Shown here piece by piece: positions 1 to 64,000 of a stretch of 64,000 nucleotides of DNA. The translations under genes and the position numbers were made by a program. The stretch comes from an uncultured Thermoanaerobaculia bacterium (GTDB lineage Bacteria > Acidobacteriota > Thermoanaerobaculia > Thermoanaerobaculales > Sulfomarinibacteraceae): the NCBI GenBank assembly GCA_964609835.1, contig CAZSTH010000004.1:3578-67577 (forward strand), given 5' to 3'. The notes beneath the pieces are model-generated. The model saw nothing but the letters and a program-made list of their open reading frames with translations. It ran no database searches and was not told where the DNA came from. Positions within the stretch are counted from its first letter, which is position 1, and each line of letters starts with the position of its first letter.

Positions 1-1
1 G

Positions 2-481
2 GGCGCAGGCCGCCCATGTGGCGCAGCGAAACCGGGATGGGAACAGGAACGCGAGCCCGGTCGTCACCAGCAGCCAGCCTCCGGCGGCGAGCAGGCGAAC
101 GGAGAGGTTGTGGGGCAGAGGTCCCTGATGACCGGCGGCATCGGAGGCGAGCGACGCCAGCGAGGCGTACCCGAGCACGCGGCCGGACACCGTCGCGTCC
201 GCATCGACATCGACGCGGCCGAACACCGCAACCACATGTCCCCGAACCGATGCCCGGGGCGACACGGTCACGCTCCCGCCGACCGCGATCGCATCACCCG
301 CGATCTCGGCGCCGGGCTCGAGATAGAGATCTGCTCCGAAGACCACCGCGTCGCCCGCCACCGGCTCCGCGAGGTGGAGGTCCTCGAGGACCCCGACCTC
401 CCCGGCGGACCCGGCGGCCGACGCCGGAAGACCGAGGGCGATCGAGATCACGACGACCGCTGCTAGCGTTCGCGACGCCAC
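2..481 (-). CDS. Partial (runs off left edge) secreted/membrane protein with polymer-forming cytoskeletal (bactofilin-like) beta-helix repeats
   Basis: Not in the ORF track; read by hand from GTG at 481: MASRTLAAVVVISIALGLPASAA (signal-like), then GDAVVFGADLYLEPGAEIAGDAIAVGGSVTVSPRASVRGHVVAVFGRVDVDADATVSGRV, then a hydrophobic segment. Overlaps the anti-sigma stop. Confidence 0.7.
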   Translation of the reverse strand, partial: MASRTLAAVVVISIALGLPASAAGSAGEVGVLEDLHLAEPVAGDAVVFGADLYLEPGAEIAGDAIAVGGSVTVSPRASVRGHVVAVFGRVDVDADATVSGRVLGYASLASLASDAAGHQGPLPHNLSVRLLAAGGWLLVTTGLAFLFPSRFRCATWAACA

Positions 482-1035
482 AGCGACGCCTTCCGCCAGC
501 GCCACCCGGTCACGGCCATCCCGGCGAAGCCGCCGGCTCCCAGCACCGCCGCCGCGATCGCGACCGCCGGATCGAGAACGGCGACCATTGCCCGCGCCCC
601 GGAAGCCACCGCCAGGCTCCAGTCGGAGGCGCTGGTCAGGAAGACCATCCAACCGTCCGCGGACCACTCTGGAAGGAAGGAGATGATGCGCACACCAGGA
701 ACCCCTCCCACCAGAAGCACCCCAAGAGCGGCCATCGCGATCGACGCCGCAACCGGCACGAAGGCCACGAGCCGACGCCGCACGCGGGCAGGGCCCAAGG
801 CGGCCATCACCCGTCGCTCCACGGCCGGATCGGCCGGCGGCACCGCGGCAGCGAGCAGCAACCCGAGGGCACGCTCGTCGGCAGCCGCCTCGCGGCAGCC
901 GGCACACCTTTCGAGATGGCTCCCAACCGGTTCGTCCAGCATCTCGATCCGACCGCCGACCTCGGTCAGCATCTCCTGGATTGCATGACAGTTGCGAGCC
1001 ACGAGATCCTCCTCTGCGATGATACCAGCCGTCAC
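463..1035 (-). CDS. Zinc-binding anti-sigma factor (ZAS/zf-HC2) with C-terminal transmembrane helices
   Basis: HLERCAGC (HxxxCxxC) motif, hydrophobic C-terminal helices, GTGA overlap with the ECF sigma gene. Confidence 0.85.
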   Translation of the reverse strand: MTAGIIAEEDLVARNCHAIQEMLTEVGGRIEMLDEPVGSHLERCAGCREAAADERALGLLLAAAVPPADPAVERRVMAALGPARVRRRLVAFVPVAASIAMAALGVLLVGGVPGVRIISFLPEWSADGWMVFLTSASDWSLAVASGARAMVAVLDPAVAIAAAVLGAGGFAGMAVTGWRWRKASLWRRER

Positions 1036-1610
1036 AGATGCTCGGCCAGCGCCTCCCTTAATACGGAGTGTGCGCGAAATAGTTTGTTCTTGACGGTCCC
1101 CAACGGCATCGACTTGAACTCGGCGATCTCCTGATAGCTAAGTCCGCCGAAGTGGCGCAGCAGGATCAACTCCCGATACTCCGGACGGAGCCCGTCGATC
1201 ACCTCCCGCAGATCCGACGCCAGAGACGTGTTTTCGAGGTGGCCGAGAGGGTCCTTGGCGTCGTCCGGGGGGACCATCTCCACCTCCTCGCCGTCGGCGT
1301 CGGTGCGGTACAGCGAGACCGTCTGCAGCCTGCGGCGGCGCAGCTGGTCGATACCGAGGTTGTGGGCGATCCGAAACAGCCAGGTCGAGAACCGGTAGCG
1401 GGGGTTGAAGCGCTCCAGCGCCGACCACGCGCGCACGAATGCCTCCTGCGAAAGCTCCCGGGCCAGTTCCATGTCGCCCACGAGCTGACCGAGGAACGCG
1501 GTCAGCCGCCGCTGATACCGTCGGACCAGAAGCCCGAACGCGGCCTCGTCTCCGTCGAGCGCGAGCTCCACCAAACGCTCGTCCGACAGCTGCTCGGTCG
1601 AATCGTCCAC
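1032..1610 (-). CDS. ECF RNA polymerase sigma factor (SigW/RpoE-like)
   Basis: Region 2 (AFGLLVRRYQ, QEAFVRAW, FSTWLFRIAHN) and region 4 (GLSYQEIAE..GTVKNKLFRA). Confidence 0.95.
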   Translation of the reverse strand: MDDSTEQLSDERLVELALDGDEAAFGLLVRRYQRRLTAFLGQLVGDMELARELSQEAFVRAWSALERFNPRYRFSTWLFRIAHNLGIDQLRRRRLQTVSLYRTDADGEEVEMVPPDDAKDPLGHLENTSLASDLREVIDGLRPEYRELILLRHFGGLSYQEIAEFKSMPLGTVKNKLFRAHSVLREALAEHL

Positions 1611-1680
1611 GGGCGAAGATGATACCCCGCACCTCGACGGGTTGCGAAATACGGGCTAGACTCGCCGCGGAGGTGCGCGC

Positions 1681-3423
1681 GTGCGAAGAGCTCTCGTGGC
1701 ATGGATCTTGGTGGCGGCCACCGGACTGATCGGCAGCTCGCTGCCAGCGCAGGATGAAGGGGCGGCAACGGGCAAGATCGAGCCGATCGGCGGCCTGGCG
1801 TTCGTCGACGAAGTCGAGGTCACCATCGCCAACCTGGTGGTCTACGTCACCGACAAGAAAGGCCACGCGGTGACGGATCTGACCAGGGACGACTTCGAAG
1901 TGCTCCAGAACGGCGTTCCCAAAGAGATCACCAACTTCAAGCTCTACACCGGCGAGATCGTCCGGCAACAGTTCGTCGACCCCACGGTGGCGGCCAAGCC
2001 GAGGCCGATCGAAGTCCCGGCGGCCGGCGAGGGCGCCGGTCCGCAGCCGGTCCACCTCGTGATCTACATCGACAACCAGAACCTGAAGCCTCTGGACCGC
2101 AACCGGGTGTTGGCACAGACCCGCGAGTTCATCCAGTCCAGCCTCCATCCCCCGGCGCAGATGATGGTGGTTGCCTACCAGCGCTCCTTCGAGGTGCTGC
2201 AGCCGTTCACCTCGGACCCGGAGCAGGTGCTCTCGGCGCTGCGCAGGGTGCGCCGCTACACCGGAGGTCGCAGCGAACGCGAAAACGCCAAACGCGAGAT
2301 CATCGACCGCATCAGACAGATCGAGGACGGCCGCAACACCGGCAGCCAGGGCAGCGGAGCCCAGTGGAACGAGATCTACCGCACGATCGACGATTACGCA
2401 CGCGAGACCATCAACGACCTGCAGTTCACGCTCGACAGCCTGCGGCAGATTGTGACCAGCTTGTCAGGCCTGCCTGGCAAGAAGGGCATCATCTACATCT
2501 CCAACGGCCTGCCGATGATCCCCGGGCAGGATCTCTACTACGTGCTCAGCGACGTCAGCCGCAACTCCACCGCGTTGATCGAGATGTTCGAGCACGATCG
2601 CACCCGCCAGTTCCAACAGCTTGCGAACTCCGCCGCGTCGCAGGGCGTGACCTTCTACACCATCGACGCCGCGGGGCTGACCATGGGCAACATCAGCTCC
2701 GCGGAGTACGCCACCGCCCAGGACAGCCTGTCCGCCTCGGTGGGACGCAACAACCTCACCGACAGCCTGCGCCTGCTCGCCGACGAGACCGGTGGCATCG
2801 CCATCATCAACACCAACGACGTCGGCCCCCGCCTCGAGCTCGTCCAGCAGGACATGTACACCTATTACTCCATCGGCTACCCCCTGCAGGCCAGCGGCCA
2901 GGACAAGGTTCACAAGGTCCGGGTCAAGCTGCGTGACGACCAGGAGTTCAGGGATTACGAGCTCCGTTACAGCTCGCGCCTGGTCGAGAAATCACTGGAA
3001 ACCCGGGTTCAGGATCGGGTGGTCTCCGGACTGGTCTTCGAGATCGACGAGAATCCGATGGCGATCGATGTCGAGATCGGGATTCCCTCCGCCGCGAGCG
3101 AGAAGCGGTGGCTGGTTCCGGCACACATCAGCTTCCCCATCAGCAATATCGCACTGCTGCCCGCGGGCGACGAATACGTCGGCCAGGTCGTCCTGTTCGT
3201 GGCCGTGCGCGACGACGACGGCAAACGGTCCGATCTCGTCCGCCAGGAGCACCAGGTGCGGGTGCGGGCCGCCGACTACGCGAGCGCCCAGGCCCAGCGA
3301 TGGGCCATCTACACCCAGCTCCTGATGGAGTCCGGCCGCTACAAGGTGGCGGTCGGGATCCTCGACCCGGTGACCCGCCAGGACTCCTACTTCACCACCC
3401 GGACGGCCGTCAGCGCAGACTGA
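1681..3423 (+). CDS. Secreted VWA-domain protein (VWFA-related acidobacterial type)
   Basis: Signal peptide; VYVTDKKGHAVTDLTRDDFEVLQNG, LPGKKGIIYISNG, VTFYTID, LADETGG, YYSIGY motifs; GGAGG upstream. Confidence 0.85.
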   Translation: MRRALVAWILVAATGLIGSSLPAQDEGAATGKIEPIGGLAFVDEVEVTIANLVVYVTDKKGHAVTDLTRDDFEVLQNGVPKEITNFKLYTGEIVRQQFVDPTVAAKPRPIEVPAAGEGAGPQPVHLVIYIDNQNLKPLDRNRVLAQTREFIQSSLHPPAQMMVVAYQRSFEVLQPFTSDPEQVLSALRRVRRYTGGRSERENAKREIIDRIRQIEDGRNTGSQGSGAQWNEIYRTIDDYARETINDLQFTLDSLRQIVTSLSGLPGKKGIIYISNGLPMIPGQDLYYVLSDVSRNSTALIEMFEHDRTRQFQQLANSAASQGVTFYTIDAAGLTMGNISSAEYATAQDSLSASVGRNNLTDSLRLLADETGGIAIINTNDVGPRLELVQQDMYTYYSIGYPLQASGQDKVHKVRVKLRDDQEFRDYELRYSSRLVEKSLETRVQDRVVSGLVFEIDENPMAIDVEIGIPSAASEKRWLVPAHISFPISNIALLPAGDEYVGQVVLFVAVRDDDGKRSDLVRQEHQVRVRAADYASAQAQRWAIYTQLLMESGRYKVAVGILDPVTRQDSYFTTRTAVSAD

Positions 3424-3469
3424 CACCGCGATCGTCAACCGCGATCGCGTCCCCGACCGTGTCCGCGTC

Positions 3470-3640
3470 CGATGGCGGGCGGTGACGGTGGCCGTGGCGG
3501 TCGGCGGTGGCGGTGGCGGGCGGTGACGGTGGCCGTGGCGGGCGGCGGTGGCGGTGGCGGTCGACGGTGGCGGGCGGCAGTGGCGGTCGGCGGTTGGCGG
3601 TCGGCGGTTGGCGGTGACGGTGGTGGTGGCGGTCGACCGC
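3470..3640. repeat. G-rich GGCGGT/GGTGGC-periodic tract with a 41-bp tandem duplication and GGCGGTY heptamer repeats
   Basis: 3473-3513 and 3514-3554 differ at one base; ggcggtc/ggcggtt repeats from about 3582; lies between convergent genes. Confidence 0.85.
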
Positions 3641-3645
3641 CGCGG

Positions 3646-4656
3646 TCACTCGCCGCCGTCTGTCAGCGGCTCGAGAATGAGGCGCCCGCCGCGGGCGTCG
3701 ATGAAGACTCTGAAACGGCTGAGCAGCGCGTTCCCGAGGATGCCGTTGAGCCCGGCAATGCTGGCCGCTGCGGGTACGCGGAAGCTCTCCAGCCACGCGG
3801 ATTCGAGGCCCGGAATCGACAGGCCGTCGAGTTCGAGACGCTCGACGGGGGCGACCTCGACATCGATCGCACCCACCACGCCGATCGCGCGCTCGGTGAC
3901 GGTCATATCCGGCACCCGCAGCTGGCGCTTGGATCCCGTGATCAAGGTCAAGTACCGGCTGGAGCCGGTGTCGACAAGCAGACGGACGGGCACCGGTTTG
4001 CGGCCCGGGCGCAGCGCCACGCGCGCCCCGACGACCGGACGTCCCTCCACCATCTCGAGCGGCACCTCGGTTCCCGTGCCGCGGTAGGAGAAGTCCGCGG
4101 GATCGTGCATGACCAGGCGCCGCCGGGGCGGGTCGATTTCCAGGACGTAGCTCGCCAGCAACCCGGAGCCGATGAAACCGTGGAGATCGCGCCCCGCCAT
4201 CCGCGACAAGAGCACGCCGATATCGTGGAGCGCCAGCGGCGCCCTCAAAAACTCGAAGCCCTGACTGCTGAGCGAGGCCTCCTCGGTCAGGAAGACCTCC
4301 TTGGCGCCGGCTCCCATGCCGCGCGACAGCCCTGCCTCCCGAATCTCGAGACCGAGGGCCCAAGCGAGGAAGGGGTCGGTGAGGGAGCTCTGGCTCGCCC
4401 CGGTATCGAGGACGAAGTCCATCTGCGGCGACCCGCCGACCGTCACGGGCACCAGGATGAGACCGGCGAAGGGCTCGTAGACGATCTCCAGCACGCACTC
4501 GAGGTCCGGCCCCTGAGCGGTGGTCGAAGCCGCCCCGACGATTGCCCACGGCAGCACCGCGAGCACAACGGCGGCGCCGCGCGCGAGACCGACCGAGACC
4601 CGGCAGGCCGCCACCGGCGTGCCGCCGCATCGCCTCGTACCGGCCACGGCCCTCAC
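3646..4656 (-). CDS. Secreted aspartyl protease with two retropepsin-like domains
   Basis: FVLDTGAS and LLVDTGSS motifs, GFIG and GILG motifs, hydrophobic N-terminus. Confidence 0.85.
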   Translation of the reverse strand: MRAVAGTRRCGGTPVAACRVSVGLARGAAVVLAVLPWAIVGAASTTAQGPDLECVLEIVYEPFAGLILVPVTVGGSPQMDFVLDTGASQSSLTDPFLAWALGLEIREAGLSRGMGAGAKEVFLTEEASLSSQGFEFLRAPLALHDIGVLLSRMAGRDLHGFIGSGLLASYVLEIDPPRRRLVMHDPADFSYRGTGTEVPLEMVEGRPVVGARVALRPGRKPVPVRLLVDTGSSRYLTLITGSKRQLRVPDMTVTERAIGVVGAIDVEVAPVERLELDGLSIPGLESAWLESFRVPAAASIAGLNGILGNALLSRFRVFIDARGGRLILEPLTDGGE

Positions 4657-5152
4657 TCGAGCTCGACCAGCAGCGTGCCGCCGTCGACGGTCTCACCGCC
4701 TTCGACGTGGACCGCCGCCACTGTACCGGCCTGGTCGGCGGCGAGCTCGTTCTCCATCTTCATCGCTTCCAGCACCACCAGGCTCTGCCCCGCCACGACC
4801 TCGTCGCCCACCGCCACCTTCACCGCGACCACCTTGCCGGGGATCGGCGCCGTCACCCGGCTCGGCCCCTTCTCCCTGGCCGCCACCACCGCTTCGATGG
4901 CCTCGGTCGGCGTCAGCACCGAGATCTGGAACTCACGCTGGCCCACCGACACCCGCCAACTCCGACTGCCGTCGCGCTCGTAGACGATCTCGAACGAACG
5001 TCCCGAGTCGAGCATCCGCAGCGACGCCACCGAGCCGTCGAGCGGGACCAGCTCGACGTCGAAGCTTCGCCCGCCGAGCTGCACATCGAAGCGGTCCCCT
5101 CGCCGCTCCACCTCGACCTCGCTGGTCTGCCCGTCGCGACGAATGACCCACT

Positions 5153-5156
<4 letters not shown>
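4653..5156 (-). CDS. Biotin carboxyl carrier protein of acyl-CoA carboxylase
   Basis: APIPGKV and EAMKMENE biotinylation motif. Confidence 0.95.
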
Positions 5157-6670
<1,514 letters not shown>

Positions 6671-6704
6671 GAGTGGTCCCTCTTCCCGTCGGGATTTCGA
6701 ATTT

Positions 6705-8252
6705 TCATAGCGGAATGTTCCCGTGCTTCTTGGGCGGCATGGAGTCGCGCTTGGTCTGCAGCAGGGCGAAGGCTGCCGCCAGCTTGCGCCGCAGCAGGCG
6801 CGGCCGGATGACCTCGTCGATGTATCCCTTCTCGGCCGCCACGAACGGGTTGGCAAAGAGTTCCTGGTACTGCTGGACCCGCCGCGCCCGCTCGGCGTCG
6901 GCATCTTCGGCATCGCGAATCTGGCTGCGGTACAGGATGTTGACCGCTCCCTGAGGCCCCATCACCGCGATCTCTGCGGTCGGGAACGCGAAGTTGAGGT
7001 CGGTTCGAATGTGCTTGGACCCCATCACGCAGTAGGCGCCGCCGTAGGCCTTGCGGGTGATCACCGTCACCTTCGGCACCGTAGCTTCCGCGAGCGCGTA
7101 AAGCAATTTGGCTCCGTGACGAATGATGCCGCCCCACTCCTGCTCGGTACCCGGTAGGAACCCCGGTACATCCTCCACGATCCACAAGGGAATGTTGAAG
7201 GCGTCGCAGAACCGCACGAAGCGCGCACCCTTGACGGACGCGTTGATGTCCAGCACTCCGGCGAGGTGGGCCGGCTGATTGGCGATCACGCCCACGGTCC
7301 GTCCGCCGAGACGGATGAAGCCGACCACGAGGTTTGGCGCGTAGTGCTCGTGGACCTCCAGAAAATCACCGTCATCGGCGGCCCACATGATGATCCTCTT
7401 GATGTCGTACGGCCTGTTGGGATCGGTCGGCACGAAGTCGTCGAGCTCGGGAACCTCCCGGTCCAGCGGATCGCCGGTCTCGACGACTGGGGGCCGCTCG
7501 GAGTTGTTGGACGGCAGGAACGACAGAAGCCGGCGAACCTGAGCCAGGCACTCGGTGTCGCCCGACGATGCGAAGTGGGCCACGCCCGACACCGAGTTGT
7601 GGGTCATGGCACCGCCGAGCTTCTCCTTGGTCACCTCCTCGTGGGTCACCGTCTTGATGACATCCGGACCGGTGACGAACATGTACGACGTGTCCTCGAC
7701 CATGAACACGAAGTCGGTGATCGCAGGAGAGTAGACCGCACCGCCCGCACACGGACCCATGATCGCCGAGATCTGCGGCACGACCCCGGAAGCGAGGGTG
7801 TTCCGAAGGAAGATGTCGGCGTACCCGGCGAGCGACGCGACTCCCTCCTGGATCCTCGCCCCTCCCGAATCGTTGAGCCCCACCACGGGCGCGCCAACCC
7901 TCATCGCGAGGTCCATGATCTTGCAGATCTTGGCGGCATTGGCCCCGGACAGTGAACCTCCGAAGACGGTGAAGTCCTGCGCGAAGACGAAGACCGGCCT
8001 CCCGTTGACCCGGCCGTGGCCCGCGACCACACCGTCTCCCGAGATCTTGCGGGCCTCCATTCCGAAATCGGTGCAGCCGTGCTCGACGAGGGCGTCCGTC
8101 TCTTCGAAGCTGCCCTCGTCCAGAAACTGCTCGACGCGCTCTCGCGCGGTCAGCTTGCCCTGCTGATGCTGGCGTTCGATCTTGTCACGGCCGCCCCCCT
8201 CGCGGTTCGCGGCAAGACGCTCCTCCAATCGCTCGATCACCTCGCGGCTCAT
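6705..8252 (-). CDS. pccB: Acyl-CoA (propionyl-CoA) carboxylase carboxyltransferase beta subunit
   Basis: [49 protein letters not shown]-terminus. Confidence 0.93.
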
Positions 8253-8362
8253 CGGGCCCTCCTTCGATTCCAGGCATTCTACCGTGGTTCGGACACTCGG
8301 TGTTTCCGCGCGGGCGCGACCGTTCTCCGCCCGGTCGGCACTCCGGGGGCGTCATCTGCGGT

Positions 8363-8368
8363 TACCAT
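8363..8368 (+). promoter_or_regulatory. Putative -10 element (TACCAT) 6 nt before the tldD GTG
   Basis: TAnnnT hexamer with leaderless-type spacing and no SD sequence. Confidence 0.5.
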
Positions 8369-8374
8369 GGCCCG

Positions 8375-9667
8375 GTGCAGAGGCCTCGGAATCCAGACCC
8401 ACCGGTCGATCCACGATGGCTCACGGCCATGGCCGAGGGCCTCGCCGAAATCAGGGGGCCCGGCGGACGCTTTCTCGACCTCTACCTGGAACGGCGTCTC
8501 GAGCTGCGCGCCGTGAACGAGGTTGGTCGACTGCGCATCGAGGCCAGCCGGACCGAGGGCGCCGCCGCGCGCTGGCAGTCGCCGGCGCGGGTGCAGCTCC
8601 ACGCGGCCACCGGGTTGTCGCCGCGCACCATCGAGGGACTGTTGCGCGATCGGCTGGCGATCCCGGTCATCCGCCCGCTGCCTCCTGCCGAGATGGATCC
8701 TCCACGCGGCTGGAAGGAGTGGGCGTGCGAGGTGGCAGCCCGCCTGGCTCCGGCGCCGGTCACCATCCGCTATGTCGAGCGGCGGGCCGCGGTGGTTCGA
8801 CCCGGTCGATGGTCTGTGGTCGCAGCGCCCGCCCTGGTTCGGGTCGAGCTCCGTGGGCCGCGGCCAGGAGCCCTGCTCGCCGTGTGGCGGCACCCGAGCC
8901 TGGGCTCGTGGCTGACCGAGCTCGCGCGACCGAATCCGAAGAAGGCGTGGAGACCACCGTCGGGTCTCACGGCCCCAGTGGTTCTCAGCGAAGGGACGGC
9001 AGGCGTCGTACTGCACGAGCTGCTCGGCCACATGGCGGAGTCGGACCTGGTGATCGAAGGGACCAGCCCTCTGAGCGGCCTGCTCGGCGCGACCATCACG
9101 GATGGCGCCATCCAGGTCACCGACGACCCCACTCGATTCGACCTCGCCGGTGCCTTCGATCACGATGACGAAGGCAGGGTTGCCAGGCCGCTCGAGCTGA
9201 TCCGCAACGGCCGCCTGGAGGGCTTCCTGTGCGACCGGGCCGGCGCCGCCCGAATCGGCGGCGAGCCCGGTCGTGGGCGGCGGGCGGTCTGGAGCCGGCC
9301 GCCGGTGGCTCGGCTCTCGAACCTGGTCGTCACCCCCGGTACCACTCCACCGCAAAGGCTCGAGGAGGACATCGACCACGGGCTTCTGATCAGCCGGCTG
9401 GGCAGCGCCGCGGTCGACCCCTGCTCCAACCGGATGGTCCTGAGGGTGGAGCGCGGCTGGGAGATCCGCAATGGCCGCCGCCGACGGCCGCTCGAGGGCT
9501 TCGAGCTGACCGGGGGCATCCTCGAGGCCTTGGCCTCCATCGATCCGAAAGTCGGGTCCGACCCGACGCCCGACTGGCGGCTCGGCTGGTGCGTCAAGGA
9601 CGGGATGCCCATCGCCACCGGCTCGGAGGCGCCGACCCTCGTCGTTCGGCGGCTGGAGGTCCTGTAG
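8375..9667 (+). CDS. tldD: TldD family metalloprotease
   Basis: GVVLHELLGH (HExxxH), DDPT, DDEG, RLSN, C-terminal GWCVKDG; start placed at GTG 8375 (ORF open from 8300). Confidence 0.85.
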   Translation: MQRPRNPDPPVDPRWLTAMAEGLAEIRGPGGRFLDLYLERRLELRAVNEVGRLRIEASRTEGAAARWQSPARVQLHAATGLSPRTIEGLLRDRLAIPVIRPLPPAEMDPPRGWKEWACEVAARLAPAPVTIRYVERRAAVVRPGRWSVVAAPALVRVELRGPRPGALLAVWRHPSLGSWLTELARPNPKKAWRPPSGLTAPVVLSEGTAGVVLHELLGHMAESDLVIEGTSPLSGLLGATITDGAIQVTDDPTRFDLAGAFDHDDEGRVARPLELIRNGRLEGFLCDRAGAARIGGEPGRGRRAVWSRPPVARLSNLVVTPGTTPPQRLEEDIDHGLLISRLGSAAVDPCSNRMVLRVERGWEIRNGRRRRPLEGFELTGGILEALASIDPKVGSDPTPDWRLGWCVKDGMPIATGSEAPTLVVRRLEVL

Positions 9668-11019
9668 TGGAGTTCCCAAAGCCCGCACAGCGCCTCCACG
9701 AGGCGGCCGCCGCAGCCCGCAGCGAGCTCGAGAATGCCGCTCTCGAGCGCTGGGAGTTCTTCGCCAAGGCCTCCTTCACCCGCGAGATAGCCGTGATGCC
9801 GAATCGCCCGCTGGAGATCGTTCGGGTGGACGAGACCGGGGTGGCGGTGCGGAGCTGGCGAGCGGGAAAGGCCGGTTTCGCGGCCGCCTCAGGGCTCGGT
9901 CCGATGGCCTCGAGGCGCGCGGTGGAGGCCGCCATGGAAAGCGAGACGGAGACAGCCCTCGATCCGATCCCTCCGCCCCACCTGCTCGGCACGTACGAGG
10001 AGCGTCCGCCGCGCACCCTGCCGCCCACGGGCTGGGCGACCCACATCTGTGACGAACTCAACCGGGCCATCGCCGACGTCGGGGCCGGCCGACTCGCTCT
10101 GCGACGCACCCTGGTTCACGAGGGCGTCTTCGGCTGGGTGCTTGCCACTTCCGAGGGCTGGGTCACCCGCCACGAAAACGCCAGCACCTCGCTCCTGATC
10201 GAGGTCACTGTCGCAGGCGACCGGCTCGGGCTGTGGCGCGAATGGCTGCACGTACCGGATCATGACGCCATCGACGTCGATGGCGTCGCTGCACAGATCG
10301 CCAACCGCGCCATGCTGACGGCAAGCAGGATCCTGACCGACTCCGGCCTCAACGACCTGATTCTCCATCCCGAGGTGACGGCGCAGCTCCTGGCCGCGAT
10401 CTCGCCGCTGTTCATCGCCCGAGCCGGAGACGACGACCCTCTGACGGCACTGGTGGACGACGACGGTCGCCTGGCCGCGGGATCGTTGACGGTGGTCGAC
10501 GACCGCGTCGACCCCGGCGCGCCCGTTACCGGCCCGTGCGACGGCGAAGGCCTGCCGGCTCGCCGCACCCTGCTCCTCGACCACGGCGTGCCGCGCCACC
10601 GGCTCGCGTCGGTCGCCGATGCCGCACACTGCGGGGAGAGCCCGCGCGGCGGCGCCCTGCGACTCTCGTACCGCGACTACCCGGCGACAGGAGTCGCCAA
10701 CCTCCGAGTCGACGTGGATGACGGCGTCGGGGCGGGCGAGCTGCTGTCAGCGGCCGACCGCGCGCTCTACCTGCTGCGACCGGTGGCGCCGGTGGTCTGC
10801 GATCCCGGCGCGGGCAGCTACCGGATCATCGCCTCGGGAGTGTGGCTGGACGGCACCACGGTCCGCGGATGGCACCCGGTGGTGGAACTCAAAGGACACA
10901 TCGGCGGGCTCCTGCGGAGAATCGACGCGGTCGGCAACGACCCGCGCTGGTTTCAGACCGGCCGCGGCTTCGTCGGGGCACCGTCGCTCCTGATCCGGAG
11001 ACAGCCGGTGGTGGGATAA
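9667..11019 (+). CDS. TldE/PmbA family non-catalytic partner
   Basis: TAGTG overlap with tldD; DETGVAVR, LTVVDD, DGEG motifs; no HExxxH. Confidence 0.75.
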   Translation: MEFPKPAQRLHEAAAAARSELENAALERWEFFAKASFTREIAVMPNRPLEIVRVDETGVAVRSWRAGKAGFAAASGLGPMASRRAVEAAMESETETALDPIPPPHLLGTYEERPPRTLPPTGWATHICDELNRAIADVGAGRLALRRTLVHEGVFGWVLATSEGWVTRHENASTSLLIEVTVAGDRLGLWREWLHVPDHDAIDVDGVAAQIANRAMLTASRILTDSGLNDLILHPEVTAQLLAAISPLFIARAGDDDPLTALVDDDGRLAAGSLTVVDDRVDPGAPVTGPCDGEGLPARRTLLLDHGVPRHRLASVADAAHCGESPRGGALRLSYRDYPATGVANLRVDVDDGVGAGELLSAADRALYLLRPVAPVVCDPGAGSYRIIASGVWLDGTTVRGWHPVVELKGHIGGLLRRIDAVGNDPRWFQTGRGFVGAPSLLIRRQPVVG

Positions 11020-11088
11020 TTCTGCGATTTCGAGTTTCGGACTTTCGGCCGCGGCCGGCGGGGGCTGCGACCGAAATTGGAGGACGAG

Positions 11089-12162
11089 ATGGAAGTGGGA
11101 ATCATGGGTCTGGCTGCGAGCGGCAAGACCACGCTGTTCCAGCTGCTCACCGGTGGCGGGACAGCGGCCTCGGCCGGACGCCGCGGCGAGGTGCAGGTGG
11201 GCGTTGCCCGAGTCCCTGACACACGTCTCGACGCACTCAGCGCCCTCTACCAGCCCGAAAAGACGACCCCCGCGACGATCCGCTACGTGGACGTGCCGGG
11301 CCTGCCGGAGGAGCACCGGCGAGACGCCGCGGTCAATCTTCCGGAGTTGCGCAGCGCCGACGCGCTGATGGTGGTGTTGCGGGACTTCTCGAACCAGGCC
11401 GTGGCCCACCCGCTGCTGACCATCGACCCCCAGCGCGACCTGCAACGGATCGAGGACGAGTTCATCCTGCAGGACCAGATGGTCGTGGAACGCAGATTGG
11501 AGCGCCTCGCCCGCGACCTCGCCAAGCGCAGGCTGCCCGAGCTCGAGCGGGAGCGCGAGGTCCTCGCCCGTTGTCTGAGCGTGCTCGAAGATCAGCGGCC
11601 ACTGCGCGGCGAGAGCTTCTCGGACGGCGAGGACAGGATTCTCAAGGGCTTCACCTTTCTGTCGTCCAAGCCGCTGCTCGTGGTGGTCAATGTCGGCGAG
11701 GAGCTGGGTGCCGAGCGCATGAGGGATCCAGACTGGCCCGGCCGGCAGGACCGCCCGCGGACCGCCTTCACCTCCGTCTGCGCCACCCTCGAGCACGAGC
11801 TGTCCCAGCTCGACCGCGACGACGCCGACGAACTGATGGCGGAGTACGGCATCGCCGACCGGGCGCTCGACCGTATCATCCGCGAGTCCTACCGGCTGCT
11901 CGGTGCGGTTTCGTTCTTCACCGTCGGCGAGGACGAATGCCGGGCGTGGTCGGTGGCCGACGGCACCCCGGCCGTGACGGCGGCAGGCGTCATCCACTCC
12001 GACATCCAACGAGGCTTCATCCGTGCCGAGGTCGTGCCGGTCGACGCGCTGCTCGAAGCCGGGTCGCTGGCGGTCTGTCGACAACAGGGAACCCTGCGGC
12101 TGGAGGGAAAGACCTACCCGGTTCGCGACGGCGAGGTCGTCCACTTCCGGTTCAACGTGTGA
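11089..12162 (+). CDS. ychF: Obg-family ribosome-binding ATPase YchF
   Basis: GLAASGKTT P-loop, DVPGL, FFTVGEDECRAW, AGVIHSDIQRGFIRAEV, EGKTY..DGEVVHFRFNV; GGAGG SD. Confidence 0.93.
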   Translation: MEVGIMGLAASGKTTLFQLLTGGGTAASAGRRGEVQVGVARVPDTRLDALSALYQPEKTTPATIRYVDVPGLPEEHRRDAAVNLPELRSADALMVVLRDFSNQAVAHPLLTIDPQRDLQRIEDEFILQDQMVVERRLERLARDLAKRRLPELEREREVLARCLSVLEDQRPLRGESFSDGEDRILKGFTFLSSKPLLVVVNVGEELGAERMRDPDWPGRQDRPRTAFTSVCATLEHELSQLDRDDADELMAEYGIADRALDRIIRESYRLLGAVSFFTVGEDECRAWSVADGTPAVTAAGVIHSDIQRGFIRAEVVPVDALLEAGSLAVCRQQGTLRLEGKTYPVRDGEVVHFRFNV

Positions 12163-12179
12163 AACCGGGGTCCGCGAGC

Positions 12180-12295
12180 ATGGGCGGTGGCGGTAGACGG
12201 TGGCGGTGGCGGTGGCGGTGAACGGTGGCGGTGGCCGTGGCGGAAGACGGACGCGGCCCCGGTCGCGGTCCACGGTCGCGGTCGCGGATCGCGGA
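12180..12295. repeat. Second GGCGGT-periodic G-rich tract
   Basis: ggcggtggcggtagacggtggcggtggcggtggcggtgaacggtggcggtggccgtggcgg; same unit as 3470-3640. Confidence 0.8.
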
Positions 12296-12367
12296 CGCTG
12301 AAGCGGTTCACTGCCACCGGCGGCGAAAGCCGTCGCCGAGACCCGACCCGGAACACCGACACTGATC

Positions 12368-12461
12368 ACCGCCTCCCACCCGGCAGCCGAGACGGCTGCC
12401 CCACAAACCGCGCCGATCGAGCTTGTGGGGCACGCGTCCCGCGTGCCGGGCGGGAGGCGGT
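12368..12461. repeat. Inverted pair of GTGG-footed REP-like hairpins (REPIN/BIME-like)
   Basis: 12382-12404 (reverse) GTGG-GGCAGCCG-TCT-CGGCTGCC and 12425-12447 GTGG-GGCACGCG-TCC-CGCGTGCC, with outer inverted repeats 12368-12381 and 12448-12461. Confidence 0.75.
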
Positions 12462-12512
12462 CAGCAGTGGCTGCGGCGGTCGGCGGACGCGGGCACGGTT
12501 GAACGGCGGGCT

Positions 12513-13439
12513 TTAGGGCACAACCCGCCCCTCCCCTGACACCGATCCGATCTCGGGTACTCCGTATGGCGTCACATCACTGTCGCCGCGATGCTCGACC
12601 GGCGGCGGCGTCGGTGCCCGCCGCACCGGGATCGACCGCGGCGGGCGCTGCGGCAGAGGGGTCGGCGACGGTCCGCGGTCGATCGTCGGAGGCGCGGCCC
12701 GGCCCGGCGCCACATCCCGTGCCTCGTCAGCAACCTCGTCGCCGGCTTCAATCTCCACCTCCGCAGGTCCGGGAGGCGTCGGCGCCTCCCGCTCGTACTG
12801 CCGGCGAACGTGAGCCACCTGCTTGGGCCGCAGGTAGCGCGCGGGGAGGTTCCGCTCCATCTGCCGCTGGTCGTAGGCAACGAGCTCGGCGCCGAGTGCC
12901 AGCTTCGAGTCGAGCACCTCCGGGTTGACCTTCGGGTCCGCGAGCTCCGGGGCGTGCCTGAACGCCTTTCGCAGATAGTCCATCGCGTTCCTGGTGTGGC
13001 CGAGCTCCTCCTCGATCCGCCCGAGGTAGAAGTTGGCCCAACCGTGGCCGGGCGACCGCTTGAGACAGCGCCGATAGGCCTGCGAGGCTTTGGTCGGCTC
13101 TCCCATGCTGTGATAGGCCAGGCCGATCCGGAACCATGCCTCGTGAAGGTCGCGATCGGTCTCGAGGGCCCGCCGGTACATTCGGATTGCGTCCTTTGGG
13201 AAGCCCCGCTCGAAGAGCATGGTGCCGAGATCCACAAGCTGCACGCCGTCGAGCTCGTCGCGGCCGGACCGCTCCCAGTAGTCGCGCAGCGTCTCGTCGA
13301 AGGGGTCGCCCGGAATCAGGAAGCGGACGAACACCGGATCATCTCCAGCGGCGGCCAGCAAACCGGCCGCGACCGACACCAACACCGCCACCGCCACCGC
13401 CAGCAATAACCCGCGACGCGAGCTCACGCGAGAACCCAT
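12513..13439 (-). CDS. Secreted TPR protein with Pro-rich disordered C-terminus
   Basis: Signal peptide (RRGLLLAVAVAVLVSVAAG); TPR motifs AWFRIGLAY, ANFYLGRI; GAGG SD before ATG 13439. Confidence 0.8.
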   Translation of the reverse strand: MGSRVSSRRGLLLAVAVAVLVSVAAGLLAAAGDDPVFVRFLIPGDPFDETLRDYWERSGRDELDGVQLVDLGTMLFERGFPKDAIRMYRRALETDRDLHEAWFRIGLAYHSMGEPTKASQAYRRCLKRSPGHGWANFYLGRIEEELGHTRNAMDYLRKAFRHAPELADPKVNPEVLDSKLALGAELVAYDQRQMERNLPARYLRPKQVAHVRRQYEREAPTPPGPAEVEIEAGDEVADEARDVAPGRAAPPTIDRGPSPTPLPQRPPRSIPVRRAPTPPPVEHRGDSDVTPYGVPEIGSVSGEGRVVP

Positions 13440-13446
13440 CGCCACC

Positions 13447-13989
13447 TCACTCTCTCTTCTTCTCCTTGCGCGCAACCACCCTGACATTACCATCCTCCAC
13501 CCGCACCTCGAAGCGCACCTTGCGGCCGAGTCGCTCCTCGATCCGCTGCCGCTGGACGGCGATCTGCTCGTCGAACGTGCCGCGATCGACGCTGACGGCG
13601 AGCCCCTGCTGGGAGCGCGCGACCACATAGCGGTCGAAGAGCGAATCGGCCGTCTCCTCGTGTACGGATGGCGGCGGCGATCTGTCAGGGGGCGGCGACC
13701 GCAGCTCGGGGTTGGTGTGGCCCTGTGCGGACCGGCCCTCCTCACGCAGCCGCAGCATACGCTCCCAGTTCTGCGAGTAGGTCATGAAGCGGTGCTGGAG
13801 CTGCTCGATCCGGAACTGCTCCGCGCGCCGGTTGACTGTCTTCTCCGACAGCATCCGGATACGGCGGCCGATCCGCGTGCGCTCGATCTCAGGCGGTACC
13901 TTGTCCACACCGGAGAAGAACCGCTCCCACTTCCGGATGTGGTCCTGCAGCACCTTCTCCAGGATCGTGATCTGCTCCATCACCTCCAT
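13447..13989 (-). CDS. Conserved hypothetical protein resembling the MXAN_5187 C-terminal domain family
   Basis: WERFFSG..PP, F.TY..NWERMLR..EEG, LFDRYV, VRFEVRVEDGNVRVVAR pattern recalled for this family; GGGAG SD. Confidence 0.65.
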   Translation of the reverse strand: MEVMEQITILEKVLQDHIRKWERFFSGVDKVPPEIERTRIGRRIRMLSEKTVNRRAEQFRIEQLQHRFMTYSQNWERMLRLREEGRSAQGHTNPELRSPPPDRSPPPSVHEETADSLFDRYVVARSQQGLAVSVDRGTFDEQIAVQRQRIEERLGRKVRFEVRVEDGNVRVVARKEKKRE

Positions 13990-14038
13990 CGCCAACTCCC
14001 GCCGGGCCCGGCGCCCCGCCCTGCGGGACGCCGTGGGT

Positions 14039-14045
14039 TAGAATA
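14039..14045. promoter_or_regulatory. Overlapping divergent -10 elements (TAGAAT on +, TATTCT on -)
   Basis: Sits in the 62-bp gap between divergent genes; the + element is 7 nt before the selA GTG. Confidence 0.6.
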
Positions 14046-14051
14046 CCCGCC

Positions 14052-15440
14052 GTGAAAACCGAGCTGCGCCGCATTCCCGCGATTCATCGTCTCCTCGAAC
14101 TCCCCGCGGTCCGAGCCGCGGTTGCCGAGCACGGCCGCGCGCCGGTGATGGACGCCTGCCGCGTTGCCGTCGACCGCCTGCGCTCTCGCGTGACCGCCGG
14201 CGAGCTTTCGGCGGGCGATTTCGATGCCGCCGTCGCGGCCCTCCCGGACCGGATCGTCGACGCGGTCCGTGCCGACAGCGAAGGCTCCTACCCAGCGGTG
14301 CTCAATGCGACAGGCGTCCTTCTCCACACCAACCTCGGTCGCGCACCCCTGAGGCGGAGCCTGCCGCCCTCCCTGGAATCATACCTCGCCCTCGAGTTCG
14401 ATGTGGACGAAGGGCGACGCGGCCAGCGCCTGGCTCCGATCGCGGACCGCATCGCCGATGTCTGCGGCGCCGACGCCGCGGTGATGGTCAACAACAACGC
14501 GGCCGCCGTCTTCCTCGCACTCAAGGCGCACGCTGACGGGGGTGAGGTCATCGTCTCCCGCGGCCAGCTGATCGAGATCGGCGGCTCCTTTCGGCTGCCG
14601 GACGTGATGGCGGCCGCCGGCGCGACCTTGGTCGAGGTCGGGTGCACCAATCGCACCCATCTCGACGACTACGAGGCGGCGATCGGCGATCGCACCGCAG
14701 CCATTCTGGTCGCCCACCAGTCGAACTTCCGAATGGTGGGGTTCACGACCGAGCCGCCGCTGCGCGACCTCGCCGGCCTCGCGCACGCCCGCGAGCTGCC
14801 GCTCCTCGTCGACCAGGGTTCGGGTGCACTCCACGACCTGAGGCGCTGGGGACTGCCACCCGAGACCACGGTCAGCGAGCTGCTGGACGCGGGCGCCGAT
14901 GCGGTGATGTTCTCAGGTGACAAGCTCCTCGGCGGCCCCCAAGCGGGGCTGATCGTCGGCTGCGATCGGTGGGTCGCGCCGCTCGGGCGGCACCCGCTCT
15001 ACCGCGCCCTCCGCCCCGACAAGACCGCCCTGGTGATGATGGACGAGACGCTGCGCGCCCACCACGCGGGGCGGCTGTCTGAGATCCCGCTCTATGCCAT
15101 GCTCGAGACCGCCGTGGACACCCTCAAGGGACGCGCACGGCGCCTCGGAAGCCGGCTGCGCGCGGCCGGTGTCCCGGTGCGGGGGCGGGCCACCCGCGCC
15201 GCCCTCGGCGGCGGCACCACGCCCGAGGAGACGGTGGCGAGCTACGGGCTTTCGATCGACGGCGGGCAGCGGCTGTTCGACGCCCTGCGCCGCCAACGGC
15301 CGCCGGTCGTCGCCCGGATCGAGGGCGGCGCGGTGGTGCTCGATCTTCGAACCGTGCCGCCACACCACGACCGGGTGCTCGAGGCCGCGCTGGCCGCGGC
15401 CTACAGGGGGATCGCAGCCAGCACCGATTCCGGAGCGTAG
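14052..15440 (+). CDS. selA: L-seryl-tRNA(Sec) selenium transferase
   Basis: NATGVLLHTNLGRAPL, VNNNAAA, SRGQLIEIGGSFRLPDVM, FSGDKLLGGPQAG (PLP lysine). Confidence 0.97.
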   Translation: MKTELRRIPAIHRLLELPAVRAAVAEHGRAPVMDACRVAVDRLRSRVTAGELSAGDFDAAVAALPDRIVDAVRADSEGSYPAVLNATGVLLHTNLGRAPLRRSLPPSLESYLALEFDVDEGRRGQRLAPIADRIADVCGADAAVMVNNNAAAVFLALKAHADGGEVIVSRGQLIEIGGSFRLPDVMAAAGATLVEVGCTNRTHLDDYEAAIGDRTAAILVAHQSNFRMVGFTTEPPLRDLAGLAHARELPLLVDQGSGALHDLRRWGLPPETTVSELLDAGADAVMFSGDKLLGGPQAGLIVGCDRWVAPLGRHPLYRALRPDKTALVMMDETLRAHHAGRLSEIPLYAMLETAVDTLKGRARRLGSRLRAAGVPVRGRATRAALGGGTTPEETVASYGLSIDGGQRLFDALRRQRPPVVARIEGGAVVLDLRTVPPHHDRVLEAALAAAYRGIAASTDSGA

Positions 15441-16177
15441 AGCCACAGGATCACCGCCAGCGCGAGGAAGGTCCCGAACGGCAGCGCGGTCTTGCTCGAT
15501 CCCCGCCCCGTGACGATCAGCGCGACCCCCACCAGTGCCCCCAGGGTGGCCGCGAGGACCAGCACACCGAGGCAGCCCCGCAGACCGACCACCGAGCCGA
15601 TGGCTGCGAGGTACTTGACGTCACCCCACCCCATACCTTCGATGCCCCGCCACAGGCGGTAGATGACGATCACCAGGATCGGAAGCAACGCTCCCACCGC
15701 AGCACCGACCAGCGAGTCATACCACTCGGTGTAGCCGCCGGCGAGCGAACACCCGAGGCCGAATGCGATCGACGGGTAGGTGAGGGCGTTGGGCAGGATC
15801 TGGAAGTCGAAATCGATCAGGGCGAGGGTGAGCGACACCCACGAGAAGACCACCACCTCGATCCCGGTAACGGAGACCCCCCAGCGCACGAACGCGAGCA
15901 GGCACAGGATCCCCGCAGCCACCTCCACCAGCAGGTAGCGGATCGAGATCGGAGCGCGGCAGCTGCGGCAGCGGCCGCGCAGTGCGAGCCAGGAGACGAT
16001 CGGCAAATTGTCGTACCAGCGAATGAGGCGGCCGCAGGACGGGCACGACGACGGCGGGTCCCGCAGCACCGACATCTCCCTCGGCAGGCGGTAGATGAGG
16101 ACATTCAGGAAGCTGCCCCACACCGCCCCGAAGGCGAAACCGTAGGCCATCACGAGCGGTTCATCCGACCAATCCAT
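15401..16177 (-). CDS. pilD: Type IV prepilin peptidase/N-methyltransferase
   Basis: GSFLNVLIYRLP, SCPSC..CRSC zinc motif, IDFD, GMGWGDVK, PFGTFLA. Confidence 0.95.
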   Translation of the reverse strand: MDWSDEPLVMAYGFAFGAVWGSFLNVLIYRLPREMSVLRDPPSSCPSCGRLIRWYDNLPIVSWLALRGRCRSCRAPISIRYLLVEVAAGILCLLAFVRWGVSVTGIEVVVFSWVSLTLALIDFDFQILPNALTYPSIAFGLGCSLAGGYTEWYDSLVGAAVGALLPILVIVIYRLWRGIEGMGWGDVKYLAAIGSVVGLRGCLGVLVLAATLGALVGVALIVTGRGSSKTALPFGTFLALAVILWLYAPESVLAAIPL

Positions 16178-17328
16178 CGGTACAGCTCCTCCTGCTTTCT
16201 CACCATCTCGTCGCGATCGAAGTCTTCGAGGCTTTCGCGGGCCACGCGTCCATAGCCATCGCGGACGGTCGGATCCTCGAGCAGCGAGCACACACCCTCG
16301 GCCAACGCCGCCACGTCCCCGGCCGGCGCCAGCTCGCCGTTTTCGCCCGGGCGCACCACCTCGACGGTGCCGTCGACGGCGGTGGCCACCACCGGCACCC
16401 CGGCCGCCAGCGACTCCACCACCGAGCACGGCAGGCCCTCGTGGCGGGAAACCAGTACCGACACCGTGGTCGCCGCCAGCACGGCCGCCACGTCGTCGAG
16501 CCAGCCGGCAAAGACCATGCGATCGGCAACGCCCAGCGAGCGCGCCAGCTCCTCGGCCTCCGGCCGCAGCGGACCGTCTCCGACCATCAGGAACCACGCC
16601 TCGGGAAATCGCGCGGCCACGGCCGCGGCCACCCGCACGAAGTCGAGCGGCGCCTTCTGCGGTTTGAAATTCCCGATCTGCGTCACGAGCGGGGCCGCCG
16701 CCGGAATCGAGAGCCGCTCGCGCAGACGGCCGCCGCCGGACGCGGCTCGGAAGCGGGCGAGGTCGATGCCCGCCCGGATGACCGTCGATTTCTCGATCAA
16801 CACGATGCCGAGCTCGGCGGCACGCCGCCGGTCAGCCTCGGACACCATCACGAAGTGGTCGGTCGCCCGTGCCATCAAGCGCTCGACGGCCAGGAAGGCC
16901 CAGCGCACCGGCGGCCTCTGCAACGGCGTGAACCCGAAGCCATGCACGGTGTGGACGACCGCCGGCACCCGCTCCAGTCGGGCCGCCAGGCGGCCAAGAA
17001 TGCCGGCCTTGGAAGAGTGGGTGTGGACCACGTGCGGCGCGAAATCGCGCATCGCCGCCCGCAATCGCCAGAGGACCCGGAGATCGGAGATCGGCGCGAC
17101 CGGGCGCACGAGGCCCGGAACCGGATAGCGCGTGAGGTCCGGGATCGCCTCCGCCTCGCGGTCGAGGAAATCGCCGGGGCCCCATGCCAGCGCGACTGCG
17201 AACCGGGCGCGGTCGAGTTCTGCCGCGGTGTGGAGCACCACCCGCTGCGCGCCCCCGAGCTCGAGCCGGGTGATCGCGAGCAGGACGCGGGTGCGCCCGG
17301 CGGCCTCGGCGGGCGCCGCGTCAACCAT
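16150..17328 (-). CDS. GT4 glycosyltransferase
   Basis: GGAQ, HTHSSKAGILGR, HTVHG, EGLPCSVVE. Confidence 0.92.
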   Translation of the reverse strand: MVDAAPAEAAGRTRVLLAITRLELGGAQRVVLHTAAELDRARFAVALAWGPGDFLDREAEAIPDLTRYPVPGLVRPVAPISDLRVLWRLRAAMRDFAPHVVHTHSSKAGILGRLAARLERVPAVVHTVHGFGFTPLQRPPVRWAFLAVERLMARATDHFVMVSEADRRRAAELGIVLIEKSTVIRAGIDLARFRAASGGGRLRERLSIPAAAPLVTQIGNFKPQKAPLDFVRVAAAVAARFPEAWFLMVGDGPLRPEAEELARSLGVADRMVFAGWLDDVAAVLAATTVSVLVSRHEGLPCSVVESLAAGVPVVATAVDGTVEVVRPGENGELAPAGDVAALAEGVCSLLEDPTVRDGYGRVARESLEDFDRDEMVRKQEELYRWIGRMNRS

Positions 17329-18622
17329 TCTCCAGCGACCCGGCGAGCTGGCGCGCCGCCCGCATGCCGTCGAGGATCGCGTCCTCCATCGCGGAGTACT
17401 TCCACTCCGCCCAGCGCCCGGCGAGCACCACCTCGTGCCCCTTGAGGAAACGCCGCAGCAGCGCCACCGCCTGGCGCCGCGCGTGGTCGAAGACCACGTA
17501 CGCGGGGTCGAGCACGGTCAGGCGGCGGACCCGTACTGCCCGAGGCTCCAGCAGGCCGAGATCGACGAGCGCTCTCTCGGACGCCGCTGCCAGCTCATCG
17601 ACGTCCCCTCCCTCCGGGTCGAGACTGACCTCGATCGACACCGTGTGGTGGCCCTCCGGCGCCAGGCGCCCGTGGTTGGAGGGGAAGCCGACCCGATAGA
17701 AGGGCAGCTCCGGGTCGGGGTAGTAGATCCAGTGCTCGGGGCTCGGTGCGTCGCCTTCGACCCCCAGGGCCAGGTTGAGCACACGCACCCAGCGCAGCGC
17801 CGCGCGCGCGGCCACCACGTCGTCGGGCAGCTCGTCCTCGAGCGAGTCGATGACGGCGGGCAGCGATGTGGTGGCGAGGAGCTTCTCCCACCCCACTCTC
17901 TCTCCATCCGCGAGCTCGAGCCAGCGCTCGCCGAGATGGACCCGCGCAACCTCGCGGCCGAGCTCGAGGCCGCTGATGCGCGCAGCGACCGCATCCGGCA
18001 GCAGCCGGATCCCGCCCTCCCGGGGATAACGGAAGGTGGCGTTGTATCCCACGTCTGCGTCATACAGGCCGAGTGCGCCGTCGACCACATCCTCGAGCTT
18101 CGGCTTCGGCACGTAGCGGCCGACCCAATCGAGGCTGAGCTCGCCGGGGCGCGCGCGATAGAGCTTGGAGTTGTAGGGGAAGAAGAAGTGTCGCGCGAAG
18201 CCGTCGCCGAAGCGCTCCATGACCCAGTCGCGGAAGTCGGCCGGATCGCCGTCCGAGGCCGCGGCCCACGCCCGCACGAAGCCCAGCAGACAGTCCCGCC
18301 GCACCTCCGGCGACAGTCCGTGGGTGTTGATCTGCACGGGGTAGGGCGTGGTGCGGCCGCCGATGGTGATGGCGGCCCGACGCCGGTGGACGGCCAGGCG
18401 CTGCCACGCTCCCAGGTCGGTCAGGTACCCCTCGGTCTCGGGGCGCGCGACGTGGAGGAGGTGGCCGGTATGGTCGAAGGTGAAGCCCTTCGCCTCGAGG
18501 CTACGGCACGCGCCTCCGGCCTCGGCCTCGCGCTCGAAGACCCGCACCGGGACTCCGTCGCGCGCGAGGCGCTCGGCCGCCACCAGGCCCGTCAGCCCGC
18601 CGCCGATGATCACCCGCTCCAT
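17321..18622 (-). CDS. FAD-dependent oxidoreductase (protoporphyrinogen oxidase/UDP-Galp mutase-like, polysaccharide-locus type)
   Basis: IIGGGLTGL, GGACRS, FDHTGHLLH, GRWAEWKY..MEDA. Confidence 0.8.
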   Translation of the reverse strand: MERVIIGGGLTGLVAAERLARDGVPVRVFEREAEAGGACRSLEAKGFTFDHTGHLLHVARPETEGYLTDLGAWQRLAVHRRRAAITIGGRTTPYPVQINTHGLSPEVRRDCLLGFVRAWAAASDGDPADFRDWVMERFGDGFARHFFFPYNSKLYRARPGELSLDWVGRYVPKPKLEDVVDGALGLYDADVGYNATFRYPREGGIRLLPDAVAARISGLELGREVARVHLGERWLELADGERVGWEKLLATTSLPAVIDSLEDELPDDVVAARAALRWVRVLNLALGVEGDAPSPEHWIYYPDPELPFYRVGFPSNHGRLAPEGHHTVSIEVSLDPEGGDVDELAAASERALVDLGLLEPRAVRVRRLTVLDPAYVVFDHARRQAVALLRRFLKGHEVVLAGRWAEWKYSAMEDAILDGMRAARQLAGSLENG

Positions 18623-19623
18623 CAGCCCTCCATGGGAACCAACGCCAGCCAGACCAGCAGGCCGCCGGCCACGAGACCGACCACGCCGGTCAAAATCAGA
18701 GTGGACACCGGGTCCATGTAGAGCACCAGCAGCCCGAGGGCGCCGAAGATGACGGCCACCGCATAGCCGACCACCACCGCCCCCGCCGTCCAACCGTCGA
18801 GGCGGCGGCGGACCCGGAGCGGAAAGTGGTCCGGGCTGCCGTAGTAGATCTTGCGTCCCGCCCGCAGCCTGAGGACGATCACGTAGGCGGTGTCGACGAG
18901 CGGCACCGCCAGGATGTACAGCGGCGCGAGCCAGCCGAGCGGGTTGTGGGTGGTGTAGTCCATCACCATCGCCAGCGCACCGAGGGTGAGGCCGATGAAC
19001 AGGCTGCCGCAGTCGCCGAGGTAGATCTTCGCCGGGTGGAAGTTCGAGCGCAGAAAGCCGAGCAGCGCCCCGATCAGGGCGACCGTGAAGGCCGCGACCA
19101 TCAACCGCCCGTTGAGCAGCGCCACCACCAGCAGGAAGGTCGCCGCGATCACCCCGACGCCGCTCGCGAGCCCGTCCATGATGTCCACCAGGTTGAAGGC
19201 GTTCGACATCCCGACCAGCCACAGCACGGTCACCACCACGCGCACCCACCACGGGATGAAGGCCACCTCGATCATGATGCCGGCCTTGAGCAGCACGAAG
19301 ACCGCCACCGCCTGGCCGACCACCTTCGGCTTCGGCGTCAGCGCGCCGAAGTCATCGATCAGCCCGACCGTGGCGACGATCGTCGAGGCCAGCAGCAGCG
19401 CCAGCAGGTCGGCGTGGAACTCGAAGGTCATGCCGATCGAGAGCAGGAAGGCGGTGAAGACCGCGAGGCCGCCGAGGTAGGCGACCGGCTCGCCGTGGTT
19501 CTTGAGGTTGCCGTCCGGGCGATCGACGACACCGAAGCGCAGCGCCGCCTGGCGCGCCATCGGCGTGCCGACCAGCGCCAGCAGGTAGGCGAGGAAAAAC
19601 CCGAGGATCAGGCGAATCGTCAT
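18622..19623 (-). CDS. WecA/MraY family undecaprenyl-phosphate HexNAc-1-P transferase
   Basis: GLIDD, NAFNLVDIMDGLA, NFHPAKIYLGDCG; polytopic membrane protein. Confidence 0.92.
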   Translation of the reverse strand: MTIRLILGFFLAYLLALVGTPMARQAALRFGVVDRPDGNLKNHGEPVAYLGGLAVFTAFLLSIGMTFEFHADLLALLLASTIVATVGLIDDFGALTPKPKVVGQAVAVFVLLKAGIMIEVAFIPWWVRVVVTVLWLVGMSNAFNLVDIMDGLASGVGVIAATFLLVVALLNGRLMVAAFTVALIGALLGFLRSNFHPAKIYLGDCGSLFIGLTLGALAMVMDYTTHNPLGWLAPLYILAVPLVDTAYVIVLRLRAGRKIYYGSPDHFPLRVRRRLDGWTAGAVVVGYAVAVIFGALGLLVLYMDPVSTLILTGVVGLVAGGLLVWLALVPMEG

Positions 19624-20579
19624 AGGAGCTCGCGCAACCTCCGCTGTTTGAATCGAGACCGCCCCTGCCACTCCGCCCGAACCATCGGCCACCGCCTACG
19701 GAGATGCCCGAGCAGAGACGGCCGGCGCACGACGCCGGCCGACGCCAGGCCCCCGTCCCACACCAAGAGTAGGGGCAGGCGCGGCGCCAGATCAAGCGCG
19801 TGGAGGTGGCGGGCCAGCGTCATCCACCGGTTGCTCAGCACGCACGCCTCCAGCTGGGGCGGGCGCCGCCACCTCAGCGGTCCGCCGCCCGCCTCGGCAC
19901 CGGCACCGCGTCGGTGGGTGGCCACCGCGTCGGGGCAGGTGAAGATCCGCCAGCCCCGGTTGCGCAACCGCCAGCCGATCTCCAGATCCTCCCAGAAGCA
20001 GAAGAAGTGCTCCGCCCACGGGCCGCGGTCGCCGGCGATCTCGGCGAGGGCCGCGGTTCGGAACACGGCGAGGGCGCCGCAGGCCGCGAGCACCGCTCGT
20101 GGCCCGAGGAGGTCGTCCGACACGGGTCGGCCATAGCCGCGGTCGGCCACCTCGAGGGTCAGCGGGTGGAGCACCTGGCCGACGCTGTCGACGGTGTCGC
20201 CGTCCGCACGCATCAGCCGCGGCGCCACCGCCGCCATCTCGTGGTCGTCCGCCAGCATCTGCACTGCGCGGCGCAGGCAGTCCGGGGCCACCACCACGTC
20301 GGGATTGAGGAGGGCGAGCCACGGGTGCTGCCCCGAAATCTCGGCGAAGCCGCGGTTGCAGCCGCCCGCGAAGCCCCGGTTCTCGGGCTCCGCCACCAGA
20401 CGCACCCGCGGATCGTCGAACCCCCGCACCACCTCGCGCGACCGGTCGCCGGAGGCGTTGTCCACCACCGCCACGTCGCCCACACCGTCGGCCGCCAGCA
20501 GTGCCCCGAGACAGGCGGGAAGATCGTCCTGGGAGTTGAAGCTCACCACGACGGCGCCGATGGGGGCCGCCGCCGTCAC
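19620..20579 (-). CDS. GT2 glycosyltransferase
   Basis: VVDNASGD, NRGFAGGCN, LLNPD, FWEDLE; start placed at GTG 20579. Confidence 0.9.
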   Translation of the reverse strand: MTAAAPIGAVVVSFNSQDDLPACLGALLAADGVGDVAVVDNASGDRSREVVRGFDDPRVRLVAEPENRGFAGGCNRGFAEISGQHPWLALLNPDVVVAPDCLRRAVQMLADDHEMAAVAPRLMRADGDTVDSVGQVLHPLTLEVADRGYGRPVSDDLLGPRAVLAACGALAVFRTAALAEIAGDRGPWAEHFFCFWEDLEIGWRLRNRGWRIFTCPDAVATHRRGAGAEAGGGPLRWRRPPQLEACVLSNRWMTLARHLHALDLAPRLPLLLVWDGGLASAGVVRRPSLLGHLRRRWPMVRAEWQGRSRFKQRRLRELL

Positions 20580-20647
20580 GCGGCCAACCCGGCAGCGAGC
20601 AGCCGCACGGATCTCGAGGGGGAGGTGTCCGCCGAGCAATCGAACAT
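20576..20647 (-). CDS. Candidate 23-aa leaderless uORF (MFDCSADTSPSRSVRLLAAGLAA)
   Basis: ATG 6 nt after TATAAT; its stop overlaps the downstream GT2 start (GTGA). Confidence 0.35.
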   Translation of the reverse strand: MFDCSADTSPSRSVRLLAAGLAA

Positions 20648-20653
20648 CATTCA

Positions 20654-20659
20654 ATTATA
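20654..20659 (-). promoter_or_regulatory. Consensus -10 element TATAAT
   Basis: Perfect TATAAT in a GC-rich intergenic gap upstream of the GT2-wecA-pilD run. Confidence 0.65.
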
Positions 20660-20697
20660 GGCAGAGAGGTCCGCGGCGGGCGGCCCGTCGGCCTCGG

Positions 20698-21867
20698 TCA
20701 CGATTCTCGCCGCCGCGCCGCTGCCGCCAACACCGCTTCCATGCGCGCGACGTGGCGGTCCACGGAAAACTCACGATCGGCGCGCTCCCTGCCGGCCGCT
20801 CCCATCGACTGCCGCAGGTCACGGGATCCGGCGAGGCGCACGATCGCGGCTGCCAGCGCCTCCGGATGCCCTGTCCGCACCAGCAGGCCGGTGGTCCCGT
20901 CCACGACCATCTCGGGCACGCCACCCCCGTCGTAGGCGACCACCGGCCGGCCGGCCGCCATCGCCTCCATCACAACCCGCGGCAGGGGATCCGGCCACAG
21001 GGTGGTGACCGCGAGGATGTCGACTGCCGCCACCAGCTCCCAGACGCCGTCCTGGGGAGGCACGAGATGCACGCGGTCGGCGAGGCCCCGGGCCGCGATC
21101 TCGCGACGCAGCCGGCCGACGAAGGCCGACGGGCCGTGGCCCGCGATCAAATAGTGGGCGCGGTCTGCGGGCGGCCCTGCCGCGGCCGCCGCCCGTACCA
21201 AATCGAGCGCACCCTTGTGGGCCACGAGCTGGCTGAACAGCCCGATGGCGACCGCGTCTTCGGGCAGCCCGAAACGAGCACGCGCGCCCGCCGCGTCCAT
21301 AAGCCGCGCCGGTGCTTCGACCCCGTTGTGCACCACCTCCACCAGGCCGTCCAGGCCCTCCTCCCGCAACCACCCCGCCACCGCCTCGCTGACCGCCACG
21401 ATCCGCGTCGCATCGCGCCGCAGCCGCCGGGCGAACCACCGCCGCCGCGGCCCCGGCGGCAGCATCTCGCGGAGGTGCCAGACAACCGGAATTCCGAGCG
21501 AGCCGGCGATCTCGGCGCCCCGCAGGTGCGGCAGACAGTTGACGTGCACCACGTCGGGCCGCTGCGTCCGCAGCCAGCGTTGCAGCCGGGCCGCTCCCGC
21601 GTCCGGCCAGGCGAACCGAAGCGCGCGGGCCAGCTGCCGCCACATGGGCTGTTCTTCGTACTGCACCAGCCAGCACATCCGCAGCGGCAGCGTCTCGACC
21701 TCCACCCCCGCGGCACGCAGCCGGTCCCCCAGCGCCCACGGGCCGGGCGCCGCCACCCCAACCTCGTGGCCGCGCTCGGCGAGCCCGGCCGCCAGCAGCG
21801 TGAGACTGTGCTCGGCACCGGTAGGGGCCGCGGGCGAGGCGAGGTGAGAGAGGAGAGCTATGCGCAT
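20698..21867 (-). CDS. GT4 glycosyltransferase
   Basis: GAE, VWHLRE, DPLPRVVMEAMAAGRPVV. Confidence 0.9.
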   Translation of the reverse strand: MRIALLSHLASPAAPTGAEHSLTLLAAGLAERGHEVGVAAPGPWALGDRLRAAGVEVETLPLRMCWLVQYEEQPMWRQLARALRFAWPDAGAARLQRWLRTQRPDVVHVNCLPHLRGAEIAGSLGIPVVWHLREMLPPGPRRRWFARRLRRDATRIVAVSEAVAGWLREEGLDGLVEVVHNGVEAPARLMDAAGARARFGLPEDAVAIGLFSQLVAHKGALDLVRAAAAAGPPADRAHYLIAGHGPSAFVGRLRREIAARGLADRVHLVPPQDGVWELVAAVDILAVTTLWPDPLPRVVMEAMAAGRPVVAYDGGGVPEMVVDGTTGLLVRTGHPEALAAAIVRLAGSRDLRQSMGAAGRERADREFSVDRHVARMEAVLAAAARRRES

Positions 21868-21963
21868 CCAGGCCCATTCACTATGCAGATACCTCTGGGA
21901 GACCGCTTTCGTCCATTCCGATGGACGTTCTCGAAATCCGAGATCGCCCATCGGCACGAAGCA

Positions 21964-23034
21964 TCAGGCAGGACCGGCCTGAACATTCTGAAGCAACTCA
22001 ACCAATCGAGGCGATATCACCTCGAGCGAGTACTGGTTTACCACCGTCTCGCGTCCCCGATTCACGAGCCCAGCTCGAAACCCCGGATTCGCGAGGAGGT
22101 AATCCATCGCCTTGACCCAATCTTGCGGACTGTCCGCAAGCAATCCGTTGACGCCGTGTTCGATAACCTCCGCGTTCATTCCCACAGGTGACGCCACTGC
22201 CGAAATGCCGAGAGCCATGTACTGCAGCAGTTTGAATGCGCATTTTGCCCGCGTCCAAGCATTGTCCTCCAGCGGCATCACACCGACGACGATATCCTCG
22301 AAACAAGAGATCTCACTCTCGAGGCTCCAGCGGCGATACTCAATCGGCACGCCGTCGATCTTCAGCTCTCGATCTGCAACGAGGACGAGACGGAAGCCTC
22401 GATGCCGGCGAGCCAGATATCTCAACGGCTCGGCGAGCATTTGGAGATCGCTCAGATTATCCGAGTGGCCGACCCAACCCACGACCGGCTCGGTCGACTC
22501 CGGAAGGCGGCTCGGACAAAACCTTTGGCAGTCGAGAGCAGTCGGAACCGTTGCCACGCGATCGTGCGGGACCTTGCTCGCGATTTCGCGGTTGCCGCAG
22601 ATCACAAGGTTGGCCGCGGCTGCGGTGGATTCGAAGTTTCGCCGGTACCGCGCGAGAGTTCGATAGTCCCGGCTACCTGAAGGCGGCGGAAGGTAAATAG
22701 CGTCATCTACATCGAAGACCACCGGAATCTTCTTCCGCTTCAGACTGCCTGCAAACGGCGGGGGATAAGTCCGTTTCTGAATCAACATCAAGTCCGCAGG
22801 AAGCGGGACCGAGGTGTCGTGGACGAGCTCTGCGATGCGAAGCGGAACTCGGATGAATCTCCACGGATGTCTTATGCTAGCTCGAATCTGCACCTCGAAT
22901 CCTGCGGAGCGCAGCGCCTCGATATGTGCCAATAATCGAAATCTAGTGCTCGCGGTCGTTTCGTTGCCAACAACCCGGGCCATGAGCCGCAGTCGGCTCC
23001 CTGGAGCCTGCCCACTCTCCCGTCCATTTCGCAC
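21964..23034 (-). CDS. GT4 glycosyltransferase (intact copy A)
   Basis: ASTRFR, FDVDDAIY, GWVG, KCAFKLLQYMALG, SPVGMN; start (GTG 23034 or ATG 22983) uncertain. Confidence 0.88.
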   Translation of the reverse strand: MRNGRESGQAPGSRLRLMARVVGNETTASTRFRLLAHIEALRSAGFEVQIRASIRHPWRFIRVPLRIAELVHDTSVPLPADLMLIQKRTYPPPFAGSLKRKKIPVVFDVDDAIYLPPPSGSRDYRTLARYRRNFESTAAAANLVICGNREIASKVPHDRVATVPTALDCQRFCPSRLPESTEPVVGWVGHSDNLSDLQMLAEPLRYLARRHRGFRLVLVADRELKIDGVPIEYRRWSLESEISCFEDIVVGVMPLEDNAWTRAKCAFKLLQYMALGISAVASPVGMNAEVIEHGVNGLLADSPQDWVKAMDYLLANPGFRAGLVNRGRETVVNQYSLEVISPRLVELLQNVQAGPA

Positions 23035-23148
23035 ACCTTCCCTGCGCAACTCGTCCCCATCGCCTGTTCGAGCTTGCTGAGAGGTACATCGCGTCCAGGT
23101 CACCTTTTCAGCATAGTACCGAGTAGTGAAGTCTCCAAAACACCGCGG

Positions 23149-23157
23149 TGCTAAAAT
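23149..23157 (+). promoter_or_regulatory. Extended -10 element TGcTAAAAT
   Basis: Upstream of the GT2 gene at 23225 in a divergent intergenic region. Confidence 0.55.
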
Positions 23158-23224
23158 CATGGTGAATGATCCGTTCTCGGTGGTGGTTTCAAGTACCACG
23201 TTCTGGTCACACGAGCGGCGTCTG

Positions 23225-24145
23225 ATGAGCGTCACCGTGTCGGTCTTGATTCCAAACTGGAATGGTGGCGACATCATCGAGGAATGCCTCAACTCGATTC
23301 TCCGCCATACGCGAGTTGAAGAATTTGAGATCATCGTCGTGGACAACGCATCCAACGACGGGTCACAGCTCAAGATTGAAAATCTAGCGCGACGCGAACC
23401 GAGAATTCGAACGAAGTTCAACAGTGAAAATCTCTTCTTCGCGCGCGCGTGCAACCAGGCGTATGCAATGAGTCGAGGCAGGTTTGTCCTCGTGGCGAAC
23501 AACGACGTCATTGTTAAGGACGATGCGATCTCCGCTTTGGTTGCTCACGCGGAAAGGCATCCGGAGGCAGGAGTCGTGACACCCCTGCTCTGCGACCGAG
23601 AAGGTCGCCCGCAGGAGTTTTGTCGTCGGTTGCCAAACGCCCTTTTCGTCATCGCTCGCTACCATCTATTGGGGAGGGGAATTGACAGATTCGTGCTTCG
23701 GCGAAGCATTCACAACCGGTATTTCTATCGAGATCGAGCATTTCGGACGACTGAAGTCATCGAACAACCCGGCGCCTCATTCAGTTTGTACCGTCGGGAT
23801 ATCATCGAAAAACTCGGCCTCCTCTTCGACGAGACTTTTCCGCTTCTGTTCAACGATGTTGACCTCTCAAGACGAGTCCGAGATCTCGGGGCACAAAGCC
23901 ACGTCGTGCCGACAATCAACGTGATTCATCTCGGCGGCATCTCATCCGCCAAACTCCGCTCAGCGGCCTACAATCAGATGCAGTATCGCGGGCTCTTTAC
24001 GTATTTTCGACGTTACCATCCACTGCAGTACGCGTTCCTTGCCTGTGTGTGGCCGAGGCGATGGCATTCCTGGCGCCGGTCGCGGGATAGCGCCACCGGA
24101 TCCGCTCAGTCACAGAGTCCGGCTCCATCCAACGATCGGTCGTGA
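23225..24145 (+). CDS. GT2 glycosyltransferase (intact copy B)
   Basis: SVLIPNWN, VVDNASNDGS, FARACN, ANND, FNDVDL. Confidence 0.9.
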   Translation: MSVTVSVLIPNWNGGDIIEECLNSILRHTRVEEFEIIVVDNASNDGSQLKIENLARREPRIRTKFNSENLFFARACNQAYAMSRGRFVLVANNDVIVKDDAISALVAHAERHPEAGVVTPLLCDREGRPQEFCRRLPNALFVIARYHLLGRGIDRFVLRRSIHNRYFYRDRAFRTTEVIEQPGASFSLYRRDIIEKLGLLFDETFPLLFNDVDLSRRVRDLGAQSHVVPTINVIHLGGISSAKLRSAAYNQMQYRGLFTYFRRYHPLQYAFLACVWPRRWHSWRRSRDSATGSAQSQSPAPSNDRS

Positions 24146-24156
24146 CGCACGTCGCT

Positions 24157-25173
24157 TCACGCGGTTTGTTCCACCACGGTCCGCGCGATCACCTCGAGAA
24201 CCCGTGGCGCGGCGACCTCGACGGTGAAGCCCTCGTCCACCTTGTACCGCGCCCGTTCGCCCATCTCGCGTCGGAGAAGCGGTTCTTCGACCAGTCGCCG
24301 CACCGCCCCCGCGAACGCGGAAACGTCGAGATACGGAACCACGATTCCGGCATCATCACCGACGAACTCCTGCGCTCCGCCTGCCTCGGCGAAGCACACG
24401 CTCGGCAGACCGCACTGAGCCGCCTCCAGGCAGACCATACCCAGCGGCTCCTCCCGCGACGGCGAGTTGAAGACATCGGCAGCCGTGAAGACCTCGCGAG
24501 GGTCGTCCATCTCGCCCAGGAAGCGCAGCTGTGCCCCCACGGCACGCTTCGATGCTTCCAGGAGAAGCAGCTCCCGCAGATCGTCTTCGATTCGCCCAAT
24601 CCACAGCAGCGTGACGGTGGGAAACGCGGCGGTCCCCAGCTGAGCGTGAATCGCCGGCAGCAGGTCGACGCCCTTCCTGGGCTCGCCCACGCCGCACCCG
24701 ACAACCACGACGTCACGATCACCGAGGCCAAGCTTCCGTCGAACCGCAGCCGATCGGCCGCGGAGAACCTCCGATTCCAGGACCTTCGGCACGCACAAAC
24801 GGACGACCGTCACCCGCCCGGGCGCCGTCCCGTGCCGGTGGAGGAGGTTGTCACGGACCGCCTCCGACGCCACGATGAAACTCTCCGCGAGCGTCGCCAG
24901 CTGGCCGGGGGGCGGACCGACCCTGCGGATGACGTACTCGAGTTCATGAACGTGGAGAACCCGCGGCACGCGATGGGGCCCCAGCGCGAGCAGCGCTCGC
25001 CAGGCCGCGACGCTGTTAATCCAGACCACGTCGAAACAACCGTTTCTCAGTCGACGTCGAAACCGGGCACTCCGCAGCCGCTCGACGGCCACATCGGTAA
25101 CGACCCTGCGCATGATTCGCGAGACCATCCTGGGCGAGCCGAGATGGGGGTTGAGGATCGTGGTCGGCGCGAG
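24157..25173 (-). pseudogene. 5'-truncated GT4 (paralogue of 32796-33980)
   Basis: Similarity starts abruptly at LAPTTILNP; about 55 N-terminal codons present in the paralogue are missing; REEPLGMVCLEAAQCGLP shared. Confidence 0.8.
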
Positions 25174-26200
25174 CGGATCGCTGTTCGTTCGAATCGCTCG
25201 ACCACCGTGCGGCGCGTGGCCGCGCCGAGACGAGCGCGCCGCTGCGGATCCGACAGCAGGGCGTCGAGAGCGTCGACCCAGGCGGCGGGGGTCGCCGCGG
25301 AATGCCCGTTTTCGTCGTCGCTGACGACGTCGCAATTCATGCCGACCCGCGACACGACCGGTGGCATGCCGAGCGCCATGTACTGGATCGCCTTGAAGGC
25401 GCGCTTGGCCCGCGCCCACGGCGAATCCTCGAGCGGCATCAGGCTAACCCACATGCCGTCGAAGCACGACACCTCCTCGGTGAGGCTCCACCGCCGAAAC
25501 TCGAGACGGAGCCCTTCGATCTTGGGTTGCCGATCCGCCACCACCACCAGTCGCAGCCCCGGATGACGACGACCGACCTCTCGCAGCGGGCCCGCCAGCG
25601 CCTCGGTGTATGCCAGGTTGTCGCCGTGGCGGACCCACCTGACCACGGGCTCGGGCGCTGGTCGTACCGCCGATGGCGTGAAGCGCTCGCAGTCGATCGA
25701 GGTCGGCAGAACCCCGGGGCGGACCTCAGGCGCCTGACGGGCGAACTCTTCGTTGCCGCAGATCAGCAGGTCTGCCGCGTCGCTGGTCAGCTCGAAGTTC
25801 CTCCGAAACCGCTCGCGACCGGCGTCGTCCTGGGCGGCCGACGGCGGCGGAAGGTACAGCGCATCGTCGAAGGCGAAGATCACCGACAGACGAAAGGCGG
25901 CGAGCCGCCGCGCGAAGGGCGGTGGGTAGTTCCGACGGTGGATGAACAGCACGTCCGCGGCCGGCTCGCGGGCGGTGTCGTGCACCAGCTCACGAAGACG
26001 TCGGATTGGAGACAGCAGCGACCGCACGGTCACCGATTGGGTCTCAAGCTCGACCGACCAGCCGTCAGCACAGACCGCGTCGAGGCGGACCAGCACGCGA
26101 TATCGGGTGCTCGCGACCCGCTCGTCGCCGATCACCCGAAAGAGAACGCACCGACGATGGGAAGTATCTTCGGCGGCAGTTGGTAAGGAGCTTTGAATCT
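25174..26200 (-). pseudogene. 3'-truncated, degenerate GT4 (paralogue of 21964-23034)
   Basis: Colinear with copy A but with motif damage (GWVGH>RWVRH, AKCAFK>AKRAFK, SPVG>SRVG); runs out of frame into the neighbouring fragment. Confidence 0.75.
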
Positions 26201-26384
26201 CGCCCCTCCTCTGACCCGTCACCGCCCGCCGTGGCCACGAGCGATGGAGGGCCTCTCGTCATTGTATCGGCAATACCGGACCGCCGACCCGAGGATGGTA
26301 CGTTTGCGGGACGCCGCGCTCCAGGCGCTGACAGCCTCGAGCAGTGCCAAGCGGCCGTGTTCGGCGGGCGCCAGGCGAACTGTC

Positions 26385-27281
26385 ATGCCGCGCCACGTGT
26401 CCATCATCATCCCCAACTGGCACGGCGGCACCGTCATCCGGGAGTGTGTCGAGTCGATCCTCCTCCACACCCGCGTGGTCGACTTCGAGATCATCGTCAT
26501 CGACAACGGTTCGATCGATGAAAGCCGGCGCGAGATCCGGGGGCTGGCCGACCGCGAGCCCCGGCTGAGGGCGATCCTCAACGATCGTAACGCCTTCTTC
26601 GCCCGCGCCTGCAATCAGGGGTATCTGGTGGCCAGCGGCGGTCGCCACCTGCTAGTCGCCAACAACGACATCCTGTTGCGAGGAGACGCCGTCAGTGTGC
26701 TTGTCGCCTAGGCCGACGCGCGGCCGGAGGTCGCGGCAGTCGCGCCGCGTTTCCGCAGTCCGGACGGCGAGCTGCAGGAGTTCTACCGCCGGCTCCCGAA
26801 TGCGCTGTACGTGTTCGCCCACTACCACCGCCTCGGACGGGCGATCGACCGCTTCGTGCTCGGTCGGTACCTCCAAAACCGACACTTCTGCCGTGACCTC
26901 GCCTTTCGCGAACCCGAAGCCGTCGACCAGCCCGGCGCCTCGTTTCTCCTGCTGTCCCGCCGGTTCGTCGATCGGCTGGGAATGCCGTTCGACGAGAGGT
27001 ACCCGTTGCTCTTCAACGACGTCGATCTCGCGAGGCGGGTGCGAGAGGCCGGCGGGTGCACCCACGTGGTGCCTGAGGTCGAGGTCGTCCACCTCGGCGG
27101 CGTCTCATCAGCGGAGCTCGGTGAGGCGGCGTACCACGAGCTGCATTTCCGCGGGCTGTTCACCTATTTTCGGCAATACCATCCCCTGCAGTATCCGCTC
27201 GTATGTCTTGCTTGGCCCATTCGATGGCTTCGATTTTCCAATCGATCGAAAAAGGCCTCGGGGAAGGCCACTGGCTCCTGA
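26385..27281 (+). pseudogene. GT2 with in-frame TAG (paralogue of 23225-24145)
   Basis: ORF halves 26193-26711 and 26811-27281 share one frame; single TAG at 26709-26711; colinear with copy B. Confidence 0.85.
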
Positions 27282-27881
27282 GCAATCATCGCTGACTCAA
27301 GATTTAGACGTTCTTACTGCGATCCGATCCACTGGATAGACCACATCTGCCAATCGCCACCCTTCGCTGCCAGTCCGTGACGAAGAAGGCAGTCGTCTCT
27401 TCAATACAGTTGGGGAGAGAACGACTAAAAATCCCGGCGAAAAGGGGCCGGCATCGGGCCCGGATCCGCAATGAATCCCGCGGCGCATATCGTTCAAACG
27501 ATGTATGACGGCCTGATAAGATCAACTGGTGTTTGGTGGCGATCTCCTGGGGCTGAGCATCTGGTGACCGTCCCGACTTCTGAACGGCTGGACGACCTTG
27601 TCCGGCGCCCGAGGCGAATCGGTTTCGTTGGTACTGCCGCTCTTCGCGGTGCTCGCCGTGGCCGAAGGGTCGGGTTGTCAGCAACCATCGTGAGGGGCCG
27701 AGACGTTTGTCACGCGGCGGACGCGCCCACCCCGCGAACAGTGCACTTGCGCCCCGGCCTATCAGTGACGAACCGTGTCCCGAATGACAGGACGTTGTGG
27801 CGAGTGCAGGTTCGCGGTGGTTCGCGGCGTCTCGCCTTCATTGCTCGGCGAGCGTTATCGCCCCGCGGGGAATGACAGAGA

Positions 27882-28973
27882 GTGTCCAAGCCGGAACCCA
27901 TCTCGCCGACCGGTGGTTCCTGGCCACGCGTCACCTTTGGTCTGATCGTCTTCAACGGGGAACCATTCGTACGATACAATCTCCATGCGCTTTACCCGTT
28001 TGCCCATCAGATCATTGTCGTTGAAGGGGCAGTGCCCGGGTCTCGAGCTACCGCGAGATCCGACGGTCATTCCTCGGATGGGACCCTCGAGACCCTACGG
28101 GCGTTTTGTGCTCGTGAAGATCCGGAGGGCAAGACGACCCTCGTCGTGGCTGAAGACGAAGGGCACGTCGACGGATTCTGGCACGGTGAGAAAACCCAAC
28201 AGAGCCAGGCCTTTGCCACCCGGGCGACGGGGCGCTATCTGTGGCAGGTGGATATCGATGAGTTCTACCATCCCGACGACATGAGGGTGATGTTCGACAT
28301 TCTGGTGAAGCGACCCGAAGTCACCACCGTGTCGTTCCACCAGACGGCGTTTTGGGGAAACCTCGATACGGTTGTCGATGGATGGTACCTGAGGCGTGGA
28401 GCGGCTGAATTCCACCGACTCTTCAAGTGGGAGCGGGGGTACTCCTATGTCGAGCACCGGCCGCCAACAGTGCGTGACCGTTCAGGAGTCGACCTTCGAG
28501 ACCGCTGCTGGCTCCGTGGACACGAGATGGCACAACGAGGAGTCCGCCTTTTCCACTATTCTTTGCTGTTCCCAAAACAGGTCAGGGAAAAGGAGAGGTA
28601 CTACCAGAACGCTGGGTGGAGGGCGGAGGCAAATCGGTGGTGTGAAGAGGTGTATTTCGGACTCGAGCACCCGTTCAGGGTTCACAACGTCTATCAGTAC
28701 CCGAGTTGGTTGGACAGCTTCTCCGGCGACCACCCCCCCGAAGTGTGGCGAATGTGGAGCGACCTGACCCAAGGCCGACTGAAGGTGGAGACGCGATGCA
28801 ATGACGATATTCGCCGTTTGCTGGCTTCGAAAAGATACCGCCTCGGGCGTTCGATCTTGAGGCGGCTGGACCCCGCGGACCGCGTCGTCAGGTGGTCTTT
28901 CGGTATGGTTAGCAGAGCTTTTCGTCGCCTCACTCGACAGGTGAGGAGCGTCTTCGATCGTCACGCAGATTGA
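27882..28973 (+). CDS. GT-A fold (GT2-like) glycosyltransferase
   Basis: IIVVEGA, SSDGT, WQVDIDEFY (DxD), HYS. Confidence 0.8.
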   Translation: MSKPEPISPTGGSWPRVTFGLIVFNGEPFVRYNLHALYPFAHQIIVVEGAVPGSRATARSDGHSSDGTLETLRAFCAREDPEGKTTLVVAEDEGHVDGFWHGEKTQQSQAFATRATGRYLWQVDIDEFYHPDDMRVMFDILVKRPEVTTVSFHQTAFWGNLDTVVDGWYLRRGAAEFHRLFKWERGYSYVEHRPPTVRDRSGVDLRDRCWLRGHEMAQRGVRLFHYSLLFPKQVREKERYYQNAGWRAEANRWCEEVYFGLEHPFRVHNVYQYPSWLDSFSGDHPPEVWRMWSDLTQGRLKVETRCNDDIRRLLASKRYRLGRSILRRLDPADRVVRWSFGMVSRAFRRLTRQVRSVFDRHAD

Positions 28974-29693
28974 CCTCCCTCGGCCTCAGAAACACCAACG
29001 TCGGCCCGCATACAGACTGTAAAGAGTAACCAAATTTCTGCATATATTTATGGAGATCAGAATTGATAATTTCCCTCATTTTTTGATTACTATTTTGAAC
29101 AAATTTTTCAACCAAAACAACAGGTATAGGGGCTCGACAGAAGTCGATCTCCATCACGACGAGTTCATCGATGCCTTCAATATCGATGTTAAGGATGCTT
29201 GGCACGCCAAAACTTTTCAAATGCCCATCGATGAGGTCTTCAGTCGAGATCGCGGGCACGATTTCTTGCTTTCCTGCTCCGTCTTTACCGGAGCCTCTGC
29301 TGCTATTCCGCTGCCTCTGTAGTCGATGGAATCGCCTTCCGAGAAGTCGCCTCTCTTGACGAAGACGATTGAGTCCCTGTCCCATTCCTTTGGTACAACA
29401 GCGGCATGAATTGAAGTGTCTCTTTTCCGATATATTCTGAATAGTTTAATCTTTTCCTTCGAAGCCTCAACAACAGTTCCACTCCATCCCTTCCGGTAAA
29501 ACTTGAAGGTGTTGGAGCCGATCACTGGATGAAACCCTCCGAGATCGATGTAACTCCCGTGTTCCGTGTTGACTCCCAGCCACTGCAGGTGGTTCTCGAT
29601 CACGAGGTCTTCACCCAACTGTCCATATGAACGTTGGTTGAACACCAGACCCGCCACACATTTTCTGTGGGCGTCAAAAATCCTTTTTTTCAC
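28930..29693 (-). pseudogene. Frameshifted FkbM-family methyltransferase, strongly AT-rich
   Basis: N-half SYGQLGED, YIDLGGFHP..SNT, GWSG..VEA; C-half LNIDIEG in another frame; switch near 29255-29290. Confidence 0.78.
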
Positions 29694-30442
29694 GACTCCA
29701 TCTCCTACGAACGGTCGTTTCGGGCCGTCGCTCGCCCTTCCGGTGGGCGTCGATCCTCACGCGTGAGATCGTCCTGGCTGTTCGAGTACCGTTCCAAAGC
29801 CGTTCTACCGTATCCCAATGCCGTCAACGGTTTGAGGGACGACGACGGAGCCGAAACGCGGGGCCGCCGGTCGGTCGGTCGACCGATGTCGCAACGCGAC
29901 GATTTCGCGGATGACGAAATCGTTGACCTCCAGCCAAGTCGGCGTCGGTCCGTAGAAGAGGTCGATGGCATAGACCGATAGGAAGTTGAGCGCCTACCGA
30001 AAGAACGGGGTCGTCAAACGGAAGAAGAGATAGCGACGAAGGGCACTGCTGCCGCCGCAGATCAGTCGACAGCCGAGATCGGTCGGGTTTACCGGATCGC
30101 GGTGGGTGGCGCCGACCACAAGGACGTCTTCGGCAGCGAACTGAAGCCGACCGAGGAGTTTGCGGACCGCCACCTGCGCATTTCACGCCGACGGTTTTGT
30201 TCTGAGGCTTGCGAGGGCGATCAATGCGAGGTCGCCTCGAATCGGAAGGCCACCGACTGCGCGGCCAGCGTCGTGGACCCGAAGGAGGAATGCGAGGCGT
30301 CGTCTCTCGATTGCAAACGGAGTCGCTGATCACGGCCGGCCGCTACGGGCTGCCGTAAGCTGGCTGGAGGCGGCCAATCGGAAGGGGAGACATATCGGCG
30401 AGAGAAGGTAGACGCGGGCTGCGGCGGCGGTCGATCGGCCGG

Positions 30443-31394
30443 ATGCTGAGGGTGACGTGGGTCGAGCGGGCCGTGGTGCAACTGCTGTCGTGGATCCCTG
30501 CGGATATCGTGTCGCGCGACCGGTACTTCGATCTCTTCCAGCGGCGCGGCTTCCACACCCGCCCGGTGCGATTCGACCAGACGACACCGGGCACCGGGAC
30601 CGCGACGACCGGCTGTGGTCGTCGCGCTCCGAGATGATCGGCGTCGATCTCGGGATCGATGACCAGCTCGAGCTGCTGCGCGAGGTGGCGAGCGCCTACG
30701 GTTCAGAGTACCGGTCCTTCCCGGACCTGTTGAACGACGGGTCGAGCGGTTTCTATTTCGATCAACAGTCGTTCCGATCCCGCGACGCGGAGATACCTTA
30801 CTGCATGATTCGGCGGCACCAGCCGCGCCGACTGATCGGAATCGGGTCGGGCATGTCGACCCTGCTCGCCGTCGCGGCGTGCGAGAAGAGCCGGCTTCCG
30901 TCAGGCGCCTCCTGCGAGATCGTCGCCATCGAGCCCTTTCCGAGAGACTTCGTTCGCAGCATGGATTTAAGCGCTCTCGAGCTGATCAGGAACAGGTCGA
31001 GCGTCAGCCGCGCAAGCTGTTCTCAACCCTCGACGCTGATGACATACTGCTCATTGACTCGAGCCACGTGGTACGGACCGGGGGCGACGGGGTCTACGTT
31101 TTTCTCGAGGTCATCCCGAGGCTGAGGCCGGGCGTCCTGGTCCACGTGCACGATGTCTTCCTTCCTTCTGATCTGAGTATCCGAAATCATGGGTACTCGA
31201 TCGACACTGGTTCCTGTCCGAGCAATACCTGCTGCAGGCCTACCTCTCCTTCAGCTCGCGCGTGCAGGTCGTGTGGGCAGGCAGCTACCTCCACCTCCAC
31301 CACCCTGACCTGCTCGAGTCGGCGTTCCCCGCAACAAAGCGACCGCGAGTGGCCGGGCAGCTTCTGGTTCAGGATCAGGGAGGACCCGGCGTAG
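30443..31394 (+). pseudogene. Class I SAM methyltransferase (Methyltransf_24-like) with about 4 frameshifts
   Basis: Consecutive motifs in different frames: YFDLFQRRGFH / IGSGMST..AIEPFP / IDSSH..HVHDVFLP / EYP..EQYLLQA / PGSFW. Confidence 0.8.
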
Positions 31395-31529
31395 CGCCTC
31401 GCCCACATGCTCGGGTTCGGCTGTCCTGGTACTCTCAAAGCCGATGGCGGGGGCGCGCTGCCGTCGAACGCGGCCGCAGATGCGCAACCCCTTCTCCAAT
31501 TGCGGTCGAGCGCTGAATCGAGGTTCGAG

Positions 31530-32519
31530 ATGCACGTCACACACCACGCCTACCGGTCGAGACGAACCCCTCCTGCGAACCTCCGCACCGAGGACCGCGA
31601 CCTCTTCGCCTGCGAGTTCGAGAAGGACATTGAAGCCAGCCATGTGCTGGTGATCGACAACGCGCTGATACTCAGGGATGTCATCCTCGCCCCCTGGCAG
31701 CTGAAGATCTATCTCGGTTACTCCAGGGTGGAAAAGCTGACGCTGCGGGACGTGGCGGCGAGACTCGCTCTTCTCGTCGGGACCGACATTGATTTCATCG
31801 AGTATGGCATCTGGATCATCGACAACTGGAGTCACAACTACTTCCACTGGCTGACCGACGCCATTCCACGCCTGCTGTCGGCGCGCCTCGTCGCCCCGGG
31901 GGCATCGGTGATGCTGCCGCCTCGCTACCGTTCGATCAGCTACGTCCGGGAGGCGCTCGAGATTCTGGGCGTCGAGGCCGATTATTTCGACGATTCGAAA
32001 CGGGTGTCGGTCGGTCGCCTTTGCCTGCCGAACCACACCGCGGTGACCGGTAACTTCAACCATCGGTTCATCAACGAGGTGCGGGATCAGTTGCGTTCGT
32101 CAAACCCCGCCGGCGGGCGTCATCGCAAGGTCTACGTGAGCCGCAAGAAGGCCCGCGCCAGAAAGATCGTCAACGAGCACGAGGTGCAGGAAGTCCTCGA
32201 CGGCCACGGGTTCGAGATCCACTACTTCGAAGACTACTCGCTGGCCGCCCAGATCGAGTTGATGGGCGAGACCCGGACCCTGGTCGGGCTCCACGGCGCG
32301 GGCCTCACGAACATGCTCTTCATGGCGCCAGGCGGCAGCGTCTTGGAGATCCGAAACCCTGGCGACACCCATAACAACTGCTACTTCACCCTCGCCTCCG
32401 ATCTCGGCCACCGGTACTTCTACCAGTTGGGGACCGGGGGCGGCGGCGACACCGCGAATGTCGAGTTGGCGGTCGATCCCGAGGAGCTCGCCGGGAATCT
32501 CAGCCGGCTCGGCCCGTGA
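31530..32519 (+). CDS. GT61 (DUF563) family glycosyltransferase
   Basis: NYFHWLTD, YVSR..RKIVNE, HGAGLTNMLF. Confidence 0.88.
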   Translation: MHVTHHAYRSRRTPPANLRTEDRDLFACEFEKDIEASHVLVIDNALILRDVILAPWQLKIYLGYSRVEKLTLRDVAARLALLVGTDIDFIEYGIWIIDNWSHNYFHWLTDAIPRLLSARLVAPGASVMLPPRYRSISYVREALEILGVEADYFDDSKRVSVGRLCLPNHTAVTGNFNHRFINEVRDQLRSSNPAGGRHRKVYVSRKKARARKIVNEHEVQEVLDGHGFEIHYFEDYSLAAQIELMGETRTLVGLHGAGLTNMLFMAPGGSVLEIRNPGDTHNNCYFTLASDLGHRYFYQLGTGGGGDTANVELAVDPEELAGNLSRLGP

Positions 32520-32600
32520 GGCTAATGCCGACCCGGCACGCGATGGTAATGTCGCGGCAACGCCATCACCGCGCGTCGTGACTGGAACGACCTGTCAGTC

Positions 32601-32633
32601 TTGCCAGGTTGACGAGAAACACCGACCTGGCAA
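32601..32633. terminator. Hairpin between convergent genes (possible terminator)
   Basis: ttgccaggttg-N11-cgacctggcaa inverted repeat; no U-tract. Confidence 0.3.
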
Positions 32634-32795
32634 TCATGCGAGAGACGAGCCTCTCGAGGTTATGGAGATAGGGCGGACACTCTTGGCACCTTCTTCAACC
32701 GGGTCCCTTCTCGAACCAAAGCGTCGAGAATGTCGGCCCTGGCACGCATGGTGAGCGGCTCTGGCTCGAGCATTCGCTCGAGACTTTGCGTCGAA

Positions 32796-33980
32796 TCAGA
32801 GTTCCTGCTCCACGACGGCGTGCCGAAGGACTTCGAGGATCTTCGGCGCGGCCACCTCGACCGTGAACCCTTCGTCGACCTTGCTCCTCGCCCGCTCTCC
32901 CAACCGGCGCCTGAGCGCCGGGTTCTGCACGAGCTGCATCACCGCTTCGGCGAACGCAGCAACATCGAGATACGGCACCGCACGGCCGGCATCGTCGCCG
33001 ACGAATTCCGGAGCCCCGCCGGCGTCGGCGAAGCACACGGTCGGCAAACCGCACTGAGCCGCTTCGAGACAGACCATCCCCAAGGGCTCTTCGCGTGATG
33101 TCAGGATGAAAATGTCGCCGGCGGCAAACACCTTCAGAGGATCGTCAATCTCACCGAGAAAGCGCAGCTGTGCCTTTGTAGCACACCTCGAGGCCTCCAG
33201 AGTCAATAATTCCCGAAGGTCGTCATCGATCCGCCCGATCCACAGCAGCTTGACGGCCGGAAGTCCTGCGCTCTCCAGCTGCTTGAGGATTTTGGGCAGC
33301 AGGTCGACTCCCTTTCTGAGCTCGCCCACGCCACAACCGACGAGCACCACATCGTTATCGCCGATGGCGAGCGCACGGCGAGCCTCGCCCACGTCTTCCG
33401 GGAGGTAACCGGATCGAAGGGAGCTCGGCACCGACGAGTGGATTACCGATATCAGCTTGGCCGCGACGCCGTGCCGCTCGACGAGGTTATCGCGTACGGC
33501 AGCCGACGCCGCGATGAACCTGTCCGCGAGCGACGCCAGCTGACCGGCGGGGGGGCCGACACGCCGGATGACGTACTCCAGTTCGTGGACGTGGAGCACA
33601 CGCGGCACTCGGGTGGAACCCAACGCTTGCAGTGCGGGCCAGGCGGCAACGCTATTAGCCCAGATGACATCGAATGCGCCAAGCCTCAACCGACGTCTGA
33701 GCCACAGACTCCGCAGCCACTCGACGGACGAGCCCGTGAAAAACTGTCGTATGAGCCGCGACCGGAACTGCGGCGAACCGAGATAAGGATTGAGAACAGT
33801 CGTCGGCGCGAGTTCTTCGAAAAGAGGCAGCAGCGGGCCGCCCCGGTGCAGCACGATCCGAAGCTCGAGGCCCGCTGCGCGCTGGCTCCATTCGAGAATC
33901 TCTCGGAACAGGATCGGGGCACCCTGTCGACCGGCATCATGCCCGACAGCCAGGACCTTCAACGGTTCGGGGACAACCAA
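32796..33980 (-). CDS. GT4 glycosyltransferase (intact copy C)
   Basis: HDA..GAP, HVHE, RKGVD, SREEPLGMVCLEAA; start approximate. Confidence 0.88.
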   Translation of the reverse strand: MVVPEPLKVLAVGHDAGRQGAPILFREILEWSQRAAGLELRIVLHRGGPLLPLFEELAPTTVLNPYLGSPQFRSRLIRQFFTGSSVEWLRSLWLRRRLRLGAFDVIWANSVAAWPALQALGSTRVPRVLHVHELEYVIRRVGPPAGQLASLADRFIAASAAVRDNLVERHGVAAKLISVIHSSVPSSLRSGYLPEDVGEARRALAIGDNDVVLVGCGVGELRKGVDLLPKILKQLESAGLPAVKLLWIGRIDDDLRELLTLEASRCATKAQLRFLGEIDDPLKVFAAGDIFILTSREEPLGMVCLEAAQCGLPTVCFADAGGAPEFVGDDAGRAVPYLDVAAFAEAVMQLVQNPALRRRLGERARSKVDEGFTVEVAAPKILEVLRHAVVEQEL

Positions 33981-34951
33981 TGCCTGACACCCCATACCCG
34001 GCGTCGAATGAACTCCGGAACAAATCGCGCCCATGCCCGTCGCAGCGGAGATCCGCGGAGATTTCGACGGATTGCGTCCTCCGCAGCAACATGCATTCGT
34101 GAACACAGCTCGCGGTCATCGAACCTCCGACCGAAGGCGCGGGCCACATCCATCGCGTGTCCGGGCTGACCATCCAGCATCGCGAAAACCCACGACAGAA
34201 TCCACGATCGACGGTCCGCTTCCTCCAGGCTGTCGAGCGTCCGAAGGTATCGAGCTTCACACCACGCCGGGCTTTCTCGAATTCCGAAAGCCGACTGGAC
34301 GGCCGTTTCGCTGGCAAGGTCCGGATCCAAATCGGACAGCGAGTCGCTCGACATGCGAACGCTGCCCTTGACCTGAAGCCGCGAGATCCAGAACCCTGCG
34401 TCCAACATCTGGGCGTGGGTTTCGGCAAACAGGTCTTCGTTCCGATAGAAATTGACCAGCCCCGGCTCCACGTCCACCGCCATGACCGCACGCCGCATCT
34501 CTTCGGAGAGACTCTGGAAGATCCGGAGGTCGGTTCCCTGGGTGTCCGCCTTGAACCAATCGATGCGATCTATCTCGAGGGACGTCAGCGCATCCATAAG
34601 ACTGCATGCCGGCACCTCGACGGTGCTCACGATGTCGAAGAGGTCCGACATCAGGTAGAACCCGAGGGCTTTCCGGTCGGGCTCAAGGACGCTCGAGCAA
34701 AACGGCGACCGGGTGAGGAAGAACTTCACGTTCTGGGCGCCGTCAGCCGTTACCGCCTTCGGGACTACGTGGCGTCGAGAGAAGCCGCCGGTGTCGACGA
34801 ACATCTCGCGGCTGTCGGGGTCAAATCCAACGACGACGGCGCAGCCGGCGATCGGTTGCCAGTGATGCAGAGTCTCGCCAGAGGCACCAAGATCCACAAG
34901 AATCGGCTGGATCTTCGCCAAGCGGCAGAACTCCCCGAGGTTCACGAGCAT
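33959..34951 (-). CDS. FkbM-family SAM methyltransferase
   Basis: VDLGASG, GFDPD, DWFKADTQGTDL. Confidence 0.85.
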   Translation of the reverse strand: MLVNLGEFCRLAKIQPILVDLGASGETLHHWQPIAGCAVVVGFDPDSREMFVDTGGFSRRHVVPKAVTADGAQNVKFFLTRSPFCSSVLEPDRKALGFYLMSDLFDIVSTVEVPACSLMDALTSLEIDRIDWFKADTQGTDLRIFQSLSEEMRRAVMAVDVEPGLVNFYRNEDLFAETHAQMLDAGFWISRLQVKGSVRMSSDSLSDLDPDLASETAVQSAFGIRESPAWCEARYLRTLDSLEEADRRSWILSWVFAMLDGQPGHAMDVARAFGRRFDDRELCSRMHVAAEDAIRRNLRGSPLRRAWARFVPEFIRRRVWGVRHWLSPNR

Positions 34952-35033
34952 TCAAGGTCCCTCTCGGCACCGCAGCGAAACGCTCGCAGTGGCGACCGTG
35001 GCGGGGGGATCGCTGTCCGCATCTCGGACATCT

Positions 35034-36314
35034 TCATCGCGCAAACCACTGACCATCGATCATCACCGGCGCAGCTCCGTCAAAGCCCCGGTGGCCGGTG
35101 CCGTAGAAATCTCCGCTCTCCACTTCGAGGAACCCGAGACCGTCTCGTGGCCAATCAGCCTCCTCACCGCGGATCAATATTCTACCGGCGATCCGATACC
35201 GCCCGGGCACCAACGGAAGCCTCGAGATGAGGCAGCGAAAATGGCCCTCTGTTTTGTCGATTGTGAACAGGGTTCCAACGTACGAGCTGTAAAGTACAGT
35301 GAGGTCTTGGCCACTTGCGGTGTGAATCGAGAAGCTGACATCGACATCTTCCAGTGTCTTGCCGGAGTTGTTCTTGTACCCCAAGACGAGAACCACATCA
35401 TGCCCGGACCGAGCGAAAGTCAGTGAGCATCCGTCTGGCGACTCCACACTGAAGGACGAAAACACGATCTTCCCCGATCCGGTCCGAAACGACTCGGGGC
35501 CGAGCCCTTTCGAGAGCCGGTTCTCCTGGAGCTTCAGGTACTCACTCACGGCCTCCGACACGGGACCGTCGAAGTACTTTCGGCCGCCCTCGACCAGCAC
35601 GCCGCGGGAGCAGAAATTCTCCACTGCCGCCAGGTTGTGGCTGACGAACACCACCGTCCGCCCCCCACGCGCCACCTCCTCCATCTTGCCCAGGCACCGC
35701 CGCTGGAAGGCGAGATCGCCGACCGCCAGGACCTCGTCCACCAGCAAGATCTCGGGCTCGAGGTGCGCCGCCACCGCGAAGGCGAGGCGGACATACATGC
35801 CCGAGGAATACCTCTTCACCGGCGTGTCGAGAAATTCCTCGATCTGCGCGAACGCGACGATTTCGTCGAAGCGGCGATGGATCTCCGCCCGGCGCATACC
35901 GAGGATGGCACCGTTGAGCACGATGTTTTCCCTGCCGGTGAGTTCGGGGTGGAATCCCGTGCCGACCTCCAGCAGAGACCCGACCCGACCACGCAGCTCT
36001 ACTCGGCCGACCGTTGGCTCGGTTATCCGCGAAAGAATCTTCAGGAGGGTTGTCTTCCCGGCACCGTTGCGCCCGATCACGCCGAGAGCTTCACCCTGCC
36101 GAATCTCGAGGTCGAAATTTCGCAGCGCCCAAATCGTCTGCGGATCGCGCGCCTTCTCCCGTCCCGGTCGCAGCCATCCACCCAACCTGTGGAATGGCGC
36201 CGTAGCCATCCTCGCGACCGCATCGCGGAGCGTCCGGTAGACCACCCGAGACCCGATGCGATATTGCTTCCCCAACCCCTCCGCGCGAACCACGACAGCA
36301 CTCGAGTTAGGCAT
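35034..36314 (-). CDS. wzt: Polysaccharide ABC exporter ATPase with C-terminal carbohydrate-binding domain
   Basis: GRNGAGKTT, GFHPELTGREN, YSSGMYVRLAF, DEVLAVGD, about 150-aa C-terminal extension. Confidence 0.93.
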   Translation of the reverse strand: MPNSSAVVVRAEGLGKQYRIGSRVVYRTLRDAVARMATAPFHRLGGWLRPGREKARDPQTIWALRNFDLEIRQGEALGVIGRNGAGKTTLLKILSRITEPTVGRVELRGRVGSLLEVGTGFHPELTGRENIVLNGAILGMRRAEIHRRFDEIVAFAQIEEFLDTPVKRYSSGMYVRLAFAVAAHLEPEILLVDEVLAVGDLAFQRRCLGKMEEVARGGRTVVFVSHNLAAVENFCSRGVLVEGGRKYFDGPVSEAVSEYLKLQENRLSKGLGPESFRTGSGKIVFSSFSVESPDGCSLTFARSGHDVVLVLGYKNNSGKTLEDVDVSFSIHTASGQDLTVLYSSYVGTLFTIDKTEGHFRCLISRLPLVPGRYRIAGRILIRGEEADWPRDGLGFLEVESGDFYGTGHRGFDGAAPVMIDGQWFAR

Positions 36315-37192
36315 CAGACGATGTCCGCGAAGCTGCTCTCGGTCCGCCGAAAGTACATGACACCCAGCAACAAGCCGCAAAGCGTGACCACGACACCGGG
36401 AAGCACCCACACCGCCGGGAAGCCGCTGCCGCCGAAGACGCCCCAGCGGAACCCCTCGATCACTCCGACCATCGGGTTGAGAGCATAGACCCAATCGGGG
36501 ATGCCCCGTCGGTTGAGGCCCTGCATCAGATCGGCCGCCGGATAGATGACCGGCGACAGAAAGAGCCAGATCTGGACGGCGAACGGCACCACGAAGCGGA
36601 CATCGCGAAATCGCACGTTGACGGCGGACAGCAGCAGGCCGACGGCGAGGGTCACGCAGAAGGCGTATCCGAGCATCAGAGGCAGGAAAATCACGTTGGC
36701 GGACGGCACCATGCCGTACGCGGCGACGACGCAGAAGAAGACCACGAATGCGATGGCCAGGTCGACGAGGCCGGACAGTACCGACGCGGTCGGGATCAGG
36801 ATCCGCGGAAAGAACACCTTGGTGATCAGATGCGCCGAACCGACCAGGCTGTTCGACGACAGCGTCACGCCCTGCGCGAAGAACGTCCACGGCAACAGCG
36901 CGGCGAGCGCGAACACGGGATACGGCACCCCGCCAGATCCGATCCCAGCCAGCCGGCCGAACACGACGGTGAACACGGCGGCCGTGACCAGGGGCTGCAG
37001 CACCGCCCACAACGCACCGAGCACCGTCTGCTTGTAACGCACCTTGATATCTCGCCACACCAGGAAGTAGAGCAGCTCGCGATAGCGCCAGAGATCGCGC
37101 AGGCCGAGATGAAACCAGCTTCGCGCCGGCTCGATCACGACGACCTCGGCGGAAACGTCGGCGGTGACGGACTGCTCGGGATTCGATCTCAT
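36314..37192 (-). CDS. wzm: Polysaccharide ABC exporter permease
   Basis: RDIKVRYKQTVLG.LW..LQP, KVFFPR, SPVIY, NPM. Confidence 0.93.
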   Translation of the reverse strand: MRSNPEQSVTADVSAEVVVIEPARSWFHLGLRDLWRYRELLYFLVWRDIKVRYKQTVLGALWAVLQPLVTAAVFTVVFGRLAGIGSGGVPYPVFALAALLPWTFFAQGVTLSSNSLVGSAHLITKVFFPRILIPTASVLSGLVDLAIAFVVFFCVVAAYGMVPSANVIFLPLMLGYAFCVTLAVGLLLSAVNVRFRDVRFVVPFAVQIWLFLSPVIYPAADLMQGLNRRGIPDWVYALNPMVGVIEGFRWGVFGGSGFPAVWVLPGVVVTLCGLLLGVMYFRRTESSFADIV

Positions 37193-37333
37193 CTGGTGAG
37201 CTCACGTACTCGAAGTGACGCGACCGCCGCCAACTCGCCACGACTCGGACCGATTCTGCCCCGCCCGTCGCGGGCTCGGGGCTCTCGAAGAACGGGTCGC
37301 GACGGCGGGGAGCCGTCTCCTGAGAACCCATCA

Positions 37334-37342
37334 ATTGTAGCA
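37334..37342 (-). promoter_or_regulatory. Extended -10 element TGcTACAAT upstream of wzm
   Basis: Near-consensus motif in the intergenic gap. Confidence 0.55.
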
Positions 37343-37385
37343 GCGTGACCGTACTCGTGGACGGTCGATCGCGGGGGGCCACCGC

Positions 37386-38285
37386 TCACGGGCCGAGGAG
37401 CCGTCGAATACGGACACCGAGACGCTGTACGGCGAGGTCGGGCCGTCTCCAGACGAACCGCACCGTCTCGCCGAACCTGGATTCCGAGATTCCGGCGACA
37501 CGGGTCACCAGGAAACGCTGCACCGGCGGGAGCATTCTACGATGGCGCGCGTATACAGCGTCGCGCTGAGGAATCGCAACGCCGCTCGCACCGCCCTCGA
37601 CGGTCTTGCAGCCCTCCCGCAACCAGAAGTTGCCCCAAGTCTCGTCGACGTAGCGGATCGAAACCGCCCTCGAGGCGCGGAGCAGGAAGTCGAGGTCCAT
37701 CGCGTAGTGCTCGTCCTCCGCGTACTCTCCGACAATCTCGTGAATGCAGCGATGGTAGAAGTAAGCTGAAGGGTTCAGGGGAAACTGAACCAACTCGGTG
37801 CCGAGAAGCAGCTGCCACGGGCGGAGCCGACGCGGACGATTGATGAAACTGATGCTGCCGTCGTGGTTGCGCACATTGCAGTTCCCGACGAGAAGCGTTG
37901 GCTCGTCGACGCCACGAAAGAGATCGACCACCCGACCCAGGATCCCCGGCTCGTAGTAGTCGTCGACGTTAAGGATGCCGATGACGTCAGCCCGAGCAAG
38001 CCGGATACCTTTGTTAAGAGCCGACGATTGACCCCCGTCGGGCCCGGACTGAAAACGGATGTGTGGGTATCGGTAGCCGAGCGACTCGAGCATCTCGACC
38101 GTCCCGTCAAGCGACCCACCATCCATGAAAAGGTGCTCGATCGGCTCTGGACCCTGGTTTGCCACGTTCTCGGCGCACTGCTCCACGAAGGCGACACCGT
38201 TGAACACCGGAGTCACGATGGTCAGAAGGGGTCGCTTTCGCCCTGCCGCGGCTTCCGCCTGACCATTGGGCGCACAGTTGTTCAC
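37386..38285 (-). CDS. GT2 glycosyltransferase
   Basis: TIVTPVFN, DGGSLDGT, ALNKG, LNVDD, MDLDF. Confidence 0.9.
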   Translation of the reverse strand: MNNCAPNGQAEAAAGRKRPLLTIVTPVFNGVAFVEQCAENVANQGPEPIEHLFMDGGSLDGTVEMLESLGYRYPHIRFQSGPDGGQSSALNKGIRLARADVIGILNVDDYYEPGILGRVVDLFRGVDEPTLLVGNCNVRNHDGSISFINRPRRLRPWQLLLGTELVQFPLNPSAYFYHRCIHEIVGEYAEDEHYAMDLDFLLRASRAVSIRYVDETWGNFWLREGCKTVEGGASGVAIPQRDAVYARHRRMLPPVQRFLVTRVAGISESRFGETVRFVWRRPDLAVQRLGVRIRRLLGP

Positions 38286-38286
38286 C

Positions 38287-40239
38287 TCACAGCTCCCACA
38301 TCGGATCATGCACACTCATGGTCGATGCCGCGTTCTCGAGATCTCGGCACCAGAGCTCTAACACCAGGGCCTTGAAAGACATCGGCGTCGAGATCCCGGG
38401 CGGAGAGGGGCCTGAGGCGTACTCGCGCGCGGCTTCCGGCTGGAGCACACCGGTCTGGACCAGAAAGCCATCTACCAAGGTGTCACCATACGCCTCGAAG
38501 AGCGCGCGGTGCCACTCGAAGACGGGCGGCTCGAAGCCGCGTTTCCGACGGCCGGAAATCTCGCGGGGAACGATGTCGGAGAGCGCTGCGATGAGCCTTT
38601 CCTTGGGAGGCAAACTGTCGTCGGGCTTGGACCTTCGACAGGCCACCACGCTTTCGACGACCTGATAGTCGACCAACGGCAATCGGAGCTCGACCGAAGC
38701 GGCCATACTCAGCCGGTCGCATTGGCTCATCCCGTTCTCGCGGAGGTACGAGGCCGCAATCTGTTCGGTCAACGCAACACCGGGATCCAAACCCTCGCAC
38801 CACGGCATGACGTGTGCCTCATTGCAGAACGTGACCTGTTTCGCGAAACCCGGTTGGTAGATTCTCCGGACGCTATTCGAAGCGTCGATGAAATTGGGGT
38901 CCATCTCGAATAGATATGGGCGCCGGCTCCGATTCGAAAGATCTCGCCACAGCTCTCGGCACCCCCGGGACACCCCTTTCAGGGCGTGGAACACTCGCCC
39001 GCGAGGCCCAACCCACGGCGGTGCCGGCCGATCCTGGACCAGGTACTCTCCGAAAACCTCCGAGCGCCACTGCCGAAGCCGATCACGACGCCGGTTCTGG
39101 CGCATTGCAGAACGGACCCACCCGTACCCCCAAAACAGCTCGTCCCCTCCGTGTCCAGCGAGAATCACGGGTACACCGTGCGATCGGGCCAGCTGCATGA
39201 CTGCCAGGTATCCACTGCCGGAAATATCGGCGATCGGGTCGTCACGAGCGATGTTCATTGTCCGAAAGGTCTCGACCACATTCCGCGGAGTCAGCTCCAC
39301 GTCGAAGAACTCCATTCCGAAGTGGCGGGCCGTTTCCCTGGCGAGCTCCCGTTCGTCGCTCTGCGGCCGGCCGGCATAACCCACGGAAAACGCACATGCG
39401 GAGGCCGACCAGCGGTGAGCCATCGCGGCCACCGCTGCCGAGTCGAGGCCCCCGCTCCGCGCGACCCCGATTGGCACATCGGATCGGACAATCTTCGGGC
39501 CGAGATCCTCGATCACCTCACGCAGGCCTCTCGAAGGCCGGCCCGCAAAGGGCTCGATCGCGGTCATGCTCCAATACCGCCGCCGTTCCAAAGTCCAGGG
39601 TCGTACATCGACGACCAAGATCTCGCCTGCATCGAGCTTGGACACACCAGTAATCGGCGTTCTCGGCTCGGGAACATACTGGTAGTGAAAGTACAAATGG
39701 GTCGACCAGCTGTCGAGGGCAGGTTTCACGACTCCAGATTGGACAATGGCCCGCAGCTCCGAACAGAAATACAGGCCGTCGTCGGTCTCCACCAGATAAA
39801 GGGGTTTCTCGCCCATACGGTCACGCGCCAGCACCAGGCGCCGGCGACCACGATCCCACAGCGCAATTGCGAACATGCCACGCAGATAGCGGAGAAAGTC
39901 GAGGCCGTGCTCCTCGTAGAGATGCACCACTACCTCGCAATCGCTCCCGGTACGGAATCGGTGCCCTTTCCCAGACAATCGCGGCCGCAACTCCGGTTCG
40001 TTGTAAATCTCACCATTCACGAGCGCGGCCAGCGATTTGTCCTCGTTAAAAAGCGGCTGATCCCCTCCCTCTGGATCGATGATGGCAAGGCGGCGGAATC
40101 CCAACGCTACCTGATCATCGGTCAGAAACCCCTCCCCATCCGGTCCGCGATGTTGGAGTCGCGCCGTCATCGATCGAACCAGCTGACGCGGTCGCTCCGG
40201 GTCTCCATTCCGGGTTACGGCGCCGCACAACCCGCACAT
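38287..40239 (-). CDS. asnB: Asparagine synthase-family amidotransferase (probably glycan amidation)
   Basis: N-terminal MCGLCG, HRGPD, NGEIYN, SGGLDS, GGDELF.GY. Confidence 0.92.
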   Translation of the reverse strand: MCGLCGAVTRNGDPERPRQLVRSMTARLQHRGPDGEGFLTDDQVALGFRRLAIIDPEGGDQPLFNEDKSLAALVNGEIYNEPELRPRLSGKGHRFRTGSDCEVVVHLYEEHGLDFLRYLRGMFAIALWDRGRRRLVLARDRMGEKPLYLVETDDGLYFCSELRAIVQSGVVKPALDSWSTHLYFHYQYVPEPRTPITGVSKLDAGEILVVDVRPWTLERRRYWSMTAIEPFAGRPSRGLREVIEDLGPKIVRSDVPIGVARSGGLDSAAVAAMAHRWSASACAFSVGYAGRPQSDERELARETARHFGMEFFDVELTPRNVVETFRTMNIARDDPIADISGSGYLAVMQLARSHGVPVILAGHGGDELFWGYGWVRSAMRQNRRRDRLRQWRSEVFGEYLVQDRPAPPWVGPRGRVFHALKGVSRGCRELWRDLSNRSRRPYLFEMDPNFIDASNSVRRIYQPGFAKQVTFCNEAHVMPWCEGLDPGVALTEQIAASYLRENGMSQCDRLSMAASVELRLPLVDYQVVESVVACRRSKPDDSLPPKERLIAALSDIVPREISGRRKRGFEPPVFEWHRALFEAYGDTLVDGFLVQTGVLQPEAAREYASGPSPPGISTPMSFKALVLELWCRDLENAASTMSVHDPMWEL

Positions 40240-41159
40240 CAGGTCTCAAACCTCAGGAAGGCTCCGAGTCGGTGCCGTACCCGCGCGAGCACGGAAGGTC
40301 TCTGTTCGTGTCGCGCGGTCTCCCTACGATACGCGATCATGGCCCGCACGGCCTCCTCTGACTCGGCAATCTCGTCCGTCAGTTCGGGCACCCGGTGCGA
40401 CAGTGAGACTTCGAACTCCGAGGTCGCACGTGAATGCACACCGCTACCGTCGAAGCCGGTATTTCGCGCCATTGACCGCGCGGGGTGCAGTGCCATACCG
40501 CCGGCCGAGAACATGGTGGCGTACCAGCGGATGGCCCATGAGTCGATGCGACCCTGTCGCTGCAGCTCGAGCATCTCCCAGAAGTTCATGCTCCCGCGGA
40601 CGTCAAACTCATGGACCATATTTCCGGCAATGAGTCGATCCTGAAGAACCTTCGGGTCAGGTTCGAAAATTTTCCACGCGCGGCCCCAGGTCGCCCATGC
40701 CCAGCAGGTGGCTTCACGGTAGAAGAACGCCTCGGGTAGCGGATCTCTTACGGGGAACATGTACGCCGAGATGTGCATGACCCTGTCGACGTTTCGATAA
40801 CGGTCCAGAGCCCTCTCGAGATAGGTCAGAGTTATCGGTGAAAGTTCGAGATCGTCTTCGACCACAATTACGCGGCCATGGTTGCGGCACTGTACCGAAA
40901 CTCCCCGGATGACCGATTCGGCGAGCCCGAGGTTGGTCTCCTGCTCGACGACCCTGGCTCCAGGTACCAGGTCGCGCACGACCTGCCTCGTGGCCTCCAC
41001 CGCCGCATGTTGCGAGGGGTAACGCGGACCATCGCAGTAGACGGTCAGTCGGCGAACGTCGAACCCGTCATTCACCATGAGAGATTGCAGCATCCTGCGG
41101 GTATGAACAGGGCGCCTGAACACAAAAGCGGCGATCGGAGGTGGGGCCGTCGACGTCAT
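40239..41159 (-). CDS. GT-A fold sugar transferase
   Basis: F.RP.H, CDGP, NLGLA.S, IVVEDD, CWAWATW, DSWA, N.GFDGSG; TAATG coupling. Confidence 0.82.
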   Translation of the reverse strand: MTSTAPPPIAAFVFRRPVHTRRMLQSLMVNDGFDVRRLTVYCDGPRYPSQHAAVEATRQVVRDLVPGARVVEQETNLGLAESVIRGVSVQCRNHGRVIVVEDDLELSPITLTYLERALDRYRNVDRVMHISAYMFPVRDPLPEAFFYREATCWAWATWGRAWKIFEPDPKVLQDRLIAGNMVHEFDVRGSMNFWEMLELQRQGRIDSWAIRWYATMFSAGGMALHPARSMARNTGFDGSGVHSRATSEFEVSLSHRVPELTDEIAESEEAVRAMIAYRRETARHEQRPSVLARVRHRLGAFLRFET

Positions 41160-42349
41160 TACCGCCATTCTCCAAGGCCTCCGGGAGCGCCCCGCGAACC
41201 CGTCATGTTGTAGATCGACCTCACCATGGAGGCATTTGCCGCCGTGAACTCGCACAGCCAACGATCGCGGGATTCGGCGCGTGGTCGCCAATGCTCGTGA
41301 ATCGCTCGCTTGAGACGATTCGCGGCCGCGGTAGGTTCTGCCGGAAGGTGAAGTACCACGTCATCGGGAATCTCCGACACGAAACTCGTGCGGTTGGCGA
41401 CTACCGCGACGGACTTGCCGCACAGCAGGCTCTTGATAACTGCGCCCTCGATCGGCGATGACCAGAGAGAGGGAATGACCGTGATCTCGGCGCGCACCGC
41501 CACCGCAGAAAGGCCGGAGTCCCAGGTCATCGGCTGGAATTTGCAGTTTGGCGGCAGTTCTTCCTCGTAATCCAGAGCCGCGCACGGAAAAAGAAACCGC
41601 AGTTCACTGCACAGCCGCGCGACCTCGAGCAACCACGACGCGCCCTTCGCTTCGATCCAGTGGCCGTGAAAAAGAACGTCGACATCGTGAGGCTCCGCGC
41701 CTTTCACCGGCTGTGCCTCGAAAAGCTCTTTCCATCCCGCCGTCCAGAGGCCGACGACGGGCACTTCGACTCCAAAATGACGGCGCGCAAGCCTCGCCTG
41801 CGAAGCACATTGGGCGAGCAACCGCACGCGCCCTGCTCCAACCAGTTCGAAAAGATCGCGCACGAAATTCTCGGCGGCGGGATCGGGGATCGGAAACGGC
41901 TCGCAGCAGTTGTGGTGCATCGCTTCGAATTGTCCGCCAAGGCAGCCCACACACGCCCTGAACTCTCCCGGCAGGTGATTGTAGCTGCGGATGCAGAAGT
42001 AGCAGTTGTCGAGCAGCAACAGCCACGGCGGCCGTCTCCGTTTCCGAATGAACTTGATGGACCGCCCCATACCGATGGTCTGTGGGTGCAGCAGGATCAC
42101 CTCGCTGAGGCTCAAGGCCTCTTCCAATCGCAGCCGCAGCGCGAACCAGCGGCGCGAGAAGCGGGGCTCGATGGCCTCACGGGCCGCGGCGACGAGGTGG
42201 CCGGATGCGGCTCGACGACGAGCCATTCCAGTGGCCTCACGCCGGAACACCACGTCGCAGCCCTGGCGCCAAAGCCACTCAACGAGGAGTCCGGTGCCGG
42301 AGTCGCCCGGGGCGATACCGGAGAAGAAGACCGCGCGCCGGTTGTTCAC
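41159..42349 (-). CDS. Putative divergent GT-B glycosyltransferase with a Cys cluster
   Basis: DNCYFC..CVGC..CC insert, KG motif, IPSLWSSPIEGAVIKSLLCG. Confidence 0.55.
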   Translation of the reverse strand: MNNRRAVFFSGIAPGDSGTGLLVEWLWRQGCDVVFRREATGMARRRAASGHLVAAAREAIEPRFSRRWFALRLRLEEALSLSEVILLHPQTIGMGRSIKFIRKRRRPPWLLLLDNCYFCIRSYNHLPGEFRACVGCLGGQFEAMHHNCCEPFPIPDPAAENFVRDLFELVGAGRVRLLAQCASQARLARRHFGVEVPVVGLWTAGWKELFEAQPVKGAEPHDVDVLFHGHWIEAKGASWLLEVARLCSELRFLFPCAALDYEEELPPNCKFQPMTWDSGLSAVAVRAEITVIPSLWSSPIEGAVIKSLLCGKSVAVVANRTSFVSEIPDDVVLHLPAEPTAAANRLKRAIHEHWRPRAESRDRWLCEFTAANASMVRSIYNMTGSRGAPGGLGEWR

Positions 42350-43257
42350 TGGTTCTCCAACTGGTCATCGATCACGCGGCGGAGGCCTTCTGCGAGTGAC
42401 GTGGCGCTGGTCTGTCCGACTGTTTGCCGGAGGAGATCGACATTCGCCACTAGCCGCTGGATCTCGTTCGGTCGATGCGGCAGACGCCCGAAGAGCATCA
42501 ATTCCGTGCCGCCGAACTCGGACGCGATCTGCTCCACGAAATCTCTGAGCAGTAGAGCGTGTCCAGATCCCAAATTGATGGTCGACATCGAAATCCAGCT
42601 CTCCAGTTCGAGGAGTGAGACGAGATCGCGAGCGATGTCGCCCACGTAGGAGTAGTCCCTCACGACGTCACACGGTGTCAGGTCAAGCTCCGTCCGCTCG
42701 CGGCACGCCCGAACCACCTGCGGGACCAACCGGTGACCGCCTTCGCCCGGTCCCCACATCCCGAACGGCCGTGCGATCAAGACCGGTACGCCGAGATCTC
42801 GCGATCGCTCAAGCAGCAGCAGCGAGGCCGCCGCCTTGCTCAAGCCGTAGGGACCGAACGGTCGCAGCGGTTCACTCTCGGCGATCCGGTGCGGGCGCGA
42901 GCCGTACTCGAAACAGCTTCCGACCTGAAGCACTCGTCGCACGCCGTAGTGACATGCGGACTCATAGAGGTCGAGCGCGCCGCGAATGTTCACTTCCATG
43001 GCGGTGCCGGCGTCCCGATCTGAGTAATCCACGCCATAGGCTGCACAGTTCACGACCTGGTCGGGTCGGATCGCCTCCAGTGCGCGGTCGATGGCAGATC
43101 GGTCGGTAAGGTCGAAGGCCAGATCGACAAATGATGATGCCGTGCGTCCAGCTGCAATCGGCCGCAATCCGCGCTTCAGGAGCTGATCCCTGACGTGCCG
43201 CCCGAAAAAACCGCCGGCACCAGTGACGAGCACCCGAGCCTGGTGCCGACCCGGCAT
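42346..43257 (-). CDS. NAD-dependent epimerase/dehydratase (candidate CDP-3,6-dideoxyhexose 4-reductase, RfbJ/RfbS-like)
   Basis: TGAGGFFG, GSCFEYG, YGLSK; directly downstream of rfbH. Confidence 0.82.
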   Translation of the reverse strand: MPGRHQARVLVTGAGGFFGRHVRDQLLKRGLRPIAAGRTASSFVDLAFDLTDRSAIDRALEAIRPDQVVNCAAYGVDYSDRDAGTAMEVNIRGALDLYESACHYGVRRVLQVGSCFEYGSRPHRIAESEPLRPFGPYGLSKAAASLLLLERSRDLGVPVLIARPFGMWGPGEGGHRLVPQVVRACRERTELDLTPCDVVRDYSYVGDIARDLVSLLELESWISMSTINLGSGHALLLRDFVEQIASEFGGTELMLFGRLPHRPNEIQRLVANVDLLRQTVGQTSATSLAEGLRRVIDDQLENQ

Positions 43258-43260
43258 GCC

Positions 43261-44622
43261 TCACGAACCGAAGGACGCTGCGAACTCCAAAATGGAGTCG
43301 CCAGCGTAGTCGATGTGCTGATCTGTCAGCCCCGGGAACACCCCGATCCAGAAGGTTCGCTGCATGGCAATGTCGGTATTGGTCAGCGTTTCCGCCACTC
43401 GGAAGTTCTGCTCTCGCATGTACGGCTGGCACACGAGGTTCCCGGCAAACAGATTACGGGTCGCGATGCGGCGGCGGTTGAGAAAGGCGACCATCTCGTC
43501 GCGGGAAAAGGGCGCCGTGTCACGGACTGTAAGTGGAAATCCGAACCACGACGGATCCGTCCCGGGTGTCGCTTCGGGCAGGATGAGGACCTCCTCAAGC
43601 TTCTCCAGGCGTCGTCGCAGCCGTTTGAAGTTTCTCTTGCGCGCTCTCACGAATTTGTCGAGGCGCTTCAGCTGTGCGAAGCCTACAGCTGCCTGCATGT
43701 CCGTGATCTTGAGATTGTATCCGAGGTGACTGAAGATATATTTGTGGTCGTAGCCCCTGGGAAGCTCTCCGAGTTGCCACCCGAAACGCCGTCCGCAGGT
43801 GTCGTCGTGCCCCGGAGCGCACCAACAATCCCGGCCCCAATCTCGCAGCGAGATCACTACCCGCTCCAAGAGCCTAGACCCGGTGGCAACCGCCCCACCC
43901 TCCCCCATGGTGATGTGGTGGGCCGGATAGAAACTGAAGGTACCGAAGTCGCCGAAGGTGCCCACCAACTGTCCGTCGACCATGGAACCGAGGGCATCAC
44001 AGCTGTCTTCGACAAGCCAAAGATCGCGCGAGCGTGCGATTCCCATGATCGCGTTGACATCAAATGGATTTCCTAAGGTATGCGCCAGGACAATAGCCTT
44101 CGTCTTCGGGCCGATTGCCTGTTCAATATGATCCGGTCGCGGGTTGTAAGTCGGGATGTCGATGTCAACGAACACCGGGGTCAAGCCGTTCTGGATGATG
44201 GGATTGACTGTTGTCGGGAACGCTGCGGCAGCTGTAATGACTTCGTCGCCTGGTTTCAGTCGACGGCTCCCGAGCTTTTCAGAGGTGAGCGCCGCGACTG
44301 CAAGGAGATTCGCTGACGACCCTGAATTTGTGGTAAGCGCTCTCTTCACACCGAGGAATTCTGCAAACCGTACTTCAAACAAGACGTTGTACCGGCCAGC
44401 GGTCAGCCAGAAATCCAGTGACGCGTCAACGAGGGCGCATACCTCCTCGGCACCATACACCTTGCCGGATACCGGGACTTCGGTATCAGCCGGAACGAAC
44501 GGTGTGGTTCTTGTTTTTTCGGAAACATACTTCCTGACCAAACTCAAGATTTGACGCCTGAGAAACCCGTCATCTGAGTCCGAAGGCCCGGTTGGGAAAA
44601 TGACCCGGCGACGACTTGTCAC
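43261..44622 (-). CDS. rfbH: CDP-4-keto-6-deoxy-D-glucose 3-dehydrase (E1)
   Basis: [49 protein letters not shown]. Confidence 0.95.
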
Positions 44623-45749
44623 AGCGCCGAGTCCTTCACGGCGTGCGATGCGCTCTTATTTCGCCTCACTCGGGCAGCTCTGAAATCGATCAAATACTCG
44701 GATATTTGCGCCTCCATGAATTCTCTCATGTCGCGCCCCAGAGAGAATTCTTTATACCACTCAACCGTGCGGCGCAAACCTTCTTCGAGATCCCACACGG
44801 GAACCCAACCGAGTCGAGATGTCGCTTTGGCAGAGTCGAGAACGAGCGACATGGCTTCATGTGGCTGATCGATTTCGCGGCGGTGTTGCCATTCTGCTCC
44901 ATCCCCCCAATACTCAACGAGTAGCTGCATGACCTCCGCAACGGACTTCCCAAAAGAGGGATCGGGGCCGAAGTTCCACGCCTGTGCAAAAGGCGCGCCT
45001 TCGGTTGCGAGGCGTTCGGCAAGCAGCAGGTAGCCGCAAAGCGGGTCGAGTACATGCTGCCAAGGGCGGATTGCGGATGGATTACGAATTGCGACGGATT
45101 GGCCTGCGATGGCAGCTCGGACGAAGTCCGGCACCAACCTGTCGCGTGACCAGTCGCCACCTCCAAACACATTGCCAGATCGAGCGGTAGCGAGGTGGAT
45201 CCCCCGGTGCTCGAGGAAGGACTTTCTGTACGCTGCGCATACCAGCTCGGCGCAAGCCTTGCTGCAAGAGTACGGATCATGGCCGCCGAGGGGTTGAGAT
45301 TCATCATGGGCTTTTAACTCTCGATTTTCATAACATTTGTCACTGGTCACCACGAGTACCGCCTTCGCACTTCCCACCTCCCGAATTGCCTCAAGTACGT
45401 TTGCCGTCCCGAGGATATTCGTTGAAAGCGTGGTCAGCGGCTCCTCGTATGACTGCCGCACAAGGGCCTGCGCTGCCATGTGAAAGACGATTTCCGGCTC
45501 GACCTTCGCGACGAGGTCGCGCGCGGATATGGCATCAACGAGGTTCGCCCTCTCTGACACCATTCCACGCGCCACCCGACCAACATTGTAAAGTGAAGGA
45601 GAAGTCGGCGGCTCCAATGCTATGCCGAAGACTTCCGCGCCAAGCTGTTGGAGCCAAACACAAAACCAGCCTCCTTTGAAACCCGTGTGGCCCGTTACCA
45701 GCACCCGCCGGCCCGCCCAGAATTTTCCCGTCAGTCCCAAGTTTTCCAT
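44619..45749 (-). CDS. rfbG: CDP-glucose 4,6-dehydratase
   Basis: [40 protein letters not shown]. Confidence 0.95.
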
Positions 45750-46501
45750 GGCGCCTGACCGCTGAGCCAAAGTGACTCGAGATATTTCTTGTCTCGGATG
45801 GTGTCCATGGGGTGCCAGAATCCTTCATGCCGGTACGCCATCAGTTGACCGTCACGAGCCAGACCTTCCATTGGCTCGCGCTCCCAGGATGTCCGGTCCC
45901 CGGCGATGTAATCAGCCACACCGGGAGATAGGACGAAGAACCCGCCATTGACCCATCCGCCGCCTCCAACAGGTTTCTCCTCAAATCGAGTTACACATGA
46001 ACCATCGATTTGCAGGGCACCAAAACGACCCGGCATTCGGACAGCGGTCACCGTTGCTAAACGTCCATGTTGCTCGTGCATCGAGACAAGAGCCCGGATG
46101 TTGACATCACCCACACCATCCCCGTAGGTTAGACAAAAGTCGCCTCCGTCGAGATATTTGAGGGCTCGGAGCAGTCGCCCTCCGGTGAGAGTGTCTTCTC
46201 CAGTGTCTACGAGGGTCACTCGCCACGGCTCGGCCTGTGCCTCATGAATCTCTACCGAGTTGGCCCGGACATCGACAGTGACGTCCGCAGAATGAAGGAG
46301 GTAGTTCACGAAGTACTCTTTAATGACGTAACCCTTGTAACCAAGGCAAATCACAAAGTCATTGATGGCGTGTGCTGAGTAAATCTTGAGGATATGCCAC
46401 AGAATTGGCCTGCCATCCAGTTCGACCATCGGTTTCGGTTTACTGAATGTTTCCTCACTAAGTCGGGTCCCGAAACCACCCGCAAGAATAACCGCCTTCA
46501 T
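45731..46501 (-). CDS. rfbF: Glucose-1-phosphate cytidylyltransferase
   Basis: MKAVILAGGFGTRLSEET..KPKPMVE, TYGDGV, APWKTW. Confidence 0.96.
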   Translation of the reverse strand: MKAVILAGGFGTRLSEETFSKPKPMVELDGRPILWHILKIYSAHAINDFVICLGYKGYVIKEYFVNYLLHSADVTVDVRANSVEIHEAQAEPWRVTLVDTGEDTLTGGRLLRALKYLDGGDFCLTYGDGVGDVNIRALVSMHEQHGRLATVTAVRMPGRFGALQIDGSCVTRFEEKPVGGGGWVNGGFFVLSPGVADYIAGDRTSWEREPMEGLARDGQLMAYRHEGFWHPMDTIRDKKYLESLWLSGQAPWKTWD

Positions 46502-46871
46502 CTCGTACCCTTCGACTCCTCGCTGATGAAATCGCAGCTGTTCAATGCCAAAATCCCTCAGAATCGAGGATATCACCCAACGCTGAGATGTCGTGGCAAC
46601 CGGGCTGCAAAACGGCCATCCCGACCCGCTTTCGATGAACTGTCCACCTTCTCCCCACGATCACGCGTAAAATCTCGTCCCGCTCGATGCCACCCTCACA
46701 AGAGGCAAACTGGAAGACACTCTGTCCTCGTGGTGCGCCCGATCTTCGGAACTGGCCCCCTAGGTGTGGAATGAACAACGAACTTAGTGCGGATCGTCGT
46801 GCCTTCGGCGGATTTATTCAGGGAAGTGAGCCCGCGTTTTTCACCACCCTTTTGCTGCGGAACACCATCCG

Positions 46872-49283
46872 TCAGTCGTTGCCCGCCAGCTGGTCCTGAA
46901 TCCGCTCGAGGATCTCGCGAACCCGGCGATCGCGGTGGACCATGGCTCCACTCCAGTCGCCGGCGTCCTCCGGGAAGCTCGAGGTGATCGCCCGGGCATT
47001 GAACAGCATCACCAGGTTATCGAACCACGTGAGGTCCCTGGCCAGCAGTCGCCCCGCGGTGTACTCCACGTAGGGGAGGTCGTCGATAAACGGCGGCACG
47101 TCGGCGGTCAGCTTCGCCACCTCGGCCGGGCCGAGCAGCATGTCGGCCATCAGGCCCTCTCTCGAGAAGACGTTGGCGATCGCCAACGACTCGGTGACCC
47201 CCGGAACGTTCATGCGGTCCCAGACGATCTCGATCGGCCCGTTCTCGACCATGCCCGTGACCACGGTGTAGTCGTTGGGCGTCGAGATATCGTACCACAC
47301 CACCGTCCGTGGAAAGACCTCATGGAACGCCCGCAGGATGCGCAGCAGGCTGCCGCGATCGAGCGAGTAGATGGGGAGCCACATGGAGGTCACGCCTCCG
47401 GGCTCGAGGTGGGCGCGGCACAGCTCGAAGTACTCGCGGGTGTAGAGGGTGCTGTTGCCGGCGTACAGGGGGTGGATCGAGTCCGAGAGAATGGCGTCAT
47501 AGGTGGTGTCGGTGGCGAGCAGGAAGTTGCGGCCGTCGTTGACGACGACGTTGACCACGGGCTCCTGGAGGACACCGTGGTTGATGTCGGCGAAGTGGGA
47601 GTCGGAAGCATGCAGCACCTCGGGGGCGATCTCGACCACGTCGACGCGGTCGATCGGGTATCTGGTCACCGCCCAGCAGGTGCCGCCCGAGCCGAAGCCC
47701 ACGTGCAGCACGCGGCGGGTGTGGCGCGCCTGCAGCATCGGCAGGTTGCCCTGCAGCTGCTGGATCGCCAGCAGGGCCGGCTCGGTGCCAGCGACATTGA
47801 CACCGTTGAGTTCGAGTGAATACCAGGTCCCGGCAGGGTCGTCGTAGCGCTTGACCAGCACGGTGGCGCTCAGGCTTTCGATCAGCTCCACTAGCTCGGT
47901 GCGCTCGCTGTCCACCGCCGTCGCCTGCCGCAGCACCCAGTCCGAAGGCAGCGCGGTCCATATCAGGACCCCGGCGGCAACCACCACCGCCGCCGTCGCG
48001 GCAAACACGCGCTGGCGCCGGAGCCACAGGGCCACCCCCAGGTGGACGCCGGCGAACAGCAGCAGGGTCCGCTGGCAGCCGATCCACGGCACCAGCAGGA
48101 ACGGAGCGGCCACCGCTCCGGCGATGCCGCCGACGGTGTTGGCGGCCGCGATCACCCCGGCGTGCTCGCCCGCCGAGCGCCGTACCGGGTCGGCCGCCAC
48201 GGCAAGCGGGAACGAGGCTCCGAAGAGCACCGTCACCGGCAGGAAGAGCAGGGTGACGGCGGTGAAGAGGACGCCCTGGGCCGCCGCGAAGGTCGCGCGC
48301 AGGCGCACGACCTGGCTCAGCCACACGATCAGATCGCCCGCGAAGCCGAGCGCGAGCAGCTGCAGCACCAGCGCAACCGCGGCCAACAGCTGGACCCGCG
48401 CGAGGGCACGCGCCGGGTCGGAGATCCGCGGTGCCGCGAGGCGGACCAGCAGGCTGCCGATCGCGATCCCGAGCAGATAGACACCGAGCAGGAGCGCGAA
48501 CGCGTAGACTCGCGATCCCAGGTGCAGCACGAGGATCCGCACCCACACCAGCTCGGCGGCGAGCGCCGACAGGCCCATGGCCGCCACCAGCAGCAGGTAC
48601 CTCTTCTGGACCGGCGCCGACGGCGGGGAGATGGAAATGACCTCCGCCTTCGGAATGCTGCGCTCGACAAGGACCGCGGCCACCCCCACCGCCGTGCACA
48701 GCAGCGCCGCCGCCGAAAGGCTCGCGCGCTCGCCGAGGTTCGGCAGCAACAGGTAGGCGGCGGCGAACACCCCGGCGGCCGCCCCGAGCGTGTTGACGCC
48801 GTACAGCAGGCTCACCCGGGACGCGAGCCCGCGGCCCCGCATCCGCTCCACCAGCAGCGGCAGCGTCAACCCCATCAGGATCGTCGGCACCGCCAGCGCC
48901 ATCGCCGCGAGCCCGAACCGCTGCATCATCCCGAGCGCCAGCGATTCGCCGAGATCCTCCCCGACCGAGGCACCGGCTCTCAGCAGCAACTCGTGGAGGG
49001 CCGGCGACGCGAGGAAGAAGACGCCGATCCCGATCTCGGCGCCGCCGTACCACCGCATGTGCTTCGCCGTCCGGGAGGCGAGCCTGGCGCCCAGCCGCGC
49101 GCCGATGGCCATGCCGGCCATCCACATCGCGACCGCGGTCGATGCCGCCCACACGGTGTTGCCGAGCACCAGGCCCAGCATCCGCATCCAGACCACCTCG
49201 CCCACCAGGGCCGTCAGGCCGGACAGGAAGAACAGAGCAACCATCAGCCACGCCATGCGGCGACCTCCGACATACTGCCTCAC
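46872..49283 (-). CDS. Membrane-fused spermidine synthase-like protein (polytopic N-terminus plus SAM-binding domain)
   Basis: FFLSG..ALVGEVVW.R, LMG.TLP, LYGVNTLG repeats; GFGSGGT, VEIAPEV, NDGRNFL, YDAILSD. Confidence 0.85.
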   Translation of the reverse strand: MRQYVGGRRMAWLMVALFFLSGLTALVGEVVWMRMLGLVLGNTVWAASTAVAMWMAGMAIGARLGARLASRTAKHMRWYGGAEIGIGVFFLASPALHELLLRAGASVGEDLGESLALGMMQRFGLAAMALAVPTILMGLTLPLLVERMRGRGLASRVSLLYGVNTLGAAAGVFAAAYLLLPNLGERASLSAAALLCTAVGVAAVLVERSIPKAEVISISPPSAPVQKRYLLLVAAMGLSALAAELVWVRILVLHLGSRVYAFALLLGVYLLGIAIGSLLVRLAAPRISDPARALARVQLLAAVALVLQLLALGFAGDLIVWLSQVVRLRATFAAAQGVLFTAVTLLFLPVTVLFGASFPLAVAADPVRRSAGEHAGVIAAANTVGGIAGAVAAPFLLVPWIGCQRTLLLFAGVHLGVALWLRRQRVFAATAAVVVAAGVLIWTALPSDWVLRQATAVDSERTELVELIESLSATVLVKRYDDPAGTWYSLELNGVNVAGTEPALLAIQQLQGNLPMLQARHTRRVLHVGFGSGGTCWAVTRYPIDRVDVVEIAPEVLHASDSHFADINHGVLQEPVVNVVVNDGRNFLLATDTTYDAILSDSIHPLYAGNSTLYTREYFELCRAHLEPGGVTSMWLPIYSLDRGSLLRILRAFHEVFPRTVVWYDISTPNDYTVVTGMVENGPIEIVWDRMNVPGVTESLAIANVFSREGLMADMLLGPAEVAKLTADVPPFIDDLPYVEYTAGRLLARDLTWFDNLVMLFNARAITSSFPEDAGDWSGAMVHRDRRVREILERIQDQLAGND

Positions 49284-51271
49284 TCCAGCCTAGCAGGCGT
49301 GGGCGCAGGTCGGCCGCGACGTGATGCGAGGAGCAGCAGCACGAGCAGCAACCCGCAGCCGCTGACCGCTCCCGCGGCCGGCAGGCCGGGGGGGCGGTAG
49401 CGCCCCACCAGCTCGTGACGGCCCGGACCGACCTCGAGGAACTGCAACATCCCCGGCCCGCGCTCCAGCGCCACCTCGACGCCGTCCAGAGACCAGCTCC
49501 AGCCACGCAGCGGGGCCAGAGACACCCACAGCCAGGATCGCTCGTCAAGCTCCAGCGACGCGCGGCAGCGGTTGCCGGCGAGGCCGAGCTCGCCGGCTTC
49601 CGCACCCGCACCGGGGAGACGCCCGACCTGCGGCGTTGCAGCCGCCACCGAGACCACGGCCACCGCTCTCGGGTTGCGGAAAAGTCGCATGCCGCCTCGG
49701 ATCCGGACCGGATCCATCCCCGGGGGCACGCCCGCGGACTCCGGGAGAATCACCCACCGCGCCGCCAGCACATCGAGCCACCACCGCCTGTATGGGCCCT
49801 CGTCGGCGATTCGGAGATGGTCCATCAGCGCGGCGTGCGCCACCGGCGCGTCGGTCCGCACCAGGGTCAGCCCGCCGACCAGGTTGAGGTACCCGACCGG
49901 CCACAGGCGCCGCGGCTCGAGACCGCGCGCCATCCACCGCGTGTCTCCCGCCGCGGGCGACGGAGTCCACACCCGCTCACCGTTCGCCGCCTCGGGCCAG
50001 ACCGTCCGCCGGTCCTCGAGTCGACCCGTCGGCTGCAGGCCCAGCAACGGCCAGGACGCTGCAGCCGTCGCGACGACCCCGGCCGCGAGTGCCACTGCAC
50101 GCAGGTCGCGCCACGCCACGCGCACCGATCCGGCCAGCATCAGCGCCGCCGGGATCCCGGCCACCAGCCATGCCGAGGGGCGCTGGGTGGCGGCACACAG
50201 GAGCAGCGTCGATCCCGCCACCGCGGCTGCCCAGGGTCGCCAGCGTCCCGCCAACCAGTCCCCGGCCCCGCTTCCCATCAGCGGCAGCAACATGGTCAGG
50301 GCGATCACGGCGAATCGCGAGGGGTAACGGACCAGACCGCCGGTGACAGCCAGCACCAGCGATCCCCCACCGACCTCGGGCAGAGTCGCCAGCACCCCGA
50401 GGCAGGCCACCGCGGCGAGCAGCCACCGGTATCGAAAGGCCCCGAACAGACCACATACGAGCAGCGGGGCTCCCAGAAACAGGCTCTCCGCATACACCAT
50501 GCGTCCCGCGTCGACCGCACGACCCGGCACCAGCACTCCCAGCCAGTCACGAGGCGCCACCGCCCCGCGCAGGACCCAGTCCGCGGCCTGCAGTCCACGA
50601 TCGCCTTCCAGCACCCAGAAGACGAACGGCACGAGCTGAACCGCGACCGCGGTGACTCCGACGACGGCGCCGGCCGCCGCGACCGCTCGTCGCCGCCCGG
50701 TCAGCACCATCAGGGCCACCGCCATCGCCCAGATCTGGGGCTCGCCGCCCAGCCACGCGAGCGCGGTGGTGAGGGCCACCAGCCCGACCGCTCGCGGGCC
50801 CTCACCCCGGGCGGCGAGCAACATCCACGGTACCCAGGCCAGGGTCTCGAGGTTGTTGAGCACGCCGACCGTGAACACCACGGGTCCGATGGACCATGCC
50901 GCAGCCTCCACCACCAGCCTCCCGAGGCTCTCGGCGCCAAGGGACCGCGCCAGAAGGCCGGCGCCGAGGGACAGCCAGGCGAGATGGACCGCGACCTCCA
51001 CCGACAGAGCCCACGCCGGCGGCAGCACGAGGTGCAGCCAGGCCGGCGGGTAGAGCACCGCGGTCTCGGGGTTGGCAAACCACGCCTCGCCGCAACCGTT
51101 GGCGAGATTGAGCCACGGCATCGTGCCCGAGGCCAGCGCCGTCGCGGTGAAGTGCCGCATCGGCGCGAAGAAGTCCAGCAGGTCGCGATGGCCCGGCACC
51201 AATTTGAACACCGGAGCGGCGGCCAGCAGCAGGGGCACCCACCACACGCCCGCCAGGGCCTTCCTGTTCAC
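49280..51271 (-). CDS. YfhO-like GT-C fold membrane protein
   Basis: RD..DFFAP, PWLN...CG....ANPE..VLYPP, many TM segments, C-terminal GW...LDG..GRHEL...YRP; GTGA overlaps at both ends. Confidence 0.75.
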   Translation of the reverse strand: MNRKALAGVWWVPLLLAAAPVFKLVPGHRDLLDFFAPMRHFTATALASGTMPWLNLANGCGEAWFANPETAVLYPPAWLHLVLPPAWALSVEVAVHLAWLSLGAGLLARSLGAESLGRLVVEAAAWSIGPVVFTVGVLNNLETLAWVPWMLLAARGEGPRAVGLVALTTALAWLGGEPQIWAMAVALMVLTGRRRAVAAAGAVVGVTAVAVQLVPFVFWVLEGDRGLQAADWVLRGAVAPRDWLGVLVPGRAVDAGRMVYAESLFLGAPLLVCGLFGAFRYRWLLAAVACLGVLATLPEVGGGSLVLAVTGGLVRYPSRFAVIALTMLLPLMGSGAGDWLAGRWRPWAAAVAGSTLLLCAATQRPSAWLVAGIPAALMLAGSVRVAWRDLRAVALAAGVVATAAASWPLLGLQPTGRLEDRRTVWPEAANGERVWTPSPAAGDTRWMARGLEPRRLWPVGYLNLVGGLTLVRTDAPVAHAALMDHLRIADEGPYRRWWLDVLAARWVILPESAGVPPGMDPVRIRGGMRLFRNPRAVAVVSVAAATPQVGRLPGAGAEAGELGLAGNRCRASLELDERSWLWVSLAPLRGWSWSLDGVEVALERGPGMLQFLEVGPGRHELVGRYRPPGLPAAGAVSGCGLLLVLLLLASRRGRPAPTPARLE

Positions 51272-53070
51272 TGCAGCGCCTCTTCGAGCTCGCGAAACTG
51301 CCATGGCGGTGCCGCCAGCAGCTCGCGCTCGTAGGGGGTCAGGCCCAGCCTCGAACGCAGCGCTGCTGACCCGCTCGCCTTCGCGAGGGCGTCGCGCGCA
51401 CTCGCCACCTGCCCGCGGTCGAGCTCGACGCGGGCCAGGAACAACCACGCCGACACCGCGTGGGGCTCGGCCTCGACCGCCCGCCGGACCAGCGCCGCGG
51501 CCCCGTCGAGATTCGCGACGGCCCGTTCCAGCCGCGCCGCCTCCAGCCACGGCCACGGCTGGTGGGGCTCGAGACGGGTCGCGTGCTCGAAAGCGGCCCG
51601 CGCCCCCGCGACGCTGTCCGGCCACGGCCCGAACTCGTTCACGATGCGGAGGTGCACGGCGCCCAGCGTCATCCACACGTCCGCCGCGCCGGGGTGGACG
51701 CGGGCGGCACGCCGGCTGCGGGCCAGGGCTTCAGCGGCTGCCTCCCAGGTCCACGCCGGTTCGCGAAGCAGCGAGCGGGCGCGCCACTCCAGCGGCGGCG
51801 AGAACCACCCTTCCGCGGCCTCGAGCCGGTTCACCAATCGAGCATCCCGCGGCCCCGCATGCCACAGCCACCGTGCCGACGCCGGGCCCGCCATGCCCCA
51901 CAGCACGATCAGCGCGAGAGCCAGAGCCCGGCATGCCCGACGCCACCAGGGGACCACTTCCGATCGGACAATCCCTGCGCCGGCCTCGAGCAGGCCCAGA
52001 GTCAGGGCCCACCACCACAGAACGACATCGAGGTTGACGACATCGTGAAACAGGGCCATCAACGCCATCGCCGCCGCCGCCGCCCACAGAGCCCGGTTTC
52101 CCCAGCGCTCGCGACCACGCAGGCGCCGCACCCACAGCGCGACGGCCACTACCGCGATCGCGAGGCCGACGACCCCCGTCTGCACCAGCAGCCCGAGCGG
52201 GGTCGACTCGGCAGAGCCGATCAGATACTGGCGCTGACCGATGTGGTCCTCGTGCAGCAGACGGACCGCGCCCGCCGCATCGGGCAGGCCACCGGGGCCA
52301 ACTCCGAACAGCGGCCGGGCTGCCCACAGCCTGAGCACGCCGAGCCAGATCGATGGCCGAAACCAGTCCAGGACCGCGGGATGGATGACCAGGCGCCACG
52401 CCAACAGCGCCGCCGCCGCCGCGCCGCCGACCGCGATGCCGGCGGCCCGAAGCCGGCCGCTCGGCAGCAGGACCGCGATCGCCGCCACCACCGCGAGCAG
52501 ACCCGCCCGGGAACCCGTGATCGCGACGCCGAAAATCAGTACCGAGGAAACTCCGATCCGCCATCCGAACCCGAGGCCCGACGGCAGGGCGAAGCTCAGC
52601 GCCAGCGCGGCCACCAGCAGCGCCGCCGTGAGATTGGGGTTTTCCAGCAGCCCGCCGACCCGGATCCCACCGAAGCCGACCGCCTCCAGCGCGAGCCCGA
52701 CGACCAGCAGCACCGCTGCGGCGATGATGATACTCGCCGCCAGCTCGCGGGCGCGCCGCGTCGACCGCCGGGCGCTCACCCACACACACCATGCGATCAC
52801 CCAGCCCGCGAGGGTGATCCGTGCGTCGAGAGGCGCCAGCCCGACCACAGCCGACGACACCACCCCCCAACCGATGAACGCAAGCCACGCCCCCTCCTCG
52901 GGCCCGGAGCCGAGGCGCTTCGTACCGATGCCGAGGACCACCACCCACACCGTCAGTGCGATGGCGACCGCCAGCCGCTGACCGGGGTAGAAGGCGCCGC
53001 CCATCACCGCCGCCGCAGCCACCACCGCCGCGGCTGCCACCACCGGCACTGCCAGGCTAACGCGGCCCAT
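51268..53070 (-). CDS. O-antigen ligase/O-oligosaccharyltransferase family (Wzy_C) protein with C-terminal TPRs
   Basis: NPN, TGSRAG, R..IW, PLFGVGPG, AES..L.LL..TG..G, FH; TPR-like C-terminus. Confidence 0.82.
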   Translation of the reverse strand: MGRVSLAVPVVAAAAVVAAAAVMGGAFYPGQRLAVAIALTVWVVVLGIGTKRLGSGPEEGAWLAFIGWGVVSSAVVGLAPLDARITLAGWVIAWCVWVSARRSTRRARELAASIIIAAAVLLVVGLALEAVGFGGIRVGGLLENPNLTAALLVAALALSFALPSGLGFGWRIGVSSVLIFGVAITGSRAGLLAVVAAIAVLLPSGRLRAAGIAVGGAAAAALLAWRLVIHPAVLDWFRPSIWLGVLRLWAARPLFGVGPGGLPDAAGAVRLLHEDHIGQRQYLIGSAESTPLGLLVQTGVVGLAIAVVAVALWVRRLRGRERWGNRALWAAAAAMALMALFHDVVNLDVVLWWWALTLGLLEAGAGIVRSEVVPWWRRACRALALALIVLWGMAGPASARWLWHAGPRDARLVNRLEAAEGWFSPPLEWRARSLLREPAWTWEAAAEALARSRRAARVHPGAADVWMTLGAVHLRIVNEFGPWPDSVAGARAAFEHATRLEPHQPWPWLEAARLERAVANLDGAAALVRRAVEAEPHAVSAWLFLARVELDRGQVASARDALAKASGSAALRSRLGLTPYERELLAAPPWQFRELEEALQ

Positions 53071-54667
53071 GCAGCCGGCCGAGCAGACGTTCGTAACGTT
53101 GACGGTAGACCGGGTTCGACGGGTTGGCGCGAGCCGCTTCCCACGCCTCGCTCAGAGCCCGTGGAGCATCACCCTCGGCCTCCGCGAGCAGGCCGCGCAG
53201 GTCCGCGATCGAGGCCGCACGGGGCTTCAGCCATCGGATTTCATCGAGAGCAACGGCCGCCGCCGCGATGCGGTCGAGATCCCCCGAATCCAGCGCCGCG
53301 ACCGCCATCGCCGTCGCCGGCCCCACCCGCCACGGCGCCACCCGCGCGGCCCTGCTGGCCAGTTCGAATCGGTCTCCGGCAGGGAGGTCCGAGACGGCGG
53401 GCGGATCGAGGCTTCGCGAGGCCGCGTGCAGACAGGAGACCGCCAGAGTCGCCACCGCCGCCGCGATGAGCAACGGACGACCGCGTCGCACCGGGGGATC
53501 GCGGACCTCCGAACGCCGGCACGCCACCGCCCACCCGGCCAGCACCGCCCACGGCACCGCCACGCCGGATCCGTAGAGCGAGAAGTCGACGAGGTTGTGG
53601 GCCGGAATCACCGCCACCGCCACCGCCAGGTCGGGCCGCAACGGCCACAGGTCGCGGACCAGCCCCGAAAGCCAGATGGCGATGGCCAGCGCGGCCGCCA
53701 ATCCCACGGGGCCGAGCTCCGCGAGCCACTCCAACGGCAGGGAATGGGCGTGGCGCGGGCGGTTGCCAACCTCGAAGGGAACAGCCTGTGCGGCCTGCCC
53801 GAAGCCGCCGAACCCGATGCCGGCCGCCGGCGCGGTGGACCAGATCCACACCGCCGATCGCCAGTTGTCGAGACGCAGGCCGACCGGCTCGAGCTCCCGC
53901 ACGTCGCCGCGCACGACAATCACGATCGCGAGCGCCGCCGCCAGGGCGACCGCCAGCGGCAGGGCCGCCCGGCGGTGGCGGGCCGCGGCCAGAGCGGCCG
54001 CGGCCGCCAGGGCGAGACCGAGACCGACCGGGGACCGGGTCGCCGCGAGCCCGGCCACGCACAGCAGCGCACCGCCTCCCCACAGCACCGCGGCGCGGTC
54101 GCGGCGAACCCGGGCCAGGAGCAGCGGCAGCCCGGTCGCAAGCAGGACCGCGAGGTGGGACGGCAGCGGCTGCGAGGCGAAGGCCCGGCCCGCGGCCAGA
54201 CGCTCGGCGGCATCGGAGCGGAACTGCTCCGGGACCTGCTGCAGGACGGCCGCGTGGTGCTCGGGGCCGGCGGTGACCTGGAGGAGCCCCCACACGGCGA
54301 GGCCCGCGACCACCAGGCCGAAAACGGCTCCGGCGGGCTCCGGCGGCGCCTGTCGCGAAGCCAGCCAGACGACCGCGGCGACCGCCACCAGCAGCGTCCC
54401 CTCGGTGAGGGCAGCTGACGGATCGTAGCCGAGCAGCCCGTGCGGGATGACCAGCAGGGCTGCGGACAGGGCGAGCCAGGCCGCCGCGGCGCCGGCGGCC
54501 ACGCGCCGCCGGTCACCCAGGAGGACCGCCAGCGCGACGGCCGAGGCGATCGGAAAGGACCAGGGATGGGTCTCGGCCGGGGACCACGCGAGCAGCGCGG
54601 CCATCGCCAGCGGCGCGAACCCCCTGATCCCGCGACCACCAGCCCGGTCTTCCGGCACTTCAACCAC
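53057..54667 (-). CDS. Second O-antigen ligase/O-oligosaccharyltransferase family (Wzy_C) protein
   Basis: R..NW, GIGFGGF, HAHSLPLEWLAELG..G, HNLVDF. Confidence 0.85.
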   Translation of the reverse strand: MVEVPEDRAGGRGIRGFAPLAMAALLAWSPAETHPWSFPIASAVALAVLLGDRRRVAAGAAAAWLALSAALLVIPHGLLGYDPSAALTEGTLLVAVAAVVWLASRQAPPEPAGAVFGLVVAGLAVWGLLQVTAGPEHHAAVLQQVPEQFRSDAAERLAAGRAFASQPLPSHLAVLLATGLPLLLARVRRDRAAVLWGGGALLCVAGLAATRSPVGLGLALAAAAALAAARHRRAALPLAVALAAALAIVIVVRGDVRELEPVGLRLDNWRSAVWIWSTAPAAGIGFGGFGQAAQAVPFEVGNRPRHAHSLPLEWLAELGPVGLAAALAIAIWLSGLVRDLWPLRPDLAVAVAVIPAHNLVDFSLYGSGVAVPWAVLAGWAVACRRSEVRDPPVRRGRPLLIAAAVATLAVSCLHAASRSLDPPAVSDLPAGDRFELASRAARVAPWRVGPATAMAVAALDSGDLDRIAAAAVALDEIRWLKPRAASIADLRGLLAEAEGDAPRALSEAWEAARANPSNPVYRQRYERLLGRLHGPR

Positions 54668-54737
54668 GATGATCCAGCCTCTCTCGAGTGTCTCACGACC
54701 GCCTCGGGGCGCCGTCTGCCGGTGTCAGGCGGGCACG

Positions 54738-54761
54738 AAAAAAGGGGGCGCAGGGGCCCCC
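54738..54761 (-). terminator. Intrinsic terminator of the pilin gene
   Basis: GGGGGC-ccctgc-GCCCCC followed by T6 on the minus strand, 24 nt after the pilin stop. Confidence 0.85.
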
Positions 54762-54785
54762 GATTTCGAATTCGCGGCAGAACGA

Positions 54786-55253
54786 CTACTCGGTCTGCAC
54801 GCCCTCGGGGTACTGGATGAACGATCCATTGGAGAAGACGATGTCGCAGTCCATGTCGCCCGTGAGGGTGCCGATACTGTAGCTGTCGAGGTTACCCTCA
54901 AAGGTCTTGTTCTTCCCGGCCGATCCGATCGAGTAGAACTGCGGATTCGACGAGGCGTGGAAGGCCGTCCGCCAGCCGTCGGCCTGCGGAGCGGACTTGA
55001 TGTAGGTCGGCTGCAAATAATCATTGAACTCAGCCGAGACTGGTTGGTCTGCACTGACGCTAGGATACTGCGACGCATCCACCGCATAGGCCTCGGTGGC
55101 GGTGCCCACGGTCCGAAGGTCGGCCATGGAGCGCTTCTGACGGCCACGGTTGATGGCGTTCAGAAGGTTGGGGATGGCGATAGCGGCAATAATGCCGATG
55201 ATCGCCACCACGATCAGCAGCTCGATCAACGTAAATCCACGATTCTTTCGCAT
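54786..55253 (-). CDS. Type IV pilin (class III signal peptide, GspG-like C-terminal motifs); probable major pilin
   Basis: MRKNRG/FTLIELLIVVAIIGIIAAIAIPN; DGW...SAG motif; AAGGAGG SD; own promoter and terminator. Confidence 0.92.
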   Translation of the reverse strand: MRKNRGFTLIELLIVVAIIGIIAAIAIPNLLNAINRGRQKRSMADLRTVGTATEAYAVDASQYPSVSADQPVSAEFNDYLQPTYIKSAPQADGWRTAFHASSNPQFYSIGSAGKNKTFEGNLDSYSIGTLTGDMDCDIVFSNGSFIQYPEGVQTE

Positions 55254-55285
55254 CTTGTTGCCTCCTTTCACGGCGGTCTCGTTAG

Positions 55286-55301
55286 TGCAAGGCCCGTGCC
55301 A
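55286..55301 (-). promoter_or_regulatory. Sigma54 (-24/-12) promoter
   Basis: TGGCAC-GGGCC-TTGCA, an exact consensus match, 32 nt upstream of the pilin ATG. Confidence 0.88.
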
Positions 55302-55331
55302 GCCATTTCCGGCACCGAGAGACATGGAAAG

Positions 55332-55346
55332 TGACGCTCTACGTCA
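55332..55346. promoter_or_regulatory. TGACG-N5-CGTCA palindrome (candidate regulator site)
   Basis: Perfect dyad 30 nt upstream of the sigma54 box. Confidence 0.4.
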
Positions 55347-55430
55347 ATCCGCGGTGGGCGCACACGCGCGTCGCGTCATTCTCCTCCGCCGGAGAGCGGA
55401 GATTCGGGATGGCGTGGCGCCGCGCCGGGC

Positions 55431-56657
55431 TCATGGCTTCCACTCCGGGCCCGAGCCGCGCCAACGGTGCTCGGGCGCCCACACGCCCGGCCACGGCTGC
55501 TCCGCCGTCACCCGCACCGTCGCGGCATCGCACCAGTAGTCGTAGGCCTGTCCGCCGGTCGCGTGCACCGCGACGTCGATCAAATACTCGCCGGGCGCGA
55601 GCGCGCAGGCCGGATACTCGCACCACACTTCGCCGTCGGCAGCCAGCAGGACGGGCTCGAGCCCGGCCATCAGGGTGTTGTGGCCCGCCACCTTGGCGCC
55701 GTCCGAGGTGTGCCACGCGATTCCGAACACGAAGTCCCGGACCGGACGCCGCACTCGGTAGCGGATGCGGACCTGGCACGGGCTGCCGTTCGGGATCAGG
55801 CGCTGCGGGTGGTCGCCCACCCACACCTCGGCGGCGATGATCTCGACGTCGCCATTGCCCCAACGGCGGCCGTCGTCGTCGCGGGTCTCGTCGGTATCAA
55901 GACCGGTTTCGGACTCCCCGGCGGCATCACTGCGGTAGCGCGCCACCACGGCATCGCTGGGGCCCTCGGCCGCCACCCGTCCCCGCTCGAGGTACAGCGC
56001 ACGGTCCGCGAAGCCGGCCACCAGGTCGAGGTCGTGCGACACCAGGACCATCGTCACACCGCGCTGGCGGAGGCGTGCCAGGCGGTCGAGGCAGCGGCGC
56101 GTGAAGGACTCGTCGCCGACTGCCAGCACCTCGTCGATCAACAAGATGTCGGGGTCGGCGGCGACCGCCACCGCGAACCCGAGACGCACGTACATCCCGG
56201 ACGAGTAGACCTTCACCGGCTGGTCGATGAACTCGCCGATGCCGGCGAAGGCGACGATCTCGTCCATCCGCGCCTCGATCTCGCGCCGCGTCAGCCCGAG
56301 CAGCATGCCGTTGATGAGCACGTTCTCGCGGCCCGTGATTTCGGGATGGAACCCCGCCCCGAGCTCGATCAGCGCCGTCACCCTTCCGTCCGTCTCCACT
56401 GTGCCCTCGGTCGGCTTGAGGATGCCGCCCGCGAGCTTGAGAAAGGTGGACTTTCCGGATCCGTTGGGCCCGATCAGGGCCACCGCCTCACCCGCGGCGA
56501 CGGTCACGTCGATGCCGCACAGCGCACGATGCGTGCGCTCCCGATCCCCCTTCTTCCGGCGGTGGAAAAGGGCCCCCTTGAGGGTTTCATGGCGGACCCT
56601 CCGGCCGCGCCACCGGTAGACCTTGTGTACGCCGCGAAACCGGATTTCTCCCCTCAC
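55431..56657 (-). CDS. wzt: Second polysaccharide ABC exporter ATPase with C-terminal domain
   Basis: GPNGSGKST, GFHPEITGREN, YSSGMYVRLGF, RWGNG-type C-terminal domain. Confidence 0.92.
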   Translation of the reverse strand: MRGEIRFRGVHKVYRWRGRRVRHETLKGALFHRRKKGDRERTHRALCGIDVTVAAGEAVALIGPNGSGKSTFLKLAGGILKPTEGTVETDGRVTALIELGAGFHPEITGRENVLINGMLLGLTRREIEARMDEIVAFAGIGEFIDQPVKVYSSGMYVRLGFAVAVAADPDILLIDEVLAVGDESFTRRCLDRLARLRQRGVTMVLVSHDLDLVAGFADRALYLERGRVAAEGPSDAVVARYRSDAAGESETGLDTDETRDDDGRRWGNGDVEIIAAEVWVGDHPQRLIPNGSPCQVRIRYRVRRPVRDFVFGIAWHTSDGAKVAGHNTLMAGLEPVLLAADGEVWCEYPACALAPGEYLIDVAVHATGGQAYDYWCDAATVRVTAEQPWPGVWAPEHRWRGSGPEWKP

Positions 56658-57454
56658 ACCGCCTCCACGAGGGTTTCGCGGTAGCGCTCGAAGACCAGCG
56701 CGCCGATCCACCAGCTTGCGGCGCCGACGGCGTAGGCGGTCACCCACACCGCCGGTGGCGATGGCGAACCGGTAAACACGGTGTCGCGGTACACCGCAAC
56801 CAGGCTCGCCAAAGGGTTGAGGCGGAGCACGCGTTCGAGGGTTCCAGGAACCTCGAGCCCCTCCAGCTTGTAGATGATGGGGGACGAGAAGAACAGCAGG
56901 TTGAGGAGGTGCCCCAGGAGGTCGCGAAGATCCCGGTAGTGGACCGCCAGCACCGACACCGCCATCACGACTCCGCCGGTGGCCAGGATCCACGGCAGGA
57001 GGGCGGCCGGCAGCAGCCACACCGACCACGGGAAGTCGTGCAGGCCTGCGGCCGTTCCGACCACCATGGCAGCGATCAGGATCGGCAGCGCGAGAACGTG
57101 GTGGACGAGATGGGATGCCACCGTGACCGCTGGGAAAACCTCCGGCGGGCACATCACCTTGGCCAGCAACGGGCCGTTGTCGATCAGCGTGATCGAGCCG
57201 TCGAGCACCGCACCCGAGAAGAACAGCCACGGCAGGAGACCGCTGAAGAGGAACAAGGGGTAGGGGTCGGCACCGGGGAAACGCGGGCTGAAGATGTAGG
57301 TGAAGACGACCGCGTAGACGGCCAGCAGCAGGAGGGGGTTCAGCAACGACCAGAAGAAACCGAGGACCGACGCCCGGTAGCGCGCGTCGAGTTCACGCCG
57401 GACCAGCACCGCCACCAGCGCTCGCTGGCGCCACAGCAGGCGGAGGGCTGCCAT
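56654..57454 (-). CDS. wzm: Second polysaccharide ABC exporter permease
   Basis: RELDARYRASVLGFFWSLLNPL, SPIIY, LNP. Confidence 0.92.
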   Translation of the reverse strand: MAALRLLWRQRALVAVLVRRELDARYRASVLGFFWSLLNPLLLLAVYAVVFTYIFSPRFPGADPYPLFLFSGLLPWLFFSGAVLDGSITLIDNGPLLAKVMCPPEVFPAVTVASHLVHHVLALPILIAAMVVGTAAGLHDFPWSVWLLPAALLPWILATGGVVMAVSVLAVHYRDLRDLLGHLLNLLFFSSPIIYKLEGLEVPGTLERVLRLNPLASLVAVYRDTVFTGSPSPPAVWVTAYAVGAASWWIGALVFERYRETLVEAV

Positions 57455-57466
57455 CGACGTCCCCGG

Positions 57467-58639
57467 TCAATCCCGGGTCTGGAGGAGATCCTGGACCTGG
57501 TTGAGGATCCGGCGGCGCTCGGTCTCGAGGTGCCGCTGGTAGCTCAGGACCTGCCCTTCCTTGACGATGAACATCTTGGGGTAGTGCTTGACGTCGCCGT
57601 GGTCGTCGAACAGGATCGGCCCGGTCACCCCCATCTGCTCGGTGACCCCGTAGTTGAGGGCTTTCAAAATCTCGAGAGTCTCAGGGGGGTTGGCGAGGGT
57701 CATGACCCGGATCACGAAGTTCATGGCATCGAAGCCGTGGGCCGCGAACACGTCCGGCGCGCGGCCGTACGCGTCCATGTAACGGTTGACGAACCCGAGC
57801 ACGGGCTCCTTGTCCGAGGTCCTGTCGAACGGCGGCAGCGGGAAGAACAGCCCCTCGGAAGCCCTTCCCGCCTCGCGGATGACGTCACCGCTGTAGATTG
57901 CGGAGGTCGTGACGATCCGGCCGCGAAAATCGGTTTCCTGCAGGTGCAGCACGACATCGAGGATCTCTTCCGCGTAGCCTACGGCGTAGACGGCCTCGAT
58001 GCCGCCGAGACTCGCATCCACCTGCTCGCGCCAGTCCGCCGCGGTGGTGCTGATCTCCGCCACGATCTCCCCGTTCAACGCCCCCTCGTACTGCTTCCGG
58101 AACTCGGGAAGGATGCCGCGGGTGTACTCGGTGTCGCCCGTCACCAAGAGCACCCTCTGCTTTCCCAGCTTCTCGTGCAGGAAGTTGGCCGCCGTGTGCC
58201 CCTCGAGTTCGTCCGACGGATAGATGCGAAAGAACATCCGCGACATCTCGGCCAGACCCGGAGCCGATGCCGACGGCGACAGGCAGACGACGTCAAGCTC
58301 CTCGAGCACCGGAATGATGGCCAGGGCCTCGGCGCTGGTCGCGCCGGCAATCACCAGCTTGACGTCGCGCTCGGCGACCATCTTCCGCAGCTCCTCCACC
58401 GCACGCGTCGGATCCGAGTCGGTTTCCGCCCACAGCACCTCGAAGCCCTGCGGCAGCTCGTTGCGGCCGCGCGCTTCGGTCAGAGCCAGCTTGATGCCGC
58501 TCTCGATCGACTCGCCGTAGGATGCGGCTGCACCGGAGGAGGGAAGCATCACACCGACGATCGGCGCACCGCCGCAGCCGATGGTCAGGCCGGCCAAAAC
58601 CATCACCAGAGATGCGACGGGGATGGAGCGTCGGGACAT
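57467..58639 (-). CDS. Lipoprotein with type I periplasmic-binding fold (LivK-like / LpoA C-terminal-like)
   Basis: Lipobox-like LTIGC, P.SG..A.YG, FFR..PSD, AA.GFDA; GAGGAGG SD. Confidence 0.8.
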   Translation of the reverse strand: MSRRSIPVASLVMVLAGLTIGCGGAPIVGVMLPSSGAAASYGESIESGIKLALTEARGRNELPQGFEVLWAETDSDPTRAVEELRKMVAERDVKLVIAGATSAEALAIIPVLEELDVVCLSPSASAPGLAEMSRMFFRIYPSDELEGHTAANFLHEKLGKQRVLLVTGDTEYTRGILPEFRKQYEGALNGEIVAEISTTAADWREQVDASLGGIEAVYAVGYAEEILDVVLHLQETDFRGRIVTTSAIYSGDVIREAGRASEGLFFPLPPFDRTSDKEPVLGFVNRYMDAYGRAPDVFAAHGFDAMNFVIRVMTLANPPETLEILKALNYGVTEQMGVTGPILFDDHGDVKHYPKMFIVKEGQVLSYQRHLETERRRILNQVQDLLQTRD

Positions 58640-58703
58640 GGTTGACCTCCTCACGAAACGCGCTCAGGGTAGCACAGAGCCGGCCGCCCGCCGCCGCAGC
58701 CGA

Positions 58704-59588
58704 TCAGCCATCCTCGGTCCCCTCATGGCCTTCGCCGCCAGCGCTCAGGACGTCGAAGACCTGCCGCCGGCGCAGGCCCAGACGTCGCGCCGCCCGCCGC
58801 ATCGCATCGGCCCGGTCGAGCCCCTGCTCCAGCGCGAGCCGGTACTCGGATCGAACCTCATTCTCGTCGAACTCATCGTCTCCGCTCGCCGCCGCAGGGC
58901 CGATCACGACCACGTACTCGCCCCGCGGCGAGCTGCAGTCCTCGCTGCGTGCGAGCTCACCGAGCGTGCCGATCGATGCCCGCTCGAAGCGCTTGCTGAT
59001 CTCCGCCAACAACGTTGCCTGCCGTTCGCTGCCGAGGACCTTGGCCAGATCAGCCAGCTCGCGTCCGAGGCGGTGCGGAGACAACAGAAACACGAGGGTC
59101 CACGGAAAGGCGGCCAGCTCGGCGATACGTCGGCGGCGTGGTCCCGGGCGCGCCGGCAGGAAACCGCAGAGAGTTGCCGGAAGCGGCGGCTGCCCGGCGG
59201 CGGCGAGCGCCGCCGTGAATGCGGACGGTCCGGGTACGCTGCGGACGCCGAATCCTCGCTCTCGCGCCGCACGCACCAGTTTGAAGCCCGGATCCGACAA
59301 CACCGGCGTGCCGGCATCGCTGACCAACGCCAGTGACCTCCCGGCCTCGAGCTCACCCACCAGGCGCTTGACCTGCTGGTCCTCGTTGTGCTCGTGAAGG
59401 CTCTGTACCGGGAACCTGGTCGAGATCCCGAAATGACCGAGGAGAGTCCGTGCTCGGCGGGTGTCCTCTGCGAGGACCACGTCCACCGCAGCCAGGATCT
59501 CGCCGGCTCGCGCCGACAGATCCGCGAGGGTTCCGATCGGCGTGGCGACGATCCACAGCTCTCCGCGGTTCCGGCTGCCGGCAGGCAC
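58704..59588 (-). CDS. rsmI: 16S rRNA (cytidine1402-2'-O)-methyltransferase
   Basis: VATPIG, AEDTR, HEHNE, VSDAGTP..SDPG, PGPSA, EISK.FE, RGE. Confidence 0.95.
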   Translation of the reverse strand: MPAGSRNRGELWIVATPIGTLADLSARAGEILAAVDVVLAEDTRRARTLLGHFGISTRFPVQSLHEHNEDQQVKRLVGELEAGRSLALVSDAGTPVLSDPGFKLVRAARERGFGVRSVPGPSAFTAALAAAGQPPLPATLCGFLPARPGPRRRRIAELAAFPWTLVFLLSPHRLGRELADLAKVLGSERQATLLAEISKRFERASIGTLGELARSEDCSSPRGEYVVVIGPAAASGDDEFDENEVRSEYRLALEQGLDRADAMRRAARRLGLRRRQVFDVLSAGGEGHEGTEDG

Positions 59589-59590
59589 GC

Positions 59591-59603
59591 TGCTATCATA
59601 CCA
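59591..59603. promoter_or_regulatory. Symmetric bidirectional extended -10 promoter
   Basis: TGcTATCAT (+, 59591-59599) overlaps TGgTATGAT (-, 59603-59595); each is 6 nt from a GTG start. Confidence 0.75.
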
Positions 59604-59605
59604 AG

Positions 59606-60250
59606 GTGCGACTCGTAATTCTGACCCTCATCCTGTTGAGCACCAGTCACTTCACTGCTGCAGAAGAGGACTGGTCGACGGTCGAGGAAGTGCTCGCGGT
59701 GGTCGGTACCACGCCGATCCTCCACAGCGACATCCTGCTCGCCGAAGCGATCGCTCTCAGCCCCCACGATCCGCTCGAATCGCGGGAGGCTTACCGGCGG
59801 CGCCTTTTGCAGGCACGCATCCGGCTCGAGGTCCAGTTTCGGGACCTCGAAGAGAGCGGGCTGCTCTTCCGCCTCGAGATCGATGCCGAGACGGTTCGAC
59901 GCGCCCTGGTCGCCCGCGCCGGCGGCCGCGAGGAGCTCGCCGCGCACCTCTACCGGCAGGGCCTGATCGAGGCCGACCTCGACGAGCTCGCGCTGCGGGT
60001 CGCGGCCGTCGATGCCTACGTCGAGCAGCGGCTCCGGCCCCGGGTCACGGTGACCATCGGCGAGGTGGAGACCGCCTACCAGGAGCTGCTGGTCAACCAG
60101 GTCGCGGCTTCCGACGAGCCGGTACCGCCCCTGGCCTCGGTTCGCGACCGCCTCTACCGCCTGCTGGTGGAGCGAAAGCTCAATGAGGAGATCGACCGGT
60201 GGCTCGCGCGGGCGGAGGCCAGGCAGGAGGTGACGCGCTTCGGCGGCTGA
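59606..60250 (+). CDS. Secreted SurA N-terminal-like chaperone domain protein
   Basis: Signal peptide, VEEVLAVVG.TPIL.SDI, VTIGEVETAY, LASVRDRL...L.ERK pattern; no PPIase domain seen. Confidence 0.65.
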   Translation: MRLVILTLILLSTSHFTAAEEDWSTVEEVLAVVGTTPILHSDILLAEAIALSPHDPLESREAYRRRLLQARIRLEVQFRDLEESGLLFRLEIDAETVRRALVARAGGREELAAHLYRQGLIEADLDELALRVAAVDAYVEQRLRPRVTVTIGEVETAYQELLVNQVAASDEPVPPLASVRDRLYRLLVERKLNEEIDRWLARAEARQEVTRFGG

Positions 60251-60260
60251 ACCGCTGCCG

Positions 60261-62477
60261 TCAGCGGTCCAGTGAGTCCGGCGTCAGACTCGCGGGCGTC
60301 TTTTCTGAGCCGTACAGCTCGGCGTAGCGGCTCGCCCCGGCGAGGACATTCGCCGTGTAGGTGCGAGTCGACGAGAACGAAATGATGACCAGATAGACCG
60401 CGTCGCTACATCCCCGTCCGCACTGTTCGAGCCACAATCTGGCCTGGGCCTCACCGGCGTTGTACGCCGCCACTGCGGGTGCGCGGCGGCCGCCGAATGC
60501 CGCTACCAGCCGCGACAGCTCGGTCGCACCGAGCTCGAGGTTGAGGCCGGCATCGAAGAGGTCGTCGGGCTCGGGCCGCGCCCGCCCGAGGCGAGACGCC
60601 ACCGTCGCCGCGGTCTCCGGCATCAGCTGCAGCAGTCCGCGTGCACCGGCGGCCGACAGTGCGCGGCGGTCCCACCGGGACTCCTCCCGGGCGACGGCGG
60701 CGAGCAGCGGCCACTCCACGCCTGCCGCGGCACCGGCTGCACGCACGTTCTCCGACATCGGCAGGGGATACAGCGACTGCCGCAACGACTCTGGAAGCAG
60801 GTCCTCGGGGACCTGCGAACCCGCCTGCCTCCAGGCAAAGTCCGCGACTCGCGTCGCTCGCCACGGGAGGCCGAGCTCGGCAAACCGGGCGGCGCTCCAG
60901 GCCGACGCGGCCGAAGAGGAGCCAGGAAATCCCGTGGGGTCCCAGCGCGCCGCCTCGGCCTCGAGCCCGAGCCGCCACAGTTCGGCTGCGAGGCCCGGAT
61001 CGAAGTCGGGCACCCAGGCCTCGGGCTCAGCAAAGGACTCAGCGACGACCTGCCGCTGCAGCGCGGCCCGAACCGTCGGTTCGGGCTCGAGCGCGCCCCA
61101 CTGCCCGAGCGCCCTCCAGCGCGAGTGCTCCGACTTCGAGGTCACGTCGATCCGTCGGTCGCCTCGCCACGCCTCCAGGCGCTCCCGCGGCAACGAGGCC
61201 ATCACCGTTCGCGCCTGTGCGACCCAGAAGCCGTCCAGACGGAGGGCGGCATCCTGGAGCGCAGCCACCGCGTCTGCTCCGCGGCCCTGACCGAGGGCGA
61301 GGCTCGCGCCCATGATTGCGGCGGGACCGGACCACGTTCGGCCGCGGACCCGACCGAAATGGGCGGCTGCGGTTTCGCCGTCGCCCCGGTTCAGGGCGTC
61401 GACCCCCAGGATCATCTGTCCGCGGTCCTTCGAGGCTCGCGAACGCAGACGCGAAATGCCCAGTCGAGCGAGCTCCGCCTCCCCTCGCCGCAGACGGAGG
61501 CGCGCGAGAAACAGCCGCCGCTCGTCGCTGGTGTCGAAGCGCAACGCGCGCACCGCCGACTCAACCGCCGCATCGAGGTCGCCGGCGAGCTCGCGCGCCC
61601 GGCCGAGATGGACCTCGTACTCGGCCCGCCGCGCGTTCGAGGTGGCCAGTGCTATCGCCCTCGCGTACCAGTCAGCGGCCTCGTCCCAGCGCCCGAGCCG
61701 GAACGCACAGCGTCCGCGCAGAAAACATGCATGATCACGGCGAACCCCGTCGAGGTCACCTCCCGCCAAGCCCTCGAGCAGAGTCTCTGCCCGGGGATAC
61801 ATGGCGTGCCAGTACCAGGTCGCGGCGACCCGCCAGCGCTCCAACGAGCTCGGTTCGGGCATCTTCGCCAGCCGTTCGGCGGCCTCGAGTGCCACGAGGT
61901 CGCGCATCGATTCCGCCAGCATCTTCTCCAGGCGCACCCGCTGCTCGTCACCCACTTCCACGAACGCGAGCGCCAGCTTCAGCCGGCGCTCGAGCGAGTC
62001 GGTCAACCGCGGCGCCGCCCGCTCGAGGCTCCTGGTCCGCGCCGAGTCGATGCCGCGCGCCACGGCTTCGATTGCCACATTCGCCGCCAGCTCCCGCAGC
62101 GGCCAGGGCAGCTCGCGACCGAATGATCCCATCGCCAGATCCACCGCCCGGCCGGGATCGTCATCGACCATCAGCCGCGCGAGCTGCACGCGAGCCAGCC
62201 GGCCGAGCTCGGTCGCCTCGACGGCTGCCGCCGCAAGGAACCGTTCCTCGGTCCCCGAGTCGCCCAGCATCCGCGACGCGTGAGCAGCGAGGAACACCTC
62301 CTCCTGCGACAGCGGCAGCTGCCCCTCGCGGCGCAGCGCCACCTCCAGCACGCGGTCCCAGCGGCCGGCGGCCGCCAGCTCGATGAGCGAACCGGCCGCG
62401 AGCGCAGTGGTCGTAAACACCACCGCGGCAGCGGCCCCGAAAATCGACCCGACAACCGTGATCCTGACGCTTCTCAT
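60261..62477 (-). CDS. slt: Soluble lytic transglycosylase with helical/TPR N-terminus
   Basis: AVAREES, SAAGARGLLQLMP.TA, AAYNAG; signal-like N-terminus from ATG 62477. Confidence 0.85.
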   Translation of the reverse strand: MRSVRITVVGSIFGAAAAVVFTTTALAAGSLIELAAAGRWDRVLEVALRREGQLPLSQEEVFLAAHASRMLGDSGTEERFLAAAAVEATELGRLARVQLARLMVDDDPGRAVDLAMGSFGRELPWPLRELAANVAIEAVARGIDSARTRSLERAAPRLTDSLERRLKLALAFVEVGDEQRVRLEKMLAESMRDLVALEAAERLAKMPEPSSLERWRVAATWYWHAMYPRAETLLEGLAGGDLDGVRRDHACFLRGRCAFRLGRWDEAADWYARAIALATSNARRAEYEVHLGRARELAGDLDAAVESAVRALRFDTSDERRLFLARLRLRRGEAELARLGISRLRSRASKDRGQMILGVDALNRGDGETAAAHFGRVRGRTWSGPAAIMGASLALGQGRGADAVAALQDAALRLDGFWVAQARTVMASLPRERLEAWRGDRRIDVTSKSEHSRWRALGQWGALEPEPTVRAALQRQVVAESFAEPEAWVPDFDPGLAAELWRLGLEAEAARWDPTGFPGSSSAASAWSAARFAELGLPWRATRVADFAWRQAGSQVPEDLLPESLRQSLYPLPMSENVRAAGAAAGVEWPLLAAVAREESRWDRRALSAAGARGLLQLMPETAATVASRLGRARPEPDDLFDAGLNLELGATELSRLVAAFGGRRAPAVAAYNAGEAQARLWLEQCGRGCSDAVYLVIISFSSTRTYTANVLAGASRYAELYGSEKTPASLTPDSLDR

Positions 62478-62499
62478 GCGGAGACAAGCAGAGGTCCGG

Positions 62500-62645
62500 G
62501 GGGGATAGGTGGCATCCCCCGATGGTACTATCGACGACCGACCGGCGACACCGCACTCGTGGTTCAACCGGCCCACCACCAGTTGGCGAAGAGTGCCAGC
62601 ACCTCGAGCCACGGCGGTTTCCGGCAGCTCACGATATCCACGTCG
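62500..62645 (-). ncRNA. Candidate structured RNA or leader upstream of slt
   Basis: Nested complementary segments forming a roughly 120-nt rod plus a GGGGGAT/ATCCCCC hairpin; no recognised family. Confidence 0.3.
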
Positions 62646-62651
62646 AGAACC

Positions 62652-62659
62652 AGTATAAT
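62652..62659. promoter_or_regulatory. Overlapping -10 elements TATAAT (+) and TATACT (-)
   Basis: agtataat in the divergent slt/trxB gap. Confidence 0.6.
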
Positions 62660-62770
62660 GAGCGGCCACGAGCGGGCGGCGTCTACCCGCTCCCGGTCGA
62701 GCACCTGGCGTCGTGCCCTGGCCTCGAGAGCCCGCCCGGCGCCGCAGCACCATACAAGCGGAGACATTCC

Positions 62771-63715
62771 ATGAGTGAACAACACGTCAAGGTCCTGATC
62801 ATCGGTTCCGGGCCCGCCGGTCTCACCGCGGCCATCTATGCGGCCCGCGCCGACCTCGACCCGCTCGTCATCGAGGGGATGCAACCCGGCGGACAGCTCA
62901 CGATCACGACCGACGTCGAGAACTTCCCCGGGTTCCCCGACGGCATCCTCGGTCCCGAGCTCATGCAGGTCACCAAGAAGCAGGCCGAGCGCTTCGGCAC
63001 GCGCTTCATCTTCGACCAGGTGACCTCGGTCGGGCTCGAGACGCGCCCGTTCACCGCCACCACCGAGAGCCACGGCGAGCTGACCGCGGACGCGCTGATC
63101 ATCGCCAGCGGAGCCTCGGCCAAGCTCCTCGGCCTGCCGTCGGAGTCGCAGCTGATGGGCTTCGGGGTGTCGGCCTGCGCGACCTGTGACGGGTTCTTCT
63201 TCCGCGACAAGGAGATCGCCGTCGTCGGGGGCGGCGACAGCGCCATGGAGGAGGCCACCTTCCTGACCAAGTTCGCGTCCAGGGTCACGGTGGTGCACCG
63301 CCGCGACGAGCTGCGGGCCTCCAAGATCATGCAACAGCGGGCGTTCGACAATCCCAAGATCCACTTCGAGTGGAACTCGGAGGTCATCGAGATCATCGGC
63401 AGCCGGGACGGCGGCGTGACGGCCGTCCGACTGCAAGACACCGTCAGCGGCGACGAGCGCGAGTATCCGACCCAGGGGGTGTTCCTGGCCATCGGGCACC
63501 GTCCCAACACCGAGATCTTCGCGGGCTTGCTCGACATGGACGATGTCGGCTACATCCAGACCGTCGCCGGGACCACCCGCACCAGCGTCGAAGGCGTCTG
63601 GGCGTGCGGCGATGCCCAGGACGCGGTCTATCGGCAGGCGGTCACGGCCGCCGGTACCGGCTGCATGGCCGCCATCGAGGCCGAGCGCTGGCTGGCAGAG
63701 AAGGGCATCGAGTAG
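62771..63715 (+). CDS. trxB: Thioredoxin-disulfide reductase
   Basis: IIGSGPAG, GGQLTIT.DVENFPGF, CATCDG, GGGDSAMEEA, RQAVTAAGTGC. Confidence 0.97.
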   Translation: MSEQHVKVLIIGSGPAGLTAAIYAARADLDPLVIEGMQPGGQLTITTDVENFPGFPDGILGPELMQVTKKQAERFGTRFIFDQVTSVGLETRPFTATTESHGELTADALIIASGASAKLLGLPSESQLMGFGVSACATCDGFFFRDKEIAVVGGGDSAMEEATFLTKFASRVTVVHRRDELRASKIMQQRAFDNPKIHFEWNSEVIEIIGSRDGGVTAVRLQDTVSGDEREYPTQGVFLAIGHRPNTEIFAGLLDMDDVGYIQTVAGTTRTSVEGVWACGDAQDAVYRQAVTAAGTGCMAAIEAERWLAEKGIE

Positions 63716-63789
63716 AACCGGAATCTACTCCAACCACGGGGTGTTATGCTCGTTATCCGCGCCTAGCGCGTGGTCACACAGGAGGCACG

Positions 63790-64000
63790 ATGATCTCGTT
63801 TTCAGAGAAGGCCGTCGCGAAGGTCCAGGAATTCGCCGCCCAGATGCCGGAGGCGAACGGCAAGAGGCTGCGGATCTTCATCCAGGGCGTCGGCTGCTCG
63901 GGTTTTTCCTACGGCTTCACCTTCGACGACCAGCGCGAAGGCGACACCACGATCGAACAGGGCGACCTCGAGGTCCTCATCGACCACAACTCGGCGCCGC
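63790..64000 (+). CDS. A-type Fe-S cluster carrier (IscA/ErpA/HesB family), partial
   Basis: Read by hand: MISFSEKAVAKVQE..LRIFIQGVGCSGFSYGFTFD; GGAGG SD; TGtTATGCT upstream. Confidence 0.92.
   Translation, partial: MISFSEKAVAKVQEFAAQMPEANGKRLRIFIQGVGCSGFSYGFTFDDQREGDTTIEQGDLEVLIDHNSAP

Follow-up and report, generated by a model that had tools for sequence, protein, structure and literature searches.

Type IV pilin glycosylation by TfpO, TfpM, PglS and TfpW involves enzymes whose genes adjoin those of their pilins, as described in PMC12645811 and bioRxiv 10.1101/2020.04.19.049825, while PglL-type enzymes are presented in PMC12645811 as general enzymes with pilins among their substrates. The Wzy_C domain and the WaaL fold are, according to the same source, common to O-OTases and lipid A-core ligases and are not diagnostic of either, and PMC9829042 states that a catalytic His is needed in all known O-OTases. 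In the S-layer slg clusters treated in PMC2943079, Wzm/Wzt occur together with an AsnB homologue and an OTase of the Wzy_C type, and protein O-glycosylation that relies on ABC export and a Wzy_C transferase is described there as already known for Gram-positive S-layers. Given this precedent, the principle behind the locus analysed here is not new; the setting alone is. A further relevant group is that of the YfhO-family GT-Cs, which are reported to glycosylate Ser/Thr-rich protein regions (PMC12041528).

The analysed stretch of DNA (the window, 64,000 nucleotides) derives from the order Thermoanaerobaculales (class Thermoanaerobaculia, Acidobacteriota), and it is there that its relatives are found, rather than in the Geobacter/Myxococcus-like lineage implied by the initial annotation. 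Pfam and NCBIfam profile searches recovered every gene class previously named for positions 15401-57454, and the locus is concluded to represent an ABC-transporter-dependent, Und-PP-linked glycan system. We consider it, with a probability of roughly 0.5, to be a pilus-associated glycan locus with pilin as the likeliest acceptor, and its gene complement suggests sugar-coated pili that would be produced by an unusual enzyme set. From high to low coordinate the gene order is Wzm, Wzt, pilin, WzyC1, WzyC2, memX, the SpdSyn fusion, the island, GT2, WecA, flavoprotein, GT4 and PilD, all on the minus strand bar a few island genes, such that about 38 kb of glycan assembly, export and attachment genes separate the pilin gene from PilD. 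The extent first given, from the pilin region to pilD, is correct in gene content but not in its ends, with pilD at the low-coordinate end and the upstream Wzm starting at 57454. The features are as follows:

56654-57454, minus strand: Wzm-type ABC-2 permease of the upstream pair (ABC2_membrane, E=3.9e-13)
55431-56660, minus strand: ABC ATPase of Wzt type whose C-terminus is a carbohydrate-binding Wzt_C domain (ABC_tran 74.5 bits; Wzt_C 75.2, cut-off 30.4)
55287-55301, minus strand: sigma54-type -24/-12 element TGGCAC-N5-TTGC (TGGCACGGGCCTTGC), 34 nt 5' of the pilin ATG
54786-55253, minus strand: type IV prepilin, 155 aa (N_methyl 40.9 against 21.2)
54737-54762, minus strand: intrinsic-terminator-like GC hairpin and T run 3' of the pilin, read off the sequence
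53057-54667, minus strand: WzyC1, Wzy_C protein of WaaL fold, ligase/oligosaccharyltransferase-like and ending in a TPR-like tail (Wzy_C 33.6 against 31.7; start codon uncertain)
51268-53070, minus strand: WzyC2, membrane protein of divergent Wzy_C-like type that includes a TPR domain (Wzy_C 25.1, under 31.7; TPR_19 32.4)
49280-51277, minus strand: memX, YfhO-like membrane glycosyltransferase of GT-C fold, 665 aa (from fold and language-model neighbours)
46872-49283, minus strand: fused polytopic membrane/spermidine-synthase-like protein (Spermine_synth 71.6 bits)
20698-46778, mixed strands: variable, lower-GC glycan island (GC 0.55-0.68 against 0.70-0.73 in the flanks)
45731-46576, island: RfbF (426.7 against 300)
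44619-45770, island: RfbG (458 against 278)
43261-44622, island: RfbH (699.5 against 423)
42346-43257, island: SDR (Pfam)
38287-40239, island: AsnB-like (Pfam)
37386-38315, island: GT2 (Pfam)
36314-37192, island: Wzm2 (Pfam)
35034-36299, island: Wzt2 (Pfam)
33959-34951, island: FkbM methyltransferase (Pfam)
19620-20654, minus strand: conserved soluble GT2, candidate adaptor glycosyltransferase (Glycos_transf_2 72.1 bits)
18622-19692, minus strand: WecA/MraY-family polyprenyl-phosphate HexNAc-1-phosphate transferase, initiator (Glycos_transf_4 114.3 bits)
17321-18640, minus strand: FAD/NAD-binding flavoprotein of amine-oxidase fold (Amino_oxidase 76.2, NAD_binding_8 54 bits)
16150-17328, minus strand: conserved GT4 glycosyltransferase (Glyco_trans_1_4 112.9, Glycos_transf_1 106.9 bits)
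15401-16150, minus strand: PilD prepilin peptidase/N-methyltransferase (A24_N_bact 114 bits; Peptidase_A24 62 bits)

The prepilin is a candidate for the major pilin of a type IVa pilus. Its leader MRKNRG precedes a mature N-terminus FTLIE (cleavage MRKNRG/FTLIE), it is the top N_methyl match of the genome, and it scores below the GspG model (61, threshold 88.85); T4aP genes are located elsewhere in the genome (contigs C30 and C58), as is a distinct T2SS that has a GspG of its own (contig C7). PilD is present in one copy per genome in all 25 genus genomes. The sigma54 element is the sole site of its kind in the 64 kb window when up to one mismatch is allowed, and 22 of 26 loci have GGCAC-N5-TTGC at 41-53 nt ahead of the pilin ATG. 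In the 26 loci listed, the pilin is followed by a comparable hairpin and T run. The conserved element and terminator together indicate that the pilin is probably a strong, separate transcription unit. Alignment of the pilins revealed an almost invariant N-terminal 45 residues and two hypervariable loops, both containing Ser/Thr, that alternate with invariant segments. Ser/Thr occurs at no conserved position of these loops, and at the C-terminus of the pilin in none of the 26 loci, for which reason the system is not of the TfpO/TfpM type. The kinship with PglL and TfpO that had been suggested is likewise not supported by HMM searches, in which PglL_A and Wzy_C_2 domains were absent from both Wzy_C proteins at E<=1.

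Of the two Wzy_C genes reported previously, the first stands as described, passing the Pfam threshold and keeping the catalytic His, whereas the second falls below that threshold and is His-less: in the alignment of the two proteins AES lies opposite AHS, Glu replacing the catalytic His, and A287-E288-S289 is invariant in 10 of 10 WzyC2 orthologs. WzyC1 adjoins the pilin, as TfpO, TfpM, PglS and TfpW do theirs, and its invariant residues are R253, D255, R265, H308 and H357. Its AF2 model (pLDDT 86.8) has WaaL 7tpg as top PDB match (E=2.9e-4, TMt 0.58), with a tail that resembles TPR folds, as reported for PglL and WsfB in PMC2943079. The match to WaaL introduces the main rival to pilin as acceptor, an LPS O-antigen locus, in which WecA, the GTs and Wzm/Wzt would build and export O-PS, WzyC1 would be the WaaL ligase joining it to lipid A-core, and pilin and pilD would be functionally unrelated flanks. 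This explanation is possible, albeit doubtful. Consistent with it, no other WaaL was identified in the genome, and the sole strong heptosyltransferase match (C30) has no Wzy_C gene nearby; however, the genome encodes five further Wzy_C proteins that all score higher for the family, one of which has the usual WaaL size (413 aa), and WzyC1 possesses an extra TM helix and the TPR-like tail, both absent from the matched WaaL chain (403 residues). Furthermore, LPS is expected in the whole phylum, while WzyC1 is limited to one order, with orthologs in 14 of 14 genomes of family f1 and 13 of 14 of family f2, and only four weak partial matches among the other 92 genomes. This confinement fits what may be a lineage-specific pilin accessory.

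The island, conversely, counts against the pilin reading, as a hypervariable, lower-GC, ABC-dependent 3,6-dideoxyhexose island between conserved genes looks exactly like an LPS O-antigen locus, complete with the classic toolkit of ABC-dependent O-PS (Wzt_C, an FkbM methyltransferase and the RfbF/G/H dideoxyhexose genes). Its gene content varies among genus members; it also holds GT4, GT2 and GT61 genes (about ten GTs), one GT2 being a pseudogene interrupted by an in-frame TAG, and no recognisable genes were found at 28.8-30.4 kb. The block towards PilD is conserved. The GT2 at 19620-20654, which has no TM helices at its C-terminus, has an ortholog adjoining WecA in the f2 loci, and the WecA-like protein, while falling short of the ECA_wecA model (93.1 against 326), is 48-62% identical to its f2 orthologs. 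The flavoprotein is of PRK07208 type, under the cut-off, with a conserved position between WecA and GT4, and orthologs of the latter (50-55% identical) directly precede PilD.

The proposal of a WecA-primed, Und-PP-linked and ABC-exported glycan is partly sustained in that all parts are present and a Wzy_C-type transferase lies beside a sigma54-driven major-pilin candidate. If pilin is the acceptor, a route can be proposed in which every step is deduced from family membership. WecA would place HexNAc-1-P onto undecaprenyl phosphate, and the chain would be extended in the cytoplasm by the conserved GT2 and GT4 and strain-variable island enzymes, the island supplying a CDP-3,6-dideoxyhexose pathway and an AsnB-like amidotransferase, while the FkbM methyltransferase may cap the chain. 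Wzm/Wzt would export the Und-PP-linked glycan, recognised by the carbohydrate-binding domain of Wzt, and WzyC1, by virtue of its WaaL fold, intact catalytic His and periplasmic TPR-like tail, would transfer it en bloc to Ser/Thr of the hypervariable pilin surface loops, possibly with the His-less paralogue WzyC2 and its large TPR domain as partner or adaptor. The YfhO-like GT-C and the membrane SpdSyn-like protein may add further periplasmic modifications; alternatively, the GT-C may glycosylate pilin directly from Und-P-sugar. PilD would process the pilin, which would be assembled by PilB/C/T and PilM-Q encoded elsewhere in the genome.

Comparison with relatives, which had been put forward as a check, revealed that the gene order is kept across Thermoanaerobaculales. 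In 17 of 19 loci WzyC1 immediately follows the pilin (16 of 19 in an overlapping set, restricted to loci whose upstream sequence extends for 4 kb or more), and in 10/10 genus genomes that carry both WzyC1 and PilD on one contig the two share a strand, with PilD 21-44 kb further downstream. Wzm orthologs (76-80% identical) precede the pilin in 7/7 own-genus loci, and in most loci compared the pilin(s) are preceded by Wzt orthologs. As this core order recurs together with the sigma54 element, the arrangement is more than chance; nevertheless, unrelated neighbours (a periplasmic binding protein, a tetrapyrrole methylase and SelA) are also syntenic, which suits the LPS explanation and makes conserved order alone weak proof of function. 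The four-gene WzyC1-WzyC2-memX-SpdSyn module can, moreover, exist apart from the pilin, a point for LPS and against the pilin reading: in genus g3 it lies among unrelated genes away from pilin, WecA and PilD, and at locus L059 it adjoins neither pilin nor PilD. The pilin family is present in 121/121 class genomes and WzyC1 in one order only, so pilin exists without need for WzyC1.

In 22 sampled genomes of the class that fall outside the order, PilD follows the pilin on the same strand at a distance of 2.4-4.3 kb, as judged by comparing listed gene coordinates; within the order the interval is 12-44 kb. The gene in between is memX/YfhO-like in six of eight loci examined and passes Pfam YfhO in both of those tested (34.5 and 37.5, threshold 28.5). 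The interval has evidently grown in Thermoanaerobaculales through glycan genes gained on either side of the YfhO-like gene, and an ancestral cassette of pilin, YfhO-like GT-C and PilD would thereby have become a complete glycan pathway dependent on an ABC transporter. That the insertions flank the pilin-linked YfhO-like gene within a cassette found in compact form in the rest of the class argues against LPS, and the class-wide cassette adds support to what remains a sequence-based case for pilin. In family f4 (28 genomes), pilin and PilD are apart, which speaks against the pilin reading.

The YfhO-like assignment of memX was corroborated: the protein itself has no Pfam or NCBIfam match, yet its AF2 model (pLDDT 88.5) matches AftD 6w98 (E=5e-5), ArnT 5ezm and STT3/AglB/PglB in Foldseek, YfhO clusters of the ESM Atlas score 0.99, and among the orthologs listed, 13 of 120 contain PF09586. 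YfhO enzymes are reported to act on teichoic acids and on many membrane proteins (PMC12041528, PMC8035078), which, with the breadth of PglL-type enzymes (PMC12645811), would accord with a general periplasmic or surface system, its acceptors being many envelope proteins, or another polymer such as an S-layer-like protein, capsule or EPS; pilin would be no more than one of its substrates, and that other polymer would be decorated by the YfhO-like GT-C and the SpdSyn-like enzyme. Divergent memX-like/SpdSyn-like paralogue pairs without pilin in other Thermoanaerobaculia (L098, L099, L105, L108, L111, L114, L118, L123 and L126) and the detached module of g3 are in keeping with such a system. It is nonetheless improbable, as PglL_A and Wzy_C_2 are absent, pilin adjoins the module in most loci, the YfhO-like gene lies between pilin and PilD across the class, and the conserved genes of the locus include no other candidate acceptor.

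The loss of the catalytic His in WzyC2 and the score of memX below the Pfam YfhO threshold could also be read as signs that the YfhO-like and Wzy_C/TPR proteins are accessories of pilus assembly or pilin stability, devoid of a transferase role, beside an unrelated insertion of glycan genes; certain pilin accessory proteins are reportedly non-enzymatic (PMC11841053). This is very improbable given that WzyC1 retains all invariant Wzy_C residues, memX combines an invariant acidic motif after TM1 with a confident GT-C fold, and the insertion is stable in two families. The SpdSyn fusion has an ortholog in just 3 of 25 genus genomes, a point against the pilin reading; the protein has about 12 hydrophobic segments and scores 114.6 with NF037959, the model for fused MFS/spermidine synthases (cut-off 40).

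Genes in the window, which belongs to a 97%-complete assembly of 4.0 Mb in 186 contigs (G000) and has a GC content of about 70% over its 64 kb, were picked via codon-position GC and named with Pfam and NCBIfam. The minus strand carries almost everything from position 57454 down to 15401, and every gene class named in the initial annotation, which had described a pilin-anchored glycosylation locus extending to pilD, was recovered in these searches. The span of 15401-57454 assigned to the locus holds at both ends, PilD being its low-coordinate end and 57454 the start of the Wzm gene upstream of the pilin.

Features of the locus (coordinates in the window, strand, identity)
56654-57454, minus, Wzm (Pfam ABC2_membrane)
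55431-56660, minus, Wzt with ABC_tran and a Wzt_C carbohydrate-binding domain (75.2 bits against a cut-off of 30.4)
55287-55301, minus, perfect sigma54 -24/-12 element, TGGCACGGGCCTTGC
54786-55253, minus, prepilin of 155 aa (MRKNRG/FTLIE), followed by a GC hairpin and T run
53057-54667, minus, WzyC1, Wzy_C protein of 536 aa
51268-53070, minus, WzyC2, Wzy_C-like protein with TPR repeats
49280-51277, minus, memX, membrane protein of 665 aa with a GT-C fold by its AF2 model
46872-49283, minus, SpdSyn, MFS/spermidine-synthase fusion (NF037959)
20.7-46.8 kb, glycan island, GC 0.55-0.68 against 0.70-0.73 in the flanks
Conserved block, minus, GT2, WecA-like initiator, FAD flavoprotein, GT4, then PilD at 15401-16150

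The island contains RfbF, RfbG and RfbH (426.7, 458 and 699.5 bits against NCBIfam cut-offs of 300, 278 and 423, respectively), which by their family matches indicate a putative CDP-3,6-dideoxyhexose route, together with an SDR, an AsnB-like amidotransferase, a second Wzm/Wzt pair, an FkbM methyltransferase and about ten GT2, GT4 and GT61 genes. The parts of an ABC-dependent O-polysaccharide-type system are present by Pfam (Glycos_transf_4, ABC2_membrane, and ABC_tran with Wzt_C). Judged from the protein families of the locus, a glycan would be primed by WecA, extended in the cytoplasm, exported by the ABC transporter and then transferred in the periplasm by a Wzy_C enzyme. One GT2 gene on the plus strand (26193-27281) is interrupted at 26709-26711 by an in-frame TAG, past which GT2-like sequence resumes, and is likely a pseudogene or an assembly error. 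The segment 28800-30450, with a GC content of about 0.55 and short ORFs only, may be left over from foreign or mobile DNA within the island; the ORFs 27882-28973 and 30457-31125 gave no Pfam match, and the former gave none in NCBIfam. Upstream of the locus, a large TPR and SLT lytic transglycosylase protein is encoded (60261-62753, minus), and at its other end SelA (selenocysteine synthase; 14052-15440, plus, 384.7 bits) is convergent to PilD, a junction retained in locus L050 of a relative; the organism probably uses selenocysteine. No tRNA genes were found in the 64-kb window.

The pilin was matched by PF07963, the N-terminal methylation motif (40.9 bits against 21.2), with leader MRKNRG and mature start FTLIELLIVVAIIG, and it has the features of a class III signal peptide, i.e. 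G(-1), F(+1), E(+5) and a hydrophobic alpha1-N helix. It is the top N_methyl match genome-wide. Type IV pilus assembly genes lie elsewhere in G000 (T2SSE and T2SSF on contig C30, PilM_2 and Secretin on C58), and this genome context suggests that the window pilin is the major pilin of a type IVa pilus. Its assignment as GspG was rejected, since it missed the cut-off of the GspG equivalog TIGR01710 (61 against 88.85 bits) and since a separate GspG-like gene lies alongside a second set of genes on C7 (T2SSF, T2SSE and secretin, corresponding to GspD/E/F). Contig C133 holds three minor-pilin-like genes, and C34 a paralogue 39% identical to the pilin. In an alignment of 26 orthologs, residues 1-45 were nearly invariant and two loops were hypervariable, one of them following a conserved YP motif, and the last residue was E, D, N, G or Q in 26/26, a C-terminal Ser/Thr occurring in 0/26. 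The primary pilin frame is broken or shifted past the conserved N-terminal half in L028, L030, L073 and L035/L068, which could be assembly error across the hypervariable region or genuine pilin variation.

The sigma54 element is the sole such site in the window, even when one mismatch is allowed, and it recurs 41-53 nt before the pilin ATG in 22 of the 26 loci, with near-misses in the remaining four; a terminator is present downstream of the pilin gene in these loci too. About 40 nt upstream of the element lies an inverted repeat (window about 55330-55345) with a counterpart across the 26 loci, in the form TGACG-N5/6-CGTCA in the sister family and ACG-N6-CGTCAC in the window's own genus; the enhancer-binding activator of pilin transcription may bind there.

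WzyC1 narrowly passed the Pfam Wzy_C (IPR007016) threshold (33.6 against 31.7), and the best PDB structure match of its AF2 model (pLDDT 86.8) was WaaL (7tpg_B, E=2.9e-4, TMt 0.58). Compared with WaaL, the protein, which has 13 helices of membrane-spanning length, carries an extra TM helix and a tail of the final 100 or so residues that resembles TPR folds in structure matches of the model. As four membrane-length helices follow the catalytic loop in this model, the TPR-like tail would be located in the periplasm. Residues R253, D255, R265, N268, W269, H308, H357, N358 and D361 were invariant in 26 orthologs, H308 (26/26) lying within an AH(S/N)xxLE motif, the His of which is required in Wzy_C enzymes according to the available portion of PMC9829042. 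WzyC2, which has clear TPR repeats, remained below the Pfam Wzy_C threshold (25.1 against 31.7); its alignment with WzyC1 spans the catalytic loop and places a Glu opposite the WzyC1 His, with A-E-S invariant in 10/10 orthologs. The earlier description of these genes as two OTases thus stands for WzyC1 and overstates the case for WzyC2, since WzyC1 is the one canonical enzyme of the two and WzyC2 a paralogue that lacks the His. PDB sequence searches returned nothing for WzyC1 and TPR matches only for WzyC2. Additionally, the PglL_A (PF15864) and Wzy_C_2 (PF11846) domains, for which the initial annotation had proposed HMM searches, were absent at E<=1 from WzyC1, WzyC2 and the five other Wzy_C proteins of G000. 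One of these five (C52:16603-18336, 577 aa) has a C-terminal TPR and the canonical His, and the other four are encoded on C88, C119, C29 and C25.

Both Wzy_C and the WaaL fold are common to OTases and lipid A-core ligases and do not separate them, as stated in the available text of PMC12645811, and the locus might also be read as one for LPS O-antigen with WzyC1 as WaaL. It shares with a WaaL and ABC-dependent O-polysaccharide locus the fold (7tpg at the top), Wzy_C, WecA priming, the carbohydrate-binding domain of Wzt and a variable island, flanked by conserved genes, with the look of an O-antigen locus. No core-LPS genes were found in the window, and PF01075 heptosyltransferase matches lay on C30 and C64, none beside a Wzy_C gene; neither this absence nor the departure of WzyC1, with its 536 aa, 13 helices and TPR-like tail, from the WaaL norm (about 400 aa and 12 TM helices, with no added soluble domain) excludes ligase activity. 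Speaking against the O-antigen reading, the genome holds five other Wzy_C candidates, and WzyC1 is nested within a pilus cassette and limited to one order (see below); we consider this reading rather unlikely. The heptosyltransferase-family gene (Glyco_transf_9) at C30:30244-30921 adjoins a PilB-like ATPase gene.

No Pfam YfhO (PF09586) match at E<=0.01, nor any family match of its own, was obtained for memX, and a PDB sequence search returned nothing meaningful. Its earlier label as a YfhO-like GT-C is supported by structure and by relatives: Foldseek on the AF2 model (pLDDT 88.5), whose beta-rich C-terminal domain closes with a TM helix, retrieved the GT-C enzymes AftD, ArnT, STT3, AglB, AftA and PglB, the ESM Atlas sets memX beside YfhO clusters (score 0.99), and PF09586 was precomputed on 13 of 120 orthologs among the matches listed. 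The ortholog in L045 scores 25.3 against the PF09586 gathering threshold of 28.5. A conserved RDLxDFFxPxR segment that follows TM1 in the orthologs includes an Asp that never varies, and this would be the acidic motif of the first extracytoplasmic loop. A role for the GT2 gene at 19620-20654 in supplying the GT-C with Und-P-sugar, in the manner of GtrB/CsbB, was rejected because its product has no C-terminal TM helices, and no GtrB/CsbB-like GT2 with such helices was found in the locus. SpdSyn reached the NF037959 cut-off (114.6 against 40) and keeps the GFGSGGT and DSIHP motifs; its closest relatives, 77% identical in a 'Candidatus Sulfomarinibacteraceae' MAG and 76% in one of Thermoanaerobaculales, fall in Thermoanaerobaculia/Thermoanaerobaculales, which places the lineage in Acidobacteriota and not near Geobacter or Myxococcus, and an ortholog was found in only 3 of 25 own-genus genomes.

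A WzyC1 match was found in 35 of 41 relatives, and the pilin lay directly upstream of WzyC1 in 17 of 19 fetched loci, with WzyC2 and memX next. In 7 of 12 loci of the sister family (Thermoanaerobaculaceae, including Thermoanaerobaculum), SpdSyn, three GTs, GT2, WecA, the flavoprotein, GT4 and PilD followed within about 17 kb; the compact form of the locus is present in Thermoanaerobaculum MAGs (L071, L072 and L077). A further set of 80 loci, overlapping with the first, was kept from a scan seeded with an SpdSyn-type alignment, 19 of which have at least 4 kb upstream; the pilin precedes WzyC1 in 16 of these, and 15 show the full block to PilD. The proposed order of pilin, OTase, OTase, YfhO-like and SpeE-like genes therefore recurs, the exceptions being the genus g3 and the locus L059. 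In 10/10 genomes of the window's own genus that have WzyC1 and PilD on one contig, 21-44 kb separates WzyC1 from PilD, which is downstream and in the same orientation, and the gene content between them varies. Since the placement of WzyC1 and PilD is kept and the contents differ, the locus amounts to conserved brackets that enclose an island of variable content. Unrelated neighbours (PBP, tetrapyrrole methylase and SelA) are syntenic as well. Loss of WzyC1 together with the pilin in genomes lacking a match was rejected: the pilin is at a contig edge in G029, G040 and G011, and the G028 locus is split over contigs with a WzyC1 fragment at a contig end, so that these absences are assembly effects.

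In g3, the WzyC1-WzyC2-memX-SpdSyn module is flanked by a peptidase/xanthine-dehydrogenase pair on one side and a histidine kinase/AspRS/GlgB run on the other; pilin, WecA and PilD are not alongside, and the pilin is kept next to PBP-Wzm-Wzt and a pair of memX-like genes. At L059, the module occurs with the WecA block, and pilin and PilD are both missing. The module is thus separable from the pilin, which weakens the case for the pilin as acceptor. The scarcity of the SpdSyn ortholog in the own genus and the synteny of unrelated neighbours likewise speak against tying the module strictly to the pilin. An acceptor broader than, or different from, the pilin is improbable in our estimate, the pilin preceding WzyC1 in most loci of both sets.

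Across the class, an even draw of 121 genomes was assessed, with pilin-PilD distances taken by eye from the coordinates listed (best 150 pilin matches) and G044 and G127, both flagged as unpublished, left out of the distances and included in the tallies of pilin and PilD per genome. Full-length WzyC1 occurred only in the order's two families (14/14 and 13/14, one of the 13 being a contig-end fragment), and the remaining 92 genomes gave four weak partial matches. The pilin family was present in 121/121 genomes and PilD in 118/121. In at least 22 genomes of families f5, f6, f8, f9 and f16, PilD followed the pilin genes on the same strand at a distance of 2.4-4.3 kb among the matches listed; in family f4 (28 genomes), the pilins among the matches listed lie apart from PilD, and f13 pilins were not represented among the 150. 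Six of eight fetched loci outside the order contained one or more pilins, a memX-like gene and PilD. The middle gene in two tested loci encodes a YfhO-family protein of 732-735 aa (34.5 and 37.5 against 28.5), after which come PilD and a PAS histidine kinase. Because this compact cassette recurs outside the order, the ancestral state was likely pilin, YfhO-like GT-C and PilD. In Thermoanaerobaculales, WzyC1 and WzyC2 likely entered between pilin and GT-C, and the SpdSyn-like gene, the variable island and the WecA block likely entered between GT-C and PilD; Wzm/Wzt lie upstream of the pilin in this arrangement. In pilA-pilGHI-pilD of Myxococcus xanthus, an ABC-2 type transporter is likewise encoded in the interval from the major pilin to pilD or adjoining it, and we know of no glycosyltransferase island or Wzy_C genes there.

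Several characterised systems resemble parts of the locus. TfpO/PilO, TfpM and PglS of Pseudomonas, Acinetobacter and Moraxella are, in the available portions of PMC9829042 and PMC12645811, pilin-specific O-OTases encoded beside their pilin; in the present locus, too, a type IV pilin gene is immediately followed by one for a Wzy_C membrane enzyme that keeps the conserved His, and a HexNAc-primed Und-PP glycan would be a compatible donor, judging from the same texts. Unlike for TfpO/TfpM, the acceptor C-terminal Ser/Thr, as that criterion is given in the available part of PMC9829042, is absent here, and these enzymes have 420-470 aa as described there, compared with 536 aa and a TPR-like tail in WzyC1. 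The markers of PglS as described in the available text of PMC12645811, PglL_A and Wzy_C_2, are both absent. The present locus differs further in its His-less paralogue, its GT-C, its whole biosynthesis and export pathway and its acidobacterial lineage. TfpW, the GT-C arabinosyltransferase encoded downstream of pilA for group IV pilins of P. aeruginosa, is similarly a roughly 650-aa GT-C membrane enzyme adjoining the major pilin, and sugar-precursor genes cluster with pilA-tfpW in some species (accessible text of bioRxiv 10.1101/2020.04.19.049825). In contrast to TfpW, memX is near YfhO rather than Emb/TfpW, and its modelled C-terminal domain appears beta-rich, that of TfpW being a periplasmic TPR; two genes separate memX from the pilin in the window (the two are adjacent in other families of the class), the cassette is pilin-GT-C-PilD, and genes for D-Araf were not recognised.

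The slg clusters of Geobacillus stearothermophilus and Paenibacillus alvei, as outlined in the available part of PMC2943079, produce a Wzm/Wzt-exported, lipid-linked glycan with a methylation cap, which is transferred by a Wzy_C OTase (WsaB/WsfB) with TPR in the enzyme or a neighbour; they include an AsnB homologue, and the target-protein gene adjoins the cluster, as that of the candidate acceptor pilin does here. They differ, in that description, in being from monoderm Firmicutes with an S-layer target, in a WbaP-like rather than WecA-like initiator and in having no GT-C or SpdSyn-like partner, pilin or PilD. The YfhO/PgtC2/PgfM GT-Cs of Firmicutes act extracytoplasmically, passing Und-P-sugars to teichoic acids or Ser/Thr-rich protein regions (available text of PMC12041528); in contrast to these, memX is from a diderm acidobacterium and gave no YfhO match in Pfam.

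Taken with these close precedents, the pilin as acceptor is favoured by the nesting of glycan genes in a pilus cassette, by the GT-C adjoining the pilin across the class, by the restriction of WzyC1 to one order and by TPR-like arms on both Wzy_C proteins. It is weakened by the missing PglL/PglS class markers, by a pilin C-terminus at odds with the TfpO/TfpM acceptor rule and by an island that looks exactly like an O-antigen locus. We put the probability that the pilin is glycosylated by this locus at roughly one half; the little that is left after the other readings falls to non-enzymatic accessory roles. A bolder and quite speculative form of pilin glycosylation would have YfhO-family GT-Cs as dedicated pilin glycosyltransferases class-wide (pilA-yfhO-pilD), with Thermoanaerobaculales having captured an O-antigen-like ABC pathway; WzyC1 and the His-less WzyC2 would form a two-subunit ligase whose periplasmic TPR arms grip the pilin, and a membrane aminopropyltransferase-like enzyme would add a polyamine-type group to the pilus glycan. 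The pili of this uncultured sediment lineage would then be sheathed in sugar and differ between strains.

There are known precedents both for Wzy_C enzymes that O-glycosylate proteins with an ABC-exported glycan and for OTases or GT-Cs encoded next to a pilin; the lineage, the pairing of an active and a His-less Wzy_C/TPR protein with a YfhO-like GT-C and an MFS-SpeE fusion, and the class-wide pilin-YfhO-like-PilD cassette with its stepwise expansion are new. Searches of the open-access literature found none on Acidobacteria pilin glycosylation, none on spermidine synthase with O-antigen ligase, pilin and glycosyltransferase, and, for Thermoanaerobaculia pili, Sulfomarinibacter type IV and YfhO with pilin, nothing about this locus among the papers listed. 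Most of what is known of pilin glycosylation comes from a few Proteobacteria, in which it reportedly alters phage susceptibility and surface properties, and its enzymes serve glycoconjugate production. If the pilin is the acceptor, the trait would be extended to Acidobacteriota, an ABC-exported polysaccharide would be placed on a diderm pilus, a YfhO-type GT-C would be a pilin accessory, the pilin-PilD interval would offer a natural series from one gene to more than 30, and the Wzy_C/TPR proteins would be new transferases with possibly different donor and acceptor rules. Were it an O-antigen locus, it would be ordinary, save for its curious nesting within the pilus cassette.

Outside the order, a PAS/HisKA/HATPase sensor kinase is encoded downstream of PilD (L154 13690-15528; L157 13796-16321) and is possibly the PilS of a sigma54 pilin circuit; no sensor kinase follows PilD in the window. 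Furthermore, an SpdSyn-like paralogue (38-43% identity) accompanies a divergent memX-like gene, with no pilin near, in nine more distant Thermoanaerobaculia loci (L098, L099, L105, L108, L111, L114, L118, L123 and L126), and the GT-C/SpdSyn pair may thus be a module in its own right.
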